Shown here: positions 1 through 64,000 of the stretch, in pieces
How the letters are laid out: every line of letters starts with the position of its first letter
How positions within the stretch are numbered: the first letter of the stretch is position 1
Assembly (NCBI GenBank): GCA_902784805.1
Contig: CACZWD010000001.1
Location: forward strand, 772-64,771
Reading direction: 5' to 3'
DNA length: 64,000 nucleotides
Origin: an uncultured Ruminococcus sp.
Lineage (GTDB): Bacteria; Bacillota; Clostridia; RUG12999
Notes under the pieces: generated by a model
The model's database searches: none
Told to the model about the DNA's origin: nothing
The model's input: only the letters and a program-made list of their open reading frames with translations
Program-made: the position numbers and the translations under genes

Positions 1-959
1 GTAACCCTCCCGCTGACACAAAACAGCGTTATGTTACAAAGTTTTCTATACCGATATTTATTGTTGCTCTTACCGAGCTTTTGAAAAATGAGGGCGTTGA
101 TATTTTGTTTGATACGGTCGTTTCTAAGCCTGTCATGGAAGGCGGCGTATGCAGAGGCGTAATTGTGGAAAACAAAACGGGCAGAGAAATGTACCTTTGC
201 AAAATGATTGTTGATACAACGGGAGATGCCGATGTGCTTTACCGCGCGGGTGTACCGACGATTCAGGGGACGAATTTTCAAACTTTTCTCGCAAAAGGAG
301 TAACACTTGAAACGTGCGAGGAAGTTGTAAAAACGGGAGATATTGCAAAGCTTACCTGCGGTTATGATGGTGGTTTTGCCAATCTTTACGGTAAGAATCA
401 TCCCGAAGGACACAGGTTTTGGAAGGGTACCGATGCGCATGACGTAACAGATTATGTTGTGGAGTCACATATTAATTTGCTTAACAATATAAGAAATGAC
501 GACAGGAAAACAAGAGATATTATTCAGCTTCCCACAATGCCGCAGTTCCGCACAACAAGGTGCATTGAGGGGGATTATGTTTTTACGCAGGAAGATGTTT
601 ATAAGCATTTTGACGATTCCGTTGGAGCAATATGCGATTTTGAAAGAAAGAATTATCTTTATGAGGTACCTTTCGGTACACTTGTAAGGAAAGGTTTTCC
701 GAACATAATAACCGCGGGAAGATGTGCTTCCGGAAAAGGCTACGGCTGGGACCTTTTAAGAGTTATTCCGCCTGCAATAATAACAGGTCAGGCGGCGGGA
801 ATTGCCGCAAGTATGGCAATTGACAGCGGAAAGGCAATATATGACATTGATATTAAGAGCCTTCAAAAAACGCTTGAAGAACAAGACGTAATTATACATT
901 TTGACGATTCGCTTGTGATTCCGGGAGAAGCCGAAAAGGTTGATGTGGGACACATATAA
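1..959 (+). CDS. FAD-dependent oxidoreductase, 5'-truncated at the window edge. The reading frame is open back to nt 3, and the TTG at 81 is only the first start-like codon
   Basis: C-terminal part of a GidA/FAD_oxidored-like fold (…TAGRCASGKGYGWDLLRVIPPAIITGQAAGIAASMAI). No in-frame stop lies between nt 3 and 81, and no N-terminal GxGxxG is present, so the gene continues upstream of the window. Confidence 0.55.
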   Translation, partial: NPPADTKQRYVTKFSIPIFIVALTELLKNEGVDILFDTVVSKPVMEGGVCRGVIVENKTGREMYLCKMIVDTTGDADVLYRAGVPTIQGTNFQTFLAKGVTLETCEEVVKTGDIAKLTCGYDGGFANLYGKNHPEGHRFWKGTDAHDVTDYVVESHINLLNNIRNDDRKTRDIIQLPTMPQFRTTRCIEGDYVFTQEDVYKHFDDSVGAICDFERKNYLYEVPFGTLVRKGFPNIITAGRCASGKGYGWDLLRVIPPAIITGQAAGIAASMAIDSGKAIYDIDIKSLQKTLEEQDVIIHFDDSLVIPGEAEKVDVGHI

Positions 960-963
960 AAAA

Positions 964-1012
964 GAGCCTCGGTACGATGCAAATCTGCCGAGGCTTACTT
1001 AATAAATGTTTT
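964..1012 (+). terminator. Rho-independent terminator-like hairpin after the oxidoreductase gene
   Basis: GAGCCTCGG (964-972) pairs with CCGAGGCT (988-995), followed by a T-rich stretch. Confidence 0.4.
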
Positions 1013-1072
1013 TCGGTTAATAATCAAGAATAATAGCAAGGGTGAAGCTACCGAAGAAAAGAAGCATTATAC

Positions 1073-1101
1073 TTGACAAACAAGACGAAATTTTGTATAA
1101 T
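1073..1101 (+). promoter_or_regulatory. Sigma-A-type promoter for the GH26-like gene
   Basis: TTGACA (1073-1078), a 17-nt spacer, then TATAAT (1096-1101), about 70 nt upstream of the ATG at 1170. Confidence 0.6.
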
Positions 1102-1169
1102 TATTATGTGGTTTTATAGCAGTTGTATGATTTTATTTATCGGAAAGAGGAATTTACAGGAGAAAGAAC

Positions 1170-3149
1170 ATGAGAAAAAGTACGCTGATATCTTTTGTTA
1201 TTTTACTTGTTTTTACAGCGCGGCTTGTTTCATATGCGGCAGATATTCCAAAATCGCTTTGGGCGGATATTGACGCTTTCGGGGCTTATTACGCGGCGGG
1301 AAATGATGAGGGTATTTATTCTGAAGGCTGTAAAATAATTTCCGTTATGGAAGCGCAGCCGGAGTCGCAGACACGCACAGAGATGCTTGCGGGCAAATAT
1401 TATCAGGTCGCGCAGGCGGCGGAGGCGCTTGAGCTTTATGATGAAGCTGTGCGTTGTTACCTAAAATATATACCTTACGGCGAAATTATGGGCGAAACGG
1501 ACGGGGTGATTTTTGCAAGGAAAAAAGCGAAGCTTCTTGCAGGGCGGCTTAAAGTATTTTTTAAAGATTACTCGTTCTCACGTCCTGTTATATATTACGG
1601 CGCAAAATTTGAGCCGGAGGAAGGCGTGCTTTTCGGTTCGGTATATGATAAAGACAGCCGCGTGAACGGTTATGACAAGGAAAAAATCAAAGAGTTTTAC
1701 AGAAAAGTAAATTCGGCAAATCTTGTGTACCTTGAATTTGGTGATGATATTGAAGCTTATGGCAGATACGATAGGTTTTTCGGAGAAATAAAAAATTCGG
1801 GCGCGACGGTAATGTTTGCGTGGAATACGGCTTTGTTTTTGCCGGACATTGAGGAATATTCGGGGTATATAAAAAACACAATAGATTATCTCGGAAATAC
1901 AGGAGTTAATATTATTTTGAGGTTCAGCAATGAAATGAATGTTGCTCCAAACGGTGATAATCCGTCCGAATATATAAGGGCGTTTCGGTATGTTGCGGAC
2001 GTGGCGCATACAAAGAGCAATATTGCCGTTTGCTGGGCGCCTAACGATATAAGCGCGCTTGACAGGGGTTTTAAGGAATATTATCCCGGCGATGAATATG
2101 TAGATTGGATTGGCGTAAGCTTATATATGAACAGGTTTTTTAAAGGCGTGCCGAACCCTGATGCCAAGCAGCAGGATATTGACGATACGTATTTTCTTTG
2201 CGGAGATTATGCCGACCCGACTTTAAGGGTTTCGGATATTGTGGAGTTTATGCGGGCGGAGGATATAAAAAAGCCTCTCGCGATAACCGAATGCGGAACT
2301 CCGCAGAAAACAAATTTTACGGAAGACTGCCTTAAATGGGGTACTGCTCATATAGGAAAGCTTTACGGGGAGCTTGTAAGAAATTATCCGCAAATTAAAC
2401 TGATTTGCTATTTTAACATTGAGCGCAAGGACGAATCCCAAAGATACCAGCTTTATGACTGTCCGCAGCTTACGGAAGAATATATTAGAGCTGTAAGCGA
2501 TGATATTTTTCTTGACAGTGCGGAAAGACAAATCGGTTTTTGTTATAATCCTGTAATTTCTGATAGTATAAGCAGCGAAACTTTAGAGGTTTCGGCTTCG
2601 GCATATTATCCTCATACGGATTATGGTATGGTGACCTATTTTATTGACGGAATTTACGCCGGCGGCAGCGCTGTGGCTCCTTATAACTGCGTTCTTGATT
2701 TGAGCGGTCTTTCGGAAGGCAGTCATATTTTAAAGGTCAATTACGCGCAGGACGGAAAAGAGCTTCTTGTAAAGGAGTACGGTTTTAACTGTATTAAGCC
2801 GATAAATGTCATTTTAAACGGAGAAAAGCTTGTGTTCACCGATGTGGCGCCGTTTATAGTTGACGGACGCACATTAGTACCGCTTCGGGCAATTTTTGAA
2901 GCGCTTGGCGCTGAAATAGAGTGGAATGATGAAGCAAAAACAGTCACATCAAAGGGCAGGGGAGCAACGGTAAGCTTTACGATAGGAAGTCCGGAGCTTA
3001 TAAGAAACGGCGAAGTAATTGTTCTCGACGTGCCTTCGCAGATATATGAAAGCCGTACGGTTGTGCCTGTAAGAGCTATTGCGGAGAGCTTCGGCGCAAA
3101 GGTATCATGGATAGCCGAGTCACGGACAGTTGATATTATCAGCGAATAA
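1170..3149 (+). CDS. Secreted clan GH-A glycoside hydrolase (GH26-like, mannanase family) with C-terminal copper-amine-oxidase N-terminal-like repeat domains
   Basis: N-terminal signal peptide (MRKSTLISFVILLVFTARLVSYAAD). GH26-like catalytic motifs are present: RFSNEMN (acid/base Glu), ITECG (nucleophile Glu) and YPGDEYVDWIGVSLY. The C-terminal repeats (VAPFIVDGRTLVPLRAIFEALGAEIEWN, TVVPVRAIAESFGAKVSW) are typical of Cu-amine-oxidase N-domain 'stalk' repeats found on clostridial surface proteins. Confidence 0.7.
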   Translation: MRKSTLISFVILLVFTARLVSYAADIPKSLWADIDAFGAYYAAGNDEGIYSEGCKIISVMEAQPESQTRTEMLAGKYYQVAQAAEALELYDEAVRCYLKYIPYGEIMGETDGVIFARKKAKLLAGRLKVFFKDYSFSRPVIYYGAKFEPEEGVLFGSVYDKDSRVNGYDKEKIKEFYRKVNSANLVYLEFGDDIEAYGRYDRFFGEIKNSGATVMFAWNTALFLPDIEEYSGYIKNTIDYLGNTGVNIILRFSNEMNVAPNGDNPSEYIRAFRYVADVAHTKSNIAVCWAPNDISALDRGFKEYYPGDEYVDWIGVSLYMNRFFKGVPNPDAKQQDIDDTYFLCGDYADPTLRVSDIVEFMRAEDIKKPLAITECGTPQKTNFTEDCLKWGTAHIGKLYGELVRNYPQIKLICYFNIERKDESQRYQLYDCPQLTEEYIRAVSDDIFLDSAERQIGFCYNPVISDSISSETLEVSASAYYPHTDYGMVTYFIDGIYAGGSAVAPYNCVLDLSGLSEGSHILKVNYAQDGKELLVKEYGFNCIKPINVILNGEKLVFTDVAPFIVDGRTLVPLRAIFEALGAEIEWNDEAKTVTSKGRGATVSFTIGSPELIRNGEVIVLDVPSQIYESRTVVPVRAIAESFGAKVSWIAESRTVDIISE

Positions 3150-3176
3150 ACGAAATTTTAAATAAGGGAATTTTTT

Positions 3177-3749
3177 ATGAAAAAGAAAAATATTTTACCT
3201 CAGCTTTTGCTGACATTTATCAAAATAGGGCTTTTCACCTTCGGCGGCGGATACGCTATGATTTCCGTTATTGAGAATATCTGCGTTGAAAAAAAGAAGT
3301 GGATTACCCATGAAGATATGGTGAATGTAACGGTTATTGCAGAGTCAACTCCGGGACCTATTGCCATAAACTGCGCGACCTTTGTGGGTTATAAACAGGC
3401 AGGTGTACCCGGCTCAATTGCCGCGACCTTTGGTATAGTGCTTCCTTCGTTTATTGTTATAACGCTGATATCAATGTTTTTTGATAATTTTCTTGAAATA
3501 AGAATAGTAGCCGATGCTTTTAAGGGCATCAAGGTCGGCGTCGCGGTGCTTATTATTGATGTTGCCTTTAAGATGATAAAGAAAATGAAAAAAGATACCC
3601 TTTCGCTTATATTAATGGCAGGCTCTCTTTGCATTATGCTTGCTGTGAATATTTTTTCCGTTAAGTTTTCATCAATAAGCCTTTTGATTATTGCGGCAGT
3701 GATAAGTCTTATAGTTTTTGCCGTAAGGGAAGGAAGGGCAAAATTATGA
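3177..3749 (+). CDS. chrA: Short-chain chromate-ion transporter (CHR family), subunit 1 of a pair
   Basis: FGGGYAMISVIE and STPGPIAIN motifs, about 190 aa and multi-TM. Its stop overlaps the next start (ATGA), like the ywrA/ywrB paired short CHR proteins. Confidence 0.8.
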   Translation: MKKKNILPQLLLTFIKIGLFTFGGGYAMISVIENICVEKKKWITHEDMVNVTVIAESTPGPIAINCATFVGYKQAGVPGSIAATFGIVLPSFIVITLISMFFDNFLEIRIVADAFKGIKVGVAVLIIDVAFKMIKKMKKDTLSLILMAGSLCIMLAVNIFSVKFSSISLLIIAAVISLIVFAVREGRAKL

Positions 3750-4309
3750 TATATCTTGAGCTTTTTTACGCTTTTTTAAAGGTCGGTTGCTTCGCGTTCG
3801 GGGGCGCGTATGCCGCCATACCGCTTATACGTGATACGGTGCTTGCGTATGGCTGGCTGAACGACGAAACTCTCTCTTATCTTATTGCCGTAAGCGAAAG
3901 CACGCCGGGTCCTATAATGGTTAATCTCGCAACCTATGTGGGTAATACGCAGGGTGGAGTCTTTGGCGCGGCGCTTGCAACGCTTGGCGTAATTTTACCG
4001 GCATTTTTAATTATAATAATCATAATGTCACTTATAAAAAACGTTATGGATAACAGGTGTTTTAAAGCAGTGCTTGACGGGCTTAACGCCTGTGTTATCG
4101 GAATAATTGCCGCAACAGGGCTTTATATGCTTCTTAAAAGTTGCTTTTCTTTGAAAGAAGGTTTTTCTTATGACAAAAAAGCCGTTATTACAGCTGTGAT
4201 TTTAATTGCGGCAGGGGAAATATACAGAAAAATTAAAAAGAAAAAAATATCCCCGATAACAACAATTGTTCTGTCCGCTGTTATCGGGGCTGTGGTTTAC
4301 GGTTTTTAA
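3746..4309 (+). CDS. chrA: Short-chain chromate-ion transporter (CHR family), subunit 2
   Basis: FGGAYAAIPLI and STPGPIMVNLAT motifs. Paralogous to the upstream gene and translationally coupled to it. Confidence 0.8.
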   Translation: MIYLELFYAFLKVGCFAFGGAYAAIPLIRDTVLAYGWLNDETLSYLIAVSESTPGPIMVNLATYVGNTQGGVFGAALATLGVILPAFLIIIIIMSLIKNVMDNRCFKAVLDGLNACVIGIIAATGLYMLLKSCFSLKEGFSYDKKAVITAVILIAAGEIYRKIKKKKISPITTIVLSAVIGAVVYGF

Positions 4310-6786
4310 TCTATGCCGGTTACTTCGTAGCCGGCTTTTTCTACCGTTTCTTTCAAAACCTCATCCGAAACGTCTTTGGTAAGAGTAACAGTGGCTTTGC
4401 CGCCGTCATCAAGGCTGACCTCGGCAGTAACGCCGGTTATGGCGTTTAATGCTTCCGATACTCTTCCTGTGCAGTGGCTGCACATCATTCCTTTAATTTT
4501 AATGATTTTTGTCATTTTCCTTTCACTCTCCTTAATTTTTTTAGCGATATTATCTTTTTTCCCGAAATATCTGAGCCTGAGCGCGTTTGAAACAACAAAC
4601 AGACTTGACATACTCATGGCGAGCGAGCCTATCATGGGGTTAAGCTTTATACCGAAACGGGGGAAGAGCAGACCTGCGGCAATAGGTATACCGAGGACAT
4701 TATAGAAAAACGCCCAGAACAGGTTTTGCTTTATATTACGCATTACGGCGCGGCTTAACTCGTAGGCTTTCACACAATCAATGAAATCACCGTGCATAAG
4801 TATAACATCTGCGGAGTCAATCGCGGCGTCTGTGGAGCCTCCTATGGCAATACCTATATCCGCTCTCGCAAGCGCCGGCGCATCGTTTATGCCATCGCCT
4901 ATCATTGCCGTAACCTTGCCGTTTGTCATAAGTGAGCGGACAGCCGATTCTTTTTCGTCCGGCTTAACCTCCGCAACGATATTTTCAATGCCGGCTTTTG
5001 AGGCAATTGCTTTTGCGGTCTGTTTATTATCGCCTGTAAGCATTGTAATTTCAATTCCGTCTTTTTTTAGCTTAAAAACGGTATCCTTTACGTTTTCTCT
5101 TAAAATGTCGCTTACCGCAATCAAACCTATATAATTGCCGTCATAAGCGAAATATAAAACGGTTTTACCTTCTTTAAACAGGTTTGTATCCTCATTAAAA
5201 GTAATATTTCTGCTTTTCATAAGCTCGGCGTTGCCCGCGAGAATTTCTTTTTCATTGATTTTTCCGCTTATGCCGCCTCCCGGTATCTGTAAAAAGTCAT
5301 TGACTTCACTAAGCGGAATATTTGCCGCTTTTTCGGTTATCGCGGCGGAAAGAGGATGCTCCGATTTATTTTCAAGTGAAGCGGCGAGTGTTAAAAGCTC
5401 ATTTTCCGAAATGCCGTCCGAGGGAATAATATCGGTGACAGTCGGTTTGCCGTAGGTAAGAGTGCCTGTTTTGTCCGTAACGAGTGCCTTAATATCGGAC
5501 AGTGTTTCAAGCGCCCGCGCGTTTTTAAAAAGTATTCCCATTTGCGCTCCTCTGCCGGTTCCTGCCATAATTGCGGTGGGAGTTGCAAGTCCAAGAGCGC
5601 AGGGACAGGAAATAACAAGAACGGAAATCGCGAAATTAAGAGCTTCACCAAAATTTTTGCCGAGCAGTATCCATATAATAAAGGTTAGGACCGAAACGGC
5701 AATAACACAGGGAACAAACACACCGCATACTTTGTCGGCAATACGGGCGACAGGGGCTTTATCTGCCGCCGCGCCGCGTACAAGCTCAATAATTTTTGCA
5801 AAAAGCGTATCTTTTCCTACCGCTTCGGCACGGAAAGAAATATATCCGCTTTTAAGTATTGTCGCTCCCGTGACTTTTGAGCCTTTTTCTTTTGTAACGG
5901 GTATGCTTTCGCCTGTTATTGCGCTTTCATCGACAAGGCCGCTGCCGCCCGTAATAATGCCGTCGCAGGGAAAGCTTTCGCCTGTTTTGACAATTACTTC
6001 ATCGCCTGCGGCAAGCTCGCTTGCTTTTACGGTAATTTCTTTGCCGTCACGAATTATGCGGGCTTCCTGAGGCGCAAGCTTCATAAGCGCGGAAACAGCG
6101 TCGGAGGTGTGTTTTTTTGCTCGCGCTTCAAGATATTTTCCGACGGTTATTAAAGTTAAAATCATGGCGGCTGACTCAAAATATAAATTCATAGCGTATT
6201 TTTCAGCGTTTATAAAATCGCCTCTGCCGGAAAAAATACAGATACGGTAAAGCGAATATATGCCGTAAATCAGCGCTGCCGCCGAGCCTGTCGCCACAAG
6301 AGTATCCATATTCGGCGCTCCGTGCGTTACAGCTTTGAAGCCGCTTTTATAAAACTTAAAGTTGATAAAAATTATCGGTACGGCAAACAAAAGCTGAGTG
6401 AGGGCATAGACGGAAAGAAACTCGTTTTTCATAAAAAAGGCGGTAAAAGGCGCGCCTATCATATGACCCATAGATACATACATAAGCGGAACAAGAAAGA
6501 TTATTGAAAAAATAAGCCTTTTTTTCATAGCTTCCGCTTCGTCATCTTTATGGTAATTTTTACTGCTTTCACCGTGAAGCTTTGCGCCGTAGCCGCCGCT
6601 TTTGACGGCATTTATTATATCCGAAGCGCTGACGCTCGCGTCATGCTCCGCGACCATACTGTTTTCAAGCAAATTGACCTTTACATCACACACTCCGCTT
6701 AAGCTTTTTACGCTTTTCTCGACATGAGCGCTGCAAGCGGCACAGCTCATGCCCGTGATATCGAATTGTTCTTTAACAGTGCTCAT
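4306..6786 (-). CDS. copA: Copper-translocating P1B-type ATPase with an N-terminal HMA domain and an additional C-terminal HMA (CopZ-like) domain
   Basis: GMSCAACSAHVE (N-terminal HMA), CPC (SCPCALGLATP), DKTGTLT and GDGINDAP motifs. The C-terminal 70 aa (MTKIIKIKGMMCSHCTGRVSEALNAI…) form a second MxCxxC HMA domain. Confidence 0.85.
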   Translation of the reverse strand: MSTVKEQFDITGMSCAACSAHVEKSVKSLSGVCDVKVNLLENSMVAEHDASVSASDIINAVKSGGYGAKLHGESSKNYHKDDEAEAMKKRLIFSIIFLVPLMYVSMGHMIGAPFTAFFMKNEFLSVYALTQLLFAVPIIFINFKFYKSGFKAVTHGAPNMDTLVATGSAAALIYGIYSLYRICIFSGRGDFINAEKYAMNLYFESAAMILTLITVGKYLEARAKKHTSDAVSALMKLAPQEARIIRDGKEITVKASELAAGDEVIVKTGESFPCDGIITGGSGLVDESAITGESIPVTKEKGSKVTGATILKSGYISFRAEAVGKDTLFAKIIELVRGAAADKAPVARIADKVCGVFVPCVIAVSVLTFIIWILLGKNFGEALNFAISVLVISCPCALGLATPTAIMAGTGRGAQMGILFKNARALETLSDIKALVTDKTGTLTYGKPTVTDIIPSDGISENELLTLAASLENKSEHPLSAAITEKAANIPLSEVNDFLQIPGGGISGKINEKEILAGNAELMKSRNITFNEDTNLFKEGKTVLYFAYDGNYIGLIAVSDILRENVKDTVFKLKKDGIEITMLTGDNKQTAKAIASKAGIENIVAEVKPDEKESAVRSLMTNGKVTAMIGDGINDAPALARADIGIAIGGSTDAAIDSADVILMHGDFIDCVKAYELSRAVMRNIKQNLFWAFFYNVLGIPIAAGLLFPRFGIKLNPMIGSLAMSMSSLFVVSNALRLRYFGKKDNIAKKIKESERKMTKIIKIKGMMCSHCTGRVSEALNAITGVTAEVSLDDGGKATVTLTKDVSDEVLKETVEKAGYEVTGID

Positions 6787-6812
6787 ATAATCTCCTTTCC
6801 TTAAAGCGGCGG

Positions 6813-7532
6813 TTATTTATTTAATCTTAATATAGCGTGAAGCGTGTTGCCGTCCTCCGATTTTATTGTAACGATATAATCGTTTTCCGTTTCTTTTACA
6901 AGGCATTTTAACCTTTCGGCGTTTTTAACTTCTTTTTTATAAAGAATTTCAAAATTATCCGCCTGCGGCATTTCTTTTCCTATTGCCATAAGCGCAAGCG
7001 TCATATAATGCGTGTTGTTCATATGATAGTTCATATCAATCCAATCCGGCTGTACGGTATGAAAATAAACCTTGTCCGCGTTTTCGGGTTCTTTGAGCTT
7101 TACATTTATACCGTTTTCAAAGTTTGAGTATTCACCCCTGCCGTATTTTTCCGAAAGCTCCTCAGAGCAGCTGCAGGGCTCGTTTTTTTCTGTATTTACC
7201 TGTACCCACCGTGAAATCGCCTTGACAAGAAGGTCGCCGTTTTCGCCGCGAAGCTCAAATTCACGTTCCGAGTAAAACCGCCTTATTGAGCGTACCCAGG
7301 TATATGCCGTGACTTCTTCGGCGTATTCGGGTCTGCGCACTACCTCAACCTTCCACGCAAGAAGCAGCCAGGTTGTATGCGTTCTCTCGTATGTATCACG
7401 CAGGCCGTCACCGCACAGATTCGCGTGGATGCCTGCCATATTTTCAAAAAAAGTCAGAACAGATGAGTTTTTTACCTGTAATTTTTTATCTATATCCTTA
7501 AAGCCAATATAAAAGTTATGCTTTACCGTCAT
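6813..7532 (-). CDS. Acyl-ACP thioesterase (FatA/B-like)
   Basis: MTVKHNFYIGFKDID…VLTFFENMAGIHANLCG matches the acyl-ACP thioesterase family. The start was moved to the ATG at 7532, which has a GGAGG RBS 8 nt upstream. The longer ORF-track start would overlap the upstream gene. Confidence 0.65.
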   Translation of the reverse strand: MTVKHNFYIGFKDIDKKLQVKNSSVLTFFENMAGIHANLCGDGLRDTYERTHTTWLLLAWKVEVVRRPEYAEEVTAYTWVRSIRRFYSEREFELRGENGDLLVKAISRWVQVNTEKNEPCSCSEELSEKYGRGEYSNFENGINVKLKEPENADKVYFHTVQPDWIDMNYHMNNTHYMTLALMAIGKEMPQADNFEILYKKEVKNAERLKCLVKETENDYIVTIKSEDGNTLHAILRLNK

Positions 7533-7536
7533 ATAT

Positions 7537-8466
7537 TTATGCCTCCGTAATAAAATGCTTAATAAGAGTTTTTGCGGCATAAATATCTTTTTCCGATATG
7601 GTTTCGTTTGCGGTATTAAGATATCTGACCGGAACACATATTGCCGCCGCCTTGCTTCCTCCCGCAGCGCATTGCGCGGTGGGAGCTTCGGTTTGCTGCT
7701 CATTAAAAGAAGCGTATTGAACGGAAACGCTGTTTTTAAAGGCTGTTTCACGGAAATCCGATACAAGTGAAGGACTTAAAACGCTTCTGCCGTCCTTAAC
7801 GGCAATTACGGCGCCGCCTTTAAGCTTTATTTCGCTTTTGCCGCACGGAATATCATCGGCTTTTACCGTATCAAGAGCTATAAAGATATCGGGCATTACA
7901 GAGTTTATAACAGGCATTATTCCTCTGAAACCGACTTCTTTTTGGACGGTAAAGGCAAAATATAAATCATAATTTGAAGCTTTTATTTCATCTATAAGCT
8001 CCAGAAGAATGCTGCAGCAAAGCCGTGATAATGACCTGCCGCCGATAACCGCCATATCGCCCTCCGAAACAAGCTTTTCTGCTTCATCACGGGAATGGGC
8101 GTTAATATCAATAAATAAATCGCTTATTTTTATTTCGGAAACGTTTTTTTCAGCATTACAGAATACAGCGCCGCAGATTTTATCAGAAAAAACCACCTTT
8201 GAGTTTATAAGCTCAATGGGATTAAGCTGTCCCGCCGCGGCAAAGCGAAGGAAACCGTTTTCATCTATATGAGTTATCATGAGTGCGGGCTCGTCAATAT
8301 GGGCGGATAAAAGCAATTTTTTGCCGCTTCCGCCAATATGCACCGTTACGCTTCCCATAGCGTCACGGGTTGTTTCAGCCTTATTTTTAAGATAATTTTC
8401 AATATAATCGGCAGCCGCCGTTTCACAGGCGGGCGGAGCAAAAAGCTTTTGTAAATCGTTTTTCAT
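7537..8466 (-). CDS. M42 family metallopeptidase (FrvX/YsdC-like), first of three in tandem
   Basis: HIDEPALMITHIDENGFLRF and the M42 aminopeptidase/endoglucanase fold. A 4-nt start/stop overlap with the upstream gene. Confidence 0.75.
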   Translation of the reverse strand: MKNDLQKLFAPPACETAAADYIENYLKNKAETTRDAMGSVTVHIGGSGKKLLLSAHIDEPALMITHIDENGFLRFAAAGQLNPIELINSKVVFSDKICGAVFCNAEKNVSEIKISDLFIDINAHSRDEAEKLVSEGDMAVIGGRSLSRLCCSILLELIDEIKASNYDLYFAFTVQKEVGFRGIMPVINSVMPDIFIALDTVKADDIPCGKSEIKLKGGAVIAVKDGRSVLSPSLVSDFRETAFKNSVSVQYASFNEQQTEAPTAQCAAGGSKAAAICVPVRYLNTANETISEKDIYAAKTLIKHFITEA

Positions 8467-9476
8467 ATTTCGTCAATCCTTTCGGAGATTAATATAGCAA
8501 GGCTCCTGACAGCTTCAAAATCCTTTTTTGATATTACGCATGCGGGTGAGTGCAGATACCTGCAAGGCACTGCCATAGCAAGCGTTTTGCAGCCTTTTCC
8601 CGCGACTTGAATACGTCCGGCGTTGTTACCGCCGTTTCCCGTACGTTTTATCTGATAAGCTATACCGTTTTCATCGGCAAGTTTTTTCGCAAAGTTCAAA
8701 AAATCGCGGTTTGCAAGCGAGGACCTTTCCATAACCGAAAAAACCGCGCCGTTTCCCGCTGCGGTAACACGCCGGTGAATGGGAGTAAAGGCGCTGTCTG
8801 CACAAATTGTTCCTTCAACAATCAGCGCGTAATCCGGTTTTATTATGTTTGCCGCGACCGCAGCGCCGCGGCAGCCTATTTCCTCCTGAACGCTGAAAAC
8901 TGCGTAAAAATCATATGCGGGATTTGCTGTTTTAAGCATGTCAATAAGCACTGCCACGCCCACTCTGTCGTCAAGCGCTTTTGCTTTTATAAAACCGTCG
9001 CCAAATTCTTTATATTCACTGTCAAAACAGATATAATCGCCTTTTTCCGCAACCATTTCGGCTTCTTTTTTTGTGCTTACGCCAATATCAATAAGCATAT
9101 CACGCATTTTTATAACAGAATTTCGCTCTTCCGGGTAGCTTAAATGCACAGGATTTATGCCGATAATGCCCGGAACTCTTTTTTCGCCTACAATAACACG
9201 TTTTCCGGGAAGTATGCGGTCATCAATGCCGCCCACCTCGTCAAATTTCAGCCTGCCGCCTTCGGTTATGCCCGTTACGATAAAGCCCACCTCGTCCATA
9301 TGAGCGTCCGCCATAAATTTTTTCTTGGAGCTTTTACCTTTTTTAAAAGCGATAATATTACCCATATTATCTGTTTCGATACTGTCGCAAAACGGTGTTA
9401 TTTCGTTAATTATTATCTCTCTTATTTCGTCCTCGTATCCGCTCGGAGAGAAAGCGTCAGTCAGTTTTTTTAACAT
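8463..9476 (-). CDS. M42 family metallopeptidase, second of three in tandem
   Basis: HMDEVGFIVTGITEGGRLKF motif. Start set at the ATG at 9476 (MLKKLTD…), which has an AGGAGAG RBS. Confidence 0.75.
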   Translation of the reverse strand: MLKKLTDAFSPSGYEDEIREIIINEITPFCDSIETDNMGNIIAFKKGKSSKKKFMADAHMDEVGFIVTGITEGGRLKFDEVGGIDDRILPGKRVIVGEKRVPGIIGINPVHLSYPEERNSVIKMRDMLIDIGVSTKKEAEMVAEKGDYICFDSEYKEFGDGFIKAKALDDRVGVAVLIDMLKTANPAYDFYAVFSVQEEIGCRGAAVAANIIKPDYALIVEGTICADSAFTPIHRRVTAAGNGAVFSVMERSSLANRDFLNFAKKLADENGIAYQIKRTGNGGNNAGRIQVAGKGCKTLAMAVPCRYLHSPACVISKKDFEAVRSLAILISERIDEI

Positions 9477-10521
9477 AATGTAAAAAATCTCTCCTTTCAA
9501 AATTCGCGGAAAACTCCGTAATTAAGGTTATAAGCTTTTCGGTATCCTCAAAAGACGCGGTTTCAACAGGACTGTGCATATATTTAAGCGGAAAAGAAAC
9601 AAGCGCGCAGGGCACGCCGCTTTTTACCGTTTCAATCACAAAAGCGTCGGTGCCGTTGTCGCCGCCCTCAACCTCAATCTGAAACGGAAGGTTAAGGCTT
9701 CCGGCTGTTTTTATGAGCTTGTCCGTATAAAAGCGGTTAAGGCTCGGACCTTTGCATATAACGGGACCGCCGCCGATTTCATTTTCGGTGCGCCCTTCAC
9801 ATTCGGGAGTTTTCGCGAAAGTCGCGTCAATAACCAACGCCATATCGGGGTTTATGTTGTAAGCGGCGGTTTTGCCTCCCGACCTTCCCGTGTCTTCGGA
9901 AACGGTAAGCGCCACGCATATATTTGAGTTTAACGGCATATTTTTAAGACGCTTCGCGGCGCTTAAAACCGCATAGCAGCCGAGTTTATTATCAAGACCG
10001 CTCGCGGATACACAGCCTCCAAAATACCGTACCGTATTTCTAAAAGATATGGGTGAACCGAAAGGTACTTCTTTTTCAAGCTCGTCATTGTTTACTCCGG
10101 TATCGATAAGGAGCTTTTCAATACTTTCGGTTTTTTTCATTTCTTCCGCCGTAAGTATATGAGGAGGCCGTAAGCCTATTATACCGTAAAAATCCTTTGT
10201 TTTGCCGTGAATCACAACTTCAGCTCCGGGCAAAAGGCGGCTGTCAATACCGCCTGTCGGAGCAAAAGAGACAAAGCCGTTTTCATGAATTCCTTTCGAT
10301 ATCAGCCCGATAATATCATAATGCGCCGTCAGCATAACCGTTGGCGCATTGTTCTTTCCGCAGGGGATTATGCCTGTAAGGTTACCGCAGGCGTCTTCAT
10401 TTACATTTCCGAGAATATCCCCGACAATATTTTTAAGTTCACTGTTTGCAGACTTTTCAAAGCCTGATACACTGTTTATATTAAGCAGCTTTTCTATAAG
10501 CTCCAAAATATCGACCTCCAT
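9457..10521 (-). CDS. M42 family metallopeptidase, third of three in tandem
   Basis: AHYDIIGLI…GGIDSR, M42 fold, with a GGAGG RBS. Confidence 0.75.
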   Translation of the reverse strand: MEVDILELIEKLLNINSVSGFEKSANSELKNIVGDILGNVNEDACGNLTGIIPCGKNNAPTVMLTAHYDIIGLISKGIHENGFVSFAPTGGIDSRLLPGAEVVIHGKTKDFYGIIGLRPPHILTAEEMKKTESIEKLLIDTGVNNDELEKEVPFGSPISFRNTVRYFGGCVSASGLDNKLGCYAVLSAAKRLKNMPLNSNICVALTVSEDTGRSGGKTAAYNINPDMALVIDATFAKTPECEGRTENEIGGGPVICKGPSLNRFYTDKLIKTAGSLNLPFQIEVEGGDNGTDAFVIETVKSGVPCALVSFPLKYMHSPVETASFEDTEKLITLITEFSANFERRDFLHYVKKTD

Positions 10522-10527
10522 AAAAAA

Positions 10528-11877
10528 TTATAACTCGCTGACAAGCTTTTTAAATAAATTTCCTCTTTCTTCAAAATTGTTAAACATATCAAAGCTTGTG
10601 CTTGCCGGTGAAAGAACAACAACGTCACCGCTTTCGGCGTTTTCACGCGCCAGCTTAACCGCGTTTTCGTATGTATCGGCGCGGAATATCCGCGGAATAT
10701 TTTTTTCACCGCAGTTTTTTACGGCTTCTTCTATTTTATCCGAGGTTTTGCCGATTAAAATAAGCGTTTTGACATGCTCGCATATCGGCGCTCCGACTTC
10801 GTCATAGGGTATGCCTTTATCTTTTCCGCCCGCAATCAGTACAACGTTTTTGCCGAATACGGAAAGGGTATTTTTTGTTCTGTTGGGGCTTGAATCTATC
10901 GAGCTGTTATAGTATTTAACTCCGTCAAGCGTCCTGATAAGCTCGATGCGGTGTTCAACGCCTCCGAAATTTTCCGCGACATATTTAACGTCGTCACGGC
11001 TGACATAGCCGAGAGTTGCAGCAATGGCGGTCATATAGTTGTAAACATTGTGTTTGCCGACAATTTTTATAAGCGCGCTGTCAAGAAATTTCTCGCCCTT
11101 TACGCATATAATGCCGTTTTTAAGGCTTATATCCGCTGCGCCGTCAATGGAAAAACCAAGCTTTTCGGCGGAAGTTTCATCGCCTATGCGGCGGGTAATA
11201 TCATTATCAAGGTTTACAATAAATCTGTCGCCCGGCTTCTGAAAGCGCATGATGTTTTTCTTTGACGAAATATACTCGTCATAGTCTTTATGCCAGTCAA
11301 GATGATTCGGGGTGATGTTTGTAATTACAGCGGTTTTCGGGCTGTGCGTCATATCAAAAAGCTGAAAGCTCGAAAGCTCGACAATAACCTTATCTTCGGG
11401 CTTTATTTTTTCAATATCGCCGATTAAAGGTCTTCCGATATTGCCGCCGAGATGGCAGGTATAGCCCGCTTTTTGCAGCATTTTATAAATAAGCGTGGTG
11501 GTTGTTGTTTTCCCGTCGCTGCCCGTAACGCCGAAAATTTCACAAGGGCACAGCTCAAAGAACAAATCCATTTCGGAAGTTATTTTCGCGCCGTTTTTTC
11601 TTAAAACTTCAAACTGAGGCAAATCGGGACGCACGCCGGGACTGTGAAAAACAATTTCGGAATTTAAGCCTTCAAGGTAATTCTCACCGAGCTTAAGCGT
11701 TACGCCTTCCGCTTTCAGGTTTTCAAAATTTCCGCCTATATCCTCGCGTTTATCGCACGCCGTAACCGCGGCGCCGCAGGAAAGGAGGAGGGATATAAGC
11801 GGCATATTGCTTCTTCCGAGTCCTATAACACCGACTTTTTTGCCTTTTATATATTTTTTATATTCCTCAAAATTCAA
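10528..11877 (-). CDS. murD: UDP-N-acetylmuramoyl-L-alanine--D-glutamate ligase
   Basis: N-terminal GVIGLGRSN Rossmann motif and Mur ligase middle and C-terminal domains (GTNGKTTTT-like GSDGKTTTT). Confidence 0.9.
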   Translation of the reverse strand: MNFEEYKKYIKGKKVGVIGLGRSNMPLISLLLSCGAAVTACDKREDIGGNFENLKAEGVTLKLGENYLEGLNSEIVFHSPGVRPDLPQFEVLRKNGAKITSEMDLFFELCPCEIFGVTGSDGKTTTTTLIYKMLQKAGYTCHLGGNIGRPLIGDIEKIKPEDKVIVELSSFQLFDMTHSPKTAVITNITPNHLDWHKDYDEYISSKKNIMRFQKPGDRFIVNLDNDITRRIGDETSAEKLGFSIDGAADISLKNGIICVKGEKFLDSALIKIVGKHNVYNYMTAIAATLGYVSRDDVKYVAENFGGVEHRIELIRTLDGVKYYNSSIDSSPNRTKNTLSVFGKNVVLIAGGKDKGIPYDEVGAPICEHVKTLILIGKTSDKIEEAVKNCGEKNIPRIFRADTYENAVKLARENAESGDVVVLSPASTSFDMFNNFEERGNLFKKLVSEL

Positions 11878-11898
11878 GGTATGTGCCTCCCCGGAAAA

Positions 11899-12150
11899 TT
11901 AAAACTGATTAAGATAATTTTTTACAATTTCCTCAAGCAAATCATCTCGCTGAATCTGAGCGATAAGCGCTCTTGCGCCGTCATGACTTGTTATATAGGT
12001 CGGGTCGCCCGAAATAATATAACCTACCATCTGATTAACGGGGTTATATCCCTTTTCTTTAAGCGCCGCATATACTTTTTCAACTATGCCTTTAATAATT
12101 TCCGCTTTGTTTCTGTCTCCGTTAAAAATAAAAGTGTCCTGTGTTACCAT
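11899..12150 (-). CDS. ireB: IreB-family regulatory phosphoprotein (UPF0297)
   Basis: 83 aa; VYAALKEKGYNPVNQMVGYIISGDPTYITSHDGARALI is the conserved UPF0297/IreB core. Confidence 0.7.
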   Translation of the reverse strand: MVTQDTFIFNGDRNKAEIIKGIVEKVYAALKEKGYNPVNQMVGYIISGDPTYITSHDGARALIAQIQRDDLLEEIVKNYLNQF

Positions 12151-12171
12151 AGTAATATCCTCCTTAAATTT

Positions 12172-12546
12172 TTATTTTTCGCTTGTAAAATATCCTCTTA
12201 AATCCACCCTGGCGAGATATCCGTTTTTTGGGGGCACCGGACCGTCCTCGCAGGGGATAAACTTCATTTTTTCGCATAAATCTTTATATTCGTCAAGATT
12301 TGTATATACATCGTGAATACCGTGTAAATCAAGAAAATTCAGAGCGCTTGCGAGCGTAACATACCGCATTTCCTCTTTGTCGGTTTTAAGCGCTTCAATA
12401 TACGCGCCGCCCGGAACAATATTAAACTCAACCGCTCCCGTTAAGCTTTGCTCGTAAAGAAGCATACAAAGCCCTTTGATTTTTTTATCAAGATAAAGTT
12501 CCGCTTCGGGGATTTGTTCGGGAGTTGCCATTTTTATACTGAACAT
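12172..12546 (-). CDS. Hypothetical protein (about 124 aa), conserved-looking but of unknown function
   Basis: Uninterrupted ORF between ireB and rluB. Start chosen at the ATG at 12546, which has an AAAGGAA RBS. No recognisable motif. Confidence 0.4.
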   Translation of the reverse strand: MFSIKMATPEQIPEAELYLDKKIKGLCMLLYEQSLTGAVEFNIVPGGAYIEALKTDKEEMRYVTLASALNFLDLHGIHDVYTNLDEYKDLCEKMKFIPCEDGPVPPKNGYLARVDLRGYFTSEK

Positions 12547-12547
12547 T

Positions 12548-13285
12548 TTATTTTCCTTTCTTTTGCCTTGCAAGTAATTCAATTTCGGAAGGCTTTAAAT
12601 GCCGCCATTTTCCCTCTGGCAGATTTCCGAGAGTAACTCCGCCTATTGCAACCCGTTTAAGCCGGAGTACGGGAAAGCCTACTGCATCAAGCATACGCCG
12701 CACCTGTCTTTTCTTGCCCTCGCCGATTATAATTTTTACGGAAGATTCACGTTCCGTACCGCTTATCAGCTCAACCTCGGCGGGTTTTGTAACATAATCG
12801 CCTATATCAATGCCTGAACGGAGACGTTTTATTGCGGATACCGTAATAAGCCCTTTGACGCTTGCAATATATGTTTTTTTAAGATTTCCTTTCGGGTGCA
12901 TTATTGCGTTTGCAAAATCACCGTCGTTTGAAAGAAGCAGAAGCCCCTGCGTGTCATAATCAAGCCTTCCTACCGGATATATCCTCGCATGGACGTCCTC
13001 TGTCAGCTCCATAACCGTCGGACGGTTAAAATCGTCCGAGGTTGTGGTTATGTATCCCGCCGGTTTGTTAAGCATAATATAATATTTTTTTGTTTCCTGC
13101 CGTATAATATGCCCGTCAACCTCAACCTCATCGGTATCGGGGTTTATTTTAACGCCCATTTCGCGGATTATTTCACCGCTGACTTTAACTCTGCCCTCAC
13201 GTATAAGCTCTTCGGCTTTACGCCTTGAAGTTATGCCGCTTTCGGCAATATATTTTTGCAACCTTATAAGCTCCATATATTTCAT
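12548..13285 (-). CDS. rluB: 23S rRNA pseudouridine synthase (RluB/RsuA family)
   Basis: N-terminal S4 domain (RLQKYIAESGITSRRKAEELI) and the RsuA/RluB catalytic core (GRLDYDTQGLLLL). Confidence 0.8.
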   Translation of the reverse strand: MKYMELIRLQKYIAESGITSRRKAEELIREGRVKVSGEIIREMGVKINPDTDEVEVDGHIIRQETKKYYIMLNKPAGYITTTSDDFNRPTVMELTEDVHARIYPVGRLDYDTQGLLLLSNDGDFANAIMHPKGNLKKTYIASVKGLITVSAIKRLRSGIDIGDYVTKPAEVELISGTERESSVKIIIGEGKKRQVRRMLDAVGFPVLRLKRVAIGGVTLGNLPEGKWRHLKPSEIELLARQKKGK

Positions 13286-13301
13286 ACCTTTTTCTTTGTG
13301 T

Positions 13302-14420
13302 TTATTTATGACGGAAAAAGCTTATTATCCGCCAGAAAAAATTTGATTTTTTTGCCTTTTCGGCGGCGCAGGCAGCAACAAGGTTTGTTTCGCCGATTAA
13401 ATCTTTGCCGTCATAAAAGGATACTGTGCCGACCTTTTGCCCCTTTTTTACAGGTGCCGACAGGTTTTCGTCGGTTTTGCAGATTACTTTTACTTTACTG
13501 CACTTTTTTACGGCGGCGGAAATGTTTTCTTCAGCAAGACAGGGGACATCAGGCTGTTTGCCGCCATATACGCGTACGCAGCCGAAGCCCTGACCTTTTT
13601 CGGACAGCTTTTTAAGCTCGTAATTTTCAAAAGCGTAGTCAAACATTGCCATATGGTCGTTCCAGTCGTTGCGGTCGGAAAGAGTTACGCTTATAACCCT
13701 CATACCGTTTCTTGTTGCCGAGCCTACAAGTGTTCTGCCCGTTTCGGGCGTATAGCCCGTTTTTACGCCGTCCGCGCCGTCATAGAAGCGAAGCAGCTTG
13801 TTATTGTTTACAACAAGTTTTGTTTCAATATCATCATCTATTTCATAGCTTTTGGCGCTCACCATATCGGCAAAGCCGTCAAGTGTGAAAGCGTAACGCG
13901 TAATCTGCGCAAGGTCATAGGCAGTTGTATAATGTCCCTCCTCGTAAAGCCCGTGAGGGTTTTTAAAAGCGGTATCTTTAAGCCCAAGACTTACGGCCTT
14001 TTCCGTCATAAGCTTCGCGAAGTCCTCTATACTGTCACTCACATGAAGCGCCACTGCCGCCGCGGCGTCATTTCCCGATTTTAAAAGCATGCCGTAAAGA
14101 AGATGCTCAAGGTTTATTTTGTCTCCGGCTTTAAGATAAAGACTTGAGCCTTCAATGCCTTCGGCACGCCTGTCAACCGTTACGGTTTCGTCCGGACTGC
14201 ATCTTTCAAGCGCGATTACGGCTGTCATAATTTTTGTTGTACTTGCCATACCGCGCCTTTCATAAGCGTTTTTTTCTGCAATAACCCTGCCGGAAGCGGC
14301 GTCAATAATAACAGCGCTTTCGGCGCTCAATTCCATAGCGTCTGCCGTACCGCACAAAAAAGTAAAAATCAAAAATATGCAGCAAAAAATTTTAAAACTT
14401 TTCAAAAAATCACGTCCCAT
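13302..14420 (-). CDS. dacB: D-alanyl-D-alanine carboxypeptidase (S11, PBP5-like)
   Basis: Signal peptide plus SxxK (ASTTKIMTA), SGN and KTG motifs. Confidence 0.8.
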   Translation of the reverse strand: MGRDFLKSFKIFCCIFLIFTFLCGTADAMELSAESAVIIDAASGRVIAEKNAYERRGMASTTKIMTAVIALERCSPDETVTVDRRAEGIEGSSLYLKAGDKINLEHLLYGMLLKSGNDAAAAVALHVSDSIEDFAKLMTEKAVSLGLKDTAFKNPHGLYEEGHYTTAYDLAQITRYAFTLDGFADMVSAKSYEIDDDIETKLVVNNNKLLRFYDGADGVKTGYTPETGRTLVGSATRNGMRVISVTLSDRNDWNDHMAMFDYAFENYELKKLSEKGQGFGCVRVYGGKQPDVPCLAEENISAAVKKCSKVKVICKTDENLSAPVKKGQKVGTVSFYDGKDLIGETNLVAACAAEKAKKSNFFWRIISFFRHK

Positions 14421-14484
14421 AATACTATTAATGAAAGGCGTCCGCCGTTCATTATATATACTATGTTACAAAACTCTTTTTTTA

Positions 14485-14886
14485 TTACTCGGAAGTCTTA
14501 TCTGTTTTTTCGGTATAGGATTTTACAATGCCGTTAAGCTTATCAACCATCGGAGGAACCATATCGATAACTTTTTCAACCGTGGTTTGCTCCGATACCA
14601 TGGGAACAATACGTACATTACCTTCTTTAAGCACCATAAAACCCATAGGCTCTATCGAAAGTCCGCCGCCGCTGCCTCCTCCGAAAGGATATTCCTCTTT
14701 AATTGCGGATTTTGTGGGAATTTCAACGCCCGTAGCTCCAAAACCGCAGCTTACCTTCGTTACGGGAATTATAACGCTGCCGTCGGGAGCGTTCACCTCG
14801 TTTCCGACAACCGTGCTGACTTTTACTACCTCTTTTATGGAGTCCATCATTGTACCTATCATTTCATTGATGCTGCCTTTACTCAT
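14485..14886 (-). CDS. ytfJ: Sporulation protein YtfJ (GerW family)
   Basis: GerW/YtfJ signature (VIIPVTKVSCGFGATG…FGGGSGGG). Confidence 0.75.
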   Translation of the reverse strand: MSKGSINEMIGTMMDSIKEVVKVSTVVGNEVNAPDGSVIIPVTKVSCGFGATGVEIPTKSAIKEEYPFGGGSGGGLSIEPMGFMVLKEGNVRIVPMVSEQTTVEKVIDMVPPMVDKLNGIVKSYTEKTDKTSE

Positions 14887-15554
14887 GCCTTTTCACGGCT
14901 CCTTTCATCTTTTTGCTGTTTTTTTGTGCAGCGCCTGAGCTCGCGTACCGCGTCACGTAAATCTTTATTTGTTATATATGCCCGTATAAGGCAAAAAATA
15001 AGATATATCGGTGTTAGTCTAACCCAGGTTATGTTTTTTATGCTTATACCGTCGTGAACAACAAAATCCGGCGTTACCCGAACCTTGTATTCGTCCGTTT
15101 TAAAGCAGGTGTAAATCGTTGTAACGGCGGCGATAAGCGCGCCCGATACAGCGGAATACGCTATACCGCAGCTCATCGGGTCGTCAAGAGCGACCTTGCA
15201 CCAGACACATTCTCTTTTAAATTCGAGAACCTTTCCCGGCAGCCATTTCAGCTCACATATAATGCGGCATACTGCTTTGATTGTATCAATAACCTCTCCG
15301 GGAGTTTTTTTATCCTTTTCGGTTTTTTCTTCCCGCTCTTTTTCTTTCTTTTTTTCTTGGTTTTTCTTTTTGCCGCCTATGCTTTTCACAAAGCACCCGT
15401 AAGTTATTTTACCGCTCGTTTTAAAACCGTCTTTTTTGGTGTAGAGCAGTTCGGCATAAAAGCCTGTTTTTACGCATAGAAGAAGAATTATCAGCAGGAA
15501 CAATAAAAGCAGAAATATACCGAGCCATTTAATTACAGTAAGCAAAACGCTCAT
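14883..15554 (-). CDS. ytfI: DUF2953 sporulation-associated protein (YtfI-like)
   Basis: N-terminal TM segment and a lysine/glutamate-rich low-complexity region. Located immediately upstream of ytfJ, as in Bacillus. Confidence 0.55.
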   Translation of the reverse strand: MSVLLTVIKWLGIFLLLLFLLIILLLCVKTGFYAELLYTKKDGFKTSGKITYGCFVKSIGGKKKNQEKKKEKEREEKTEKDKKTPGEVIDTIKAVCRIICELKWLPGKVLEFKRECVWCKVALDDPMSCGIAYSAVSGALIAAVTTIYTCFKTDEYKVRVTPDFVVHDGISIKNITWVRLTPIYLIFCLIRAYITNKDLRDAVRELRRCTKKQQKDERSREKA

Positions 15555-16120
15555 TATTCATCAGCCTTTTCAGGATTTTCTTTTTCTCTGCCCTCATAAA
15601 ACATTGACTGAAGCGGCAAAGTATGTAGGTTTGGCAAATCCGCAACATTATTAATGCCGAAAGTCCGCAAAAATATGTCGGTAGTCCTGTAAAGCAGGGG
15701 CTTTCCGGGAGTTTCAAGCCTTCCGCATTCCTCTACAAGCCCTTTTTCAATAAGCCTTCCGAGCGCTCCGTCGCTGTTGACGCCTCTTACAAATTCAATG
15801 GTAGAGCGTGTAACGGGCTGATTATACGCTACAACCGAAAGGGTTTCGAGCGCCGCGTTTGAAAGCCCGCTTTGCCTTCTCGGTTCTATAAGCTTAACTA
15901 TATAGTCGTAATATTTTTCACTTGAACACAGATAATATTTGTTATCAACACTCTTTATGGCTATTCCCCGTTTTTCTTTTGCCCATTTCGCCGCAATATT
16001 ATTCGCAATTTCAGCGGCATTTGAAAGACCGAGAATACTGTTAAGCTCATCTGTGCTTACGGGGTCGCCGGAAGCAAAAAGCACAGATTCAATAACTGCC
16101 TCGGCTTCTTTTAAATCCAT
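15554..16120 (-). CDS. scpB: Segregation and condensation protein B
   Basis: EAVIESVLFASGDPVSTDEL…VAYNQPVTR, the ScpB winged-helix family. Confidence 0.85.
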   Translation of the reverse strand: MDLKEAEAVIESVLFASGDPVSTDELNSILGLSNAAEIANNIAAKWAKEKRGIAIKSVDNKYYLCSSEKYYDYIVKLIEPRRQSGLSNAALETLSVVAYNQPVTRSTIEFVRGVNSDGALGRLIEKGLVEECGRLETPGKPLLYRTTDIFLRTFGINNVADLPNLHTLPLQSMFYEGREKENPEKADE

Positions 16121-16147
16121 ATTAAAACCAGCCTTTCCGAATAAAAC

Positions 16148-16906
16148 CTATTCAAATTCTTCCATATCCTTTTCAGGGGGAAGTTCGCCGTCAAGCGTCA
16201 GAAGCATATCATCCGCGTTTTCGCTTACCGACATATTCCCGCGGCGCATAAGTTCAAGCACGGCGAGAAAAGTGGATACCGCCTCCGCCCGGCTTGTAAC
16301 GTCGGCAAAAAGCGCCGAAAAGGATAGGCTTTTTCTGCCCGCAAAACGCTTGTAAATGTGATAAATCCTTGTTTTTACAGGGACGGTTTCACGGCGGACA
16401 ATAGTTTCAAACGCTTCTTTTTTTACGGTTAAGCTATCAAGTTCTTTTTTTCTTTCCATAACGCTTTCAAAAGCCAGAAAAAGCTTTGAAAGCGGGATTT
16501 TTCCGTCAAATTCCTTAACTTTGGGAAGCTTTATTTCTTCAGCCGCGCGGTAAAAAACCGCGAAATCGGAAAATTGCCTTTCGGACAAAAATTTTGCCGC
16601 TTCTTTATATTTCGCGTACTCTATAAGCCTGTCAACAAGCTCGCTCCTCGGGTCACCTTCATCTTCTTTTTCCCCGCTGCCTGGAAGCAGCATTTTTGAT
16701 TTTATAAGAAGCAGCTGCGCCGCAAGCACAAGAAATTCGCCCGTGCCTTCCATATCTATTTCCTGAAGCCTCTCGACATATTCAATATATTGGTTTGTTA
16801 TTTCGGCAATCGGTATATCGTATATGCTCACTTTGTTTTTGTGCAGAAGCTGTAAAAGAAGGTCGAGAGGGCCTTCAAAAGTGAGGTTGTCAAGCTTAAA
16901 ATTCAT
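16148..16906 (-). CDS. scpA: Segregation and condensation protein A
   Basis: FEGPLDLLLQLLHKNKVSIYDIPIAEIT is the ScpA N-terminal signature. Confidence 0.85.
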   Translation of the reverse strand: MNFKLDNLTFEGPLDLLLQLLHKNKVSIYDIPIAEITNQYIEYVERLQEIDMEGTGEFLVLAAQLLLIKSKMLLPGSGEKEDEGDPRSELVDRLIEYAKYKEAAKFLSERQFSDFAVFYRAAEEIKLPKVKEFDGKIPLSKLFLAFESVMERKKELDSLTVKKEAFETIVRRETVPVKTRIYHIYKRFAGRKSLSFSALFADVTSRAEAVSTFLAVLELMRRGNMSVSENADDMLLTLDGELPPEKDMEEFE

Positions 16907-16915
16907 ATACTCACC

Positions 16916-17551
16916 TCATTTTAGTATAAGCCCTATAATAAAACCCGCGGTTTTATCAAGCCATGTAAGCACAAGATAACTGAACCTTCTGATTACAGGG
17001 TTTAAAACACCGATATATAAAAGGGCAAACATAAAAATCTGTATATAGGGTTCATAGCGGTAAACCTTATATTGTGTTTTCTCGGGTAAAAGCGATATAA
17101 CCACCTTTGAGCCGTCAAGAGGCGGAACAGGCAGCATATTAAATGCGGCAAGCGTCGCGTTAAGGGTAACGGCGGAGGCGAGATAGCTTTGCAAAAAACC
17201 GTCATAGCTGCCCGTTTTCAAAAAATTAAATTCAAAAATCACATAGCACAAAAGCGCTATGATAACATTTGAAAGGGGTCCCGCTATGGCAACAATTATC
17301 GGACCTAAACGTTTATATTTAAGCCGTGAAAAATTTACCGGCACGGGTTTTGCCCAGCCAAAGCCGAAAAACATCATCGCGAGTGTGCCAAAAATGTCAA
17401 GATGAGCAAGCGGATTAAGTGTAAGCCTTCCCATATCTTTTGCTGTTGTGTCGCCAAGTTTGTAAGCGGCAAGACCGTGTGACAGCTCATGCACGGAAAG
17501 CGAAAGCAGTATAATCGGCAGAAGATATATTTTTAAAATAAGATTATTCAT
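16916..17551 (-). CDS. Site-2 protease family (M50) membrane metalloprotease
   Basis: HELSHG zinc motif and multiple TM segments. Start set at the ATG at 17551, which has a GGAG RBS. Confidence 0.7.
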   Translation of the reverse strand: MNNLILKIYLLPIILLSLSVHELSHGLAAYKLGDTTAKDMGRLTLNPLAHLDIFGTLAMMFFGFGWAKPVPVNFSRLKYKRLGPIIVAIAGPLSNVIIALLCYVIFEFNFLKTGSYDGFLQSYLASAVTLNATLAAFNMLPVPPLDGSKVVISLLPEKTQYKVYRYEPYIQIFMFALLYIGVLNPVIRRFSYLVLTWLDKTAGFIIGLILK

Positions 17552-17707
17552 TATAACTCCATAACTCCCGAGATTCCAAATTAAGGTATTTTTAGCAGAA
17601 TATAACTCTACATTATATATTTTATTATATTTTACCCAAAAAGTCAAGGGATTTTACCTAAAAACACCGACCTTAAAAAATAAAATTTGCGATACTGACA
17701 AAAAATA

Positions 17708-17736
17708 CTTGTATCTTACAAAAATATGTGATATAA
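17708..17736 (+). promoter_or_regulatory. Sigma-A-type promoter with an extended -10, upstream of zapA
   Basis: TTGTAT (17708-17713), a 17-nt spacer, then TGTGATATAAT with the -10 hexamer TATAAT at 17731-17736. Confidence 0.5.
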
Positions 17737-17793
17737 TATATACATATATATGGTAAAATTGATAATATTTTACTTTGAAAAGGGGGAATTATC

Positions 17794-18135
17794 GTGGCGG
17801 ACACAAAAACCAGGGTTACGGTTATTATTGACGGCAAGGAATATACTGTTGTCGGTGATGAAAGCGAGAGCTATATTAAAAACATTGCGAAAAAAGTTGA
17901 CGATACCATTAATGCCGTGGCGAAGCTTACGGTAAGCTCCTCTATGAAGCTTGTGCTTGCGGCGCTTAATATTGCCGACGAAGCAGAGAAGAACAATGCC
18001 GAAATTTCAGAGCTTAAACAGCTTATTGCGATTTTGGAAGAAAAAAACAAAATTTTACAGGATAACCTCAATAATATGCGTCTGTCGGGCGCAAAACCGG
18101 GAGTAAATAACAATTATCATGAGGAAAGACGTTAA
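17794..18135 (+). CDS. zapA: Cell division protein ZapA
   Basis: VTVIIDGKEYTVVGDESESYIKNIAKKVDD and a coiled-coil C-terminus. GTG start with an AAAGGGGGAA RBS. Confidence 0.8.
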   Translation: MADTKTRVTVIIDGKEYTVVGDESESYIKNIAKKVDDTINAVAKLTVSSSMKLVLAALNIADEAEKNNAEISELKQLIAILEEKNKILQDNLNNMRLSGAKPGVNNNYHEERR

Positions 18136-20242
18136 AGCTTTTAAAAATAAACCGGAGCTGCTTGCCCCGGCAGGTAATTTTGCCTGCGTGCGGGCAGCCG
18201 TTGAGAGCGGCGCGGACAGTGTTTATCTGGGACTTACAGAGTTCGGTGCAAGGAGTTATGCCGACAACTTTACGGAGGAAACCTTTAAAGAGGCGGTCAG
18301 CTATTGTCATCTGCGCGGCGTTAAAGTTTATGTAACGCTTAATACCCTTGTTTCGGATAAAGAAATTCCGTTGGTTATGAAAAGCGCCGTTTTCGCGGCG
18401 GAAACCGGAGCGGACGCCGCACTCGTGCAGGATATGGGGCTTTTTGTGCTTTTAAGAAGGTATTTACCTTCGTTTCCTGTTCATATAAGCACGCAGGCGG
18501 CTGTTTTAAACAGTAACGCGGCAGCGTTTTACGGTGAGCTTGGCGCGGAGCGCTGTGTGCTGGCAAGGGAGCTTTCGTTTGAGGAAATACGGAGCATAAA
18601 GGATAAAAATCCGGAAACCGAAACGGAAATTTTTGTTCACGGCGCGCAATGCTATTGTTATTCGGGGCTTTGCCTTATGAGCAGCTTTTACGGAGGACGA
18701 AGCGGTAACCGCGGCAAGTGTGCGGGTCCGTGCAGACTTCCGTATATACTTTACGGCAGCGGCGGCAAAAAGCTTGAAAGCGGCTATCTTTTAAGCCCTG
18801 TTGATATGTGTCTCGGAAACAGAATTGATAAAGTGCTTTTAAGCGGCGCGGACTGCCTTAAAATTGAAGGCAGAATGAAAAGTGCCGAATATGTAGCGGC
18901 GGTAAGCGGTGCATACAGAAAAGCAATTGATGAAGAAAAACCGATTGAAACCGAAGAGCTTAAAAAGCTTGAAAGCGTTTTTAGCAGGGGAGGTTTTACG
19001 TCGGCATCTTTTGACGGAAAACCAAACCGTATAAAAAAAGATTCCTCAAATGATGACGCTTACGCAAAGCAGGATGAGAAGCTTCTTCGGATTTACGGAG
19101 AATATTCCTCCGAGAGCTGTAACAACAAAAAAACTCCGGTTGAATTTGTTTTCCGCGCGGAGGCGGGTAAAAGAGCAAGCCTTGAAACGGTTTACGGCAA
19201 ATTTGATTTTACGGTTGAAAGCAAAAATGACGTTCAGGCGGCAAAAGCCGCTCCGCTGTCGGAACAGCAAATATATAAACAGCTTGAAAAAACAGGAGCA
19301 TACCCTTTTTGGGCTGAGAAAATAAAAATAAACATAGCCGGAAAAATTTTTATCCCGGTAAGTGAAATAAACGAGCTTCGGCGAAATGCTCTTGAAGAAC
19401 TGTCAAGGCTTATAATTGAAAGCGGCAGGAGGAAAATCGCAAGCTTTAAAGTGCATTTGCCGGAGGCAGGAAAAAATATGGGTAAAACCTTTGCTTTCAC
19501 GGCTTTTGCGCGTGAAAAAAATCAGCTTGACGCTTTAAAAACAATGCCTGAAATAAGCGAAATATATTGCCCGGCAGGGCTTTATGCCGAAAACTATGGC
19601 GATGAGAGGCTTATTCCCGCTTTTCCGCCCGTTATACGTGAAAAAAACCTTGAAAAGTATATAAATTTACTGAAAAATTTAAAGGAACTCGGAGCGAAAA
19701 AACTTCTTGTTTCCGATATGGGTATTGCGAAAAAGGCGGCGGGGCTCGGCTATGAACTTATTGCTTCGGCTGACGCCAATATATTTAACTCCTATGCCGC
19801 GGAGGCATTTGAAAGCTTTGGTTTTAAAAAGCTTATGTTGTCCGGCGAGTTTTCGCTTCGTCAGATTGAGAATATAAAAAGCGTACTTCCGCTTGAAATT
19901 ATGGTTTACGGTAGGCTTGCCCTTATGAAAACAGCGAACTGTCCGTTAAAAGGTAAAGGTTTTTGCGGTAAAAACGTGTCGGACGCTTTTATTAGTGACC
20001 GTAAAGGAGAAAAGCTCGGCATAGTTTGCGACTGTCCGGACTGTACGGCATATATCTTAAATTCAAAGCCGCTTTATATGGCGGACAAGCTTGGTGATAT
20101 TCCTTGTAATATTTCTTCGCTGAATCTTTGTTTTACAACGGAAACGGCTGAAGATTGTAAGAAAATTATAAATTTGTATAATAGCGGTGATGCAGCCGAT
20201 TTCGGCTTTACGAGAGGGCATTTTTACAAAGCGGTTTTGTAG
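18119..20242 (+). CDS. U32 family peptidase (collagenase PrtC-like) with C-terminal DUF3656
   Basis: LLAPAGNFACVRAAVESGADSVYLG…FVHGAQCYCYSGLCLMSS (U32 motif). Confidence 0.8.
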   Translation: MRKDVKAFKNKPELLAPAGNFACVRAAVESGADSVYLGLTEFGARSYADNFTEETFKEAVSYCHLRGVKVYVTLNTLVSDKEIPLVMKSAVFAAETGADAALVQDMGLFVLLRRYLPSFPVHISTQAAVLNSNAAAFYGELGAERCVLARELSFEEIRSIKDKNPETETEIFVHGAQCYCYSGLCLMSSFYGGRSGNRGKCAGPCRLPYILYGSGGKKLESGYLLSPVDMCLGNRIDKVLLSGADCLKIEGRMKSAEYVAAVSGAYRKAIDEEKPIETEELKKLESVFSRGGFTSASFDGKPNRIKKDSSNDDAYAKQDEKLLRIYGEYSSESCNNKKTPVEFVFRAEAGKRASLETVYGKFDFTVESKNDVQAAKAAPLSEQQIYKQLEKTGAYPFWAEKIKINIAGKIFIPVSEINELRRNALEELSRLIIESGRRKIASFKVHLPEAGKNMGKTFAFTAFAREKNQLDALKTMPEISEIYCPAGLYAENYGDERLIPAFPPVIREKNLEKYINLLKNLKELGAKKLLVSDMGIAKKAAGLGYELIASADANIFNSYAAEAFESFGFKKLMLSGEFSLRQIENIKSVLPLEIMVYGRLALMKTANCPLKGKGFCGKNVSDAFISDRKGEKLGIVCDCPDCTAYILNSKPLYMADKLGDIPCNISSLNLCFTTETAEDCKKIINLYNSGDAADFGFTRGHFYKAVL

Positions 20243-20266
20243 GCGAATTTTCGGGGTGAATGTGTT

Positions 20267-20644
20267 ATGAAACAGTATTTTACTTTTACGGATTTGTTGA
20301 TTGCGACGGTAATTGTAATTATATGCGCAATCGGTTTAAAAACAACCGCATCGACCGATTCCGCCGAAAAAATTATTATTGAAACGGACGGCAAAATTTA
20401 TGCCTCTTATAATTTAAAATCTCTCGGCAAAGAAGCAAGGGATATTGAAATAAACACAAAATACGGAAAAAACATTTTGCGTATTGACTGCGAAGGAGCG
20501 GATATGATATACTCTGATTGCTTAAACCAGATAGATGTAAGACATAAAAAAATTACAAAGTCCGGCGAAATAATAGTCTGCGCGCCGCACAGGCTTACAG
20601 TATATATAAGCGGCAGCGGAGAAGCTGATGCCGTGAGCAGATAG
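20267..20644 (+). CDS. NusG domain II-containing protein
   Basis: Single N-terminal TM segment then a beta-rich domain. The family is typically paired with a Gx transporter. Confidence 0.5.
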   Translation: MKQYFTFTDLLIATVIVIICAIGLKTTASTDSAEKIIIETDGKIYASYNLKSLGKEARDIEINTKYGKNILRIDCEGADMIYSDCLNQIDVRHKKITKSGEIIVCAPHRLTVYISGSGEADAVSR

Positions 20645-20655
20645 AGGGAAACGTT

Positions 20656-21150
20656 ATGAAAGCGAAATTTGTAAAGCTTGGAATGTTTACGGCGCTTGCC
20701 ATGGCGCTTCAATGGGCAGAAACGCTTATACCTGTCGGTTTTTCGGTGCCGGGCGGCAAGCTTGGACTCGCGAATATAATAACAATGATAGTTATGCAGC
20801 TTTTTGGCGGCAGAAGCGCTCTTGCGGTAACTGTAATTCGCTGTTTGTTATCGGCTTTTTTATACGGAGGAGTAATGTCGCTGCCTTATTCACTTGCGGG
20901 AGGCATTATGTCACTTGCTTTAATGAAGCTTGTTTTAAAGCTTCACGGGGCAAGCCTTACGGGCGCGGCAATAGCCGGCGCTTTCGCGCACAATTTCGGA
21001 CAGGTGCTTGTTTCTTGTATTATTATGCAAAACATTTATATTATAAATTATCTTTGGGTTTTGGGGTTCGTTTCTGTCGGCGCGGGAGCGTTTACGGGAA
21101 TATGCGCGTCACTTTGCCTTAAAAAAATAAGTTTAAACAAAGGTGGCTGA
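20656..21150 (+). CDS. Gx transporter family protein (heptaprenyl diphosphate synthase component I-like)
   Basis: Small multi-TM protein with G-rich helices, in the conserved pairing with the NusG-II protein. Confidence 0.55.
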   Translation: MKAKFVKLGMFTALAMALQWAETLIPVGFSVPGGKLGLANIITMIVMQLFGGRSALAVTVIRCLLSAFLYGGVMSLPYSLAGGIMSLALMKLVLKLHGASLTGAAIAGAFAHNFGQVLVSCIIMQNIYIINYLWVLGFVSVGAGAFTGICASLCLKKISLNKGG

Positions 21151-21153
21151 TTT

Positions 21154-22847
<1,694 letters not shown>

Positions 22848-22871
22848 AACCTTTTTAAGGAATGACTTATT

Positions 22872-23708
22872 ATGTGGAACTTTATTAATCGAAATTATTG
22901 GAATGTTGTAATTGTCACTGCCGTTGTGCTTACACTTGTCAGCGGCATTGCGGTCATTGTAAGAGGTGACGGCACAGAAGCGGGCGGTATGACAAATGCA
23001 ATAAATACGGTTTTTACTCCCGTTAAATCTGCCATGGGTAAGGCCGGCGACGGCATAAGCGATTTTTTTGGCGATTTAATGAAAGGCAAGGCAGCTGTAC
23101 GAGAAAATAAGCAGCTCAAAAAACAAATAAAGCAGCTTGAAAATGAAAATGCTCGCTTTGAAGAGTATAAAAATGAAAACGAAAGATTAAGAAAAATACT
23201 TGACCTTAAAGAAAAGCAGGATGCGTATGTGACAGTTGCCTGTGAAGTTGTCGGCCGTTCTTTTTCAAACTGGAATAATGAATTTGTTGTCAACAAAGGG
23301 ACTTCCGGCGGAATAGACGTAGGAAACGTTGTAACAAGCAGCGGCGGGCTTGTGGGAAGTGTCACAATGGCAGGCAAAAACTGGGCGAGAGTAACCACAA
23401 TTCTTGACAGTTTTTCAAGTGTAAGCGCTACTGTTATTCGCTCGGGCGAATGTGGAATTGTCGAAGGTGATATTAAGCTTGCATCAGCAAACGAATGTGC
23501 GCTTAACTACACAGAAAAGGACGCGGATATAGCAATCGGTGATACGGTTGAAACATCGGGACTTGGCAATATGTATCCGAAAGGCATTGTAATCGGAAAG
23601 ATAAAAAATGTTGAAGCAAATGCCGGACAGATAACCAAAAAAATAACCGTGGATATTTCGGTGGATATTTACAATCTTAAAGAAGTTACGGTAATCACAG
23701 CATATTAG
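22872..23708 (+). CDS. mreC: Rod shape-determining protein MreC
   Basis: N-terminal TM segment, coiled coil (LKKQIKQLENENARFEEYKNENERL) and the C-terminal MreC beta domain. Confidence 0.8.
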   Translation: MWNFINRNYWNVVIVTAVVLTLVSGIAVIVRGDGTEAGGMTNAINTVFTPVKSAMGKAGDGISDFFGDLMKGKAAVRENKQLKKQIKQLENENARFEEYKNENERLRKILDLKEKQDAYVTVACEVVGRSFSNWNNEFVVNKGTSGGIDVGNVVTSSGGLVGSVTMAGKNWARVTTILDSFSSVSATVIRSGECGIVEGDIKLASANECALNYTEKDADIAIGDTVETSGLGNMYPKGIVIGKIKNVEANAGQITKKITVDISVDIYNLKEVTVITAY

Positions 23709-23730
23709 AGTGTAAAAAAGGGGAACAGCT

Positions 23731-24225
23731 ATGGTAATTTTTTTAAATTTTCTTATTTTTATATTTGCATATCTGCTTGACCTTGCTAAAATTTTTTCTT
23801 TTATATCCGTTTTCGGAATTATGCCACAGTTTGTTTTTGTGTGTCTTGTTTGCTTTTGTATTTTTTATGGCAAAGAACGTGGTCTTGTGCTTGCTGTTAT
23901 TATTGGCTTTATTACCGATTTTGCCACAGCAAGCCCGGTTGGTTCTCACGCATTAGTTTTTCTCGCGGTGTCGGTGGTTTGCGGCATTACATATGAAACG
24001 GTTTTTGAAAAAAATTATTTTACGGCGGCTTTAACGGTTTTTGTTTTAAGCTTCGGATATAATATCATAACTTACATTTTTCAGATATTTATGGGCAGAG
24101 AAGCGGGTTTTTTGTATGCGACCTTTCGCTATGTTTTGCCAACCTGCGTATATAACACGGTTGTTTCTCCGCTCCTATACTTTATAGTCGGAAAGGTATA
24201 TTACCGGAATGAAAGAATTTTTTAA
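23731..24225 (+). CDS. mreD: Rod shape-determining protein MreD
   Basis: Small polytopic membrane protein immediately after mreC. Confidence 0.6.
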   Translation: MVIFLNFLIFIFAYLLDLAKIFSFISVFGIMPQFVFVCLVCFCIFYGKERGLVLAVIIGFITDFATASPVGSHALVFLAVSVVCGITYETVFEKNYFTAALTVFVLSFGYNIITYIFQIFMGREAGFLYATFRYVLPTCVYNTVVSPLLYFIVGKVYYRNERIF

Positions 24226-26254
24226 GAGCAGAATAAATATAATAGGTTTTTTATGTGCTATCCTTGTGGCGATACTCATTGTCAGGGTAATTAATCTTCA
24301 GGTTATAAACGGTGAATATTATTCGGCAGTCGCGAACAGCAGAGGATATTCGTCAAAAACACTTGAAGCTCCAAGGGGAGAGATAACTGATAAATATGGC
24401 AGGATGATAGCAACCAACAAAACCGCCCAGACCGTTTTTATTGTGGATAACGGGCTTGAAGCGGGAGAGCTTAATGCTGCTCTTTCAAACCTTATTTTGC
24501 TTTCTGACCGTATAGAAAAACCATATGTTGATTCACTTCCGATAAGCATGGATAAGCCATACAAATTCAGTTTTAACGATGCATCGGAAGAACAAAAATG
24601 GAAGAAAAATTTTAAATTTGATGAGGACGAAACTGCTCCGGAGGTTTTTGAGTTTTTAAAAAATAAATATGAAATAGATGACAGTTTTGACGAAAATATG
24701 CTGCGCAGAATTATGGGGCTGCGTTTTGATATGCGCCGCAGCGGATTCGGGAAAACAACACCTTTTGAGTTTGTGCGTGATGTTGATATAAAAGTCATTT
24801 CGGAGCTTAAAGAAAATAAAGCGGCATATCCTTGTGTAAGCGTAGATATTATGCCTGTAAGAGATTATCCCCTCGGTAATACGGCGGCTCATATAATGGG
24901 TTATATAGGGCTTATAAACGAGGAGGAATACGCGGAACTTCGCGAAAAAGGTTACGGGATGCAGGATTATGTCGGCAAGACAGGGCTTGAAAAATACCTT
25001 GAAAGTGACCTTAAAGGCACAGACGGCAAGACAGGTATAGCCGTTGATGTAAACGGTAAAACCACTGTTATTAATGATGATATCGCTCCCGTGTCCGGTA
25101 ACCGTGTTATGCTCACGATAGATGTCAATATGCAGATGACAGCGGAAAACGCGTTGTCTGATGCAATCGGGCAGATACGTGAAAAAGAAGGAGCTGATTT
25201 TATAGGTGGCGGCGCGGCTGTCGCGATTGATGTAAATTCGGGCGCGGTGCTGACAATGGCAAGCAGCCCCGATTATAATCCGTCAACATTTAATAAGGAC
25301 TATAACAGCCTTGTTGAAGATAAGAACAAACCCATATATAACCGTGCGATTGTCGGAACATATTCGCCGGGTTCAACTTTTAAGCCACTTGTCGCGCTCG
25401 CGGGTTTAAATGAGGGTGTTATTACGGCAAATGAGAAAATTGAGTGCACGGGCAAGTATGAGTATTATGCGCCCAATTATACACCATCCTGCTGGATTCA
25501 CGGTTATTACGGAAAAAATCATGGCGACCTTAACGTTGTCGGTGCTCTTGAAAATTCCTGCAATATATTTTTCTTTGAAACCGGCAGAAGGCTTAAAATT
25601 AACAAAATTAATGAATACGCAAAAATGTTTGGATTTGGCGCTGAAACAGGCATTGAAATAGGTGGAGAATCGGCAGGCGTGGTTGCGGGACCGAAAGAAC
25701 GCGCGGAAACGGGCGGCGAATGGTATCCTGCAGATACTATTCAGGCGGCAATTGGACAGTCTGATAACAAATTTACAATTTTGCAGCTTGCGAATTATTG
25801 CGCGGCTCTCGCAAACAAAGGAACGCTTTATAAGCCGTATCTTGTCAGCTCTGTTGTATCGGGCAAAACAGGACAGAAAATTAAAAAGGCGTCTCCGCAG
25901 GTTATCAGGCAAATTGATATTGACGATAAATATTGGAATGTTGTTCATGAAGGTATGCTTGCCGTTACAACGGAAGGCAGCACGGCATCGGTTTTTGAGG
26001 ATGCTCCGTACTCTGTGGGCGGCAAAACGGGAACGGCGCAGACCAGCAGCATCAAAAACGACAGTTTATTTATAGCTTATGCGCCTTATGACGAACCAAA
26101 AATTGCCGTTGCCTGCATAATTGAAAACGGTGGTATTTTGGGAGAAGGTAATCAGGTTGTCGGCGTAGCGAAAAAAATTTTTGACAGTTATTTTGTCGGG
26201 AGTGAAGGAAATATAAACAGCGAACAAATCGAATATAACAAGCTGCTTAAATAA
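24209..26254 (+). CDS. mrdA: Penicillin-binding protein 2 (elongasome transpeptidase)
   Basis: PBP dimerisation domain plus transpeptidase motifs (SPGSTFKP, SCN, KTGT). Confidence 0.85.
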   Translation: MKEFFKSRINIIGFLCAILVAILIVRVINLQVINGEYYSAVANSRGYSSKTLEAPRGEITDKYGRMIATNKTAQTVFIVDNGLEAGELNAALSNLILLSDRIEKPYVDSLPISMDKPYKFSFNDASEEQKWKKNFKFDEDETAPEVFEFLKNKYEIDDSFDENMLRRIMGLRFDMRRSGFGKTTPFEFVRDVDIKVISELKENKAAYPCVSVDIMPVRDYPLGNTAAHIMGYIGLINEEEYAELREKGYGMQDYVGKTGLEKYLESDLKGTDGKTGIAVDVNGKTTVINDDIAPVSGNRVMLTIDVNMQMTAENALSDAIGQIREKEGADFIGGGAAVAIDVNSGAVLTMASSPDYNPSTFNKDYNSLVEDKNKPIYNRAIVGTYSPGSTFKPLVALAGLNEGVITANEKIECTGKYEYYAPNYTPSCWIHGYYGKNHGDLNVVGALENSCNIFFFETGRRLKINKINEYAKMFGFGAETGIEIGGESAGVVAGPKERAETGGEWYPADTIQAAIGQSDNKFTILQLANYCAALANKGTLYKPYLVSSVVSGKTGQKIKKASPQVIRQIDIDDKYWNVVHEGMLAVTTEGSTASVFEDAPYSVGGKTGTAQTSSIKNDSLFIAYAPYDEPKIAVACIIENGGILGEGNQVVGVAKKIFDSYFVGSEGNINSEQIEYNKLLK

Positions 26255-26277
26255 TATACAATTGGGAGGAAATATAT

Positions 26278-26892
26278 ATGGAATGTTGTAGAATTAAAGG
26301 AATAAAAAACGGCTTTAGAATAGTCGTTTCACAGGACGCTCCGTTCGAAGAGCTGATTAATGAAATAACCGAAAAAGTCGGTAATACAATGGAGCTTTTC
26401 AGGCTCAAAAAGGAGCTTGTGGTTGAGGTTGAACGTGGAAATTTAACGCATGAAAACAAATGCGAAATAACAAAGAAGCTCCTAAACATGCTTGATTTTA
26501 AGGCAATCATAACCTTTATAGACGAGCGTGAAATAGAAAAACGTAAAGCAGAGATTAAGGAAACAATATATCATGAAGGAACACTTCGTTCAGGACAGAA
26601 TATTGTTTCGGAGGGGCACCTGATTGTACTTGGCGATGTAAATCCGGGTGCGGAAATATCGGCGGTAGGCAATATTGTGGTACTTGGTCAGCTTAAAGGA
26701 ATTGCCCACGCAGGGGCGGAAGGCGACAAAAATGCCACAGTAGCGGCACTTAAATTGATACCCACACAGCTCAGAATTGCGGATATTATAACACGCGCAC
26801 CCGAAAATGACGTAAGCACCGAATATTATCCTGAAATCGCGAAAATAAAAGACGGAAGTATATATACATATCCTCTTTGTAAAACAAAATAA
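26278..26892 (+). CDS. minC: Septum site-determining protein MinC
   Basis: Conserved MinC C-terminal beta-helix (VLGDVNPGAEISAVGNIVVLG). Confidence 0.8.
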   Translation: MECCRIKGIKNGFRIVVSQDAPFEELINEITEKVGNTMELFRLKKELVVEVERGNLTHENKCEITKKLLNMLDFKAIITFIDEREIEKRKAEIKETIYHEGTLRSGQNIVSEGHLIVLGDVNPGAEISAVGNIVVLGQLKGIAHAGAEGDKNATVAALKLIPTQLRIADIITRAPENDVSTEYYPEIAKIKDGSIYTYPLCKTK

Positions 26893-27005
26893 ATAATTTA
26901 TGATATTATTTGAGAATTTAATTTAATAAAATTTTCAAAAAGGTATGGACTAATTGTAAAAAATGTGGTAAAATATATAGTGAATTAATTTGTGGAGGTT
27001 ATAAG

Positions 27006-27800
27006 ATGAGTGAAGTAATAGTTATAACATCCGGTAAAGGCGGCGTAGGAAAAACCACAACGACGGCAAACATAGGTACTGCTCTTGCGATGGCAGGCAA
27101 AAAAGTCGTTCTTGTTGACGCCGATATCGGACTTAGAAACCTTGATCTTGTTATGGGGCTTGAAAACAGAGTTGTTTATGATCTTGTAAATGTTATTGAA
27201 GGAACGTGCAGAGTAAAACAGGCGCTTATTAAGGACAAGCGTCATGACAGTTTATATATGCTTCCTGCTGCGCAAACGAGAGATAAAGATGCGGTTACCG
27301 CAGAGCAGATGAAAGAGCTGTGCGTTACCCTTAAGGAAGATTTTGATTATGTTATTCTTGACTGTCCGGCAGGTATAGAGCAGGGCTTTAAAAACGCGAT
27401 AGCAGGCGCGGATAAAGCTATTGTTGTTACAACCCCGGAGGTTTCGGCAGTAAGAGACGCCGACAGAATTATAGGTCTTCTTGAAGCAAACGAAATCAGA
27501 GACCCTAAGCTTCTTGTAAACCGTGTAAGGATAAATATGGTAAAATCCGGTGAAATGATGTCAGTTGAGGATATTGTAGAGCTTCTCGCAATAGGACTTA
27601 TAGGCGTTGTGCCTGATGATACAAGCATTATTACCACAACAAATAAGGGCGAGCCTGCCGCAATGAGCGACAAATCGCTTCCGGGAAAGGCGTACAGAAA
27701 TATTGCGGCAAGACTTATGGGTGAGGAAGTGCCGCTTATGGAGCTTGACAAAAAAGGTATTTTTGGCAGGCTTAAAGAGCGCTTTTCAAAAAAAGGCTGA
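27006..27800 (+). CDS. minD: Septum site-determining ATPase MinD
   Basis: ITSGKGGVGKTTTTAN deviant Walker A. Confidence 0.95.
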   Translation: MSEVIVITSGKGGVGKTTTTANIGTALAMAGKKVVLVDADIGLRNLDLVMGLENRVVYDLVNVIEGTCRVKQALIKDKRHDSLYMLPAAQTRDKDAVTAEQMKELCVTLKEDFDYVILDCPAGIEQGFKNAIAGADKAIVVTTPEVSAVRDADRIIGLLEANEIRDPKLLVNRVRINMVKSGEMMSVEDIVELLAIGLIGVVPDDTSIITTTNKGEPAAMSDKSLPGKAYRNIAARLMGEEVPLMELDKKGIFGRLKERFSKKG

Positions 27801-27916
27801 TTTTGAATGGAGGGAAATTAAGTCTGAAAAATATTTGTTTTTCAGGCGAAAAGTTTTAGGCCTTTTATTTAAGCTTGAAACTTTCAAAAATTTTACAGAA
27901 AGGCAAGGTTATAAAA

Positions 27917-28207
27917 ATGTTTGAAAATTTTTTTAAGCTCTTCTCTTCGGATAAATCAACAGGCGGTGTTGCGAAAGATAGGCTTCAGGTTCTTCTTAAA
28001 ATGGATCGTGAAAGCACTTCCGCCATACCTGAGGATATTATGGAAAAACTTCGTGAGGAGCTTATGCAGGTTATAAATAAGTATCTTGAAATAGAGCAAA
28101 ATGATCTTGACGTTAAGTTTGAGCGTAACACGGACAGCGAAGGCAGAGTAAGTACTGCGCTTGTAGCGAATATTCCGATTAACAAGGCAAAAATAAAATC
28201 GAAATAA
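27917..28207 (+). CDS. minE: Cell division topological specificity factor MinE
   Basis: MFENFFKLFSS…RLQVLL is the MinE N-terminus. ATG at 27917 preferred over the TTG at 27875 used in the ORF track. Confidence 0.75.
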   Translation: MFENFFKLFSSDKSTGGVAKDRLQVLLKMDRESTSAIPEDIMEKLREELMQVINKYLEIEQNDLDVKFERNTDSEGRVSTALVANIPINKAKIKSK

Positions 28208-28246
28208 TTTAGTTTTTAAAATATTATACGAAAGGAAAACAGTAAT

Positions 28247-28666
28247 ATGAATATTGCCCTTATTGCACAGGATAAGAAAAAAGAACTTATGGTACAGTTT
28301 TGTATTGCTTATAAATTTATTTTAGACAAGCATAATTTGTGTGCTACGGGAACTACGGGAAGACTTGTTTCCGAAGCAACCGGGCTTGCGGTTCACAAAT
28401 TTCTGTCAGGGGCACAAGGTGGAGACCAGCAGATAGCGGCAAGGATTTCATGCAACGAAATAGATATGGTGCTGTTTTTCCGTGATCCTCTCGATTCACT
28501 TCCGCACGAACCCGATATATCAACGTTGCTTAAACTTTGCGATATACATAATATACCGATTGCGACAAATGTTGCAACCGCTGAAGTGCTTATACATGGT
28601 CTTGAACGCGGTGACCTTGAGTGGCGTGATATTGTAAATCCAAAATCAAATACAGGTATTTCATAA
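28247..28666 (+). CDS. mgsA: Methylglyoxal synthase
   Basis: [16 protein letters not shown]…ATGTTG…GGDQQ signature. Confidence 0.9.
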
Positions 28667-28674
28667 AAAAACAA

Positions 28675-28702
28675 GCGGAAAAAACTCCGCTTAATTTTTT
28701 TT
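28675..28702 (+). terminator. Rho-independent terminator after mgsA
   Basis: GCGGAAAAAACTCCGC hairpin followed by TTAATTTTTTTT. Confidence 0.6.
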
Positions 28703-28720
28703 CAAAATCAAAACAATTAC

Positions 28721-28770
28721 GGCAGTTTTATTGGATGTATCAATTTAAAACTGCCGCCGTTTTTATTTTT
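28721..28770. terminator. Bidirectional terminator hairpin between mgsA (+) and the rubredoxin gene (-)
   Basis: GGCAGTTTTA…TAAAACTGCC stem followed by GTTTTTATTTTT. Confidence 0.5.
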
Positions 28771-28924
28771 ACTCAGCTGAAAAACTGTCTTTGCCTACTC
28801 CGCAAAGAGGACATTCAAAATCTTCGGGCAAATCCTCCCATTTTGTTCCGGGAGCAATGCCGTTTTCGGGCGAGCCCGCTTCTTCATCATAAACCCAGCC
28901 GCATACATCGCATACGTATTTCAT
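28769..28924 (-). CDS. rd: Rubredoxin (51 aa); not in the supplied ORF track because it is under 60 aa
   Basis: Translates to [51 protein letters not shown], with two CxxCG knuckles. A perfect GGAGGTG RBS lies 7 nt upstream, and the TAA stop is at 28769-28771. Confidence 0.85.
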
Positions 28925-29131
28925 TCGATTCACCTCCATTATTTTTATTATTAAAATAATCTAAGCGCAGATGCCCCCGTCTCTAAGGCGGTAGGATCCA
29001 TTTCAAAATTTCAATGGAAGTTTTAATCTCACGTTGAAATTTTGAGAAGCTAACGCTTTCTGCGCTTGCTTGCAATCTATCCGGGGCTTTGCTCTACCTC
29101 AGCAAAGTAGGAGCGTTGCTCCGATTTAAAA

Positions 29132-30994
29132 TCACTTTTGTAAAACAAAATCCGATTTTGGGTGTTTACAAAGAGGACAAACCCAGTCGTCCGGAAGCTT
29201 CTCAAAGGGTACGCTTTCGACTTCCTCGTCGTAAATATAGCCGCAGATTTTACATACCCATACCTTACCCGCAGATTCTTTTATCTGAGGTTTGGGCTTA
29301 ATATGCTCAAAGTAGTAAGAATATGTTACGGAAGGAGCGTTTGAAAGCATATCGCTTTCGGTAATTTCGGCAATAAACAGGGTATGAGTGCCAAGGTCCT
29401 CCGTTTTTACAACTTTTGCCGAAATAAACGCGTTTGTGTATTTTGGTATGTAATAGATACCGTTTTCGCTTCGCAAAAGCACGTCGTTTTTCTCAAACTT
29501 ATTGACATCTTTGCCGCTTTTAAAGCCGAAATGCTCAAACACACGGAACGGAACGTCTTCTGTCAGAACGGAAACGTTAAATAAGCCTGTGTTGATAATC
29601 ATATCGTGAGTATAATTTTTCTTGTTGACAGCAATGGAAATTCTTGTGGGATTTTCCGCAACCTGCATAACAGTGTTTATGATACAGCCGTTATCCTTGC
29701 TGCCGTCTTTTGCCGTAAGCACAAACAGCCCGTAGCTGAGCTTCTGAAAAGCAACTGTATTTATAACGCCCGGAGCGGTAGAAACAGTATCGTCATTTTT
29801 ATGAATGTCTTTGTAAACCGCGTCGGCAAGCGCTTCGATTTTTTGAAGTCCGTCGTTTTTAAGGCTTGATTTTATAGTAACCCCTTCTTCAAGGAAGGTC
29901 GTATTTTTAAGCCCCGACAACAGCTCTTTCATAAGCTTGCCGCTTGTGGGAGCCCATGAACCGTTTTCAATAAAAGATATTGTACGGTTTCCGAGATTAT
30001 GCGCCGCAAGGTCATGAAGCAAATCCTCCATTTTTACAAAAATACCGGCGTTATACGTGGTTGACGCAAAAATAAGATGACTGTATTTAAAGCAGGCGGC
30101 AATGATTTCGGAAGCGTGAGTTACCGAAACGTCGAACATAACGGTTTTTATTCCCTTTTCACGCAGTTTTGAAGAAACAATTTCCGCCGCGTTTTCGGTG
30201 TTTCCGTAAACGGAAGCATACGCAATTACAACGCCGGTTTCTTCGGGTGAATATGTGCTCCATTTCGTGTATTTTGCGATAAAGTCGCTGATGTGCTTTC
30301 TCCATACAAAGCCGTGAAGCGGACAAATCATCTCAATTTCAAGCGCAGCCGCTTTTTTCAGCACAGCCTGAACCTGAGCGCCGTATTTGCCGACAATGTT
30401 TGTGTAATAACGCCTTGCCTCAAGCATATAATCGGCAGAAAAGTCAACCTCATCGGCAAAAATGGCGCCGTTAAGCGCGCCGAAAGTGCCAAATGCGTCA
30501 GCCGAAAACAGAGTTTTTGAGGTTATATCATAGGTCATCATAACTTCAGGCCAATGAACCATGGGCGCCATAATAAAGGTAAGCTCATGCGTGCCTATTT
30601 TTAAGGTATCGCCTTCTTTAACAATATTAAAATCTGACTTAACATCAAAAAACTGAGCCATCATTTTGGCGGTTTTATCGTTACAAACAATTTTCGCGTC
30701 AGGATAAATTTTAAGGAGCTGTTCGAGCGTTGCCGAATGGTCGGGCTCCATATGCTGGACAACAATATAGTTAAGGCTTTCGCCGCAGAGAGCGTGGGAA
30801 ACGTTTTCAAAGAATACTTTTCCGACAGCTTTGTCAACCGTGTCAAAAAGGACGTTTTTACCATCGCTTTTTAAAAGGTAAGAATTATAAGAAACACCTT
30901 TATTAAGCGGATAAACGCCTTCAAATATGGATATGCGGCGGTCGTTTCCGCCAACCCAGATAAGGTCGTTGCTAATTTTTTTTGTACAATGCAT
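29132..30994 (-). CDS. fprA: Multi-domain flavodiiron protein (metallo-beta-lactamase + flavodoxin core, fused to a flavin-reductase-like domain and a C-terminal rubredoxin domain)
   Basis: HxExDH diiron motif ([10 protein letters not shown]) in the beta-lactamase domain, then a flavodoxin-like domain ([18 protein letters not shown]). A flavin reductase (NADH:FMN oxidoreductase-like) domain follows (FVLTAKDG…GLFNVSVL). The C-terminal [12 protein letters not shown]…[13 protein letters not shown] is a rubredoxin. Confidence 0.85.
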
Positions 30995-31042
30995 TTATTT
31001 ATTCAATCCTTTCAGTTAATATATGTTATCTCAATAAAAAGC

Positions 31043-32059
31043 TTAAAGCTTTTGCCCAAGTTTTACCGAAGGAAGAGCGTTAAGCGTAAGCTCAGCCTTT
31101 TTGCCGCTTAAAAATTCATAGTACCCGGCGCAGGCAATCATAGCGGCGTTGTCGGTGCAAAGCACAGGTTCGGGATAATAAAGTTTAAAGCCCTTTTTTT
31201 CGGCTTCTTTCGTCATTTTTTCGCGTAAACGCGTGTTTGAAGCAACACCTCCGGCAAGGCAAACGGTGTTTACGTTTTTTTGTTTGGCGGCGGCTATTGT
31301 ATTGCCTATAAGTATATCGATGACAGCCTCCTGAAATGAAGCTGCAATATCGGCGCGGCAAATTTTTTCGCCTTTTTGCTCCATATTATGCACATAATTC
31401 ATAACAGCAGTCTTTACGCCGCTGAAGCTGAAATCAAAACAATCGTCAAACCGTACTCTCGGAAACTTAACCGCTTTACCGTTACCTTCTTTTGAAAGCT
31501 TATCAATTTTTGGTCCTCCCGGATAGCCCAGACCAAGCACACGAGCAATTTTATCGTATGCTTCACCTGCGGCGTCGTCACGTGTCCTGCCAAGGATTTC
31601 AAAATTCAGATAGTCATCGGCGTAAACTATATGACTGTGACCGCCGGACGCGACAAGACAAATAAAGGGCGGTTTAAGCTCTTTATGAGCAAGGTAATTT
31701 GCCGCGATATGTCCTTCAATATGGTGTACGGGCACAAGTGGTAAACCTGCGGCGTACGCAAGCGATTTCGCAAAAGAAACACCGACCAGAAGGGCGCCGA
31801 CAAGTCCCGGACCTGCCGTAACCGCAATAGCCGAAAGCCCGGAAAGGCTGACGTTTGCTTCTTTAAGTGCCTTTTCGGTAACAGTATAAATAGCCTCAGT
31901 ATGTTTTCTGGAAGCAATTTCCGGCACTACGCCGCCATAATACGAGTGTATATCAATTTGCGATGCGATAATGTTTGAAAGTATGTCCTTGCCGTCCGCC
32001 ACGACAGCTGCTGCGGTTTCATCGCAGGAGCTTTCAATTCCGAGAATAAGTTTTTTCAT
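31043..32059 (-). CDS. tsaD: tRNA N6-adenosine threonylcarbamoyltransferase
   Basis: [15 protein letters not shown]…HHIEGH… Kae1/TsaD family. Confidence 0.9.
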
Positions 32060-32185
32060 ATTTATATTTATGCCTTTCTGTAAAAACCAAAAATAACCTT
32101 TAATTAATTATAGCATCTTTTTTATTTAAAGTCAATTGTTTGAAAACGTATTTTAAAACTTTTATTTAAAAAATATATTTTTCTC

Positions 32186-32214
32186 TTGATTTTAGAAGTA
32201 TAATATAGTATAAT
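32186..32214 (+). promoter_or_regulatory. Sigma-A-type promoter upstream of rodA
   Basis: TTGATT (32186-32191), a 17-nt spacer, then TATAAT (32209-32214). GGAGG RBS at 32246-32250 (AAGGAGG spans 32244-32250), 9 nt upstream of the ATG at 32260. Confidence 0.5.
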
Positions 32215-32259
32215 AAAAAGGGATTTTATGTAAAAATAAAAAAAGAAGGAGGCATCGCA

Positions 32260-33369
32260 ATGAACGAATTGAAACGTATTTTTAGCGGAACAGATAAACT
32301 CTTGCTTTTTGTGGTTATTTTATCCGCGCTTTTCGGGATTATGGCGATAATGTCGTCAACCAGAATATATGAAACAAATAAATACGTGATTGTGCAGTGC
32401 GGTGCTTTTATAGTGGGGCTTATCGCTCTTTTTGTGGTTATGATTCCGGATTATAATTCTTTTCCCGCTGTAGCGAAATATTTTTATGCTTTAAGTATAT
32501 TTTTGCTTTTGCTTGTCCTTTTTATAGGCACAGGCGAGGAGGAAGCGGGAGCAAAAAGCTGGATACGTTTCGGAGCGGTGGGCGTGCAGCCTTCCGAATT
32601 TGTCAAAATATTGTTCATCATAACCTTTTCAAGCCATCTCTCCGCCGTTGAAGAATATGTTAATTCGCCCATTCCGCTTATGGGGCTTTTCGCGCATGGC
32701 GGGCTTATTATATTGCTTATACTTTTTCAGCCGGATTATGGTACGGCAATGGTGTATATTTTTATGATGCTTTGCATGCTCTTTGCCGCGAAATTAAGCT
32801 ATAAATATATTATCGGAGCTTTCGGAGCGTTTTTGCCGGTAAGCGTTATTATGTGGTTTTTTGTTTTGAAACCGTATCAGAAAGATCGCTTTCTCGATTT
32901 TATTCATCCGGAGCGAGATATGGTCGGCTCGGGTTATCACGTTGTACAGTCAAAGGTCGCGATAGGCTCCGGCGGAATAATCGGTAAAGGTCTTTTTCGC
33001 GGCACGCTTATTCAGTCGGGAGCGCTTCCCGCAAGCCATACGGATTTTATTTTCTCATCCGTTGCCGAGGAGTTTGGTTTTGTCGGCTGTTCGATTGTAA
33101 TAGGGTTGCTTTTTATAATAATTTTTAAATGTATATATACCGCGTCCGCTTCAAGAACAAGCATTGGCTCATATATGTGTATAGGTGTCGCGGCAATGTT
33201 TGTTTTTCATGTATATGAAAATATTGCCATGTGTATGGGACTTATGCCGGTAACGGGCATACCGCTGCCGTTTTTCAGCTATGGCGGCTCGTCGCTTGTA
33301 ACAGCTTTTGTGGCGGTCGGTCTTGTTATGAATGTATCCTCAAGAACGGGTACAGCAACTATTCAGTAA
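32260..33369 (+). CDS. rodA: SEDS-family peptidoglycan glycosyltransferase (RodA/FtsW/SpoVE)
   Basis: 10-TM protein with the conserved GA…SEFVK and SxxxxEExG (FIFSSVAEEFGFVG) motifs. Confidence 0.8.
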   Translation: MNELKRIFSGTDKLLLFVVILSALFGIMAIMSSTRIYETNKYVIVQCGAFIVGLIALFVVMIPDYNSFPAVAKYFYALSIFLLLLVLFIGTGEEEAGAKSWIRFGAVGVQPSEFVKILFIITFSSHLSAVEEYVNSPIPLMGLFAHGGLIILLILFQPDYGTAMVYIFMMLCMLFAAKLSYKYIIGAFGAFLPVSVIMWFFVLKPYQKDRFLDFIHPERDMVGSGYHVVQSKVAIGSGGIIGKGLFRGTLIQSGALPASHTDFIFSSVAEEFGFVGCSIVIGLLFIIIFKCIYTASASRTSIGSYMCIGVAAMFVFHVYENIAMCMGLMPVTGIPLPFFSYGGSSLVTAFVAVGLVMNVSSRTGTATIQ

Positions 33370-33388
33370 AGAAAGGCTATGAGTTTTT

Positions 33389-34201
33389 ATGGATAACAGG
33401 TGTATCGGAGTGTTTGATTCGGGGCTGGGCGGTCTTACCTGCGTTAAAGAAATTATGAAGATACTTCCGAATGAAAATATAGTATATTTTGGCGATACGG
33501 GCAGAGTTCCTTACGGAACAAGAAGCGCCGAAACGCTTATAAAATATACTGTAAGCGATATACGTTTTTTAAAGCAGTTTAACCCGAAGCTTATTGTGAT
33601 TGCCTGCGGAACGGCAAGCGCAACGGCGCTTGATGTGGTTAAAAATAAATTTGACGTAAACATTATGGGAGTGGTTGTTCCTTCCGCGTCTGCCGCCGCA
33701 GCCGCTACCAAAAACGGCAGGATAGGCGTTATCGGCACAAGCAGAAGCATAAATTCGGGAAAATACGAACAGACGCTTAAATCAATAGACAAAGGTTTTA
33801 AAGTTTTTTCAAAAGCCTGTCCTATGTTTGTTCCTCTCGTCGAAAACGGGTATCTTGACGCGAAGGTTACATATATGATAGCCGAAGAATATCTTGCTCC
33901 GCTTATAAGCGCAAAGGTTGATACAATAATTCTCGGCTGCACGCATTATCCGCTTATAAAAAAAGTTATCGGGGATATTGTCGGAGAAAGCGTAACCCTT
34001 ATCGACTCCGGTAAAGAGGTTGCGAGGCAGATTCGCTTTGAAATAGAGTCGGGCAAGGTGGAGGCGGCAGGAGAGCATTCCGGTAACCGTTTTTATATAA
34101 GCGACAGAGTCGAAAGCTTTACCGATATGGCGGAAATGTTCCTTGAAACAAAAATTGAGGGTGAAGTTGAAAAAATAGATATTGAAAAATATATGGTCTG
34201 A
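33389..34201 (+). CDS. murI: Glutamate racemase
   Basis: GVFDSGLGGLT…VIACGTAS…LGCTHYP motifs. Confidence 0.9.
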   Translation: MDNRCIGVFDSGLGGLTCVKEIMKILPNENIVYFGDTGRVPYGTRSAETLIKYTVSDIRFLKQFNPKLIVIACGTASATALDVVKNKFDVNIMGVVVPSASAAAAATKNGRIGVIGTSRSINSGKYEQTLKSIDKGFKVFSKACPMFVPLVENGYLDAKVTYMIAEEYLAPLISAKVDTIILGCTHYPLIKKVIGDIVGESVTLIDSGKEVARQIRFEIESGKVEAAGEHSGNRFYISDRVESFTDMAEMFLETKIEGEVEKIDIEKYMV

Positions 34202-34219
34202 TATTTTGAGGAAGTACGA

Positions 34220-34651
34220 ATGAAAATAAATATAAAGGTTATGTATATTAATGCGCTGCAAGGTGAAGAAGGTGAATGTTGCCGGTTTTCGTGCGAGGGA
34301 GAGCTTTACGGAAGGGCAGATAAAACATTTTTAAAATATACCGAGCCGGAAGAAAACGGCGGCGGAAGGGTGGTTCTGAGAGCGGAAAAAAATGTTGTTA
34401 CAATGAACAGACAGGCAGACGCGGTTTCAAGCTTCAGGTTTGAAAAAGGCAAAACGCATTTAAGCCGTTATTTTACGCCTTACGGTACATTTTTAACAAG
34501 TGTGACAACAAACACTCTTACAGTGCGGCAAAGTGAAGCGGGTGGAAAAATTGAAATGGAATATTTGCTTACCGTTGCCGGTGACAGTCTTGACAGTCCT
34601 TCTGCTGAAAAAATGGAAAACAAATTAAGTATTTCATATTTTGTAATATAA
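34220..34651 (+). CDS. DUF1934 domain protein (YwiB-like), the usual upstream partner of argS in Firmicutes
   Basis: About 140-aa beta-rich protein immediately 5' of argS. Confidence 0.55.
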   Translation: MKINIKVMYINALQGEEGECCRFSCEGELYGRADKTFLKYTEPEENGGGRVVLRAEKNVVTMNRQADAVSSFRFEKGKTHLSRYFTPYGTFLTSVTTNTLTVRQSEAGGKIEMEYLLTVAGDSLDSPSAEKMENKLSISYFVI

Positions 34652-34674
34652 AAATAAAAAGGAAGAAAGAACGT

Positions 34675-36357
34675 ATGAAAAACATTGTTGAGGAAATTAA
34701 AAATCAGATTAACGTAATTATAACCGAAGCTTTTGAGAAAACCGGTGCTTCGTGTGATTTTCCCTGTGGATTTGTAATTGAAAAGCCCAGAGAAAAAGCT
34801 CACGGCGATTTTTCGGCAAACATCGCGATGCTGCTCGCCAAACCGCTCGGAAAGGCACCAAGAGTTATTGCGCAGGAGCTTCTGTCGGTTATGGATTTTT
34901 CGGATAGCTTTATTGAAAAAGCCGAAATTGCCGGTCCCGGCTTTATAAACTTTTTTTTAAACGGCAGACAAAGAGAAAAAGCGGTTAAAATAATTCTGGA
35001 GGAAGGTAAGGATTACGGAAAAAGTGACAACTTAAAGGGCAAAAAAATTATGGTTGAGTTTGTAAGCGCAAATCCGACGGGACCTATGCATATGGGCAAC
35101 GCCAGGGGAGGAGCGCTCGGAGACAGCCTTGCCGCCGTGCTTGAATACGCGGGCGCTGATGTTACGAGAGAGTTTTATTTAAACGATGCCGGCGCGCAGA
35201 TAGTTAAGCTCGCGAAATCGCTTGACGCAAGATTTATGCAGCATTTTCTGGGCGAGGACGCCGTGGAATTTCCGGAGGACGGTTATCACGGTAATGATAT
35301 AAAAGAGCATATGGAGCGTTTTATTGCAGAAACGGGAGATAAATACTTAAATGTTCCGGAGGAAGAACGAAAAAAAGTAATTACCGATTATGTTCTTGAA
35401 AAAAATATCGCGGCGCTTCATACCGACCTTGAGGCTTATAAAATACATTATGACGTATGGTTTCCCGAAAGCGACCTCTATAAAAGCGGCGAGGTTGATG
35501 AAACCATAGAACAGCTTAAAAAATCGGATTATACCTACGAAAAGGACGGAGCTTTATGGTTCAAATCAACCGAATTCGGGCTTGAAAAGGACGATGTGCT
35601 TGTAAGAAACACCGGCATACCGACATATTTTGCGGTTGATATTGCCTATCACAGAAACAAATTTCTTATAAGAGGCTTTGACAAGGTTATAAACGTATGG
35701 GGCGCGGACCATCACGGTCATGTGGCGAGAATGAAGGGCGCCATGCAGGCGCTCGGAATAAATCCCGACAGGCTTCATGTTGTGCTTATGCAGCTTGTAA
35801 GGCTTATGCAGGACGGTGAGGTTGTAAGAATTTCAAAGCGTACCGGAAATATGATAACCTTAAACGACCTTATTGATGAAATCGGGCTTGAACCCGCAAG
35901 GTTTTTCTTTAATCTTCGTCAGGCGGAAAGTCACCTTGAGTTTGACCTTGACCTTGCGAAAAGTAAGACAAGCGAAAACCCCGTTTTTTATGTTCAATAT
36001 GCTCACGCCAGAATATGCAGCGTTCTGAGGCTTCTTGAAAGTGAGGGCGTGAAGCTGAAAAATGCTGAAGATATTAATTTCTCGCTTCTTTCGGCGGAGG
36101 AGGAAAAAGAGCTTATTGATAAGCTTGCGGCATATCCCGAAGAGCTTGCGGCTGCCGCGGAGCATTACGACCCTTCAAGGCTTACAAGATACGCCGTTGA
36201 GCTTGCGTCAGCTTTTCACAGCTTTTATAACGCCTGCCACATAAATGGCGTGGAGAAAGAGCTTATGCAGGCGAGGCTTGCGCTTGCGGTATGCGTTAAG
36301 ACGGTGCTTTACTCCGACCTTTCATTGCTTGGCGTTGAAGCCCCCGAAAAGATGTAG
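34675..36357 (+). CDS. argS: Arginine--tRNA ligase
   Basis: HMGNARGG (HIGH-type) and class I ArgRS anticodon-binding domain. Ends in TAG. Confidence 0.95.
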   Translation: MKNIVEEIKNQINVIITEAFEKTGASCDFPCGFVIEKPREKAHGDFSANIAMLLAKPLGKAPRVIAQELLSVMDFSDSFIEKAEIAGPGFINFFLNGRQREKAVKIILEEGKDYGKSDNLKGKKIMVEFVSANPTGPMHMGNARGGALGDSLAAVLEYAGADVTREFYLNDAGAQIVKLAKSLDARFMQHFLGEDAVEFPEDGYHGNDIKEHMERFIAETGDKYLNVPEEERKKVITDYVLEKNIAALHTDLEAYKIHYDVWFPESDLYKSGEVDETIEQLKKSDYTYEKDGALWFKSTEFGLEKDDVLVRNTGIPTYFAVDIAYHRNKFLIRGFDKVINVWGADHHGHVARMKGAMQALGINPDRLHVVLMQLVRLMQDGEVVRISKRTGNMITLNDLIDEIGLEPARFFFNLRQAESHLEFDLDLAKSKTSENPVFYVQYAHARICSVLRLLESEGVKLKNAEDINFSLLSAEEEKELIDKLAAYPEELAAAAEHYDPSRLTRYAVELASAFHSFYNACHINGVEKELMQARLALAVCVKTVLYSDLSLLGVEAPEKM

Positions 36358-36373
36358 AAAAGGGAGAAAAGAT

Positions 36374-37150
36374 ATGTTACTTGCGATAGATATAGGTAAT
36401 ACACATATTGTAATAGGTGGTTTTGAAGACGAAAAACTACAGTTTGTTTCAAGAATATCTACAAACGTCCGCAAAACCACAGACGAATACGCTTCAAAGC
36501 TGCGCTCGGTGCTCACGCTTCACGGCGCGAGCGCCTACATTATAAACGGAGCGGTCATTTCATCGGTTGTGCCGCCGATAAGCAGTATAATGAAAGAGGC
36601 GATAAAGCTTGTTTATGGAGTGGAGCCTTTAATAGTCAGTCCCGGCATAAAAACAGGGCTTAATATGTATGTGGAAAATCCCGCTTCGGTCGGTGCGGAC
36701 CTTATATGCGCTTCCGTTGGAGCGAAAGCGCACTATAAAATGCCTGCCGTTATTATTGATATGGGTACTGCAACGAAAATGATAATTCTCGATAAGGACG
36801 GCGCTTTTTCAGGCGTTACAATAGCGCCCGGTGTTGAAATCGCGCTTAAAGCGCTTGCCGGCGGAACAGCGCAGCTTCCGCAGATTGATTTAAACGCCGA
36901 AGCGGTCTTAATAGGCAAAAACACAATAGAATGTATGCGTTCGGGAGTAATTTTCGGTAACGCCTCAATGATTGACGGTATGATAGACCGCTTTGAGGAC
37001 GAGCTTAAAGCCAGCCTTACAAAAATCGCGACAGGAGGGCTTTCGGGAGTTATAATTCCGCACTGCAAACACAAAATTACTTTAAACAGCAGCCTTGTGC
37101 TTGAAGGTCTGCGCATAATATACGAAAAAAACAAAAAAATAAAAAAATAA
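36374..37150 (+). CDS. coaX: Type III pantothenate kinase
   Basis: MLLAIDIGNTHIVIG… is the Bvg accessory factor/CoaX signature. Start at the ATG at 36374 with an AAAGGGAGAAAAG RBS. The longer ORF-track start lies inside argS. Confidence 0.85.
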   Translation: MLLAIDIGNTHIVIGGFEDEKLQFVSRISTNVRKTTDEYASKLRSVLTLHGASAYIINGAVISSVVPPISSIMKEAIKLVYGVEPLIVSPGIKTGLNMYVENPASVGADLICASVGAKAHYKMPAVIIDMGTATKMIILDKDGAFSGVTIAPGVEIALKALAGGTAQLPQIDLNAEAVLIGKNTIECMRSGVIFGNASMIDGMIDRFEDELKASLTKIATGGLSGVIIPHCKHKITLNSSLVLEGLRIIYEKNKKIKK

Positions 37151-37223
37151 AAACCATGTTAAACTTTGCGTTGTATTTCTTTAAACAGAAAACGACAGCA
37201 TTAAAAATAATGGAGGAATTATT

Positions 37224-37808
37224 ATGAACAAAGAAAACAACTTGAAACAAAACGCAACGTCAACCGAAAAATTGGTGATGTATGCAATCCTTACGGCAAT
37301 TGTAGTTGTACTGCAGTGGCTCGGCTCGTTTATACACTTTGGTGTATTTTCGATTAACCTCGCGCTTGCGCCCATAATTATCGGGGCCGCAATTGGAGGA
37401 CCGATAACCGGCGCATGGCTCGGTCTTGTGTGCGCAGCTGTCATTTTGTATAAAGACAGCGGTCCCTTTCTTGCTGTAAATGTCGCGGGTACTGTCATTA
37501 CAGTGCTTTTAAAGGGTGTTTTGTCAGGCCTTCTTGCGGGAGTGACGTATAAGCTTATTGAAAGTAAAAACCGCCTTGCGGCAGTAGTGGCGTCGGGCAT
37601 TGTTTGCCCCGTTGTAAATACAGGCATATTTTTATTGGGCTGCAAAGTATTTTTTATGGAACAGCTTAAAGGCTGGGGTTTTACATCAATATGGAAGTAT
37701 ATGGTACTCGGAATAGGTATGAATTTTGTTATTGAGCTTCTGATTAACCTTGTTTTAAGCTCGGTAATTGTAAGGCTTATTGAAATTAAAATAAACAAGA
37801 AATATTGA
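37224..37808 (+). CDS. ECF transporter S component (substrate-capture subunit, possibly pantothenate-specific)
   Basis: About 190-aa 6-TM protein with the G-rich helices typical of ECF S units. The pantothenate guess comes only from its position between coaX and an amidohydrolase. Confidence 0.5.
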   Translation: MNKENNLKQNATSTEKLVMYAILTAIVVVLQWLGSFIHFGVFSINLALAPIIIGAAIGGPITGAWLGLVCAAVILYKDSGPFLAVNVAGTVITVLLKGVLSGLLAGVTYKLIESKNRLAAVVASGIVCPVVNTGIFLLGCKVFFMEQLKGWGFTSIWKYMVLGIGMNFVIELLINLVLSSVIVRLIEIKINKKY

Positions 37809-38668
37809 AAAGAGGAAAAATATTGTTACCTGTAATTGACGCTCATTGTCACATATATCCTGACAAAATCGCCGCGAAAGCGACCGCCGCAACGGAGGTT
37901 TTTTACGGCATTAATCATACCGAGCTTGACGGTACGGTTTCTCTGCTTATTAAGGAGGGCACAAAAGCAGGCGTAAGTCATTTTGTGGTGCAGTCCGTCG
38001 CGACAACGCCTCAGCAGGTTTCGTCAATCAATCGCTTTATTGCGGAAACGGTCAAAAAAAGCGGCGGCAGATTTACGGGGCTCGGAACGCTTCACCCCGA
38101 CAGCGCCGATATTAAGGGCGATATTGAGGAGCTTATTTCCCTTGGACTTAAAGGAGTAAAGCTTCACCCTGATATTCAGCGTTTTAAGATTGACGATTAC
38201 CGTTGCCTTAAAATATATGAAAATTGTGAAGGAAAGCTGCCGATTCTTATACATACGGGGGATAGTCGATATGATTATTCCAACACAAACAGGCTTATGC
38301 CGATACTCGAAATATATAAAGAGCTTACGGTAATAGGCGCTCATTTCGGCGGCTGGTCTCTTTGGGAAAAGGCGACAAAAGAGCTTTCCGTGAAAAAATT
38401 TCCAAACTTTTATGTGGATTGCTCGTCCGCTTTTTACGCGCTTTCGGACGAAAAAATAAAAGAGCTTATTTTCGATTACGGAGATGACAGAGTGCTTTTC
38501 GGAACGGATTATCCTATGTGGAATCCGAGAGTTGAAGTTAAGCGTTTTTTGTCACTCGGTTTAAGCGAAAAGACACAGGAAAAAATTTTGTACAAAAATG
38601 CCTGCAAGCTGTTTGGAATCGAAATGCCCGAACCTGTTGCGGACGAAAAAATTGATTTGGAGCTTTAA
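37805..38668 (+). CDS. Amidohydrolase-family (TIM-barrel metal-dependent hydrolase, PF04909-like) protein
   Basis: N-terminal IDAHCHIYP metal-binding HxH motif; …KLHPD…IHTGD. Confidence 0.6.
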   Translation: MKRGKILLPVIDAHCHIYPDKIAAKATAATEVFYGINHTELDGTVSLLIKEGTKAGVSHFVVQSVATTPQQVSSINRFIAETVKKSGGRFTGLGTLHPDSADIKGDIEELISLGLKGVKLHPDIQRFKIDDYRCLKIYENCEGKLPILIHTGDSRYDYSNTNRLMPILEIYKELTVIGAHFGGWSLWEKATKELSVKKFPNFYVDCSSAFYALSDEKIKELIFDYGDDRVLFGTDYPMWNPRVEVKRFLSLGLSEKTQEKILYKNACKLFGIEMPEPVADEKIDLEL

Positions 38669-38669
38669 A

Positions 38670-39365
38670 ATGACAGATAAAGGGCTTATAAAAGAGCTTT
38701 TCAGCCGTACAGGGGTAAATTTCTTAATTAAACGGTCGTCAAGAAAAACATTAGCCGTTTATTTTACTATGGGGAAAGCCCCGGAAATACGTTGTAATTA
38801 CAACTTTCCGGACAAAATAATAATTGATTTTATATTAAAAAATAATAATAAAATTATGCGGAAATTGCATAAGACAGAAGTTACAGACGCAAAGTTTAAA
38901 CCGGAAATCGGCGGAAAAGTTATGTTTTTGGGCGAGGAATATGACATAATGTCAGGAAATGGTTGCAAATTTGACCGTGAGAAAAAAATTTTTTATGTAC
39001 CGAAGGACGGCAATGCGTCCAATATAAAAACTTTTTTTGAACAGAAATGCAGAGAAAAGCTTAAAGATATTGTTTTATCCGACAGGCTGCCATATTTTTC
39101 TGAGATTATGGGATTACGTCCTGTTAAAGCTTCAATAGGCAGAGCAAAAACCTCGTGGGGTGTTTGCGGCGGACAAAATGTGAGATTTTCGTTTTATCTT
39201 GCCATTGCGGATATGAAAACGATTGATTATGTTATTGTTCATGAGCTTGCTCATTTAAGACACAAAAATCACGGAAAAGGATTTTGGAATGAGGTTGAAA
39301 CATTTTTCCCCGATTATAAAGTGTCAAGAGCAAAACTGAAAACTTATTCAAAGGCAATATTTTAA
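38670..39365 (+). CDS. M48-family metallohydrolase, YgjP-like (DUF45)
   Basis: C-terminal VIVHELAHLRHKNHGKGFW is the HExxH…H zinc motif of YgjP/SprT-like proteins. Start set at the ATG at 38670. Confidence 0.7.
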   Translation: MTDKGLIKELFSRTGVNFLIKRSSRKTLAVYFTMGKAPEIRCNYNFPDKIIIDFILKNNNKIMRKLHKTEVTDAKFKPEIGGKVMFLGEEYDIMSGNGCKFDREKKIFYVPKDGNASNIKTFFEQKCREKLKDIVLSDRLPYFSEIMGLRPVKASIGRAKTSWGVCGGQNVRFSFYLAIADMKTIDYVIVHELAHLRHKNHGKGFWNEVETFFPDYKVSRAKLKTYSKAIF

Positions 39366-39376
39366 GTTTTTAAGAG

Positions 39377-39418
39377 GTTGTGGCATACCGATTTTAAAAA
39401 TCGGTATGCCACAACCCA
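39377..39418. terminator. Perfect ~20-bp inverted repeat hairpin between convergent genes (bidirectional terminator or a protein-binding palindrome)
   Basis: GGTTGTGGCATACCGATTTT·AA·AAAATCGGTATGCCACAACC. A second, weaker hairpin (AAACTGAGCCC…GGGCTGTCAGTTT) lies at 39449-39478. Confidence 0.5.
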
Positions 39419-39521
39419 TTTGTGTGTGAAGAAAAAATATTGCTTAAGCGGACAAACTGAGCCCTGGGCTGTCAGTTTATGGGGGAGGGAAATATACCAT
39501 TTCCGAGAACAAGTTCGAGCA

Positions 39522-41069
39522 TCAAATATTTTCTTCGGTAAGACGTTTTTTTTCAGCCTCCTGAATTTCAGGGAAAGCCGAAAGCATAGGCTCGATTTTT
39601 TTATGTTTAATGTTTCTGTCAACGTAGTTGTGGGTAAGCTTAATTACAAGCCCCGAAAGAGATAAAACGCCGATTAAGTTTGGCATCATCATAAGTCCGT
39701 TAAAGGTATCCGAAATATCCCAGGCAAGCGACGAAGTAAGGACAGCTCCGAACATAACCATTACAACGTGCATAATTTTAAATATAACCGTACTCTTTGT
39801 GCCAAACAGATATTCCCACGCTTTTGTGCCGTAATGAGACCAGCCGAGAACTGTTGTAAAGGCAAACAAAAACATTGCAATCGCAATAAATTTTGAGCCT
39901 ATATGTCCCCAAGCAAAAACGCTGTCAAACGCCGCGCCGACAAGAACAGCGTCCGAAGCCGCGGAAATTTCGCCGGTCGCGAGGTTATATACTCCCGAAG
40001 TCAAGATAACAAGCGCTGTCATTGTACAAACAACCATTGTGTCGGCAAACACTTCAAATATGCCCCACATACCCTGCTGTACAGGCTCGATTACATTTGA
40101 ATTTGAGTGTACCATAACCGACGAGCCGAGACCTGCTTCATTTGAGAAAACACCTCTTTTAAAGCCTTGAGTCATAACCGTGCTTATAACATATCCCACA
40201 CCGCCGCCGAGAGCCGCGATAGGCTTAAAGGCGTTTACAAAAATCGCTTTAAACGCGGCGCCTATATGTGCGAAATTTGTGCCGATAATTATAAGTGAGC
40301 CAATTACAAAAACAATAACCATAAAAGGAACGACTTTTTCGGCAAACGAAGCGATACGCTTTAACCCGCCAAGTATGATAAGACCCGCGAGAATCATAAT
40401 TATGACGCCTATTATTATACTGTAAAGAGATACGGCACTGTCACCGGAGCCCATAACCGTTACGCTCGACAAGGCTTTAATATCAAAAGCCGAGGTTATG
40501 TTCGCTACAATTTTATTAACCTGTCCCATACAGCCGATACCGAAAGAAGCGAGAACCGCGAAAATTGAGAACAGCACAGCAAGGACAGAGGCAAGACCGC
40601 CGCAGCCCTTGAACTTTCCAAGACCGTCTTTTATGTAATACATAGCGCCGCCCGACCATTCGCCGTCAGCGTTTTTGCGGCGGTAGTATATACCTAAAAT
40701 GTTTTCGGAGTAATTTGTCATCATACCGAAAAACGCCGCAATCCACATCCAGAATACAGCTCCCGCGCCGCCGATATGAATTGCCGCGGCAACTCCGGCA
40801 ATATTACCTGTGCCGATTGTTGCGGCAAGAGCAGTACAAAGCGCCTGGAAAGGCGAAATCGCTTTTCCTTTTGTGTGAGCGATTACTTTTTTGTCAAAAA
40901 GGCTGCCAATAGTGTTTTTCCACCAGTGCTTAATGTGAGATACCTGAAAAAACTTTGTGCATAAGGTTAAAATGATACCCGACGCAATAAGCAGCCAAAC
41001 GCCGATTTTCGTCCAGACAAATGTGTTGATAACATCGTTAAAATCCGCTAATTTTTCCAAGAAAAACAT
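39522..41069 (-). CDS. Sodium:alanine/glycine symporter (AGCS family)
   Basis: ALCTALAATIGTGNIAGVAAAI and GGPGAVFWMW-like motifs, 11-12 TM segments. Start moved to the ATG at 41069 with a GGAGG RBS. The 5' part of the long ORF-track ORF is the riboswitch leader. Confidence 0.85.
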   Translation of the reverse strand: MFFLEKLADFNDVINTFVWTKIGVWLLIASGIILTLCTKFFQVSHIKHWWKNTIGSLFDKKVIAHTKGKAISPFQALCTALAATIGTGNIAGVAAAIHIGGAGAVFWMWIAAFFGMMTNYSENILGIYYRRKNADGEWSGGAMYYIKDGLGKFKGCGGLASVLAVLFSIFAVLASFGIGCMGQVNKIVANITSAFDIKALSSVTVMGSGDSAVSLYSIIIGVIIMILAGLIILGGLKRIASFAEKVVPFMVIVFVIGSLIIIGTNFAHIGAAFKAIFVNAFKPIAALGGGVGYVISTVMTQGFKRGVFSNEAGLGSSVMVHSNSNVIEPVQQGMWGIFEVFADTMVVCTMTALVILTSGVYNLATGEISAASDAVLVGAAFDSVFAWGHIGSKFIAIAMFLFAFTTVLGWSHYGTKAWEYLFGTKSTVIFKIMHVVMVMFGAVLTSSLAWDISDTFNGLMMMPNLIGVLSLSGLVIKLTHNYVDRNIKHKKIEPMLSAFPEIQEAEKKRLTEENI

Positions 41070-41091
41070 ATATATTCCTCCTATAATAATA

Positions 41092-41127
41092 TACAAAAAA
41101 ACGGGCTGTGAAAACTCACATCCCGGC
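41092..41127 (-). terminator. Intrinsic terminator forming the expression platform of the glycine riboswitch
   Basis: On the minus strand: GGGATGTGA-GTTT-TCACAGCCC (9-bp stem with one mismatch) followed by GTTTTTTTG, positioned between the aptamer and the AGCS start codon. Confidence 0.55.
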
Positions 41128-41159
41128 AAAAGAAAAATACAAAAATATAAATTTATATT

Positions 41160-41338
41160 ATGTATCCGTCCTTTTGCCTGAGAGATTAGCCGGCTGTTGT
41201 TATGCCGGCGTTGCACCTTCGGCACCCGCTTTTTTCGGCGGGCTTCTCCGGATAGCCATCTGCATACAGTCCTCACCCTTTTGCATAAAGGGAACCTGAG
41301 AGTGTTACTCCTTCGGTTGCGTAAACGCATTTCCTGCA
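41160..41338 (-). ncRNA. Glycine riboswitch: one complete aptamer plus an upstream partial/ghost aptamer
   Basis: The minus strand reads …CCGGAGAAGCCCGCCGAAAAAAGCGGGUGCCGAAGGUGCAACGCCGGCAUAACAACAGCCGGCUAAUCUCUCAGGCAAAAGGACGG. This reproduces the glycine-aptamer hallmarks GGAGAG…P2…CCGAAGGxGCAA…P3…CUCUCAGGCAAAAGGAC. An upstream element ACCGAAGGAGUAACACUCUCAGG…CAAAAGGG repeats parts of the consensus. Confidence 0.75.
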
Positions 41339-41422
41339 TACGTCATCTGACTTTATTAACTGTTTAAGTATAGCATATTATTTTAAAATTGTCAATACTT
41401 TTAACAAATTTGTAATAAAGAT

Positions 41423-41450
41423 TGACTTTAAAAAAATCTTGTAGTATAAT
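41423..41450 (+). promoter_or_regulatory. Sigma-A-type promoter for the plus-strand polysaccharide operon
   Basis: TTGACT (41423-41428), a 16-nt spacer, then TATAAT (41445-41450). GGAGG RBS at 41475-41479 precedes the ATG at 41492. Confidence 0.5.
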
Positions 41451-41491
41451 ATATCTGTAAGTTTTTAAATAACCGGAGGTTGTCAAGAAGA

Positions 41492-42538
41492 ATGGACAAG
41501 CTTTTTATGTGCGGCTTTTTTGCGGACGGAAAGAATATTTATAATGGTCAGGCAATAAAAACACATGAAACATATAATTTGCTGAAAGATAAATTCGGAA
41601 AAGAAAAAATTGATTATGTTGATACTTATAATTGGAAAAAACGTCCATTAAACCTTATAAAAAATTTTTTTGTAAAAGCAAAAAAAGCCGGTTACATTAT
41701 TATGCTTCCCGCGCATAACGGCGTTAAAGTTTTTTCGTTGCTGTTACTGATTGCGAAAAAAATATTTAAGTGTAAAATATATTACGATGTTATAGGCGGC
41801 TGGCTGCCCGAAATGACAAAGAAAAACATAAAGCTTGAAAAGCGCCTTAAACGGTTTGACGGCATATGGGTTGAAACAAAAAATATGAAGGCTGCGCTTG
41901 AGAATCAAGGCTTTACGAATATAGGTATAGTGCCTAATTTTAAAAATATAACCCCTCTTAAAGAGGAAGAGCTTATTTTTAATACGGAAAAACCGTTTAA
42001 ATTTTGTTTTTTTGCGAGAGTTACAAAGGAAAAAGGTGTTGAAGAGGCTGTTAAGGCAATTAAAGAAATCAACAAAAAATACGGTAACAATACGGCAGTG
42101 CTTGATATATACGGACCGGTTAATTCTGATTACACCGAAGGTTTTGAAAAACTAAAAGTGAGTTTTGATAAAAGTATAAGGTATATGGGTGTTGTGCCGC
42201 CGGAAAAAAGCGTTGAAACAATTAAAAATTATTTCGCGCTTCTTTTTCCGACAAAATTTTATACGGAAGGCGTCCCGGGTACGATTGTTGACGCTTACGC
42301 GGCAGGCGTCCCGGTTATAACGTCAAGATGGCAAAGCTGCTTTGATATTTTTGAGGAAAACATAACAGGGCGCAGCTTTGAGTTTGAAAATTATGAGGAT
42401 TTTTTTGAAAAATTATCAGAAGCGGTGGGGCAGCCGGAGGATTTTTTAAAAATGAAAAAAAATTGTATTAACTTGTCTGCCTCATACACTCCCGAATACG
42501 CAATAAAAAAAATAGAAAAATTATTTGATAAAAATTAA
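41492..42538 (+). CDS. GT-B fold glycosyltransferase (GT4-like)
   Basis: C-terminal EGVPGTIVDAYAAGVPVITSRWQ matches the E-x7-E region of GT4/GT1 retaining transferases. Confidence 0.65.
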   Translation: MDKLFMCGFFADGKNIYNGQAIKTHETYNLLKDKFGKEKIDYVDTYNWKKRPLNLIKNFFVKAKKAGYIIMLPAHNGVKVFSLLLLIAKKIFKCKIYYDVIGGWLPEMTKKNIKLEKRLKRFDGIWVETKNMKAALENQGFTNIGIVPNFKNITPLKEEELIFNTEKPFKFCFFARVTKEKGVEEAVKAIKEINKKYGNNTAVLDIYGPVNSDYTEGFEKLKVSFDKSIRYMGVVPPEKSVETIKNYFALLFPTKFYTEGVPGTIVDAYAAGVPVITSRWQSCFDIFEENITGRSFEFENYEDFFEKLSEAVGQPEDFLKMKKNCINLSASYTPEYAIKKIEKLFDKN

Positions 42539-42550
42539 GGATGATATGCC

Positions 42551-43459
42551 GTGAGTTTTAATATATATAATCTTAAAAAATGGTATCTTATGCTTACCGG
42601 CAAAAGTATACTTCATGTTGATCAAGATATAGGAAAAATTTTTGAGACAGATAGAATAAAAGGATATTATAACAACCTTACCGATAAAGTTACAATGGAG
42701 CCGGAGCTTTTAACGAATGAGAAATTGCCGGAGCTGAAAACGGAAAGCGGCGAAACAGTTTTTTTCCCCGTCGCTGTTTTTCAATACGGACTTGGCGCGT
42801 ATGACCTTTATTTACAGACGGCGGATAATAAATATATTGATAAATTTAATCAATGTGTAAAGTGGACGATGGCAAATCAAGAAGAAAGCGGCGCTTGGAG
42901 TAATTTTTTCTTTGTATATAAAGATAATCCGTATGGCGCGATGTGCCAGGGAGAAGGAGCGTCGCTGCTTTTAAGAGCGTATAAGGAAACAAATGATGAA
43001 AAATATCTTGAAGCGGCAAGGAAAGCGATAGCCTTTATGCTTAAAGATGTGAAGAACGGCGGTACAACAAGTTATGACGGTGAAGATGTTATTCTTCTTG
43101 AATATACACATTTAAAACCTGTTATGAACGGTTGGATATTTGCTCTTTGGGGGCTTTACGATTTTAATATTGTTTCTCCCGAAGAGGAAAATATTAATGT
43201 CTATGAGAAAACGCTAAATTCTCTTATAAAGTATTTGCCGAGTTTTGACGGCAAATATTGGAGTATGTACGATTTGGATGGTAAAATTGCAAGCCCGTTT
43301 TATCATAACCTTCATATTGCGCAGATGCAGGCTGTGTATAAAATTACAGGTGAGAAAATATTTGCGGATTACGCGGAAAAATGGAAGAACGATAGCAAAA
43401 GCAAGATAAAAAAAGCGAGAGCTTTTGTAAAAAAAGCTTTTCAGAAAATAGCAGAGTAG
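42551..43459 (+). CDS. D-glucuronyl C5-epimerase C-terminal-domain family protein
   Basis: Resembles the (alpha/alpha)6-barrel C-terminal domain of heparosan/glucuronyl C5-epimerases (…GWIFALWGLYDF…YWSMYDLDG…YHNLHIAQMQAVYKITGE). Confidence 0.55.
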   Translation: MSFNIYNLKKWYLMLTGKSILHVDQDIGKIFETDRIKGYYNNLTDKVTMEPELLTNEKLPELKTESGETVFFPVAVFQYGLGAYDLYLQTADNKYIDKFNQCVKWTMANQEESGAWSNFFFVYKDNPYGAMCQGEGASLLLRAYKETNDEKYLEAARKAIAFMLKDVKNGGTTSYDGEDVILLEYTHLKPVMNGWIFALWGLYDFNIVSPEEENINVYEKTLNSLIKYLPSFDGKYWSMYDLDGKIASPFYHNLHIAQMQAVYKITGEKIFADYAEKWKNDSKSKIKKARAFVKKAFQKIAE

Positions 43460-43467
43460 GTTGTTAA

Positions 43468-44565
43468 ATGAAAAGAGTTTTATGTATAGTCGGAGGAATG
43501 AATGCGGGCGGCGCGGAAACATTCCTTATGAAAGTTTACCGCAGACTTGATAAAAATAAATACCAAATGGATTTTGCGGTTGCAAACGATGGCTGTTATG
43601 ATGAAGAAATACGCCTTATGGGCGGAAAAATATTTAAAATAACACCTAAAAGTCAAGGGTTTTTGAAAAATTTTTTGTCGGTGAAAAAACTTGTCAAAAA
43701 CGAGGGGTATAAATATGTTTTGCGTACATCGCAACATTCGCTTTCGGCAATGGAGCTTTTGGCGGCAAGGCTTGGAGGAGCTAAGAAGCTTATTTACAGG
43801 TCAAGTAATTCAAACACAATAGACGGGAGCAAAAAAGGCTTATTATTACATAAATTATGCGGCTTTATGCCGATATTTTTTGCGAATGTGCGTATTGCGC
43901 CTTCAACAGAGGCAGCTGAATTTATGTTTGGAAAAGACTGCGTAAAAAAAGGTAAAGCAACAATTTTAAACAATGGTATTGACATGAGGATTTTTAACTA
44001 TAATGGGCAAAACAGAAACGAATGTCGTGAAGAATTTAAGCTTAAAAATAAGTTTGTTGTAGGTCATATCGGAAGGTTTAGCGCACAAAAAAATCATGAC
44101 TTTTTGCTTGAAATATTTGCTGAAATAAAGAAAAAAAAAGAAGATTCAATCCTTTTAATTGTCGGTGGAGGCGAGCTTGAAGCAGAAATAAAGCAAAAAG
44201 CAAAGGAACTGAATGTTTTTGATAATATAGTTTTTACGGGTGTTCGAAGTGATGTTTCAAAGCTCTTAAGCGCAATGGACGTTTTTGTTTTTCCTTCGTT
44301 TTATGAAGGTATGCCAAACACGGTTATCGAGGCACAGGCAGAAGGACTTCCTTGTATAATATCCGATACAATAACAAAGGAAGCGGATATTACAGGGCTT
44401 GTAAAATATTTGCCACTTGATTTGTCGGCAGAAAAGTGGGCGGACGAAGTTATTGATTGCGTGTCTGCCGAACGCAAAGAAACAAAAGATGATTTTGTAA
44501 AAAATGGATATGATATAGATAGTGTGACAGATAAATTTATACAGTTTGTGTTTGGAGATAAATAA
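43468..44565 (+). CDS. Glycosyltransferase family 4 (GT-B)
   Basis: N-terminal VGGMNAGGAETFL and C-terminal FPSFYEGMPNTVIEAQAEGLPCIISD motifs. Confidence 0.8.
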   Translation: MKRVLCIVGGMNAGGAETFLMKVYRRLDKNKYQMDFAVANDGCYDEEIRLMGGKIFKITPKSQGFLKNFLSVKKLVKNEGYKYVLRTSQHSLSAMELLAARLGGAKKLIYRSSNSNTIDGSKKGLLLHKLCGFMPIFFANVRIAPSTEAAEFMFGKDCVKKGKATILNNGIDMRIFNYNGQNRNECREEFKLKNKFVVGHIGRFSAQKNHDFLLEIFAEIKKKKEDSILLIVGGGELEAEIKQKAKELNVFDNIVFTGVRSDVSKLLSAMDVFVFPSFYEGMPNTVIEAQAEGLPCIISDTITKEADITGLVKYLPLDLSAEKWADEVIDCVSAERKETKDDFVKNGYDIDSVTDKFIQFVFGDK

Positions 44566-45815
44566 TGAAAATAGGAACAAATAAAATACCGAATTATATA
44601 GTAAATGTATTGACAGTTTTTTTATTATTTACATTTACATCACTTAATAAAATCACTTGGGGAAGATACGCTTTTCTCGGAATTACAGCTATTATTTTTG
44701 TGATCTCAGCAAGCACATATTGCGGCGGAGTGAAATTTAGCGTGCAACCGTTTCATATTTTTTTGTTTGCTTTTGCTGTTTATTGCGGTATTTCTTCGTT
44801 TTGGGCCGTAAATCCGGCAATGTCGATATCCGATTTTAAAACAATATGTTCAATACTTATATGCTATTCTGTTATATATGCTCACTATCAAAAAGAAAAT
44901 AGTATTAATGTACTTTTTGATATTATCAAGTATTCAGGATTAGCCGTTGCTTTGTATACTATTTGTTTTTATGGATTAGATGACATGATTATATCGGCAA
45001 GTGATGAAAATTTAAGATTGGGAAATTCTTTTGCAAATGTTAACAATATTGGAGTTGTTATGGCTTTTACAATCATTATGATTTTTAAAAATTTTATTAC
45101 AAAGAGAAATTATAAAGAGCTGCTTTTAATGGCACCTTGTATTGTTGTTATTGCCGCAACACAGAGCAGAAAAGCAATGATAAGTGCAACTTTTGGAATA
45201 TTTTTAATGTTGATTGTGATTAATGAAAAGAATAAAAATTTTTATAAAAGGTTTTTTAAATTCTTTTGTGTTATTGCTATATTTGTTTTTTGTATATATG
45301 CTATTTCAAAGTTTTCAGCGTTTGTTGGCATGTCCGAACGTTTACAAAGTATGCTGGATGCGTTTAACGGAGACAAGGGAGCTGACAGTTCATCACTTAA
45401 ACGTTTGAACATGATACGTTATGGAATAAATAGTTTTAAACAGCATCCGTTTTTTGGGATAGGTATAAAAAACACATATATTATAACCCGAAGATATTGG
45501 GGAGTCAATACATATTTACATAACAATTATGTTGAGCTTTTAGCAGGCGGAGGAATATTTGGTTTCACAATATATTATTCAATATATGTATATCTAATAT
45601 ATAATGTTATAAAGTATAAAAATGTCGACAGAGAAAATTTTGGAGTTTTTACAGTATTATTAATTATTATGCTTGTTCTTGATTACGGCATAGTTACGTA
45701 TTATTCAAAGTTACAATATTTTTATTTTATGATAATGTTTTTACATATTGATTTAGTAAAGAAAAGAGTGGAATGTTTCAGTGAAGATACAAAAAATCCT
45801 CAAAGCGGCATATAA
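44565..45815 (+). CDS. wzy: O-antigen/capsule repeat-unit polymerase (Wzy / O-antigen ligase family)
   Basis: About 12 TM segments with a large loop containing the RxxxxxxxxG-like motif (TQSRKAMISATFG). AT-rich, as usual for wzy. Confidence 0.65.
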   Translation: MKIGTNKIPNYIVNVLTVFLLFTFTSLNKITWGRYAFLGITAIIFVISASTYCGGVKFSVQPFHIFLFAFAVYCGISSFWAVNPAMSISDFKTICSILICYSVIYAHYQKENSINVLFDIIKYSGLAVALYTICFYGLDDMIISASDENLRLGNSFANVNNIGVVMAFTIIMIFKNFITKRNYKELLLMAPCIVVIAATQSRKAMISATFGIFLMLIVINEKNKNFYKRFFKFFCVIAIFVFCIYAISKFSAFVGMSERLQSMLDAFNGDKGADSSSLKRLNMIRYGINSFKQHPFFGIGIKNTYIITRRYWGVNTYLHNNYVELLAGGGIFGFTIYYSIYVYLIYNVIKYKNVDRENFGVFTVLLIIMLVLDYGIVTYYSKLQYFYFMIMFLHIDLVKKRVECFSEDTKNPQSGI

Positions 45816-46698
45816 ATACATATTCAATAAAAATTACAGATTTTTAATAAATTCAGAGTTGCACTTTTACGATAAGATGCCTGATGAAAAATTTTTAAAG
45901 AAAAAGTTTAAAGCTGTTATGGGTAAAGGTCTTGATCTTGAAAACCCAATAACATTTAACGAAAAATTGCAATGGCTTAAGCTTTATGATAGAAAGCCTG
46001 AGTATACTATGATGGCGGATAAGTATGAGGTTAGAAAATATATAGCGAATAGGCTTGGGGAAGAGTACTTAATTCCACTAATTGGCGTGTGGGACAACCC
46101 TGACGATATTGATTTTGATAAGCTGCCTGATAAGTTTGTGCTTAAATGTAATCATAATTCCGGTCTTGGTATGTGTATATGCAAAGACAAATCGAAACTC
46201 AATATAAAAAAGGTTAAAAGAAAATTAAAAAAAGGCTTGAAACAGGATTATTATTTGACGTGTCGCGAATGGCCGTACAAAGAAATTAAGCGTAAAATAA
46301 TTGCGGAAAAATACATGGAGGATAGTACTGGAGAACTTATGGACTATAAATTTATGTGTTTTAATGGAAAAGTTAAATGTATTTTTACCTGTACGGAACG
46401 CTTTGATAATGATGGGCTTAAAGTCACTTTTTTTGATACAAATTGGCGAAAGCTGAATTTCAAACGACATTACCCGACCTCAGAAATAGACATCAGCAAA
46501 CCTGAAAATCTTGATGAAATGATATGTTTTGCGGAAATGCTTTCAAAAGATATTAATTTTTTACGAGTTGATTTTTATAATATTAACGGAAAAATATATT
46601 TTGGGGAATTAACATTTTTTCCTGGTTCGGGTTATGAAGAATTTACTCCCGAAAGTGTTGATGAAGAACTTGGAAATCTTATAAATATAACCGTATGA
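45781..46698 (+). CDS. TupA-like ATP-grasp amidoligase (teichuronopeptide biosynthesis family)
   Basis: …NPITFNEKLQWLKLYDRKP…DKFVLKCNHNSG…IYFGELTFFPGSGYEEF matches the TupA-like ATPgrasp family. The start (GTG at 45781) is uncertain. Confidence 0.65.
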   Translation: MKIQKILKAAYKYIFNKNYRFLINSELHFYDKMPDEKFLKKKFKAVMGKGLDLENPITFNEKLQWLKLYDRKPEYTMMADKYEVRKYIANRLGEEYLIPLIGVWDNPDDIDFDKLPDKFVLKCNHNSGLGMCICKDKSKLNIKKVKRKLKKGLKQDYYLTCREWPYKEIKRKIIAEKYMEDSTGELMDYKFMCFNGKVKCIFTCTERFDNDGLKVTFFDTNWRKLNFKRHYPTSEIDISKPENLDEMICFAEMLSKDINFLRVDFYNINGKIYFGELTFFPGSGYEEFTPESVDEELGNLINITV

Positions 46699-46773
46699 TA
46701 AAAGATTTATTTATTATTGAATTAAGGAGTAATGTCCTTTATTGAAATAAGGATGTTTTAAAGGAAAAGAGAT

Positions 46774-47901
46774 ATGAATATTATTATTGGAGCAGATATA
46801 GTGCCGACAAAAACTAATGACGATTTATTTGAGGTCGGAAATGCCGAAGCTTTAATGGAAAATGAGTTAACACATTTTTTGAATACTTCTGATTACCGTA
46901 TATTTAATCTTGAAACGCCTCTTACGGATACAGAGGCGCCCATATCAAAAAACGGACCGAATTTAATCGCAAGCGCAAAATCTGTGAACGGATATAAAGC
47001 TATTGGCGTAAATCTTTTAACCGTTGCAAATAATCATATTATGGATCAAGGCGAGCAGGGTTTTTTTTCAACACTAAAATTACTTAAAAAAAACGGAATT
47101 GATTATGTCGGCGCAGGAGAAAATGTTAGAACCGCAAGAGAACCGTATGTCTTTGAAATTGACAACATAAAAATTGGCGTTTATGCTTGTGCGGAGCATG
47201 AGTTTTCGATAGCAACAGAAAATATGGCAGGCGCAAATCCATTTGAGCCGTTAGATTCTTTTGACCACATCTGTGAGCTTAAACAGAAATGTGATAGAGT
47301 TATTGTTTTATATCATGGTGGAAAGGAACATTACAGATATCCATCACCTTATTTACAGAAGATATGCCGTAAATTTATTGAAAAGGGTGCTGATATTATA
47401 GTTTGTCAGCATAGTCATTGTGTAGGCTGTGAAGAAAAATACCTGCAAGGCACAATAGTTTACGGGCAGGGAAATTTTATATTCGACGCGCAAGATAATG
47501 AGTTTTGGAAAACAAGCCTTTTAATTTCCGTCAATGAAGAATTTAACATAAAATATATACCGTTAATAAAAAAAGGAAACGGTGTGAGATTTGCAAAAAA
47601 AAATGAAGCAAACAACATTCTTGATGGATTTAAAAAAAGAAGTGAGCAGATAAAACAGGCGGGTTTTTTAGAAAAGAAATATGCCGAGTTCGCCAAAGAA
47701 AATATTTATAATTATCTTTTAAACATATCCGGTATAAGGTATAGTTTTTTTATGAGAGTATTAAATAAAATCAGCAGAGGAAAATTTATTGTTTTTTTTA
47801 TAAAGAGAAAATACAAACAAAACAAGGTTTTAAAAATTATTAATTATATGGATTGTGAATCCCACAGAGAGCTTTTTTTAAAAGGTTTGGAAAGTATGTG
47901 A
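46774..47901 (+). CDS. CapA/PgsA-family protein (PGA_cap, metallophosphatase fold)
   Basis: NLETPLTDTE…GVNLLTVANNHIMDQG…VLYHGGKEH…VCQHSHC are the hallmark blocks of the poly-gamma-glutamate CapA family. Confidence 0.7.
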   Translation: MNIIIGADIVPTKTNDDLFEVGNAEALMENELTHFLNTSDYRIFNLETPLTDTEAPISKNGPNLIASAKSVNGYKAIGVNLLTVANNHIMDQGEQGFFSTLKLLKKNGIDYVGAGENVRTAREPYVFEIDNIKIGVYACAEHEFSIATENMAGANPFEPLDSFDHICELKQKCDRVIVLYHGGKEHYRYPSPYLQKICRKFIEKGADIIVCQHSHCVGCEEKYLQGTIVYGQGNFIFDAQDNEFWKTSLLISVNEEFNIKYIPLIKKGNGVRFAKKNEANNILDGFKKRSEQIKQAGFLEKKYAEFAKENIYNYLLNISGIRYSFFMRVLNKISRGKFIVFFIKRKYKQNKVLKIINYMDCESHRELFLKGLESM

Positions 47902-47964
47902 TATGGGGGAAAGAAACAATTTAAAGTTTTTGATATGAACCCCATTTCAGTAAATGTTGGGTTG

Positions 47965-48032
47965 AATAAAGTTTCGCACACATGTTGTATTTTATATGAA
48001 TATACGTGCGAAACTTTATTTCGTTTTATATT
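47965..48032. terminator. Bidirectional terminator between the two convergent polysaccharide operons
   Basis: Perfect 15-bp inverted repeat AATAAAGTTTCGCAC (47965-47979) and GTGCGAAACTTTATT (48006-48020) followed by TCGTTTTATATTATTA. Confidence 0.6.
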
Positions 48033-48033
48033 A

Positions 48034-49038
48034 TTATGCGTCTTTTTTGATAAGCAGCTTCTTTTTTAAGCAGCCGGATAAAGGCAACTCTATATATTTA
48101 TGTATACAATAAGCAAGAATCATATTTATTGCAAGCAGGGCAATAATAATACATATTGATTGAAAGTTGAATACTTTGATTTTTAAATTATATAGTACGA
48201 GATATGTCACTTTTTGGTGTATTAAATAAAGAGGATATGATATTGCCGATAAAAAAACAAGCGGTTTGTCATATTTAAACTTTATATTTGTTTTCGCGAA
48301 GATAAATATAAGCAGCGCTGAAATTAATACAAATACAGCTTTTGCCGAAACAGGTATAATTAAAGCGAATATAATGGCAATGTTAAAATAAGACAAAAAA
48401 GCTTTTTTGTTTTTTATAATTAACGCGATGGACATACCGATAATAAACTCATGCGCGTGTTCCGCCAAGAATAACACATTGAAAAATGTGTAAAGCCTGC
48501 CGGCGAACACCATTTTACCGAACAATTTATATATTATAACCACAAACAGCCATAACGTATTTATTTTTTCAATATGTTTTATCAGTTTCAGTTTAATCAG
48601 TCCGGCAATTATTAATGAAAAACCGACTTCATAAAGCAACGTCCAATAAACGCCGTCAACACAAGGCGTCATCAAAAATTCCTGCAGCATTGTAAAATTT
48701 ATCAGCGTAGGTATGACACCGATAAAACTTGCTTTATCAAGTAAAACTGTAAAAATTGTGGTGAATATTATCCCAAACCAATATGCGGGATAAAGACGTA
48801 TAGCTCTTTTTAAAAGAAAATTAGAAGCTTTTGTATCGGATTTCATATTATTAATAACAAGATACCCCGTTATCATGAAAAATACAGCCACAGCCCAGCA
48901 GCCCCACCACAAACCTATGTGGTTTTTTTCGTGTTCAAGCCCGATATATGAGTCCCACTATCTGACGGTATAGTGATATAAGGCGATAAACACGGCGCAT
49001 ATACCGCGAATATAATCAAGACCATATATTTTTTTCAT
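48034..49038 (-). pseudogene. Acyltransferase family 3 (O-acyltransferase) gene interrupted by a single in-frame TAG
   Basis: Reading from the ATG at 49038 gives MKKIYGLDYIRGICAVFIALYHYTVR-TAG-WDSYIGLEHEKNHIGLWWGCWAVAVFFMITGYLV…. This is the canonical acyltransferase-3 N-terminus continuing in the same frame into the ORF-track ORF 48034..48912. Only the TAG at 48958-48960 breaks it. Confidence 0.7.
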
Positions 49039-49081
49039 AATGCTTCACAATCCTTTTAAAATATTTTTTGTTTTTTGCCGG

Positions 49082-50155
49082 TTAATATAAATATTTCAAG
49101 AAATTATATTTTTGACTGAGTTTTATTATAATAAATGAAATGACGCCGCAAATTAACAGTGTACTAAAAAATAAAATGGTACATTTATATATTGAATGTA
49201 TATCATAATTTGCAGAAATATATTTGTTTAAAAGAATCATTATAGAACCATGGGAACAATATATAATTGTCGAAGTTTTTCTAAATATGGTATAAATCGG
49301 CTTATATTCAAGCGGTATTTTTAAGCATAAAATAAGTAATGAAGCCGATAACAATGGTAACATCATACAGGTTGTTCCCGATTTCGGCATATAATCTGTC
49401 GTGGTATAAAACAGCAAAAAAATCTCCGCAGCGGTTAAAATAAATAAGAAAGTAAATATAATTAATGCTTTTTTTACGGAGATATTAATACTTTCTTCAT
49501 GCTCTGCTATGATTTTACCTATAACAAAAAATATCAAAGCAAACGGGAAAGATATATAAAACGTTCCCCAATAGTGATTTATAAGATCAAATATTTTATT
49601 TAAGTGTTCTCCTGTCAAAAAATTATAGTAAGTCATAAGAAGACATATAATATAACAGAAAACAGCGATACCGATTGCAAGGCGGTTTTTGCCTTTATCT
49701 GTTTTACAGGCGAAAAACAAAAGTATAGCATCTATGATGCATGCCATTAAAAACCAGGAAGCGGGAAAGCCGTTGCCGAGTATAATATCACGAATAAGAA
49801 TAATAAACGATTTTAAAGACATATTATTTGGAAATCCGAGTTTAAACACCGCTACATAAACACCGTTTAACAAAAACCATACCGAATATAGTATAAACAG
49901 ACGTTTACAGTAATTAAAAACTCTCATGTGCGGCTCGGGACTTTTTTTCATCCCTCTGAATAAAAAATAACTGCTGGTTACAAAGAAAAACGGAACGGCT
50001 ATTCTGCAAATTACAAATATAATAAAAACGTAACCATAGCCATAAACAGAATTTTGGCGCAGAGAAAAATTACCGACCTGACAAGAATGTAACAAAATTA
50101 TAAGAATCGAAAAAACAAATTTTAAAATGTCTATTGATGCGTTTTTACTTTTCAT
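49082..50155 (-). CDS. Acyltransferase family 3 (membrane O-acyltransferase)
   Basis: N-terminal IDILKFVFSILIILLHS and 10 TM segments. Confidence 0.75.
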   Translation of the reverse strand: MKSKNASIDILKFVFSILIILLHSCQVGNFSLRQNSVYGYGYVFIIFVICRIAVPFFFVTSSYFLFRGMKKSPEPHMRVFNYCKRLFILYSVWFLLNGVYVAVFKLGFPNNMSLKSFIILIRDIILGNGFPASWFLMACIIDAILLFFACKTDKGKNRLAIGIAVFCYIICLLMTYYNFLTGEHLNKIFDLINHYWGTFYISFPFALIFFVIGKIIAEHEESINISVKKALIIFTFLFILTAAEIFLLFYTTTDYMPKSGTTCMMLPLLSASLLILCLKIPLEYKPIYTIFRKTSTIIYCSHGSIMILLNKYISANYDIHSIYKCTILFFSTLLICGVISFIIIKLSQKYNFLKYLY

Positions 50156-51210
50156 TTCGTTTTCCTTTCTCCGATAATTACAGGAACGGTATATCTTATT
50201 ATTATTGTCAGCCCATATGATATAATAACCGTAACAAAGGATATTGCGGTAACAACAAGAAAATTATCCGCCTGTGGGAAAGCGGCGTTACAGATATGGC
50301 AAAGCTTTTGAATAATAGGCTTATGAAGTAAAAAAATAGGCATCGTGCTTTTCCCCAAAGCAATAAGCGGTGAAATATTAAGTCGCATTTTTGTAACAAA
50401 AGCTGAAAAAGATGTCAGCATAACAGTTCCGAGCATTGCGTCCATAATATATAAAAAGTAATTTCCGTATTCCGAGCTTGCCATATCGACATTGTTTATT
50501 TGTATATACTTTAAATTTAATTTAAAAGTAAAGAACAAGAAAACAAAAGTAAAAACCGTAAAAAACAATAAATTTACGCCGCTGTAAAATTTAACGTATT
50601 TTCTGGTTATCACTTTAAAAATATATCCGAAAAGTATAAAGGCACATGCCATTGGCGCAACGTTAACACACCACGGATAGCCGATTTTAATGTGCGGAAG
50701 AAAATAGGAAATCATGCTTAAAACAAATGCAAATACCATTATGGTAAAATATTTGTATGGATTTTTGCATTTCAGCGAATTTACAAAACACATAATTATC
50801 TCCGTAAAGCAAACCGCCGCAAACATACACGGCAAAAACCATATTGATGTCAGGGAATCGGCAGCTTTAAAGCCGTACTGACTGCCGTACAAAATATATA
50901 GAAATGATTTAATACTGAAGGAGCCTTGTTTTATGCCGTTTAAAGCGGCATAAAACAAGGACCAGAAGGCGGCGGGGATAATTAATCTTTTTAATTTTCC
51001 GAAAACAAATAGTTTTGTTAAAAAACCTTTGTTTTCGTGAGAAGATAAATTATATGTCAAGCCGTAAACAAAAAAGAATACAGGCATATGAAAAGAGTAT
51101 ATAAACTGTTTAAGGGCATTGTCACAAAGGGGGGCGTGCGCAAATACTACCAAAAAAATAGCAAATGCTTTTAACACATCGACATAATCATATCTTTTCA
51201 TAAATATCAT
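50152..51210 (-). CDS. Acyltransferase family 3 (membrane O-acyltransferase)
   Basis: RYDYVDVLKAFAIFLVVFAHAP N-terminus. Start is ambiguous: TTG at 51216, ATG at 51210 or ATG at 51201. Confidence 0.7.
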   Translation of the reverse strand: MIFMKRYDYVDVLKAFAIFLVVFAHAPLCDNALKQFIYSFHMPVFFFVYGLTYNLSSHENKGFLTKLFVFGKLKRLIIPAAFWSLFYAALNGIKQGSFSIKSFLYILYGSQYGFKAADSLTSIWFLPCMFAAVCFTEIIMCFVNSLKCKNPYKYFTIMVFAFVLSMISYFLPHIKIGYPWCVNVAPMACAFILFGYIFKVITRKYVKFYSGVNLLFFTVFTFVFLFFTFKLNLKYIQINNVDMASSEYGNYFLYIMDAMLGTVMLTSFSAFVTKMRLNISPLIALGKSTMPIFLLHKPIIQKLCHICNAAFPQADNFLVVTAISFVTVIISYGLTIIIRYTVPVIIGERKTK

Positions 51211-52163
51211 CACCAATTTTGCAATAATATATTTGTACTTACTTCATTGAACATTCTTATACGCGCTTCAACCGTACCTCCCGCTATATGCGGCGTTACA
51301 ATAACATTTTTCATATTCTCATTCCACATACCGAAAACCTTATCGGCGTCAACATCCATACCTATACAAAAGCAGTCGTTGTCACGGGCTTTTTTAAAAA
51401 GGTGAGCGTTATCGGTAAGCTCCGACCTTGATACAGATATAAAAACCGCATTGTTCTTCATATTATTTATTCTTGAAGCGGAAATAATGCCTTCCGTTTC
51501 GGGCGTGTACGGTAAATTCAGCGAAATTATATCGGAAGATTTTATAAGCTCGTCAAGTTCCGTAAACACCACTCCGTCATCAGATAAATCGGTATGCTTT
51601 TCAGGATTTCTTGTCCATGAGATTCGTTCCATTCCGAATGCCTTTGCCATTTTAAGTACGGCTCCGGCAGTACCGCCTGCGCCGATAATGCCAATAGTCA
51701 AACCATAAAGGTCATGCGGTTTATAACGCATTTCCTTCTTGTTTTTGCCAAGCGCAGCCGTAATTTTGCCGTCAATGAACTGTTTTTTCAGCGCGATTAT
51801 AAGTCCAAAAATATGTTCTGCCACGGATATTTTATTGGCATTCGGCGCATTTACAACCTTGATAATATTTTTTTTGTCATCGGGAATACTGATATGATCC
51901 GTGCCTATGGATGCGGTTGCTATTATTTTTTTGCAAGGGGGGGTGTTTTTTAACATATTTTCGGTTATCTTTTGCGCAGTGCTTATGATTATAATATCGT
52001 ATTCATCTATAAGCTTTTTGAGTTCATTTCCACAAGGACGTTCTTTACCTTTCGGGTGAAGAATTACTTTAATATTATTTTTTTCCAGAAGCTCCGAAGC
52101 GGATTTAGGGAAATCGTCAAATACCGAATATGCTATCATATCAATTCTCTCCAAAGTAGTCAT
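51210..52163 (-). CDS. D-isomer-specific 2-hydroxyacid dehydrogenase family protein (NAD-binding)
   Basis: GIIGAGGTAGAVLKMAKAFGM Rossmann motif and a catalytic R/E/H framework (VTPHIAGGT). Confidence 0.8.
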   Translation of the reverse strand: MTTLERIDMIAYSVFDDFPKSASELLEKNNIKVILHPKGKERPCGNELKKLIDEYDIIIISTAQKITENMLKNTPPCKKIIATASIGTDHISIPDDKKNIIKVVNAPNANKISVAEHIFGLIIALKKQFIDGKITAALGKNKKEMRYKPHDLYGLTIGIIGAGGTAGAVLKMAKAFGMERISWTRNPEKHTDLSDDGVVFTELDELIKSSDIISLNLPYTPETEGIISASRINNMKNNAVFISVSRSELTDNAHLFKKARDNDCFCIGMDVDADKVFGMWNENMKNVIVTPHIAGGTVEARIRMFNEVSTNILLQNW

Positions 52164-53880
52164 TTAAATATTGTGCCGCAAACGTTCTGTCACAGGCGGC
52201 TTTTTTTTCGGCAGGCATATTTTTGAGTAAATCTATTAAAATATCTGTTGTTACCCTGCTGTCCTTTAAAAATATAGAAATATAGCTCGGTGTGCAGCCG
52301 TAAAGCGAAGAAAGGAAGTAATCCAGACAATAGCCCCACGGATTTGTCTTTATTACATTCGCAAAATACTCAGATATTTCATCATATATCTCTATGGTGC
52401 TGTAACAATTACCTTCAGAATTAAGAACGGGAATAATAAGCTCGGTGCAAAGATTTCCCGCGCCTTTTCCCATACCCGTAATGCTTGCATCAAGCATAAG
52501 ATCATGGTTTAATGGACAGTTCACTGCCACGCAAGCGTTTGCAAACGCCAACTGTCTGTTGTTGTGGGCGTGAAAACCGATTTTCATAGTGCTGCTTACG
52601 TGATGGTCAACCAGATCAAGCATATGAAGAAGAGAAACGCTGTCCATTTGTCCGAAACTGTCAACAACATAAAAAGCTTTTGCTTCCGGTAATTCTTTAT
52701 TACAACAAGCTATCAGCTCTAAAAATTCATCATCGGAATAGCGTATTGAAACCATAGGCTGAATATATAATTCGTAGCCGCGCTGCAATATTTTTTTGGC
52801 ATTTATTATTGCATCGCGCCAATTTTCTTTATGAAAAGCGTATCTTATACCATCAATACCGGAAACGTCGGCAGCTTGCAATTTATCCAAATCAAAGGTG
52901 CCGTAATCTATCATCGCAAGGTATTTAACACCTGTTTTTTTGCCTGATTTAAGTATAGTGTTTTTAATACTTGTTGGATTATCAAAACAGGTATGACCGT
53001 CATCCAAGCCTGTTTTTTCGTTTATATAGCCACATTCTATATATTCAACACCTGAATTTTCAAGACATTCCTTTATTTTAATTGCCCGTTTTAAACCAAA
53101 ATCAAATTTTATTACGATACCACCGTCGCGCAAAGTACAATCGAGAAGCTGAATTTTCCGTGTTTTCTTGGCTGTACGCATAACTCTATCGGCAATATCC
53201 AGGTCATTATCTGTCGTAATTTTAAAATTACTTGTGTGTCCTGTGACAATTTTTATTTTATATCCTGCCTTAAGCATAAGCTGAGTTGTGCCGGTAACGG
53301 CGCTTTTGTCGCTGTTACCGAAACGGTTAAGGGTATCATGTAAAAGCTTTAAATTAAAGCCGGAGGGAGTTTGTCCATTATATAAGCTGTTACGATCAAG
53401 TGTGCCTGTTATAAAATCTTTATCATTGTATGAAATAAACATCGTATCCGTTGTCGGTATTACCGTAAGGGCAAGTCCGGCTTCTTTTGTTGCTTTAATA
53501 CAATCATCAATCATTTGTTCGCTTACAAAAGGACGCACAGAATCGTGGCAAATAAGAATATCGCTGTCATTAAGTCCGGTTCTTTCTATAATATCATCCA
53601 TAATATTTACAAATGAATCAATGCGTTCTTTGCCGCCGGAAACTATGCGAATCCTTTGAAGCTCATTTTTTGAAAAATGCTGCTTAAACAGATTTTCAGC
53701 GTATTCCGTCCACTCCGGATGTACGGCGATATATATAATATCAATGTTTGTATTATCAATGAATTTACGAAGCGTCAGAAGTATAATCGGAACTCCGCCT
53801 ATTGATATGAACTGTTTTGGTATAGAGTGACGTTCTATTCGCTTTCCTGTTCCTCCTGCTAAAATTGCTGCATATATCAT
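52141..53880 (-). CDS. Bifunctional protein: N-terminal IspD/TarI-like cytidylyltransferase fused to a C-terminal HMGL-like (DmpG/pyruvate-carboxyltransferase TIM-barrel) domain
   Basis: N-terminus AAILAGGTGKRIERHSIPKQFISIGGVPII is the IspD-family signature. C-terminal half has LLDCTLRDGG (DRE-TIM) and FHAHNNRQLAFANACVAV (HxH), as in 4-hydroxy-2-oxovalerate aldolase/HMG-CoA lyase-like enzymes. AAAGGGGAAAAAAT RBS. Confidence 0.7.
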   Translation of the reverse strand: MIYAAILAGGTGKRIERHSIPKQFISIGGVPIILLTLRKFIDNTNIDIIYIAVHPEWTEYAENLFKQHFSKNELQRIRIVSGGKERIDSFVNIMDDIIERTGLNDSDILICHDSVRPFVSEQMIDDCIKATKEAGLALTVIPTTDTMFISYNDKDFITGTLDRNSLYNGQTPSGFNLKLLHDTLNRFGNSDKSAVTGTTQLMLKAGYKIKIVTGHTSNFKITTDNDLDIADRVMRTAKKTRKIQLLDCTLRDGGIVIKFDFGLKRAIKIKECLENSGVEYIECGYINEKTGLDDGHTCFDNPTSIKNTILKSGKKTGVKYLAMIDYGTFDLDKLQAADVSGIDGIRYAFHKENWRDAIINAKKILQRGYELYIQPMVSIRYSDDEFLELIACCNKELPEAKAFYVVDSFGQMDSVSLLHMLDLVDHHVSSTMKIGFHAHNNRQLAFANACVAVNCPLNHDLMLDASITGMGKGAGNLCTELIIPVLNSEGNCYSTIEIYDEISEYFANVIKTNPWGYCLDYFLSSLYGCTPSYISIFLKDSRVTTDILIDLLKNMPAEKKAACDRTFAAQYLNDYFGEN

Positions 53881-53945
53881 ATTTTTTCCCCTTTGTAATT
53901 AACTCTTTATATAATACTATATTAATTTTAATAAATTAGCATGTT

Positions 53946-55886
53946 TTATAAATTAAAATGCTCAACTATCCTTTTACAATTATTATTATCTCTGAAATCG
54001 TCCATCTTATATAGCAAAGCATTGCGTTCATCTTTATAATCATCTATATCTTTGTACACTGTGTCAAGAAAATCAAAGAGTTCTGCGTTTGTTTTAATTT
54101 TTTGTCCCGGCATATAATCATAGACATTATCCATTATAAAGCCTCTTTTATATACATCTATATCGTTAATAAAGAAGCCTATTGGTTTGTTCATCTGCAA
54201 GAAATCAAAGCTTACAGACGAATAGTCTGATAACATAGCGTCTGCATACCCTATCATTTCATACAACTGCAAATTAATATCTAAAAGATTATCATCTGTT
54301 AAATATAAAATATTGGATAGCAAAACTCGTTTCATAAAATCTAATGTCTGAAGATGGTGTACTTTAACAATCATTAACATTTTTTTGTTTTTGAGAAATT
54401 CGTTTAGTTCTTGCAATTCATCTTCATTTGATATTGTGTTTATTGAATAGATATTAAGAAACTCACCGTCCGTCCAGTATTTTGCTTGTCTAAAAGTTGG
54501 CATACACAGAATAATTTTTTGATATGTATCCTCACTTATATATTTTGATAATTTTTTCTTTATATCTATAGTTTTATACATCAAATCAAGCCTCGGTCTA
54601 CCTATGACAAGCATTTGTTCATCTTTTGCTCCCATAGCTTTAGAATACAGTTGTTTTGACCATTCTGACGATATACAATGAAAGTTTAAAAAACCGCTTA
54701 AGTCTTTACCAGCACCTTTTAATGGGATTCCATGTGACAAAGTCACAACTGTCTGATCTTTCTTCCATTTTTTCAGCCACCATGGATGCGTAAAAAAGAA
54801 ATATCTGGCTCTTGCAACATAATACCTAAGTCTTATGCTTTCATAAAAATTTGTAGGTGAAATAAATACAACATTTTCCATATTCATTTTCTTGAATCTG
54901 TTTATATTCTGTACCTTCCACACAAATCTGTATTTCTTATTATAGCCATGCTCGATCATGTATTCGAACAATGCTCTGCCATTATCACAAAAGTCACCCT
55001 CGGTTTCAAAAAACAGGGTATTGTTCGTTTTTACAATTTTAGGCATAACGGAAGAAATTATATTCATACTAAATTTTATCGCATAATTCTTTGATTTTGA
55101 AACAAGCTTCTTTAAAAATCCGACAAAGCCAACTTTCATTAGTAACAATCGTAATCTGTTTCTTCTGTACCATTTTTTGTATTTTTGTCTTCCTAATGTA
55201 CCCCCATATTTGCTATAATAATATTTCTGTTTTTTTAGATAAAGGTTTTCGAGACTTCCAAACCATGAGCCATTAAAATGATGTATTGAGACTGTGTTGT
55301 CCGTAAGTGCTATATTTCCGGTTTCATAACTTTTTGGACAAAAATAATCCTTCGGATACATAGTCAGAATACCCTCAATATTTTGATATGTATTATTGAG
55401 TTCTATATTATATTTTTCCTTTGTCATATTTGTTATTGTGATAACGTTGGTTGTATTGTCAAAGGTGCCGTCGGGTTTTACGAAATGTCTGTCATCATAG
55501 TATGATAAAAGATAGCCTACCCATTCGCCGTGGTTTTCCGACCCCATAAGGGCGGTGGGAATATGGGTTTCATCCTCAAAACCCGAAAAAGCGGTACAGC
55601 TTAAAAAGCTGTCGGGACTTTTTATAAGCTCGACATCGGTATCCATATAAAGACCGCCTTCGTTATATAAGGCGTAAAGTCTTACATAGTCCGTTATGAA
55701 CGCCCATTTTTTGTTTTCATATGCTTCCCGTACATATGTATTTGAATTTACATCAAAGTTTTTTTCGTTCCATTCCTTTATCTCATAATCGGGACAATAT
55801 TTTTTCCAGCTTTCTATATATCGTTTGGTTTCCTCCGGAAGAGGATTTCCACCAAACCAGCAATAGTGTATTATTTTTGGTATCAT
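53946..55886 (-). CDS. Fusion of a GT32-like DXD glycosyltransferase domain with a TagB/TagF-like CDP-polyol phosphotransferase domain
   Basis: N-terminal 230 aa: IIHYCWFGGNPLPE…YVRLYALYNEGGLYMDTDVEL (Gly_transf_sug/Caps_synth type). C-terminal about 400 aa has the Glyphos_transf architecture (…VTLSHGIPLKGAGKD…MLSDYSSVSFDFLQMNKPIGFF). Confidence 0.7.
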   Translation of the reverse strand: MIPKIIHYCWFGGNPLPEETKRYIESWKKYCPDYEIKEWNEKNFDVNSNTYVREAYENKKWAFITDYVRLYALYNEGGLYMDTDVELIKSPDSFLSCTAFSGFEDETHIPTALMGSENHGEWVGYLLSYYDDRHFVKPDGTFDNTTNVITITNMTKEKYNIELNNTYQNIEGILTMYPKDYFCPKSYETGNIALTDNTVSIHHFNGSWFGSLENLYLKKQKYYYSKYGGTLGRQKYKKWYRRNRLRLLLMKVGFVGFLKKLVSKSKNYAIKFSMNIISSVMPKIVKTNNTLFFETEGDFCDNGRALFEYMIEHGYNKKYRFVWKVQNINRFKKMNMENVVFISPTNFYESIRLRYYVARARYFFFTHPWWLKKWKKDQTVVTLSHGIPLKGAGKDLSGFLNFHCISSEWSKQLYSKAMGAKDEQMLVIGRPRLDLMYKTIDIKKKLSKYISEDTYQKIILCMPTFRQAKYWTDGEFLNIYSINTISNEDELQELNEFLKNKKMLMIVKVHHLQTLDFMKRVLLSNILYLTDDNLLDINLQLYEMIGYADAMLSDYSSVSFDFLQMNKPIGFFINDIDVYKRGFIMDNVYDYMPGQKIKTNAELFDFLDTVYKDIDDYKDERNALLYKMDDFRDNNNCKRIVEHFNL

Positions 55887-57427
55887 ACCTTAGCACCTTT
55901 CATTAAAAGCTTATTTTTAAGAATCTCACGTTCGTGTTTGTCGAGCATTATGAAGTAATTTATCACGCATGCCCCAATACCCATCAGTGCAATATCCAAA
56001 AGCAGCAGTATCCAACTGTTTATCGGTATCAGCATTTTTATGCCTAAAGCTAATACACTGACTATTGCTACAGAAATAATATTTTTGAGTATCAGAGGGA
56101 AAAAGGTGTGCCATTTGAAGCCGAGACATACGGCTCCATACACCGGCAAAAATGTCAGAGCGCGTATTATACTCATTATTGTGCTTACGCCAACCACTAT
56201 GTACATTTTCATATTCTCATCGGTAGTGTGTGTTAAAAGTATAAATACCAAAAGAGTCGATACACATGCATTCATAAGCAAAAATAGTGAAGACTGCCTT
56301 ACCTTGTTTGCGACGGTAAAAATATTCCACAAGGGTTCAAGCGACAAAGAAAATATGAATGCCCCTGCACCGAGTATCGATAACCGCTGAAGAAGGACGG
56401 CATCCTGCGTAGGCAACCAAAGAGCATAAAATTCCCTGCTGTACACATATAAAAAAGCCACAGGTATGCAGGCAAAAAAACCGAGTAACTTGATCGCAGA
56501 GTTAAGCTGCTGCCTTATATCCTCAAAATCATTTTTGGCATAGCTTATGGTAAGCTGCGGCGCAAATACGCTTGCAATCATTCCGAAAACTGATAAAATC
56601 TGCGTGGACAAGGTTTTGGAAATAGATACCGTTCCCATTGCCGAAACGCCAACAAAGAGGTTTGTTATGAGCAAATCTAATCCTGTTGAGAGAGTTCCGC
56701 TTAATTTTGAAATGCTGTTCCACATACCTGACATGATGAGCGTCTTTATTTTGCCAAGATCAAGATATTGTTTTTTAATTTTTACTGTCGGCAACAATTT
56801 TTTGGTATAATAAAAATTTATTGCAATTACGTACAATCCGCATACTAATGTTGAAATTCCCAGATACCATATATGCGGTTTAAAAAACATAAATGCGAAT
56901 ATAAGTATGACTACCTTTATAGCATTTGATTCAATATTTCTGAGTGAAGCCAGATAAAGCTTGTTTTTTGCAAATGTTGCCACGTTCAAAACATTACCAA
57001 TCAAACTCAATAAAAAGTTTGCAAAAAGCAACGCCCACAAAAGAGTAACATCACCAAGTATGTTTTTTGGCACATTTATAATTTTATCCAGGAATACTAA
57101 AACAAATACAGCCAATATAGTCAGTACTGATGACACAACTGCGTTTGCAGCTATAATAGAGGTAAAGAACCTATTGGTATCTTCGTATTCTTCTCTATGT
57201 ATACTTATGGTGATAAACCGTCCTGCCATTGAGTTTAACGCTGTTGTAATTATTGTAGCGTAGCTTATAAAATTATTTGCAAGCCCTACAAAACCATACG
57301 CCTCACGTCCTATATGCTTAACGATATATGGCGTTAGAAAAAAGCTTATGCAGACATTAATTCCAAAAGCAATTATTTGAGCTGCCATATTTATTGCAAG
57401 CTGCTTGTTTTTGTTCATTTTATCCAT
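55883..57427 (-). CDS. wzx: Oligosaccharide repeat-unit flippase (Wzx, MOP superfamily)
   Basis: 14 predicted TM segments, polysaccharide-biosynthesis-protein family N-terminus. Confidence 0.75.
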   Translation of the reverse strand: MDKMNKNKQLAINMAAQIIAFGINVCISFFLTPYIVKHIGREAYGFVGLANNFISYATIITTALNSMAGRFITISIHREEYEDTNRFFTSIIAANAVVSSVLTILAVFVLVFLDKIINVPKNILGDVTLLWALLFANFLLSLIGNVLNVATFAKNKLYLASLRNIESNAIKVVILIFAFMFFKPHIWYLGISTLVCGLYVIAINFYYTKKLLPTVKIKKQYLDLGKIKTLIMSGMWNSISKLSGTLSTGLDLLITNLFVGVSAMGTVSISKTLSTQILSVFGMIASVFAPQLTISYAKNDFEDIRQQLNSAIKLLGFFACIPVAFLYVYSREFYALWLPTQDAVLLQRLSILGAGAFIFSLSLEPLWNIFTVANKVRQSSLFLLMNACVSTLLVFILLTHTTDENMKMYIVVGVSTIMSIIRALTFLPVYGAVCLGFKWHTFFPLILKNIISVAIVSVLALGIKMLIPINSWILLLLDIALMGIGACVINYFIMLDKHEREILKNKLLMKGAKV

Positions 57428-57455
57428 CTCACAATCGTATTGTCCTTTTTTAATA

Positions 57456-58517
57456 TCAACCTTTTAAAGATGTAATTACAGAAAGTATTTTTTGCAAAAC
57501 AAAAACCTTTTTATCGCAGATTTTTCTGTAAAAAATCCATACTTTCAAGTAATATTTCAATCCACGCAAATTATATACTTTAAATGGAGAACAGAGTGAC
57601 TTTTTAAGCCAGCCTTTTACCGAACAAACAACATCCTTTTCGGTTACCTGCTCATTAAATATATATGCGGCATCTTCAAAAGAAGCAGCTTTTAAAAACT
57701 CATTCATAATAATCTGAGTAAAGATAAAATTTTCTTTTTTACCTAATTTAAAACCTCTTTTTTCGGCATATGCCTTAAAATCGTAACAAAGATTTATAAT
57801 TCTTTTAAATGGTAATTCTTTTATTGAGTTCATAATGGAGGTTTTACGTAAAGGATAATGATACAATATATCTTTAATAACCACTAATTTTTTCTGATAA
57901 AGCGCAACACGCAAGGCAAACGATAAATCCTCGGCAAAAATCACCTTATTATTCGCAAAAATAATACCGTTATTTTTTATAATATTTGCTCTGAAAAATC
58001 TGTTACAAGCGTTCCAGCCCGTCTTGCAATAATTAACCGCTATTTCTTCAATATAATCAAGTTTTTCGTTCGCCTTCTCGGTATAATATTCCAAAGGCTT
58101 AAATTTTGTTGCAAACAGTAAATTTCCGGCTTCGTCCTCTTTATAATAATTGAATACTACAATATCACATTTTTTTTCCTCACATACCTTCACGCAAATT
58201 TCTATTAAATTTAATTCAATATAATCATCGGGGTCATAGAAAAAAATATAATCCCCTTTTACTGCTTTTAATCCTGCGTTGCGGGCATCTGATAATCCGC
58301 CGTTTTTTTTATGTATAACCTCAATTCTGCTGTCAACGTTTTTATAGCTTTCGCATATACTATATGAATTGTCCGTTGAACCGTCATCGACCAATATTAT
58401 CTGAAGATTTTTATAGGTCTGATTTATGGCAGCATCAATACTTCTTTGTATATAATTCTCAACATTGTATATAGGAAGAATTAAACTGACTAAACCGGTA
58501 TTATCCATTTTTTTCAC
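57456..58517 (-). CDS. Glycosyltransferase family 2 (GT-A)
   Basis: SLILPIYNVENYIQRSIDAAINQTYKNLQIILVDDGSTDNS. Confidence 0.85.
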   Translation of the reverse strand: MKKMDNTGLVSLILPIYNVENYIQRSIDAAINQTYKNLQIILVDDGSTDNSYSICESYKNVDSRIEVIHKKNGGLSDARNAGLKAVKGDYIFFYDPDDYIELNLIEICVKVCEEKKCDIVVFNYYKEDEAGNLLFATKFKPLEYYTEKANEKLDYIEEIAVNYCKTGWNACNRFFRANIIKNNGIIFANNKVIFAEDLSFALRVALYQKKLVVIKDILYHYPLRKTSIMNSIKELPFKRIINLCYDFKAYAEKRGFKLGKKENFIFTQIIMNEFLKAASFEDAAYIFNEQVTEKDVVCSVKGWLKKSLCSPFKVYNLRGLKYYLKVWIFYRKICDKKVFVLQKILSVITSLKG

Positions 58518-59484
58518 TTCGCAATCTTTTTTGTTTTTTTAAAAATTCAATCGTTTTTTCGGTCGGGTAAGGAAATATATATGAAATGCAGGCTCTTAAG
58601 ACTTTTTTTACGGGTACACCGCGAAGTATATTAAAAGAAAAGTTTGTTCTGTATACCTTAACCAATTCCTTATATTTTTCCTTTGCACCCTCTTGCTTAC
58701 GGCATTTGCTGTATTCGGTCACAGCGTAATAAAGCCCGCTTGTTAGGCAACTGAATATTAAAAAATTCGGACAATTTTCACTGATATAGTATGATGCTCG
58801 CTGAAAAAAAGATTCGGCACGATCAACCATATTTTTTATAACAATTTTTGTATTCATTATACTACCCGAACGGTTAACATAGTAGTATAATCTATCAGAT
58901 AAACAAACAACACATTTTGTGTGCAGCATTACTTTGTGAATAACAAATGTATCTTCATATAATCTGCCCTTGGGGTAACGTAAGTTGTTAAAAATATTTT
59001 TTATATACAATTTATTCCATGCAACAGTCCAATGTACATTTGGAGGAGGATTAAAAAGAAAATCTCTTCCTGACATTACCGTATCAGATTGTACGCTGCT
59101 ATAATCATATGTGTCATCAATAACTTTAACTACATTACAGACTGCTATCTCCGCATTGTTTTCTTTAAGTGATTTATAAAGCTTTTCATACATATCGGGC
59201 GCGATATAATCATCACTGTCAACAAAACCTATATATTCTCCTGTTGCTTTATCAATTCCCGCATTTCGGGCATCTGACAGACCGCCGTTTTCTTTATGTA
59301 TAACAACAACTCTGTCATCTTTTTCTGCATACTCATCACATATTATTCCGCAATTATCCGGCGAACCGTCATCAACAAGGATAACCTCAATATTTGAATA
59401 TGTTTGCGCTAAAATACTGTCAACACATTTATGTATATAGGGCTCAACATTATACACAGGCACAATGATGCTTATTTTTTCCAT
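58501..59484 (-). CDS. Glycosyltransferase family 2 (GT-A)
   Basis: SIIVPVYNVEPYIHKCVDSILAQTYSNIEVILVDDGSPDN. Confidence 0.85.
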   Translation of the reverse strand: MEKISIIVPVYNVEPYIHKCVDSILAQTYSNIEVILVDDGSPDNCGIICDEYAEKDDRVVVIHKENGGLSDARNAGIDKATGEYIGFVDSDDYIAPDMYEKLYKSLKENNAEIAVCNVVKVIDDTYDYSSVQSDTVMSGRDFLFNPPPNVHWTVAWNKLYIKNIFNNLRYPKGRLYEDTFVIHKVMLHTKCVVCLSDRLYYYVNRSGSIMNTKIVIKNMVDRAESFFQRASYYISENCPNFLIFSCLTSGLYYAVTEYSKCRKQEGAKEKYKELVKVYRTNFSFNILRGVPVKKVLRACISYIFPYPTEKTIEFLKKQKRLRSEKNG

Positions 59485-59504
59485 AGAAATTCCATCCTTT
59501 AAGT

Positions 59505-60455
59505 TTATCTAAGATATTTATCTCTTAACCTGTAATATATATATTTTAAATAATCGCCTGTGTAATATTTGATACGTTCGTTTATTTCCGCTCGTGCGTT
59601 ATATGGGTTTATTTCTTTTATTGTATTGACAGAAGGAAGTTCTGCGTCGGGTTTAGCCGTAAAACCGCCGGGACCAATATAAAAGGCGTTACAGTCTTCC
59701 GAAATAGTTTCTTTAAAATCTCGCTTTTTGAAATGTATATATATATATTCATCCTTAAAGCATTTTTTATGCTTATAATAGGCTCTGAACACTTTACCAT
59801 TCTGCCAGTAAAATAACTGTTTATTATAATTATTTAAACAAAAAGCCAATTTAAAACGCTTGTATGCGGATGATATGTCCGCAAATACGAGCTTTTTATA
59901 TATTTTAAAATTATTAAAATTATATAATCTATAAATTCCGGACCATTCGTCAAAACCATATATTGCTTCATTTTCAAACACAGTTTTATAGTCGTGCATA
60001 CTGCCGAAAAGTTTATATCTGTTATTTACTTCTTTGGTATTTCTGTAAAGTGAAAGATGACCGAGGGAAAGTATCTTATCATATTCACTCAAAATATTTT
60101 CCGTGATAAATCCGCGGATGTCGCCAAAAATCAAATCAAAATCACAATGTCCCCAGAAGTCATAGCCGGATAAATAGTCTTCAAAAATATTTCCATATAC
60201 TACTTTAAAATCACAGCATTTATAAGGTTTATATAACGCTGTGTCCAATCCGAGCTTTTCATCGGCAAGCTTTTTCATTTCCTGTAATGTCATGGGGATA
60301 TGCTTAACATTTGGAGGTAAATTATCAATTTTATTATCTCCGAAAATTATGAAGTCAATGTCCGGATTATAGGAACAGGATTTTAACCATAAATTAATGT
60401 ATTCAGGCAATTTACCGAAATAAACACCTATAATACATATTGTAGTCCTATTCAT
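59505..60455 (-). CDS. Capsule-locus protein of unknown family, possibly a DXD-type glycosyltransferase
   Basis: Soluble about 316-aa protein with a CDFDLIFGD acidic motif, first gene of the minus-strand operon. Start set at the ATG at 60455 with an AGGGGGA RBS. A TTTACA-17-TATAAT promoter on the minus strand at about 60497-60530. Confidence 0.35.
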   Translation of the reverse strand: MNRTTICIIGVYFGKLPEYINLWLKSCSYNPDIDFIIFGDNKIDNLPPNVKHIPMTLQEMKKLADEKLGLDTALYKPYKCCDFKVVYGNIFEDYLSGYDFWGHCDFDLIFGDIRGFITENILSEYDKILSLGHLSLYRNTKEVNNRYKLFGSMHDYKTVFENEAIYGFDEWSGIYRLYNFNNFKIYKKLVFADISSAYKRFKLAFCLNNYNKQLFYWQNGKVFRAYYKHKKCFKDEYIYIHFKKRDFKETISEDCNAFYIGPGGFTAKPDAELPSVNTIKEINPYNARAEINERIKYYTGDYLKYIYYRLRDKYLR

Positions 60456-60722
60456 GGATAAGCAAGTCCCCCTTCTGTAAAATGAAAAAGCCCGGAGTTC
60501 TGTTTTTTTAATTATAAAACGGCTAAAATTTTTGTGTAAAAATAACAAATTATTAAAACTAACCGGCTGTATAATTTACATAATCTATTTTATTTTACCA
60601 TACTTTTAGAAATAAAGCAATAGTTTTTTTAAAAAATATGCAATTTCAGAACGAACTATACTAAAAAAATTAAAACAGAATAAAAATATACGAGATAAGG
60701 TGCTTTTTCAGCAGAAAAAATA

Positions 60723-61052
60723 TTAAAAAACAAGCCCTGCCGCGTAAACCGCTATACAGGCAAAAACCGCAACGGTAAGAAGGCTTCTTTCAAGATATGA
60801 AAGGATAACGGCAACGGTAAAGCCGACAGCCGCGGGAATTATGTCCTGCGGCGTTTGCGCACCTATGATGCGGAAAACATCGGGAATTACCATAGCGCTT
60901 AAAACAGCATAGGGGATATAATGCAGCATACTTTTTACAAAAGGCGAAGTTATTTTTCGTCTGAAAAGCACAAACGGTATCATTCTTACGGCATATGTAA
61001 CAAGTGCCATAACAAATATATATTGCAAGGTTTTATTCATTTTTATAATCAT
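60723..61052 (-). CDS. azlD: Branched-chain amino acid exporter small subunit AzlD
   Basis: 109-aa, 3-4 TM segments, AzlD family. Confidence 0.7.
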   Translation of the reverse strand: MIIKMNKTLQYIFVMALVTYAVRMIPFVLFRRKITSPFVKSMLHYIPYAVLSAMVIPDVFRIIGAQTPQDIIPAAVGFTVAVILSYLERSLLTVAVFACIAVYAAGLVF

Positions 61053-61079
61053 TCCTTTTTTTATTCACATTTACCTTTT

Positions 61080-61793
61080 TTATTCGGTATTGTCCTCCTT
61101 AAACGGGGCAATAAGCGATGCGAACGCGGAAGCCGAAACCGCGCAGATTATAATAGCAAAGCCGGGAGATATGTTAAAAGGAAGCGGCGCGTATTTTATT
61201 AAGCAGTTTAAAGCGGCAGCAAAGATTGCCGCGCAAAAAATGCCTTTGTCCTTTTTTGCGGGCGGAATTACAATTGCTATAAACATAGCGTAAATGGCAA
61301 TACCGAGAGCCGCTGTAATATCGGAAGGAAGAGCACTGCCGATTATAGCTCCGCATGCTGTCCCGAGAGACCAGCCTATAAAGGGCAGGGTTGCGAGCCC
61401 ATACATATAAGAGGGCGTAACAGGGCACTTCCGCGTTGCGGCAACCGCAAAAATTTCATCTGTTATAAAAAAAGATGTAAAAAAACGGTGAACCGTTCCG
61501 AAGGAAGGGCTCAGACGCTGTGAAAGAGCAATGCCCATAAGGGAATAGCGGAGGTTTATTATAAATTGTGTGAGCGCTGTTTCAAAAAGCGTACCCGCCG
61601 CCGCGATAACGCTGATACCCGCCACCTGTCCCGCCGAAGTGAGGTTGGTTACGGATATAAGTATAGCGTAAATTGCTTTAATTCCGAGATTTACCGTTGT
61701 TATTCCGAAACCGAAGGATATCGGGAAATAGCCGAGTCCTATCGGCATACCCGCAAAAAAACCTTCTTTATATGCTGATTTTGTATTTGCCAT
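61080..61793 (-). CDS. azlC: Branched-chain amino acid exporter AzlC family
   Basis: GFFAGMPIGLGYFPISFGFG is the AzlC signature. Start moved to the ATG at 61793 to avoid overlap with recN. Confidence 0.7.
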   Translation of the reverse strand: MANTKSAYKEGFFAGMPIGLGYFPISFGFGITTVNLGIKAIYAILISVTNLTSAGQVAGISVIAAAGTLFETALTQFIINLRYSLMGIALSQRLSPSFGTVHRFFTSFFITDEIFAVAATRKCPVTPSYMYGLATLPFIGWSLGTACGAIIGSALPSDITAALGIAIYAMFIAIVIPPAKKDKGIFCAAIFAAALNCLIKYAPLPFNISPGFAIIICAVSASAFASLIAPFKEDNTE

Positions 61794-61809
61794 AGTAAAA
61801 TAATTCCTT

Positions 61810-63477
61810 TTATCCGTGTTTTTTAGCTTTTTCAAGCAATTCTTTTGCCTGATTTAGAGCGGCGGCGGTTAAATCACTGCCTGAATTAATCCGCGCGATT
61901 TCCCGTATTCTGCCGCTTTCGTCAAGCGGTGTAATATAAGTTTTTGTTCTTGAGCCTTCTGTAAGCTTTTCAATTTTATAATGATGTTTTCCCGCCGCTG
62001 CAATATGTCCAAGGTGGGTAATTACAAGAGTTTGTTTTTTTTCGGATACCATTTGCAGCTTTGCCGCGACCTTTTCGGCAGCTCTGCCGCTTACACCGCT
62101 GTCAATTTCATCAAAAACATATGTTTCCGCGTCGTCTGTGCGTGCCATTATGCACTTTATCGCAAGCATAATACGGCTCAGCTCGCCGCCCGAAGCTATT
62201 TTTGAAAGCGGCTTTACATCCTCGCCGCGGTTTGGCGATATAAAAAATTCAACACCGTCACAGCCCAGACCGCCATAGGGTACTTTTTTTATATCCACAA
62301 CAAACTTGCTGCCCTGCATATTAAGCTCCTCAAGCTGTTTTTCAATTTCGGCGGAAAGCTTTTCAGCATTTTTCAGGCGGATATTATGAAGCTCCTCGGC
62401 TTTTTTTTCTATATCACGCTTTAAAACAATAAGGTTTTCATCAAGCTCATTTTCAAGCAAAGCATTTTCTTTAAGCTCTTTAAGCCGGTTTTGCGAAGCT
62501 TCGAGCCTGTTTAAAATATCAGCTTCCGTCGCGCCGTATTTACGCTCAAGTTTTTTTATGACATCAAGCCTGTCGGTGATTTCCTCAAGCTCGCCGAAAA
62601 CGTAATTTTCTTCCTTCAGAACGCCGCTTCGGTTAATATCGTCAAGTATGTATAACGCTTCCTTTAAGGACGCCGCGGTTTTTTCGAGAGCTTTATCAAA
62701 ACCCGACGCGTATTCAAGCTTTGCAGCGGCAATATCCATATTTTCTCTTGCGCAGCCCGCGTCGTCAAAAAGCATTGAAACAGCCTGCGCTTTGGCCTGC
62801 GCGATTTTTTCTCTGTTTATAAGCGCTGTACGTTTTTCGGAAAGCGCCTGCTCCTCGCCGGGCATCAGAGCGGCGGCTTCAATTTCATTTATTTCATATT
62901 CGAGAAAATCAATCTCACTATTCCTTTTCTCCGCCATTTCTTTAAGAGCTTTACGTTTTTTGGCGGCCGAAATATATGCTTTATAGCTTTCGCGATAGCT
63001 TTTGAGCTTGTCGCTAAGTTCATCGGCACACCATTTGTCAAGCAAAATAATATGCTTTTCGGGAGCGTAAAGCTGAAAAGCGTCCTGCTGACCGTGGATA
63101 TTTATAAGAAGATATCCGATACTTTTGAGAACGGAAAGAGGACATTGTTCGCCGTTTATGCGGCAGACGGATTTTCCGGAAATGTTTATTTCACGGTTTA
63201 TTTGAAGAAGTCCGTCCTCCGGTTTATCTATGCCGCAGCTTTGAAGAATTTTGAAAACCTTATCATCAGGCATAAAAAGACCGCCTACAAATGCCATGGT
63301 TTCGCCCGTGCGTATTAATTCACGGTTTGAACGGACACCCGTAAGCATGGATATCGAATCTATAAGTATTGATTTACCGGCGCCTGTTTCGCCGGTAAGC
63401 ACATTAAGACCGTCTTTAAAATCAATATCGGCTTCTTCAATAACGGCAATATTTTTGATTTTTAAATGAAGCAGCAT
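61810..63477 (-). CDS. recN: DNA repair protein RecN
   Basis: Walker A GETGAGKS at the N-terminus, long coiled coil, and C-terminal signature/Walker B region. Confidence 0.9.
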   Translation of the reverse strand: MLLHLKIKNIAVIEEADIDFKDGLNVLTGETGAGKSILIDSISMLTGVRSNRELIRTGETMAFVGGLFMPDDKVFKILQSCGIDKPEDGLLQINREINISGKSVCRINGEQCPLSVLKSIGYLLINIHGQQDAFQLYAPEKHIILLDKWCADELSDKLKSYRESYKAYISAAKKRKALKEMAEKRNSEIDFLEYEINEIEAAALMPGEEQALSEKRTALINREKIAQAKAQAVSMLFDDAGCARENMDIAAAKLEYASGFDKALEKTAASLKEALYILDDINRSGVLKEENYVFGELEEITDRLDVIKKLERKYGATEADILNRLEASQNRLKELKENALLENELDENLIVLKRDIEKKAEELHNIRLKNAEKLSAEIEKQLEELNMQGSKFVVDIKKVPYGGLGCDGVEFFISPNRGEDVKPLSKIASGGELSRIMLAIKCIMARTDDAETYVFDEIDSGVSGRAAEKVAAKLQMVSEKKQTLVITHLGHIAAAGKHHYKIEKLTEGSRTKTYITPLDESGRIREIARINSGSDLTAAALNQAKELLEKAKKHG

Positions 63478-63493
63478 AATTACAAAACCACCA

Positions 63494-63952
63494 TTATTTC
63501 AAAATTCTGTTAAGATATGAAACAAGCTTTACGGCTTCCTTTTCATCACGCATAATTAAAAGGAGAGTGTCATCGCCTGCAATGCTGCCGACAATGGAAT
63601 GATTGGCTATACAGCTGTCAACAGCGGCGGCAGCAGCGTTTGCCATACCCGGAAGGGTTTTAACAACGACCTGATTAAGAGCGTAATCAATTTCTGTCAT
63701 AGATTCCCCCAGAATGATATTGAGCCTTGATTCCGTATCGCTGCTTCCGGTTTCGCCGGCGGAGGTAGCGTAACGATAACCGCCGCCCGGAGCCGCAACC
63801 TTAATGAGCCTGAGTTCTCTTATATCTCTGGAAACAGTCGCCTGAGTCGCGTCGTAGCCCTCCCGTCTTAAAGCCGCAACGAGCTCCTCCTGGGTTTCGA
63901 CAATATCTTTTCTTATAATTTCAAGTATTTTAGCGTGCCGACCGTATTTCAT
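63494..63952 (-). CDS. argR: Arginine repressor
   Basis: N-terminal winged helix (TQATVSRDIRELRL) and a C-terminal arginine-binding/oligomerisation domain (GDDT). Confidence 0.85.
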   Translation of the reverse strand: MKYGRHAKILEIIRKDIVETQEELVAALRREGYDATQATVSRDIRELRLIKVAAPGGGYRYATSAGETGSSDTESRLNIILGESMTEIDYALNQVVVKTLPGMANAAAAAVDSCIANHSIVGSIAGDDTLLLIMRDEKEAVKLVSYLNRILK

Positions 63953-64000
63953 TATTACACCTCCCGATAATCTTCTCTTAATTTTATACGTAAAAGCTCG

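Follow-up and report, generated by a model that had tools for sequence, protein, structure and literature searches.

A swappable surface-glycan cassette assembled from two widespread gene modules in an uncultured Clostridia species

The locus described here comes from an uncultured Clostridia species of gut/ruminant (rumen) samples and raises the question of which surface polymer its enzymes would build, and whether so mixed a set of families is as unusual as the original prediction held. Within the window, the 64-kb stretch of DNA analysed as a whole, Pfam searches back all 16 family assignments of the cassette genes, including the C5-epimerase, TupA, CapA and TagF assignments. The genes form a plus-strand operon (41492-47901) and a minus-strand operon (60455-48034), and the starts at 41492 and 60455 agree with genes called independently on metagenome contigs of identical sequence. 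The features are:

41156-41261, minus strand: glycine riboswitch of the left flank (62 bits)
41422..41450, plus strand: promoter-like site TTGACT-17-TATAAT upstream of the plus-strand operon, consensus match only
41492..42538, plus strand: GT4 glycosyltransferase GT4a (Pfam Glycos_transf_1, 64.6 bits)
42551..43459, plus strand: D-glucuronyl C5-epimerase-like protein, 302 aa, soluble (C5-epim_C, PF06662, 143.7 bits)
43468..44565, plus strand: GT4 glycosyltransferase GT4b (Pfam Glyco_trans_1_4, 103.9 bits)
44565..45815, plus strand: Wzy_C-family membrane protein, putative polymerase (PF04932, 73.0 bits)
45781..46698, plus strand: TupA-like ATP-grasp amidoligase, soluble (PF14305, 246.8 bits, full profile)
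46774..47901, plus strand: PGA_cap (CapA/PgsA/MslH) family protein, soluble (PF09587, 171.5 bits)
47965..48020, between the operons: shared hairpin with a perfect 15-bp stem and extended arms of 22 nt
48034..49038, minus strand: acyltransferase-3 pseudogene AT3c (Acyl_transf_3), in-frame TAG at 48958-48960
49082..50155, minus strand: acyltransferase-3 AT3b, about 10 hydrophobic segments (PF01757, 73.6 bits)
50152..51216, minus strand: acyltransferase-3 AT3a (PF01757, 90.2 bits)
51210..52163, minus strand: D-isomer-specific 2-hydroxyacid dehydrogenase, 2HADH (PF02826 and PF00389; 127.6 + 71.9 bits)
52141..53880, minus strand: fusion of a TarI/IspD-type cytidylyltransferase and a DRE-TIM (HMGL-like) aldolase-like domain (PF01128, 145.9 bits; PF00682, 68.8 bits)
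53946..55886, minus strand: fusion of a GT32 (Gly_transf_sug) domain and a TagF-like CDP-alcohol phosphotransferase (PF04488, 60.2 bits; PF04464, 149.9 bits)
55883..57427, minus strand: Wzx-type flippase (Polysacc_synt, PF01943, 39.6 bits)
57456..58517, minus strand: GT2 glycosyltransferase GT2b (PF00535, 125.6 bits)
58501..59484, minus strand: GT2 glycosyltransferase GT2a, a GT2b paralogue (PF00535, 157.8 bits)
59505..60455, minus strand: DUF6625, conserved gene that anchors the edge of the cassette (PF20330, 308.8 bits)
60511..60540, minus strand: promoter-like site TTTACA-18-TATAAT upstream of the minus-strand operon, consensus match only

The remaining flank genes are as first described (AGCS symporter, AzlD, AzlC, RecN and ArgR). 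Far from being flat, the GC profile drops to 0.334 over the cassette, compared with 0.423 and 0.426 in the left and right flanks (1-kb windows, 0.334 ± 0.030 inside, n=19, against 0.424 ± 0.023 outside, n=44), which agrees with the predicted AT-richness. The cassette recurs at no less than 99.95 % identity in contigs of three more metagenome assemblies (ERZ27280356, ERZ28613006 and ERZ1029115). A contig of the same species, L003, retains ArgR–RecN–AzlCD–DUF6625 with 96.2 % identity to the window up to the DUF6625 stop, beyond which it carries a different cassette (LicD-IspD-TagF-TagF-AT3-epimerase), and sister species have no cassette of any sort at this position. Because of the GC dip, the alternative cassette and the empty sister-species site, the cassette is an accessory, strain-variable, horizontally exchanged surface-glycan locus, as originally proposed. 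The expectation of conserved flanks around a variable interior held for ArgR–RecN–AzlCD, with the amendment that DUF6625 travels with the flank.

The two promoter-like sites each match 11/12 consensus positions, and the plus-strand one ranked first. The stem expected between the operons is present and perfect (arms 47965-47979 / 48006-48020), with folding energies of -22.1 kcal/mol on the plus strand and -19.3 on the minus strand, z values of -4.0 and -5.7, respectively, and equally good folds in 0/200 shuffles; its U-rich tail is good on the plus strand and poor on the minus strand.

Across related loci, GT4–Wzy–TupA–PGA_cap–flippase recurs very commonly as a syntenic core (Module A), and the plus-strand operon is one copy of it. 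Among 53 loci of at least 7 kb (co-occurrence counts here and below come from tblastn and BLAST clustering within ±8-10 kb, at loci picked by peptide patterns and mostly from MAGs), TupA is found in 50, GT4 in 40 (the family of GT4b, H2, immediately ahead of Wzy), Wzy in 39 (family H3, that of the window's protein), a flippase in 48, NAD-epimerase in 23, Ugd in 13 and Bac_transf in 11. In 18/80 loci the Wzy-TupA-PGA_cap core is preceded by a homologue of GT4a (348 aa in the gene call on an identical contig), at 27-48 % identity. The window's Wzx (about 12-14 hydrophobic segments) clusters with flippase family H4, which comes after PGA_cap in 26 related loci; its membership in a family that normally follows PGA_cap indicates that both operons serve one pathway. 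While the convergent coordinates and the shared hairpin of the original prediction stand, the two operons look like a single co-directional locus whose second half was inverted.

As predicted for a Wzx/Wzy system, the cassette has a single Wzx gene and a single gene of the Wzy type. The Wzy_C protein has about 8-10 hydrophobic segments; its family also takes in ligases and O-oligosaccharyltransferases, and it may alternatively be read as a ligase rather than a polymerase. What the repeat unit carries is best approached through the TupA-like ligase, whose homologues occur in 62/80 PGA_cap loci, directly upstream of PGA_cap in 36. A characterised relative, Campylobacter jejuni Cj1438C, amidates GlcA at C6 with phospho-amines, after which Cj1435 dephosphorylates the product (PMC11800379), providing a biochemical precedent for uronic acid amidation. 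The ligase, this precedent and the Ugd genes of related loci together support the predicted amidated uronic acid. The teichuronopeptide-like part of that prediction, like a peptide or polyglutamate polymer in general, is not supported: no PgsB/PgsC or other peptide-forming gene is found at the locus, the PGA_cap protein has no hydrophobic segment or membrane anchor, and its nearest solved relative is MslH, an epimerase (PMC10406935). MslH is the best structural match to its AF2 model (pLDDT 84.7; E 5e-17, TM 0.62-0.64; next matches E ~3e-8), a likeness limited in that the shared residues are those of any calcineurin-like fold and that no other member of the family has been solved. MslH is also its sole NCBIfam match, scoring 66.5 bits where the cut-off is 700.

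The C5-epimerase-like protein consists of the catalytic C-terminal barrel only, lacks any hydrophobic segment and aligns to the Glce structures 4pw2 and 6hzz, with 'EY' and 'YH' kept at the Glce E499/Y500/Y578 positions; the suggested GlcA-to-IdoA epimerisation is consequently plausible. Its gene is found in 0/159 related loci and is an add-on, known in this comparison set from the present locus alone.

Module B centres on the cytidylyltransferase–aldolase fusion. It belongs to a large family that keeps fixed partners and is conserved in several phyla, with 64-75 % identity among members from Bacillota, Bacteroidota, Spirochaetota and Kiritimatiellia. Catalytic residues are invariant in both halves (G9, G10, G12, R14 and K22; R251, D252, E282, H437 and H439), and the closest PDB entry, 3dxi, is unassigned. 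The aldolase half resembles pyruvate aldolases more than acetyl-CoA synthases, both in the PDB (E 3e-12 versus 1.7e-5) and in NCBIfam (89.8 versus 47.9 bits). It falls under every NCBIfam aldolase cut-off, however, and the catalytic His of DmpG is absent, replaced by an invariant Ile255, so that its reaction may differ. The 2HADH is likewise under all NCBIfam equivalog cut-offs (PGDH 151.7 against 454), its closest PDB entries being PGDH and glyoxylate and glycerate reductases. Partner genes separate the fusion from its stand-alone aldolase relatives: 31 fusion loci contain 2HADH in 31, LicD or TagF in 27, AT3 in 18, CTP_transf_3 in 1 and HAD in 0, whereas 48 stand-alone loci contain CTP_transf_3 in 28 (36/46 by clustering), HAD in 17, MptE in 14 and 2HADH in 1, pairing with CMP-ulosonate-type cytidylyltransferases and HAD phosphatases. 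The fusion scores 220 against NF001183 (cut-off 166); its N-terminal domain passes the NCBI ribitol-5-P cytidylyltransferase model, and synthesis of plain CDP-ribitol is compatible with this. We infer that the fusion and 2HADH would make a CDP-linked phospho-hydroxyacid, probably a 3-deoxyaldonate; CDP-6-D-glucitol synthesis, by a cytidylyltransferase and then a reductase, offers a precedent.

The TagF-like domain adjoins this IspD-type cytidylyltransferase, which supports the predicted CDP-derived, phosphodiester-linked substituent. Its PF04464 match spans profile positions 7-363 of 367, and this C-terminal half of the GT32 fusion matches TagF 3l7i, Cps3D 8qoy and TarL 8va1. The GT2 paralogues share 67-68 % identity over a 268-nt stretch. 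DUF6625 is predicted to be a GT-A-fold (DXD) glycosyltransferase, its AF2 model (pLDDT 96.6) best matching GT6/GT8 retaining transferases, with D105 and D107 invariant; it is 96 % identical in L003. The gene's GC is low, yet it belongs to the conserved flank, outside the swapped part. Three Acyl_transf_3 genes were predicted and found, but just two are intact: from its true ATG at 49038, AT3c is interrupted by the TAG, which removes the TM1 Arg/His motif, and contigs L010 and L011, both 100 % identical, carry the same sequence. Homologues of AT3a (36-40 %) adjoin the fusion in 9 loci, and O-acylation of the polymer, as proposed, is plausible.

The window contains no Bac_transf/WecA primer or Wzz/CpsCD chain-length regulator, as first noticed, and no LCP ligase or Ugd; cassette function therefore relies on genes outside it. 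The comparisons establish the families, synteny, variability and partner statistics; beyond these, we infer the substrates, step order and polymer class of a pathway that we regard as reasonably probable, in which widely circulating modules make up a Wzx/Wzy-type lipid-linked surface glycopolymer locus. Module A (GT4, GT4, Wzy, TupA-like ligase, PGA_cap and H4-type Wzx) would assemble and polymerise a uronic-acid repeat unit, the soluble ligase amidating the uronic acid carboxylate on the cytoplasmic side and the always-adjacent PGA_cap protein completing amidation by phospho-amine dephosphorylation (like Cj1435) or amino-acid epimerisation (like MslH), while the C5-epimerase-like add-on may turn some GlcA into IdoA. 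Module B would make and attach the phosphodiester-linked decoration: the DRE-TIM domain would join pyruvate to a phospho-aldehyde or aldose phosphate, giving a 2-keto-3-deoxy acid phosphate, 2HADH would reduce the 2-keto group, and the TarI-like domain would convert the retained phosphate to a CDP-diester before or after reduction. The TagF-like domain would then move phospho-X onto the glycan, further sugars coming from the two GT2 proteins, the GT32 domain and DUF6625, and AT3 proteins would O-acylate it.

The cassette is thus put together from two widespread, uncharacterised gene modules, which occur together in 0/159 related loci. The claim of an unusual enzyme mix stands for the whole combination, which is rare, but not for its component parts, each module being common; in kind, the locus is an ordinary, swappable surface-glycan cassette. 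If the reading of Module B is true, its product would probably be a new CDP-activated acidic building block.

The locus at about 41.4-60.6 kb of the window is, in kind, a Wzx/Wzy-type variable surface-glycan cassette with a putative teichoic-acid-like phosphodiester decoration; judged by sequence, its Wzy_C protein may act as a polymerase or as a ligase, so that the product may be a capsule, a wall polymer or a protein glycan. The locus is ordinary as a kind, and what is new here is the chemistry deduced for one set of its genes and the role proposed for another. The former is module B, which comprises a fusion of an IspD-type cytidylyltransferase with a DRE-TIM (HMGL-like aldolase) domain, a D-2-hydroxyacid dehydrogenase (2HADH), a TagF-like domain and an acyltransferase-3 (AT3). 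The latter is the TupA-PGA_cap pair of module A, a set completed by two GT4 enzymes, Wzy and Wzx. Every family named in the original prediction was recovered in HMM searches:

41492-47901 (+): operon encoding GT4, C5-epim_C (PF06662, 143.7 bits), GT4, Wzy_C, ATPgrasp_TupA (PF14305, 246.8 bits, full length, profile positions 1-240 of 241) and PGA_cap (PF09587, 171.5 bits)
60455-48034 (-): operon encoding DUF6625 (308.8 bits), two GT2, a Polysacc_synt flippase, a Gly_transf_sug (GT32) and Glyphos_transf (TagF) fusion, an IspD and HMGL-like fusion, a D-2-hydroxyacid dehydrogenase and three Acyl_transf_3
52141-53880 (-): the IspD and HMGL-like fusion
51210-52163 (-): the D-2-hydroxyacid dehydrogenase
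48034-49038 (-): the third AT3

The operon ends at 41492 and 60455 are the same in gene calls on identical metagenome contigs, and the top promoter-like sites of the region lie immediately 5' of either operon. The hairpin proposed to be shared by both operons has a perfect 15-bp stem whose stability far exceeds that of shuffled sequence on both strands (z = -4.0 and -5.7), with a good U-tail on the plus strand only. The flanking genes are also those described (glycine riboswitch and AGCS, AzlD, AzlC, RecN, ArgR), and the AT-richness noticed by eye is reproduced by the GC profile, with a GC content of 0.334 for the cassette versus 0.423 and 0.426 for the flanks. The glycine riboswitch is the only element returned by an Rfam search, and the remainder of the window consists of housekeeping genes (MreBCD, MinCDE, PBPs, RodA, MurI, ArgRS, CoaX, ScpAB and others).

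Several adjacent genes overlap, consistent with translational coupling: the fusion and the dehydrogenase by 23 nt (52141-52163, -), Wzy and TupA by 35 nt (45781-45815, +), and two further pairs by 4 nt (50152-50155 and 55883-55886, both -). The start of the dehydrogenase differs between gene callers, giving 309 or 317 aa. The GT2 pair (57456-59484, -) consists of paralogues, with a 268-nt stretch that is 67-68 % identical between both genes. For the AGCS symporter (39522-41339, -), the mechanical ORF of 605 aa crosses the glycine riboswitch (41156-41261); the called gene has 515 aa (39522-41069), which places the riboswitch in its 5' leader. Unconnected with the cassette, a split chromate-transporter pair and a heavy-metal P-type ATPase come after a 659-aa protein (1170-3149, +) whose sole domain match is Cu_amine_oxidN1 ('copper amine oxidase N-terminal-like').

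Three acyltransferase-3 genes had been predicted, and three Acyl_transf_3 matches are indeed present, but the third is a pseudogene. Its true ATG at 49038 (MKKIYGLDYIRGICAVFIALYH...) is followed by an in-frame TAG at 48958-48960 and the ORF resumes at a TTG at 48912, with a loss of 26 residues that include the conserved AT3 Arg/His motif. The metagenome contigs L010 and L011, which are 100 % identical, contain the pseudogene in the same form.

ArgRS has no close named relative, its best match (79 %) being a 'Bacillota bacterium' MAG and the next ones (~65 %) 'Clostridia' or 'Monoglobales' MAGs. Taxonomic placement was taken in this analysis from these ArgRS neighbours only, which indicate an uncultured Clostridia lineage; sample and match names point to a ruminant or other gut source. 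Exact-protein matching was productive for ArgR, ArgRS and the fusion and gave no matches for AzlD and the U32 peptidase. Contigs of three further metagenome assemblies (ERZ27280356, ERZ28613006 and ERZ1029115) contain the same cassette at an identity of at least 99.95 %. In the rumen sample ERZ28613006, the assembly is broken inside DUF6625 (contig L001 ends at window position 60009 and L010 starts at 60063, with a 55-nt overlap), a pattern that an assembly-graph branch would produce if strains with different cassettes coexist.

Contig L003, which encodes an identical ArgR, matches the window at 96.2 % from ArgR up to the stop codon of DUF6625 (window 59506) and shows no match beyond. To the left of the window-equivalent 59505 it carries an alternative cassette (3734-10695) with LicD, a plain IspD of 241 aa, two TagF-type genes, AT3 and an NAD-epimerase. 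This contig comes from assembly ERZ1029114, and contigs with the window-type cassette from the consecutively numbered ERZ1029115. A match that ends at the DUF6625 stop codon and gives way to other genes indicates within-species exchange of the cassette, for which DUF6625 serves as the anchor gene. DUF6625 therefore belongs to the conserved flank, which corrects the extent first given to the cassette; this within-species comparison covers the right-hand junction only, the left one being off the contig. Conserved flanks around a variable middle are thus seen within the species, at the right junction of L003, but not in the sister species (76-79 % ArgRS identity), where the block RodA-MurI-DUF1934-ArgRS-CoaX-ECF is kept and, after the ECF gene, diverges into unrelated genes with no glycan locus at the cassette position. 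The cassette borders are free of direct or inverted repeats, tRNA genes and mobile-element traces. In the sister-species contig L097, large SLH-domain proteins (1725-4613 and 16248-16868) adjoin the syntenic ArgRS block, which suggests an S-layer-bearing envelope in the lineage and bears on the choice between a wall polymer and an S-layer glycan.

The anchor gene itself corresponds to the 'DXD protein' of the original prediction, D105-x-D107 being invariant in DUF6625, a family of 3,495 representative clusters. Its AF2 model (pLDDT 96.6) is matched by Foldseek with a probability of 1.0, and a TM of only 0.3-0.4, to GT-A retaining enzymes that include GT6 ABO transferases, GT8 glycogenin/LgtC and LARGE1. 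On the basis of this modelled fold, DUF6625 is a probable glycosyltransferase of an unclassified family.

Comparison loci were chosen through conserved peptide patterns, reach no further than +/-8-10 kb and come for the most part from MAG contigs; 80 surround PGA_cap genes, 31 contain the fusion and 48 contain stand-alone relatives of its aldolase half (159 altogether). Co-occurrence was counted by tblastn and BLAST clustering with coverage thresholds of 50-60 %. The PGA_cap protein belongs to a large family (~375 aa, 56-65 % identity), and 62/80 metagenome PGA_cap loci also have a TupA homologue (37-69 % identity). TupA ends less than 400 nt upstream of PGA_cap, on the same strand, in 36 of the 62 loci having at least 1 kb of upstream sequence. 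The order GT4-Wzy-TupA-PGA_cap-flippase is the rule among the 53 loci of at least 7 kb, which contain TupA (50), the GT4b family (40), Wzy (39) and a ~500-aa flippase (48). Accessory genes that recur in these loci are UDP-glucose dehydrogenase (Ugd, 13), an NAD-dependent epimerase (23), a small Bac_transf primer at the head (11) and pyruvyl transferases.

The window Wzx (PF01943, 39.6 bits versus a cut-off of 28.2; ~12-14 hydrophobic segments) clusters with the flippase family usually found 3' of PGA_cap in related co-directional loci, and DUF6625 directly follows PGA_cap in 8 unrelated metagenome loci (L112, L137, L140, L150, L151, L159, L161 and L174). The layout elsewhere is co-directional (GT4-Wzy-TupA-PGA_cap-DUF6625-...-Wzx), and the convergent layout of the window looks like the outcome of one inversion of the second half, from DUF6625 through AT3, which explains it best. 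A normally co-directional locus with an inverted second half argues that both operons serve one pathway.

Within module A, the TupA ligase is a stand-alone protein of 305 aa. A comparable ligase acts in the glucuronamide pathway of the C. jejuni HS:2 capsule, which is exported through an ABC-transporter pathway, whereas the present locus is of the Wzx/Wzy type. The only TupA-like enzyme of glycan biosynthesis with a biochemical definition is the one of this C. jejuni pathway, the C-terminal domain of Cj1438: it has been demonstrated to join serinol-P or ethanolamine-P, by an amide bond, to the GlcA C6 carboxylate on the growing glycan, and the phosphate group is afterwards cleaved off by the phosphatase Cj1435 (PMC11800379). 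Both systems place a TupA-like ATP-grasp enzyme in a surface-glycan locus together with a second enzyme, which is proposed here to finish the step; however, this partner is a PGA_cap protein here and a HAD phosphatase there, and the ligase is stand-alone here and a C-terminal domain there. The amidated uronic acid of the original prediction is well supported by this analogy, together with the association of Ugd with related loci. Its peptide or teichuronopeptide-like variant found no support: PgsB/CapB and PgsC/CapC are absent from the window and from the annotated recurrent families of the 53 related loci, and PGA_cap, the ligase and the epimerase-like protein are devoid of hydrophobic segments. 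Polyglutamate or peptide attachment was rejected on account of the missing PgsB/PgsC. Since all three proteins lack hydrophobic segments, they would act in the cytoplasm on the lipid-linked unit. Genes for the supply of serinol or ethanolamine-P were not found here.

CapA/PgsA is membrane-anchored; the window PGA_cap protein contains no hydrophobic 19-mer and so no N-terminal membrane anchor. The closest structure to its AF2 model is MslH, the C-terminal Trp epimerase of a lasso peptide (PMC10406935), with an E value of 5e-17 and a TM of 0.62-0.64, as against 3e-8 and ~0.4 for phosphoesterases. MslH is also its only NCBIfam match (66.5 bits versus a cut-off of 700) and its only PDB sequence match. 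Residues D8, E47, N87, H88, D91, H213 and H215, invariant in the family, align to the MslH dyads His88/Asp91 and His295/Asp11 and ligands Glu44/Asn87, although residues of this kind come with the fold in general, and no family member other than MslH has been solved. MslH, CapA/PgsA and the window protein share PF09587, and MslH and the window protein share the His/Asp dyads; what sets the window protein apart is that the locus contains no lasso-peptide, PgsB or PgsC gene and that this soluble protein has the TupA ligase as its invariant partner.

It is about an even bet that the PGA_cap step takes one of three forms. The protein could be a Cj1435-like metallophosphoesterase that frees phosphate from a phospho-amine amide, as its calcineurin-like fold and the phosphatase required after serinol-P or ethanolamine-P transfer in C. 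jejuni would suggest. It could be an MslH-like epimerase giving a D-amino-acid amide, in which case it would epimerise the free-carboxylate amino acid attached by the TupA ligase; MslH is by far its closest structure, the His/Asp dyads and Glu/Asn ligands are conserved, and PGA_cap motif I is without the His of two-metal phosphoesterases, V10 being invariant. Against the epimerase, the MslH equivalog cut-off is missed widely, and no sequence feature separates these two activities. Finally, the protein could be a non-catalytic partner of the ligase, a reading favoured by the fact that the role of CapA/PgsA in poly-gamma-glutamate systems is not settled.

The C5-epimerase-like gene, found in 0/159 related loci, is an addition specific to this locus. 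It encodes a soluble 302-aa protein that consists of the catalytic barrel only and aligns with zebrafish and human Glce, keeping 'EY' and 'YH' at the positions of Glce E499/Y500/Y578, as alignment to the PDB sequences shows. In 2019, Debarnot reportedly assigned catalytic roles to these three Glce residues. Short C5-epim_C proteins in O-antigen/CPS loci, among them a 302-aa protein of Ruminococcus sp. 18P13, are candidate bacterial epimerases, and Butyrivibrio and C. perfringens have type-specific polysaccharides that contain L-IdoA (Raedts et al. 2011, PMC3068255). A Bermanella enzyme of this kind has been characterised, and a bacterial member is reported to act on polymer-bound GlcA (Raedts 2013). 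The window protein resembles the short proteins in its length of ~300 aa, its restriction to the barrel and its location, which is a type-specific glycan locus in a member of the Clostridia, but its activity and substrate are putative and the window is without Ugd.

A primer and a chain-length regulator were said to be missing, and no Bac_transf/WecA-type phosphoglycosyl transferase or Wzz/CpsCD family member is found among the ORFs of the 64-kb window; tblastn of a Bac_transf protein against the window likewise gave no match. The same 64 kb contain neither a UDP-glucose dehydrogenase (UDPG_MGDP_dh) nor an LCP-type ligase. A 449-aa ORF of the window considered as Ugd was rejected as a MurD-like ligase. 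The locus itself has no second Wzy_C gene, no gene for a glycosylation target protein, no ABC transporter for a TagF-type polymer and no CDP-glycerol supply (TagD/GCT), its sole cytidylyltransferase being the IspD::aldolase fusion.

The window fusion is a 579-aa protein from a family of more than 120 cluster representatives (63-75 % identity, near-constant length) in MAGs of Oscillospiraceae, Lachnospiraceae, Prevotella, Paludibacteraceae, Treponema and Kiritimatiellia. Database names of the family reflect the N-terminal domain only and all read 'D-ribitol-5-phosphate cytidylyltransferase'. This half scores 220.2 against the NF001183 model of that name (cut-off 166) and has invariant P-loop residues G9/G10/G12/R14 as well as K22 and K220. 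The C-terminal half (PF00682, 68.8 bits) shows the invariant DRE-TIM residues R251/D252/E282 and metal ligands H437/H439 (HxH). It is most like 4-hydroxy-2-oxovalerate aldolases, at scores far below the cut-offs (NF006049, 89.8 versus 229; TIGR03217, 85.1 versus 286), and its nearest structure is 3dxi, an unassigned 'putative aldolase' from structural genomics. In DmpG, the His that follows RDG is the catalytic base; the fusion has an invariant Ile255 at this position, and the locus has no gene for the acetaldehyde dehydrogenase that partners DmpG (DmpF). A product dependent on acetyl-CoA is possible, but acetyl-CoA-dependent synthase chemistry ranks below aldolase chemistry because the similarity is weaker than that to aldolases. 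HMGL-like enzymes also occur in phosphonate pathways, which were rejected since no PEP mutase is present.

Gene neighbourhoods of the fusion are strongly conserved in their enzymatic content. A 2HADH homologue is present in 31/31 GTDB fusion loci, mostly adjacent, and a LicD (20) or TagF-type (12) transferase in 27/31, the remaining four being incomplete or having unclassified ORFs; AT3 is found in 18/31, often between fusion and dehydrogenase. HAD phosphatases are absent (0/31), and a TarJ-type or alcohol-dehydrogenase reductase is found neither in the locus nor among the annotated recurrent families of the 31 fusion loci. Among solved structures, those closest to the 2HADH are PGDH and glyoxylate, glycerate and 2-ketogluconate reductases. 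The TagF-like domain (PF04464, 149.9 bits, positions 7-363 of 367) matches TagF (3l7i), Cps3D (8qoy) and TarL (8va1) in the PDB.

Stand-alone relatives of the aldolase half (37-46 % identity, ~527 aa) have a partner set almost disjoint from that of the fusion. Their 48 loci contain CTP_transf_3, the CMP-Kdo/CMP-sialate family (28/48 by tblastn, 36/46 by clustering), sometimes fused, along with HAD phosphatases (17), MptE/Maf-like transferases (14), 2HADH (1) and sometimes PfkB kinases and NeuB. Kdo, KDN and sialic-acid biosynthesis follows a logic of synthase, HAD phosphatase and CTP_transf_3 cytidylyltransferase in turn, and the arrangement of the stand-alone relatives is exactly this one. 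Such partners suggest that the DRE-TIM clade makes 2-keto-3-deoxy acid phosphates, and the stand-alone loci look as if they encoded a so far uncharacterised route to a CMP-activated ulosonic acid, based on a pyruvate aldolase. The stand-alone and CTP_transf_3-fused relatives (L042-L090, for example L052 10760-12350 and L076 10004-12316) occur in Lachnospiraceae, Oscillospiraceae and Campylobacterota, with NeuB as a partner in Campylobacterota; those of Lachnospiraceae possibly lie within flagellin glycosylation islands. The structure 3dxi appears to belong to this group.

Because the stand-alone relatives sit in a Kdo-type arrangement, the aldolase-like domain of the fusion is assigned a putative 2-keto-3-deoxy-acid synthase role: the DRE-TIM domain would condense pyruvate with a phospho-aldose to give a 2-keto-3-deoxy acid phosphate. 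In contrast to the Kdo logic, the branch of the window is predicted to keep the phosphate and to reduce the 2-keto group through 2HADH. Retention of the phosphate and reduction of the keto group would imply activation as a far-end CDP-diester rather than a CMP-glycoside: the terminal phosphate would be converted to the CDP-diester, from which phospho-X would be moved by the TagF-like domain. We infer that X, as carried by CDP, is a hydroxyacid.

These steps have counterparts in known pathways. In the teichoic-acid-like polymers of streptococci and enterococci, such as pneumococcal teichoic acid (TarI/TarJ, LicD, Wzy-like polymerase) and the Epa decorations of E. faecalis, a lipid-linked repeat unit is flipped by a Wzx-type and polymerised by a Wzy-type protein, and LicD- or TagF-type transferases use an IspD/TarI-type CDP-alcohol to introduce a phosphodiester. 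The present locus differs in having no TarJ, a cytidylyltransferase fused to DRE-TIM and coupled to 2HADH, and added uronate amidation genes; the first two of these differences make the alcohol probably an acid and not ribitol. CDP-ribitol pathways (TarI/TarJ and Bcs1) similarly combine a cytidylyltransferase with an NAD(P)H keto reductase acting on an open-chain sugar phosphate, to give a phosphodiester building block. So does the CDP-6-D-glucitol pathway (HS5.18/HS5.17), in which the cytidylyltransferase acts on the keto-sugar phosphate and the reductase then on the CDP-linked product, a precedent that leaves the order of reduction and CDP activation free in module B (PMC10918830). Compared with these CDP-alditol pathways, module B has a D-2-hydroxyacid dehydrogenase as its reductase, an extra DRE-TIM domain for C-C bond formation and a predicted product with a carboxylate.

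A more conventional explanation is that the fusion makes CDP-ribitol or another ordinary CDP-alditol, the decoration being ribitol phosphate as in classical teichoic acids and the aldolase-like domain and dehydrogenase only feeding or regulating the precursor. Its N-terminal domain passes NF001183 (220 versus 166), every database name of the family says ribitol-5-phosphate cytidylyltransferase, the LicD/TagF partners usually use CDP-ribitol and CDP-glycerol, and the alternative cassette of L003 has its plain 241-aa IspD with LicD and TagF. We nevertheless regard this explanation as unlikely. In place of a TarJ-type alcohol dehydrogenase, all 31 loci have a D-2-hydroxyacid dehydrogenase, a family that acts on 2-keto acids; the conservation of the DRE-TIM residues without exception across phyla speaks for a catalytic step that is required; and relatives of the aldolase clade feed CMP-ulosonate-type cytidylyltransferases. 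The boldest joint reading goes further and is, as a whole, less likely than not. According to this reading, the fusion and its obligate 2HADH may constitute a new nucleotide-activation pathway to a CDP-linked 3-deoxy-aldonic acid phosphate (pyruvate plus phospho-aldose, then keto reduction), which LicD/TagF would install as an acidic teichoic-acid-like phosphodiester on gut and rumen surface glycans in at least four phyla; the stand-alone relatives would provide a pyruvate-dependent CMP-ulosonic acid route without NeuB or KdsA; and the TupA-PGA_cap pair would yield uronic acids amidated with a D-amino acid or with a dephosphorylated amine. No description of the IspD::DRE-TIM fusion or of the role of the TupA-PGA_cap pair was found in the searchable literature.

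At the level of the whole locus, the two operons might instead yield two products side by side, an amidated uronic-acid polysaccharide from the plus-strand operon and a teichoic-acid-like phospho-polymer from the minus-strand one. The halves do occur apart (the fusion in 0/80 PGA_cap loci; among the 31 fusion loci, a PGA_cap homologue in 0 and a TupA homologue in 1), TagF-like enzymes such as Cps3D and TarL can polymerise, and the convergent operons have a promoter-like site each. Two products are nonetheless improbable, given a single flippase and a single Wzy-type gene on different operons and no ABC transporter for a TagF-type polymer; moreover, the Wzx of the minus-strand operon is of the family located directly 3' of PGA_cap in co-directional loci, so that this operon carries part of module A. 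No greater likelihood attaches to an oligosaccharide for protein O-glycosylation (S-layer, pilin or flagellin), with Wzy_C as a ligase or oligosaccharyltransferase instead of a polymerase. The Wzy-type gene (PF04932, 73 bits) belongs to a family that spans polymerases, O-antigen ligases and O-oligosaccharyltransferases, its single NCBIfam match is a 'putative O-glycosylation ligase' below the cut-off, sister species have SLH-domain S-layer proteins near the syntenic block, and the window has no chain-length regulator. However, the locus is without a target protein gene or a second Wzy_C gene, and the GT4-Wzy-TupA-PGA_cap-flippase core is often part of typical EPS loci with Bac_transf, Ugd and pyruvyl transferases. 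Least likely is a cassette that is decaying or non-functional in this strain, as the nonsense codon in one AT3 gene and the lack of a primer and Ugd in the window might indicate: the remaining 15 ORFs are intact and closely spaced, starts overlapping with stops, independent samples share the locus at 99.95 % identity or more, and primers and Ugd are often encoded elsewhere.

The description of the locus as an unusual mix of enzyme families is only partly right, since the whole combination is rare, as the separate occurrence of its two halves attests, but the parts are common and mobile. Among gut and rumen anaerobes, surface glycans govern susceptibility to phages, recognition by the host immune system and competition for niches, and the chemistry of most of them is unknown because the organisms are uncultured. 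The locus reveals two conserved, widely transferred modules that are mislabelled 'D-ribitol-5-phosphate cytidylyltransferase' and 'poly-gamma-glutamate capsule protein'. If the PGA_cap partners of TupA are phosphatases or epimerases, this would be the first clear biochemical role for the non-PGA majority of the family. If module B does make a new CDP-activated hydroxyacid, it would represent a new class of building block for teichoic-acid-type polymers, and thousands of annotations would be corrected.

Follow-up and report, generated by a model that had tools for sequence, protein, structure and literature searches.

The surface-polysaccharide locus of an uncultured Ruminococcus sp. analysed here encodes a D-glucuronyl C5-epimerase-like protein, a TupA-like ATP-grasp protein and a CapA/PgsA-like (PGA_cap) protein, which raises the question of whether the three act as one unit and what glycan they would modify. 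The window, that is the whole stretch of DNA analysed, comprises 64,000 nt of contig CACZWD010000001.1 (GCA_902784805.1; positions 772 to 64,771, forward strand). Within it, positions 41480-60548 form a surface-polysaccharide locus of the Wzx/Wzy type in a gut Clostridia-type anaerobe, a probably horizontally mobile island of low GC content (0.30-0.36 vs 0.40-0.44 in the flanks). The flanks consist of housekeeping genes, as does the DNA just past both window ends. Families were called by a Pfam scan with curated cut-offs, and the scores lie so far over these (for C5-epim_C, 143.7 bits vs a cut-off of 23.3) that chance matches are ruled out. An ORF check confirmed the following plus-strand coordinates; the operon is preceded by a promoter-like site, listed with it.

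41422..41450, plus strand: promoter-like site, TTGACT + 17-nt spacer + TATAAT, 11/12 matches (consensus scan; a consensus match only)
41480..42538, plus strand: GT4 glycosyltransferase "GT4a", 352 aa (Pfam Glycos_transf_1, E=1e-17)
42551..43459, plus strand: GLCE-like hexuronyl C5-epimerase, soluble, 302 aa, helical domain only (PF06662 C5-epim_C, E=6e-42)
43468..44565, plus strand: GT4 glycosyltransferase "GT4b", first gene of the conserved cassette (Pfam Glycos_transf_1, E=6e-29)
44565..45815, plus strand: Wzy-type repeat-unit polymerase, ~10 TM segments (Pfam Wzy_C, E=3e-20; TM scan)
45781..46698, plus strand: TupA-like ATP-grasp amidoligase, 305 aa, soluble (PF14305 ATPgrasp_TupA, E=3e-73)
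46774..47901, plus strand: PGA_cap protein (CapA/MslH-like, calcineurin-fold), soluble, partner of TupA (PF09587, E=3e-50)

A convergent minus-strand operon completes the locus.

48034..51216, minus strand: three tandem Acyl_transf_3 membrane O-acyltransferases (48034-48912, 49082-50155, 50152-51216; Pfam, TM scan)
51210..52163, minus strand: D-2-hydroxyacid dehydrogenase family protein, PGDH/glyoxylate-reductase-like (Pfam, NCBIfam)
52141..53880, minus strand: TarI-like cytidylyltransferase fused to an HMGL-like class II aldolase domain (Pfam, NCBIfam, PDB matches)
53946..55886, minus strand: DXD glycosyltransferase domain fused to a TagF-like CDP-alditol phosphotransferase (Pfam Gly_transf_sug + Glyphos_transf)
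55883..57427, minus strand: Wzx-type flippase, multi-TM (Pfam Polysacc_synt; TM scan)
57456..59484, minus strand: two GT2 glycosyltransferases (57456-58517, 58501-59484; Pfam)
59505..60548, minus strand: DUF6625 protein, first gene of this operon (Pfam, E=6e-92)

The preliminary description of this DNA had placed the three proteins in PF06662, PF14305 and PF09587 within a Wzy locus with GT4 transferases. All three assignments hold at the positions and E-values listed, and the Wzx/Wzy type is borne out by the Pfam matches to GT4, Wzy_C and Polysacc_synt. With five or six transferases, the predicted product is a repeat-unit heteropolysaccharide, not one of the polyuronate synthase type. The cytidylyltransferase-aldolase fusion belongs to an NCBIfam ribitol-5-P cytidylyltransferase subfamily (220 bits vs a cut-off of 166), with TarI and the "putative aldolase" 3dxi as PDB matches, and is predicted to supply a CDP-activated substituent. 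By TM scan, none of the epimerase, TupA and PGA_cap proteins has a membrane segment, and their solubility fits the need of an ATP-dependent cytoplasmic step.

By comparing gene neighbourhoods, we found that the trio is two separable modules and not the single functional unit that had been proposed. Genes like GT4a, which falls in cluster c9 of the cassette census, usually neighbour the short-type C5-epimerases and adjoin the C5-epimerase gene in 24 of 46 de-duplicated loci; TupA accompanies GT4 and C5-epimerase in just 5 of the 46. The genes GT4b-Wzy-TupA-PGA_cap, for their part, form a cassette found across many phyla. The 80 species genomes with this PGA_cap subfamily span many phyla, and 74-76 of them also have TupA; it lies directly upstream of PGA_cap on the same strand in 54 and at most three genes away in 73, and the PGA_cap loci that break the pairing have at most 2 kb of upstream sequence. 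The GT4 of 58/80 PGA_cap loci falls in the cluster of GT4b (c2), and the Wzy_C gene of 50/80 in that of the locus Wzy (c3). As the TupA-PGA_cap cassette occurs in at least 532 species genomes, it is doubtful that this glycan chemistry is "uncommon", as initially supposed. TupA proteins coupled to PGA_cap and uncoupled ones share up to 80% identity, and a C. perfringens capsule locus carries the same GT4-GT4-Wzy-TupA cassette together with a UDP-glucose dehydrogenase (UGDH) and without PGA_cap. Since such close relatives of TupA occur without PGA_cap, the latter would be an optional step downstream of TupA.

The epimerase-like protein has zebrafish and human GLCE as sequence matches. Its residues E184, Y185, N193, Y240 and Y251 align to GLCE E499, Y500, N510, Y560 and Y578, and four of these five catalytic positions are invariant across 22 homologues. 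The AF2 model (pLDDT 92.5) also has GLCE as best PDB match (E=6e-12). Because the full GLCE catalytic set is kept and the model matches GLCE best, it is well supported, from sequence and model, that the locus glycan would carry a uronic acid inverted at C5, in agreement with the preliminary description. The PF06662 helical domain and all five catalytic residues are common to the locus protein, GLCE and the Bermanella marisrubri homologue, and so, probably, is action after the uronic acid has entered a glycan. In contrast to animal GLCE, the locus protein (302 aa) is without the N-terminal beta-hairpin and beta-barrel domains, and its probable substrate is not a long polymer but a short, lipid-linked repeat unit. 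Proteins of this short PF06662 type had previously been noted in O-antigen and capsule clusters, such as that of E. coli O112ab, which has L-IdoA in its O-antigen, and those of Firmicutes and Bacteroides were among the candidates given in 2011 (PMC3068255).

The TupA-like protein matches PF14305 over its full length (profile positions 1-240 of 241), has K122, E176, R262, D264 and E276 invariant in 57 homologues and shares 67% identity with a C. perfringens "ATP-grasp fold amidoligase family protein". Cj1438C, to which a TupA-like ATP-grasp fold is ascribed, was shown to amidate the C6 carboxylate of GlcA (PMC11800379), and by this precedent the most plausible reading of the protein in our Wzx/Wzy locus is an amidoligase that acts on a sugar carboxylate, in line with the amidated uronic acid first suggested. 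As predicted for the locus, the C-terminal domain of Cj1438 from C. jejuni HS:2 is a capsule-locus TupA-like ATP-grasp, amidating glucuronic acid C6 in the cytoplasm, and the group it attaches is processed further by another enzyme (PMC11800379); this is the HAD phosphatase Cj1435 in C. jejuni, whereas PGA_cap is the partner here. However, the C. jejuni ligase is fused to a GT2, works in an ABC-transporter-type pathway and uses phospho-amines from dedicated PLP enzymes, whereas ours stands alone in a Wzy cassette of a Wzx/Wzy-type locus without amine-synthesis genes. Bacillus halodurans TupA, the founding member of PF14305, joins the amino-acid component of teichuronopeptide to a uronic acid polymer; our locus has neither polyglucuronate nor polyglutamate machinery and makes, by prediction, a repeat-unit heteropolysaccharide instead. 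The earlier label "teichuronopeptide-like" holds only in part: beyond the TupA-like amidoligase and the predicted uronic acid, nothing of that system is present.

The earlier remark that the window has no UGDH is correct: nothing in it matches a profile made from the UGDHs of related loci, one of which was Pfam-verified as UDPG_MGDP_dh. Nor was a priming transferase found in these 64 kb. Because the window has no UGDH, we infer the uronic acid of this locus solely from the epimerase, TupA and related loci. UGDH genes (one cluster member Pfam-verified) lie within 10 kb in 29/80 TupA-PGA_cap loci, and two loci with the gene order of the window (L040 and L177) carry a UGDH and an NAD-dependent epimerase.

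In sequence and profile searches of the PDB, the PGA_cap protein has significant matches to MslH (PDB 8GQ9), a lasso-peptide C-terminal Trp epimerase, and to nothing else. MslH is also the best Foldseek match of the AF2 model (pLDDT 82.6; E=1e-18 vs 4e-8 for the first phosphatase), at ~17% identity in the structural alignment. PGA_cap E47, N87, H88, D91, H181 and H215 align to MslH E44, N87, H88, D91, H259 and H295 and are invariant; the MslH metal ligand H261 is replaced by G183, and D11, left unaligned by HMMER, matches D8 by position only. With 66.5 bits on the MslH equivalog model (cut-off 700), and a polysaccharide rather than RiPP context without an MslB1-type partner, the protein is, by sequence, a distant relative of MslH, not an orthologue. 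The PgsA/CapA of the PgsBCA poly-gamma-glutamate synthetase offers a second comparison, as it shares PF09587 and the pairing with an ATP-dependent amide ligase, which is of Mur-ligase type (PgsB) there and an ATP-grasp here. PgsA is membrane-anchored, whereas the locus protein is soluble and has no PgsC beside it. A Pfam scan of the locus found neither PgsB nor PgsC and a TM scan of the PGA_cap protein no membrane anchor, which speaks strongly against a role as poly-glutamate machinery; PGA_cap is no sign here of the poly-gamma-glutamate or short poly-amino-acid chain of the preliminary description. MslH, a metal-dependent enzyme, epimerises the last residue of a peptide, with the carboxylate of that residue placed at the metal site (PMC10406935), and the MslH authors proposed CapA as the peptide epimerase of PGA synthesis (PMC8179263). 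In the literature, we found no other PGA_cap member with a demonstrated reaction.

Gene content and neighbourhood statistics, together with the family assignments and the conserved catalytic residues, lead us to propose a modular model, quite possible though tentative. Its chemical steps are all predictions, as are the nature of the uronic acid and of the amine and, most of all, the reaction of PGA_cap. GT4a and the soluble epimerase (module 1) would act on a cytoplasmic lipid-linked repeat unit, the epimerase inverting a hexuronic acid at C5 (from D-GlcA to L-IdoA, or the corresponding change if the uronic acid is a different one). In the GT4b-Wzy-TupA-PGA_cap cassette (module 2), TupA would activate a sugar carboxylate with ATP, most likely the uronic acid C6, and join it through an amide bond to an amino acid or amine, also on the lipid-linked repeat unit. 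PGA_cap would then tailor the TupA product. By analogy with MslH, its most likely reaction is an L-to-D epimerisation of the attached residue by metal-assisted acid/base chemistry at the alpha-carbon. That residue would be an N-acyl amino acid whose carboxylate is free, which chemically resembles a peptide C-terminus; the MslH substrate is likewise an amide-held residue with a free carboxylate. The convergent operon would provide the flippase, more glycosyltransferases, a CDP-activated phospho-substituent and O-acylation, with the priming transferase and UDP-uronic acid supply encoded elsewhere.

The PGA_cap sequence fits an epimerase or a phosphoesterase alike, and its H213-x-H215 resembles the ligand pattern of the YmdB phosphodiesterase. 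TupA might then ligate a phosphorylated amine (ethanolamine phosphate, serinol phosphate or O-phosphoserine) from which PGA_cap, a metallophosphoesterase, strips the phosphate, like the HAD phosphatase of C. jejuni HS:2. The calcineurin-like fold, phosphatases and nucleotidases as next-best structural matches, the likeness of D8, E47, N87, H181, H213 and H215 to the metal ligands of YmdB as given in PMC10406935 and the C. jejuni precedent of an amidoligase using phospho-amines followed by a phosphatase all speak for it. We nevertheless consider it unlikely: as a structural match, no phosphatase comes close to MslH, no conserved phospho-amine synthesis genes lie beside the cassette in the 80 loci, TupAs up to 80% identical lacking PGA_cap would be odd for an obligatory deprotection, and a literature search turned up no protein of the PGA_cap family for which phosphatase activity has been demonstrated. 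Rather improbable, too, is a PGA_cap that precedes TupA or works on the sugar itself, as a metal-dependent uronic acid C5 epimerase whose product is locked by amidation. This would use MslH-like proton abstraction alpha to a metal-bound carboxylate and account for the tight coupling with TupA, but a GLCE-like C5-epimerase with intact catalytic set is already encoded in the window, same-cassette TupAs occur without PGA_cap, and a PGA_cap independent of the TupA product should sometimes lack TupA, which it almost never does.

Similarly improbable is that TupA uses another acidic group here, for example a hydroxy-acid phosphate made through the CDP pathway of the convergent operon. The missing UGDH, the unusual cytidylyltransferase-aldolase fusion, 2-hydroxyacid dehydrogenase and TagF-like transferase next door, and a pyruvyl transferase in 8/80 related loci would agree with it; yet the fusion is matched full-length in 0/80 cassette loci, a uronic-acid-specific epimerase shares the TupA operon, UGDH is common among related loci and the characterised relative Cj1438C acts on GlcA. 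Very improbable is the teichuronopeptide-like scheme originally put forward, in which TupA and a CapA/PgsA-type protein place poly- or oligo-glutamate on a polyuronate. PF09587 does take its name from PGA capsule proteins, and extra L-amino-acid-ligase-type ATP-grasp genes in some related loci could lengthen a peptide; however, this locus, a heteropolysaccharide system rather than a polyuronate synthase, has no second amide ligase in addition to the missing PgsB, PgsC and anchor.

We thus favour the model in which PGA_cap tailors the residue attached by TupA. TupA-PGA_cap is a widespread gene pair, apparently undescribed, and it could help reveal the function of CapA-type proteins.

Profile searches and an open reading frame check of the window placed the genes that the preliminary description had assigned to the D-glucuronyl C5-epimerase, TupA-like ATP-grasp and CapA/PgsA-like (PGA_cap) families exactly where it had put them, all on the plus strand. 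The assignments themselves are sound, since every Pfam score on this strand far exceeds the curated cut-off. The GT4 transferases and Wzy polymerase said to accompany them are also present, and a convergent operon follows on the opposite strand:

41480-42538, plus strand: GT4 glycosyltransferase, here GT4a (Pfam)
42551-43459, plus strand: C5-epimerase (C5-epim_C, PF06662; 143.7 bits against a cut-off of 23.3, E=6e-42)
43468-44565, plus strand: GT4 glycosyltransferase, here GT4b (Pfam)
44565-45815, plus strand: Wzy polymerase, Wzy_C (Pfam, TM scan)
45781-46698, plus strand: TupA (ATPgrasp_TupA, PF14305; 246.8 bits, E=3e-73, profile positions 1-240 of 241)
46774-47901, plus strand: PGA_cap protein (PF09587; 171.5 bits, E=3e-50)
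60548 to 48034, minus strand: convergent operon (Pfam), with the genes below
59505-60548, minus strand: DUF6625 protein, first gene of the operon (Pfam, E=6e-92)
within the operon, minus strand: two GT2 transferases (Pfam)
55883-57427, minus strand: Wzx-type flippase, Polysacc_synt (Pfam, TM scan)
53946-55886, minus strand: fusion of a DXD-glycosyltransferase and a TagF-like phosphotransferase (Pfam)
52141-53880, minus strand: fusion of a TarI-like cytidylyltransferase and an HMGL-like class II aldolase
51210-52163, minus strand: PGDH/glyoxylate-reductase-like 2-hydroxyacid dehydrogenase
48034-51216, minus strand: three tandem Acyl_transf_3 genes

With both a Wzy polymerase and a Wzx flippase, this is a Wzx/Wzy-dependent polysaccharide locus. 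Neither a priming (initiating) transferase nor a chain-length regulator was found in the 64-kb window. A profile search of the 64 kb also confirmed that it holds no UDP-glucose dehydrogenase (UGDH), and profiles built from related loci detected no Bac_transf, NAD-dependent epimerase, second ATP-grasp/amide ligase or DegT gene in the window. A terminator scan revealed no convincing terminator between the convergent operons. The GC content of the 19-kb polysaccharide block (41400-60600) is 0.30-0.36, compared to 0.40-0.44 in the flanks, and the block is bordered by a Na:alanine symporter gene on one side and azlCD on the other. This low GC content and the insertion between those genes suggest a horizontally exchanged, strain-variable island. 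Several gut-type metagenome assemblies carry the same locus. Outside the block, the window is housekeeping DNA, as are the sequences adjoining both window ends. Elsewhere in the window we noted three tandem M42 aminopeptidase paralogues (7537-10521, minus strand) adjoining a MurD-like ligase gene, and a single protein (29132-30994, minus strand) combining flavodiiron-type metallo-beta-lactamase, flavodoxin, flavin reductase and rubredoxin domains, a combination characteristic of strict anaerobes and in keeping with a Clostridia-type host.

By running a profile of the PGA_cap subfamily on species-representative genomes, we obtained 80 loci for examination. A short-epimerase profile run on metagenomes likewise gave 80 loci, reduced to 46 by de-duplication at 90% identity, and all open reading frames of both sets were annotated with purpose-built profiles. 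The preliminary description had read the epimerase, TupA and PGA_cap genes as pointing together to one chemistry. As a conserved unit, this trio had to be rejected: the C5-epimerase was found in 2 of the 80 PGA_cap loci, and TupA in 5 of the 46 epimerase loci (3/23 where at least 5 kb was present on both sides). A GT4a-like gene, for its part, adjoins the epimerase in 24/46. Given this adjacency and the rare co-occurrence of the epimerase with TupA or PGA_cap, GT4a and the C5-epimerase form one module, inserted in the window into a second cassette whose conservation is far greater. Three related loci (L034, L040 and L177) show the complete gene arrangement of the window again; two of them, L040 and L177, contain UGDH and an NAD-dependent sugar epimerase, which supports the presence of a uronic acid.

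The conserved cassette is centered on TupA and PGA_cap. Its 80 genomes include Clostridia, Thermoguttaceae, Fibrobacter, Sphaerochaeta, Prevotella, Atribacterota, Paenibacillus and others, the nearest species-representative relative of the window PGA_cap (63% identity) being in Candidatus Scatosoma sp. Anaerobutyricum hallii DSM 3353 (locus L052) is a cultured carrier of the cassette. A full TupA-like gene occurs in 74/80 loci, and in two more the contig edge cuts the gene short; where the full gene is missing, the upstream sequence extends 2 kb at most. TupA lies within three genes of PGA_cap in 73 loci, and in 54 it is directly upstream on the same strand, often overlapping the PGA_cap start. 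Clustering of the neighbours gave the order GT4 (58/80), Wzy_C (50/80), TupA, PGA_cap, in which the GT4 and Wzy_C clusters are the same families as GT4b and Wzy of the window. Flippases are a frequent addition, and Bac_transf (27/80), NAD-dependent epimerase (33/80), UGDH (20/80 by cluster, 29/80 by profile) and L-amino-acid-ligase-type ATP-grasp genes (cluster c11, 15/80) also recur. We found no paper linking the PF14305 and PF09587 families in the literature searched, where no description of this near-obligate pairing within a four-gene mobile cassette seems to exist.

TupA is frequent in other loci without PGA_cap. For example, a Clostridium perfringens capsule locus has GT4-GT4-Wzy-TupA and UGDH, no PGA_cap, and a TupA 67% identical to that of the window. 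Moreover, TupAs with and without PGA_cap reach 80% identity to each other and interleave, so that the PGA_cap-coupled ones are weakly supported as a separate clade (nearest neighbours share the label in 84/104 cases, against 61% expected by chance). Thus, the dependence is one-way, PGA_cap being an optional step that needs TupA and, on the most economical view, works on the TupA product.

The related loci contain further features of their own. In L001 (12272-14953) a flippase is fused to an ATP-grasp domain, and in loci with c11 (e.g. L012, 14566-15774) the L-amino-acid-ligase-type ATP-grasp gene directly follows the flippase; these arrangements hint at di- or oligopeptide decorations on some related glycans. 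Neither the fusion nor an ATP-grasp gene of that type is present in the window. Five loci (L176 6001-7778, L013, L027, L058 and L079) encode a long TupA of ~450 aa followed by a separate ~145-aa open reading frame that also matches the TupA profile, located between TupA and PGA_cap in all except L176, which has no PGA_cap. A ~500-aa protein with ~12 TM segments (cluster c10, 17/80 loci; L009 2300-3805), often just after PGA_cap, and a 456-aa protein at the polymerase position of L177 (4623-5993) have no Pfam match and are probably divergent flippase- or polymerase-type proteins. Finally, a PF14907 (NTP_transf_5) nucleotidyltransferase recurs in TupA loci (L013 12069-13259, whose cluster c19 spans 11 loci; L176 7797-9011; L177 11242-12390).

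The convergent operon of the window encodes an unusual gene set at 51210-55886 (minus strand), consisting of the cytidylyltransferase-aldolase fusion, the 2-hydroxyacid dehydrogenase and the DXD-glycosyltransferase/TagF-like fusion. It looks like a route to a CDP-activated polyol or hydroxy-acid phosphate, unlike standard CDP-ribitol or CDP-glycerol. None of the 80 PGA_cap loci has a full-length match to the cytidylyltransferase-aldolase fusion, and homologues of the DUF6625 protein (46-53% identity), which may be a glycosyltransferase, occur in five. The first Acyl_transf_3 gene (48034-48912; 292 aa from a TTG start) matches its profile only from position 43 on, so an N-terminal truncation or a wrongly placed start is possible.

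The only strong PDB sequence matches of the window C5-epimerase are zebrafish and human heparan-sulfate D-glucuronyl C5-epimerase (GLCE), at about 1e-16. Its confident AlphaFold model (pLDDT 92.5) likewise ranks eight GLCE chains first (E about 1e-11, the best at 6e-12; rmsd 3.0 Å over 208 columns), the next fold family scoring about 6e-5. E184, Y185, N193, Y240 and Y251 align to zebrafish GLCE E467, Y468, N478, Y528 and Y546, which correspond to human E499, Y500, N510, Y560 and Y578, so that all five positions are matched; these are the GLCE catalytic set of Debarnot 2019, as quoted in PMC13308652. Four of them (E184, N193, Y240 and Y251) never vary among 22 homologues (56-84% identity), and most of these homologues have Y at position 185. 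In contrast to the animal enzyme, the 302-aa protein lacks the N-terminal beta-hairpin and beta-barrel domains: it consists of the helical (alpha/alpha) domain alone, aligning from about residue 77 on to the C-terminal domain of GLCE only, and a TM scan found no TM segment or signal-like N-terminus. Taking together fold, catalytic residues, domain content and solubility, the PF06662 protein is probably a cytoplasmic hexuronyl C5-epimerase acting on the lipid-linked repeat unit. Its probable product would be IdoA or another L-uronic acid, both compatible with the data, and we consider it quite likely that a uronic acid in the repeat unit is epimerised. Short bacterial PF06662 proteins are not a new class, since Raedts et al. 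2011 (PMC3068255) already listed examples, 302-323 aa long and encoded in O-antigen and capsule clusters, from Firmicutes, Bacteroides and other bacteria, including E. coli O112ab, whose O-antigen contains L-IdoA. Among bacterial PF06662 proteins, the Bermanella enzyme is the only one assayed.

TupA matches its profile end to end, lies in a surface-polysaccharide locus and has no sequence relative in the PDB. K122, E176, R262, D264 and E276 are invariant among 57 homologues, and we take them, by analogy with ATP-grasp enzymes, to bind nucleotide and metal. The TM scan indicates a soluble protein, which fits an ATP-requiring cytoplasmic step. The domain at the C terminus of C. jejuni capsule amidoligase Cj1438 (Cj1438C), described as having a TupA-like ATP-grasp fold, was shown to form amides at the C6 carboxylate of GlcA and is the sole TupA-like case with demonstrated sugar-carboxylate amidation (PMC11800379). 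The general prediction for TupA-like enzymes encoded in O-antigen loci is that they attach amino acids (PMC13419641). Reasoning from Cj1438C, it is likely that TupA amidates the uronic acid. The epimerase and the amidoligase are new members of already known enzyme kinds.

The CapA/PgsA-like gene had been attributed to the poly-gamma-glutamate (PGA) machinery, an attribution that we reject. Neither PgsB (Mur-ligase type) nor PgsC is encoded in 41480-60548, where all genes belong to other families, and the sole Mur ligase of the window is the MurD-like gene at 10528-11877, far from the polysaccharide locus. PgsA of the PGA synthetase is membrane-anchored; the window PGA_cap has no N-terminal anchor or hydrophobic segment, and the 81 members of its subfamily lack one throughout. 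A teichuronopeptide system is not supported either: the TupA homologue alone is present, with no polyglucuronate or PGA synthesis genes.

Instead, the PGA_cap protein resembles MslH, the epimerase of the C-terminal Trp of a lasso peptide. MslH entries are its only significant PDB sequence relatives, and the structural comparison of its model (pLDDT 82.6) gave E=1e-18 for MslH, the highest-ranked phosphatase/nucleotidase reaching about 4e-8. Unlike MslH, it is encoded in a polysaccharide locus and not in a lasso-peptide cluster, and its sole NCBIfam match, the MslH model NF038314, is far under the equivalog cut-off (66.5 bits against 700). MslH epimerises the C-terminal residue of a peptide in a Ca(II)-dependent manner, using the dyads H88/D91 and D11/H295 and the metal ligands E44, N87, H259 and H261, with the substrate carboxylate at the metal site (PMC10406935). 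PGA_cap E47, N87, H88, D91, H181 and H215, invariant in the subfamily, align to MslH E44, N87, H88, D91, H259 and H295. Three dyad residues (H88, D91 and H215) are thereby aligned, and D8, also invariant, sits at the N-terminal position equivalent to that of D11 yet is left unaligned by HMMER. Of the metal ligands, E47, N87 and H181 are kept; H261 aligns to G183, and E185, H186 or H213 might substitute for it.

Since these residues are kept, and since an N-(uronoyl) amino acid has the chemistry of a peptide C-terminus, we propose that PGA_cap would convert the amino acid attached by TupA from L to D by epimerisation of its alpha-carbon. For PGA synthesis, the MslH authors have proposed CapA as the peptide epimerase (PMC8179263). 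The absence of H261 and the unaligned D8 weaken the MslH analogy, and PGA_cap could instead be a phosphatase acting after the amidoligase, as in C. jejuni, where an amidoligase is paired with a phosphatase; the HxH motif also resembles the YmdB phosphodiesterase pattern. However, the cassette has no conserved phospho-amine synthesis genes alongside it in the 80 loci, and close relatives of TupA, such as that of the C. perfringens locus, do without PGA_cap. On sequence, model and analogy, the amino-acid epimerase is a tentative assignment that could well be wrong.

Together, these data make an amidated, C5-epimerised uronic acid in the Wzy repeat unit the best reading, and this part of the preliminary description stands; its analogy with teichuronopeptide and poly-glutamate is not supported. 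The complete model, with epimerised uronic acid, amidation by TupA and epimerisation by PGA_cap, falls slightly short of an even chance.

Amidation and C5-epimerisation of uronic acids alter capsule charge, shape and antigenicity, and little of the glycan repertoire of gut anaerobes has been mapped. If PGA_cap were a phosphatase, the locus would be an unremarkable variation on the C. jejuni scheme. As an epimerase, PGA_cap would account for how polysaccharides could acquire D-amino acids, and would offer a soluble, small-substrate system to probe CapA/PgsA-type proteins, whose function has long been open because the membrane-bound PGA enzymes are unstable (PMC8179263). A broader and rather doubtful possibility is that the soluble PGA_cap proteins following TupA in many phyla are a new glycan-tailoring class, metal-dependent epimerases turning a uronic-acid-amide-linked L-amino acid to D on the lipid-linked repeat unit. 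If so, an ATP-dependent amide ligase followed by a PGA_cap epimerase would be a two-enzyme logic common to PGA synthesis, lasso peptides and capsules, and the soluble enzymes would offer a practical way into the old question of what CapA/PgsA does. The useful result is not the trio but a soluble CapA/MslH-like protein almost always tied to TupA, in a GT4-Wzy-TupA-PGA_cap cassette of hundreds of species, and this pairing suggests, in testable form, what CapA-type proteins may do.

Follow-up and report, generated by a model that had tools for sequence, protein, structure and literature searches.

A premature amber codon in a stand-alone O-acyltransferase gene of a Wzx/Wzy-type polysaccharide locus marks a likely natural null allele in an uncultured gut bacterium

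Gene content of the locus

The analysed DNA, here called the window, is a stretch of 64,000 nucleotides, and its host is an uncultured Oscillospiraceae/Ruminococcaceae-type bacterium, probably of rumen origin. Its MinD belongs to a 90% cluster in which the named members carry this annotation. Between 41.5 and 60.5 kb it holds two convergent operons that form a Wzx/Wzy-type polysaccharide locus (features listed in Table 1). The last gene of the minus-strand operon is a disrupted O-acyltransferase gene of the acyltransferase-3 (AT3) family, encoding the AT3 domain only, which lies inside the locus among neighbours that include Wzy_C, Polysacc_synt and Glyphos_transf. A sequence-only reading of the same stretch had called this gene the first of three tandem acyltransferases, which it is only in plus-strand coordinates; in the order of transcription it is the last.

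The hairpin just downstream of the disrupted gene lies between the convergent operons, and none of 200 shuffled sequences folds as well. On the plus-strand transcript a T-rich tail comes after the hairpin, which is probably a shared bidirectional terminator. As the disrupted gene is terminal in its operon, a nonsense mutation within it cannot be polar on other genes.

Two intact AT3 genes precede the disrupted gene in the operon, and the protein encoded by the nearer one (357 aa) is identical to that in three other assemblies. All three AT3 products match PF01757, in keeping with the sequence-only reading, but the close paralogy implied there was not borne out, with no pairwise similarity between the three proteins detectable by BLASTP (E = 1.2, 3.4 and 0.043). 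Recent tandem duplication was rejected for this reason. Judged by these comparisons, the three proteins are distant members of one superfamily, and their acceptor specificities presumably differ.

Elsewhere in the minus-strand operon, the gene at 52141–53880 encodes a 579-aa fusion of an IspD-like cytidylyltransferase and an HMGL-like (aldolase/lyase TIM-barrel) domain, and adjoins the genes for the 2-hydroxyacid dehydrogenase and the TagF-like glycerophosphotransferase fusion. Together these genes hint that the polysaccharide bears an uncommon substituent, a CDP-activated phospho-alcohol or acid. A glycine riboswitch (RF00504, 62 bits, full-length match) is present at 41156–41261 on the minus strand, within the long N-terminal 'extension' of ORF 39522–41339. 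The real gene, which is multi-pass transporter-like, must therefore start downstream of the riboswitch, and is probably glycine-regulated.

Table 1. Features of the acyltransferase region and the surrounding polysaccharide locus (window coordinates)
Feature	Position	Strand	Details
Disrupted AT3-only O-acyltransferase gene	48034..49038	-	334 codons + stop; PF01757 match across the stop
Premature amber TAG, codon 27	48958..48960	-	TAT (Tyr) in other orthologous alleles
N-terminal stub	48961..49038	-	26 codons, most of transmembrane helix 1 (TMH1); R11-X10-H22 complete
R11	49006..49008	-	R/K-X10-H motif, upstream of TAG
H22	48973..48975	-	R/K-X10-H motif, upstream of TAG
Residual ORF	48034..48912	-	292 codons from TTG 48912; keeps FFMITG and RAIR, without TMH1
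FFMITG, residues 53-58	48865..48882	-	FFxISG-like motif
RAIR, residues 78-81	48796..48807	-	RXXR motif
Shine-Dalgarno-like AAAGGA	49051..49056	-	12 nt upstream of ATG 49038; read from sequence
Second AT3 acyltransferase, intact	49082..50155	-	357 aa; K12-X10-H23; PF01757 73.6 bits
Third AT3 acyltransferase, intact	50152..51216	-	~354 aa; K16-X10-H27; PF01757 90.2 bits
Hairpin	47965..48020	.	19 bp, 18-nt loop; dG -19.3 kcal/mol, z = -5.6
Plus-strand operon		+	GT1, C5-epimerase-like, GT4, Wzy, TupA-like ATP-grasp, PGA_cap
Minus-strand operon, early genes		-	DUF6625, two GT2, Polysacc_synt flippase
Minus-strand operon, rest		-	Gly_transf_sug/TagF-like fusion, IspD/HMGL-like fusion, 2-hydroxyacid dehydrogenase, three acyltransferases

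An amber codon within a single acyltransferase domain

From the ATG at 49038–49036 on the minus strand, the disrupted gene runs through 26 sense codons (MKKIYGLDYIRGICAVFIALYHYTVR) to the TAG at codon 27, after which the same frame continues for 307 more sense codons and ends in TAA at 48036–48034. With the stop masked for the Pfam search, the interrupted product scored 83.5 bits with Acyl_transf_3 (PF01757; cut-off 31), with residues 4–312 aligned to profile positions 1–324 of 326. The domain thus runs across the stop and both halves belong to one domain; a chance juxtaposition of two ORFs was considered and rejected, as the match is continuous over the TAG. The sequence and the Pfam match together confirm the frame that had been described previously, from the ATG through the TAG and open to 48034. 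No named NCBIfam subfamily was returned for the disrupted protein.

The Shine-Dalgarno-like sequence sits in a 43-nt spacer between the preceding gene and the disrupted gene, and apart from the TAG the window allele has no other ORF damage. With its reading frame broken at codon 27, the gene is to be classed, as far as its sequence tells, among AT3 genes as a null allele or pseudogene. Gene callers in the public records annotate products of 285 or 280 aa in the region of the residual ORF.

The TAG had been taken as a genuine stop on the strength of argS, and argS (34675–36357) does end in TAG. Among 54 long ORFs in the window, 30 end in TAA, 19 in TGA and five, including argS, in TAG. Since TAG closes argS and four other ORFs it is an ordinary terminator in this genome, and stop-codon recoding (amber suppression/pyrrolysine) was rejected on this evidence and because the orthologous codon is TAT.

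The ancestral codon

A search of a 5.8-billion-protein collection returned 471 homologues, with the closest relatives falling into one 90%-identity cluster. The closest intact orthologue, P0001, has 331 aa and is 91% identical. In 23 aligned homologues, the column of the stop is occupied by Tyr in nearly all, and sometimes by His or Phe. The N-terminal segment is present in all 23 and likewise in a larger alignment of 64 homologues, so the suggestion that the gene might naturally start at TTG 48912, downstream of the TAG, fails. At the DNA level, codon 27 is TAT in all five other alleles (L001, L002, L008, L009 and L011), which identifies the lesion as a single T>G transversion. The changed base is at the third codon position (window 48958) in the context CAGATA[T/G]TGGGAC, where there is no repeat.

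Reproducibility of the premature stop

The window was assembled from a metagenome, and one wrong base is all that an error would require, so the true codon could in principle be TAT and the gene intact; we consider this highly improbable. Records of the adjacent 357-aa acyltransferase exist for four contigs, and the three that were retrieved, namely ERZ27280356 (k141), ERZ28613006 (scaffold STEW19-1_SAMEA5383938) and ERZ1029115 (k87), all span the site and all read TAG. Two of these sequences, L006 and L007, show no difference from the window (compared over 7.2 and 5.3 kb), while L005 has one SNP in 9.1 kb, located at window 47625 in the PGA_cap gene, which makes it at least a slightly different genotype; the TAG is present in each. 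The identical TAG is thus found in four assemblies of the window strain, which were made with no fewer than three different pipelines or k-mer sizes (k87, k141 and the scaffold record) and may stem partly from the same or related rumen samples.

The same TAG is also carried by L010, a 2.6-kb contig from ERZ1029116, whose gene neighbourhood differs: the gene begins with TTG, the acyltransferase upstream is another one, and wzy follows immediately. This contig shares 98.7% identity with L002, whereas identity between its flanks and the window is only ~84%. The presence of the TAG in four assemblies and on a second genomic background, within non-repetitive sequence, argues against assembly error. 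A random assembly error is therefore very unlikely to lie behind the TAG given these sequences, and the sequencing error raised in the sequence-only reading is not supported.

Several contigs break in or at the edge of the disrupted gene, with L007 ending at window ~48871 and L010 starting at the gene start. Breaks of this kind are expected when strain variants that co-exist tangle the assembly graph, and they hint at several alleles co-occurring in single samples. ERZ1029116 contains both an intact allele (L001) and the TAG allele (L010).

Predicted consequences for the enzyme

AT3 enzymes carry an R/K-X10-H motif within transmembrane helix 1, whose histidine is shared by every characterised member of the family, and in OafA the R14A and H25A substitutions leave only 0.07% and 0.33%, respectively, of the wild-type O-antigen acetylation (PMC7448272). 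In the disrupted gene both motif residues, R11 and H22, lie upstream of the TAG; in the 64-homologue alignment H22 does not vary and the conservation of R11 is 90% or more. The FFxISG-like and RXXR motifs are both in the orphaned downstream part, and F53 and R81 within them are invariant in the 64 homologues. When the intact orthologue P0001 is modelled with AlphaFold (pLDDT 95, pTM 0.92), residues 5–32 form the first helix, so the stop at codon 27 truncates the protein inside helix 1.

Downstream of the stop, in-frame starts are found at codons 43 (TTG), 50 (GTG), 55 (ATG) and 65 (ATG), each of which would give a product without the R-X10-H motif. As the stub holds the whole of this motif, any downstream restart product should be dead. 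Taken together, the lost motif, the truncation and the position of the restart sites predict loss of acyltransferase activity. The earlier suggestion of a nonsense-inactivated gene gains support from the reproducible TAG, the TAT of the orthologues and the lost motif.

It is very doubtful that the gene is functional despite the TAG, whether by amber suppression, by read-through, or by re-initiation giving a truncated or split enzyme. The two TAG backgrounds differ at 43 sites with a dN/dS of 0.24, which could mean continued constraint, although recombination between alleles that function (Rm of at least 20, described below) accounts for this low value. Suppression or read-through is at odds with the use of TAG to terminate argS and four other ORFs, and with orthologues encoding the Tyr by TAT and not TAG; there is also no tRNA gene in the window, a result that says nothing about the remainder of the genome. 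Re-initiation is opposed by the internal starts at codons 43, 50, 55 and 65, none of which is preceded by a Shine-Dalgarno-like sequence, and by a downstream product that would be without R11 and H22; OafA can do without neither of the corresponding residues, R14 and H25. L010, moreover, has since lost R11.

Orthologous alleles in other strains

Seven distinct orthologous alleles were found, with nucleotide identities to the window of 89.7–95.9%. The allele on L008:1-3406 was counted once, as this contig is an inverted duplicate of itself with the same gene at 633–1634 (plus) and 1773–2774 (minus), a typical assembler hairpin artefact. Three alleles (L001, L008 and L009) have intact ORFs, and three kinds of lesion disrupt the other four: Y27amber in the window strain and in L010, an opal codon at W87 (TGG>TGA) in L002, and a frameshift from an A6>A7 insertion near codon 157 in L011/L012. 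On the L002 contig, which was seen in three samples, TGA ends seven of nine gene calls. L010 carries R11C, a substitution of the essential arginine, on top of the TAG. Distinct disruptive mutations thus occur among strains alongside co-existing intact alleles, with L011/L012 counted cautiously for the reason given below.

L011 is syntenic with the window at ~92% identity (L011:555-630 and L011:1016-2021; window 47741–50054), and its second AT3 gene has an A7>A6 deletion, giving two A-run indels in 2.3 kb. These might be slipped-strand inactivation of two decorations, or homopolymer errors; because indels lie in A-runs in both AT3 genes, they are possible errors and the L011/L012 lesion is treated with caution. 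L009 and L010 share G129D in a near-invariant VDG motif, so the intact ORF of L009 may not mean a functional enzyme.

Pairwise dN/dS is 0.11–0.17 for distant allele pairs and 0.24–0.39 for the closest pairs involving broken alleles. Coding constraint, for which a dN/dS comparison had been proposed in the sequence-only reading, is therefore seen across the alleles (0.11–0.39), and the highest values among close broken alleles point to long-term purifying selection with recent breaks. An old, freely decaying pseudogene does not fit this pattern and was rejected.

A related alternative is neutral decay of a gene that was already dispensable, the acyltransferase being redundant or its substrate lost (for example through changes elsewhere in the locus), so that under relaxed selection the lesions would have no effect on the polysaccharide and no adaptive meaning. 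The several lesions and the damaging-looking R11C and G129D in one orthologue group are consistent with this, as are the dN/dS of up to 0.3–0.4 among the closest alleles and the two further AT3 genes that adjoin. We nevertheless regard it as distinctly unlikely: dN/dS is well below 1 (0.11–0.39), three alleles keep the full ORF, the window allele has no extra ORF damage downstream of its TAG, and the three AT3 proteins are too divergent for obvious redundancy.

Mosaic structure of the alleles

The four-gamete test fails for 1385 of 3916 informative-site pairs, requiring at least 20 recombination events (Rm). Over its first ~600 nt the window allele is nearest to L009 and L010, from ~600 to 825 it is nearest to L001, and its 3' end is near none of the sampled alleles. 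When L002:6442-9068 is compared with L010:1-2627, 29 of the 33 mismatches fall inside the 1-kb acyltransferase gene. Between the window and L002, the gene (48026–49037) is 95% identical, compared with 84% for the adjacent wzy/GT region (43497–45766). On these alignments, the disrupted gene behaves as a recombining cassette that occurs in at least three different neighbourhoods.

Recombination allows one TAG to occur on two backgrounds without the need for two identical mutations, and allows the window and L010 to differ at low dN/dS though both are null. Metagenome assemblers can yield chimeric haplotypes, so part of the observed mosaicism may be artefactual, and the TAG could have been placed on the L010 background artificially by the assembler.

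A population-level O-acylation switch, in which balancing selection keeps null and intact alleles in rumen Oscillospiraceae, is a more tentative proposal that we consider possible but rather unlikely. Phages or host antibodies recognising the acylated polysaccharide would be an example of such a pressure, and recombination in the 1-kb cassette would move lesions across backgrounds and could repair them. A commensal gut anaerobe would then vary a capsule decoration on and off by means of recombination. The TAG on two backgrounds, the clustering of mismatches in the gene, the contrast of 95% and 84% identity and the Rm of at least 20 are compatible with this proposal.

Discussion

We conclude that the interrupted gene is likely to be a genuine natural null allele of a stand-alone AT3 O-acyltransferase in a Wzx/Wzy-type surface-polysaccharide locus. 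A single T>G change converted Tyr27 (TAT) to amber (TAG) within transmembrane helix 1, translation from ATG 49038 stops after 26 residues, and any re-initiation product would be without the R-X10-H motif, which AT3 enzymes need for acyl uptake from the cytoplasmic donor. The polysaccharide would still be made, given that the other genes are intact and nothing downstream is open to polarity, and would be missing one of up to three acyl decorations. In this reading the population holds intact and several independently broken alleles, shuffled by homologous recombination. With such a mixture, the O-acylation state would vary between strains, as with pneumococcal wcjE. The sequences show the lesion, its recurrence across assemblies, the ancestral codon, the lost motif and the lesions of other alleles; we infer the loss of activity, the change in the polysaccharide and any selective benefit, and by analogy the state of the acyltransferase may give rise to antigenic or phage-related variation.

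The wcjE gene is an AT3-only gene in the pneumococcal cps locus whose disruption turns serotypes 11A and 9V into 11E and 9A, respectively, and most 11E isolates carry distinct, unrelated wcjE mutations that include nonsense SNPs and small duplications (PMC4072641, PMC9558356). The wciG gene varies similarly (35B to 35D and 20B to 20C). Like wcjE, the gene described here belongs to a Wzx/Wzy polysaccharide locus and codes for a stand-alone membrane acyltransferase of the AT3 family, with multiple unrelated lesions and intact alleles persisting in the population. The comparison with wcjE drawn in the sequence-only reading is therefore apt, as the orthologues of other strains carry different lesions beside intact alleles. 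The likeness rests on enzyme family, locus type and lesion pattern, all of which are read here from DNA sequence. Unlike the wcjE case, the host is an uncultured ruminant-gut commensal of the class Clostridia, known from metagenomes alone, one lesion (the TAG) is common to two backgrounds, and the alleles are heavily mosaic.

The gene product also resembles the O-antigen acetyltransferases OafA and OafB of Salmonella and Oac and OacB of Shigella flexneri, sharing with them PF01757, the R/K-X10-H motif in transmembrane helix 1, an FFxISG-like motif (here FFMITG) and an RXXR motif (here RAIR). What the truncated product is missing can be read from the mutagenesis of these residues in OafA and Oac (PMC7448272). 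It is AT3-only like Oac, unlike OafA and OafB in being without a fused SGNH domain, and, unlike the phage-borne oac, its gene is chromosomal and within a biosynthetic operon.

As with classical phase-variable genes, cells or strains would differ in whether a surface decoration is on or off. Unlike slipped-strand or invertible-promoter switches, however, the window's lesion replaces a single base and involves neither a repeat tract nor an invertible element, and a short A-run (A6>A7) is involved in the L011 allele only. Such a change outside repeats does not count as classical phase variation, and to revert, the gene would have to mutate back or recombine with an intact copy. The on/off variant envisaged in the sequence-only reading thus survives as a natural variant, but not as a reversible switch.

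The event is of a well-known kind and this is a fresh example of it, with recurrent lesions and mosaic alleles of modest population-genetic interest. The public calls of 280–285-aa Acyl_transf_3 proteins mask a null allele without the catalytic helix, and pipelines that count such ORFs as functional would overestimate acylation capacity. Loss-of-function variation in polysaccharide-modifying acyltransferases, a mechanism well documented in pneumococci, Shigella and Salmonella, appears not to be limited to pathogens; it is visible in uncultured gut commensals and is detectable here from metagenome assemblies alone. Should the on/off state prove to follow pressure from phages or the host, the locus would serve well as a marker of strain-level surface variation in the rumen.
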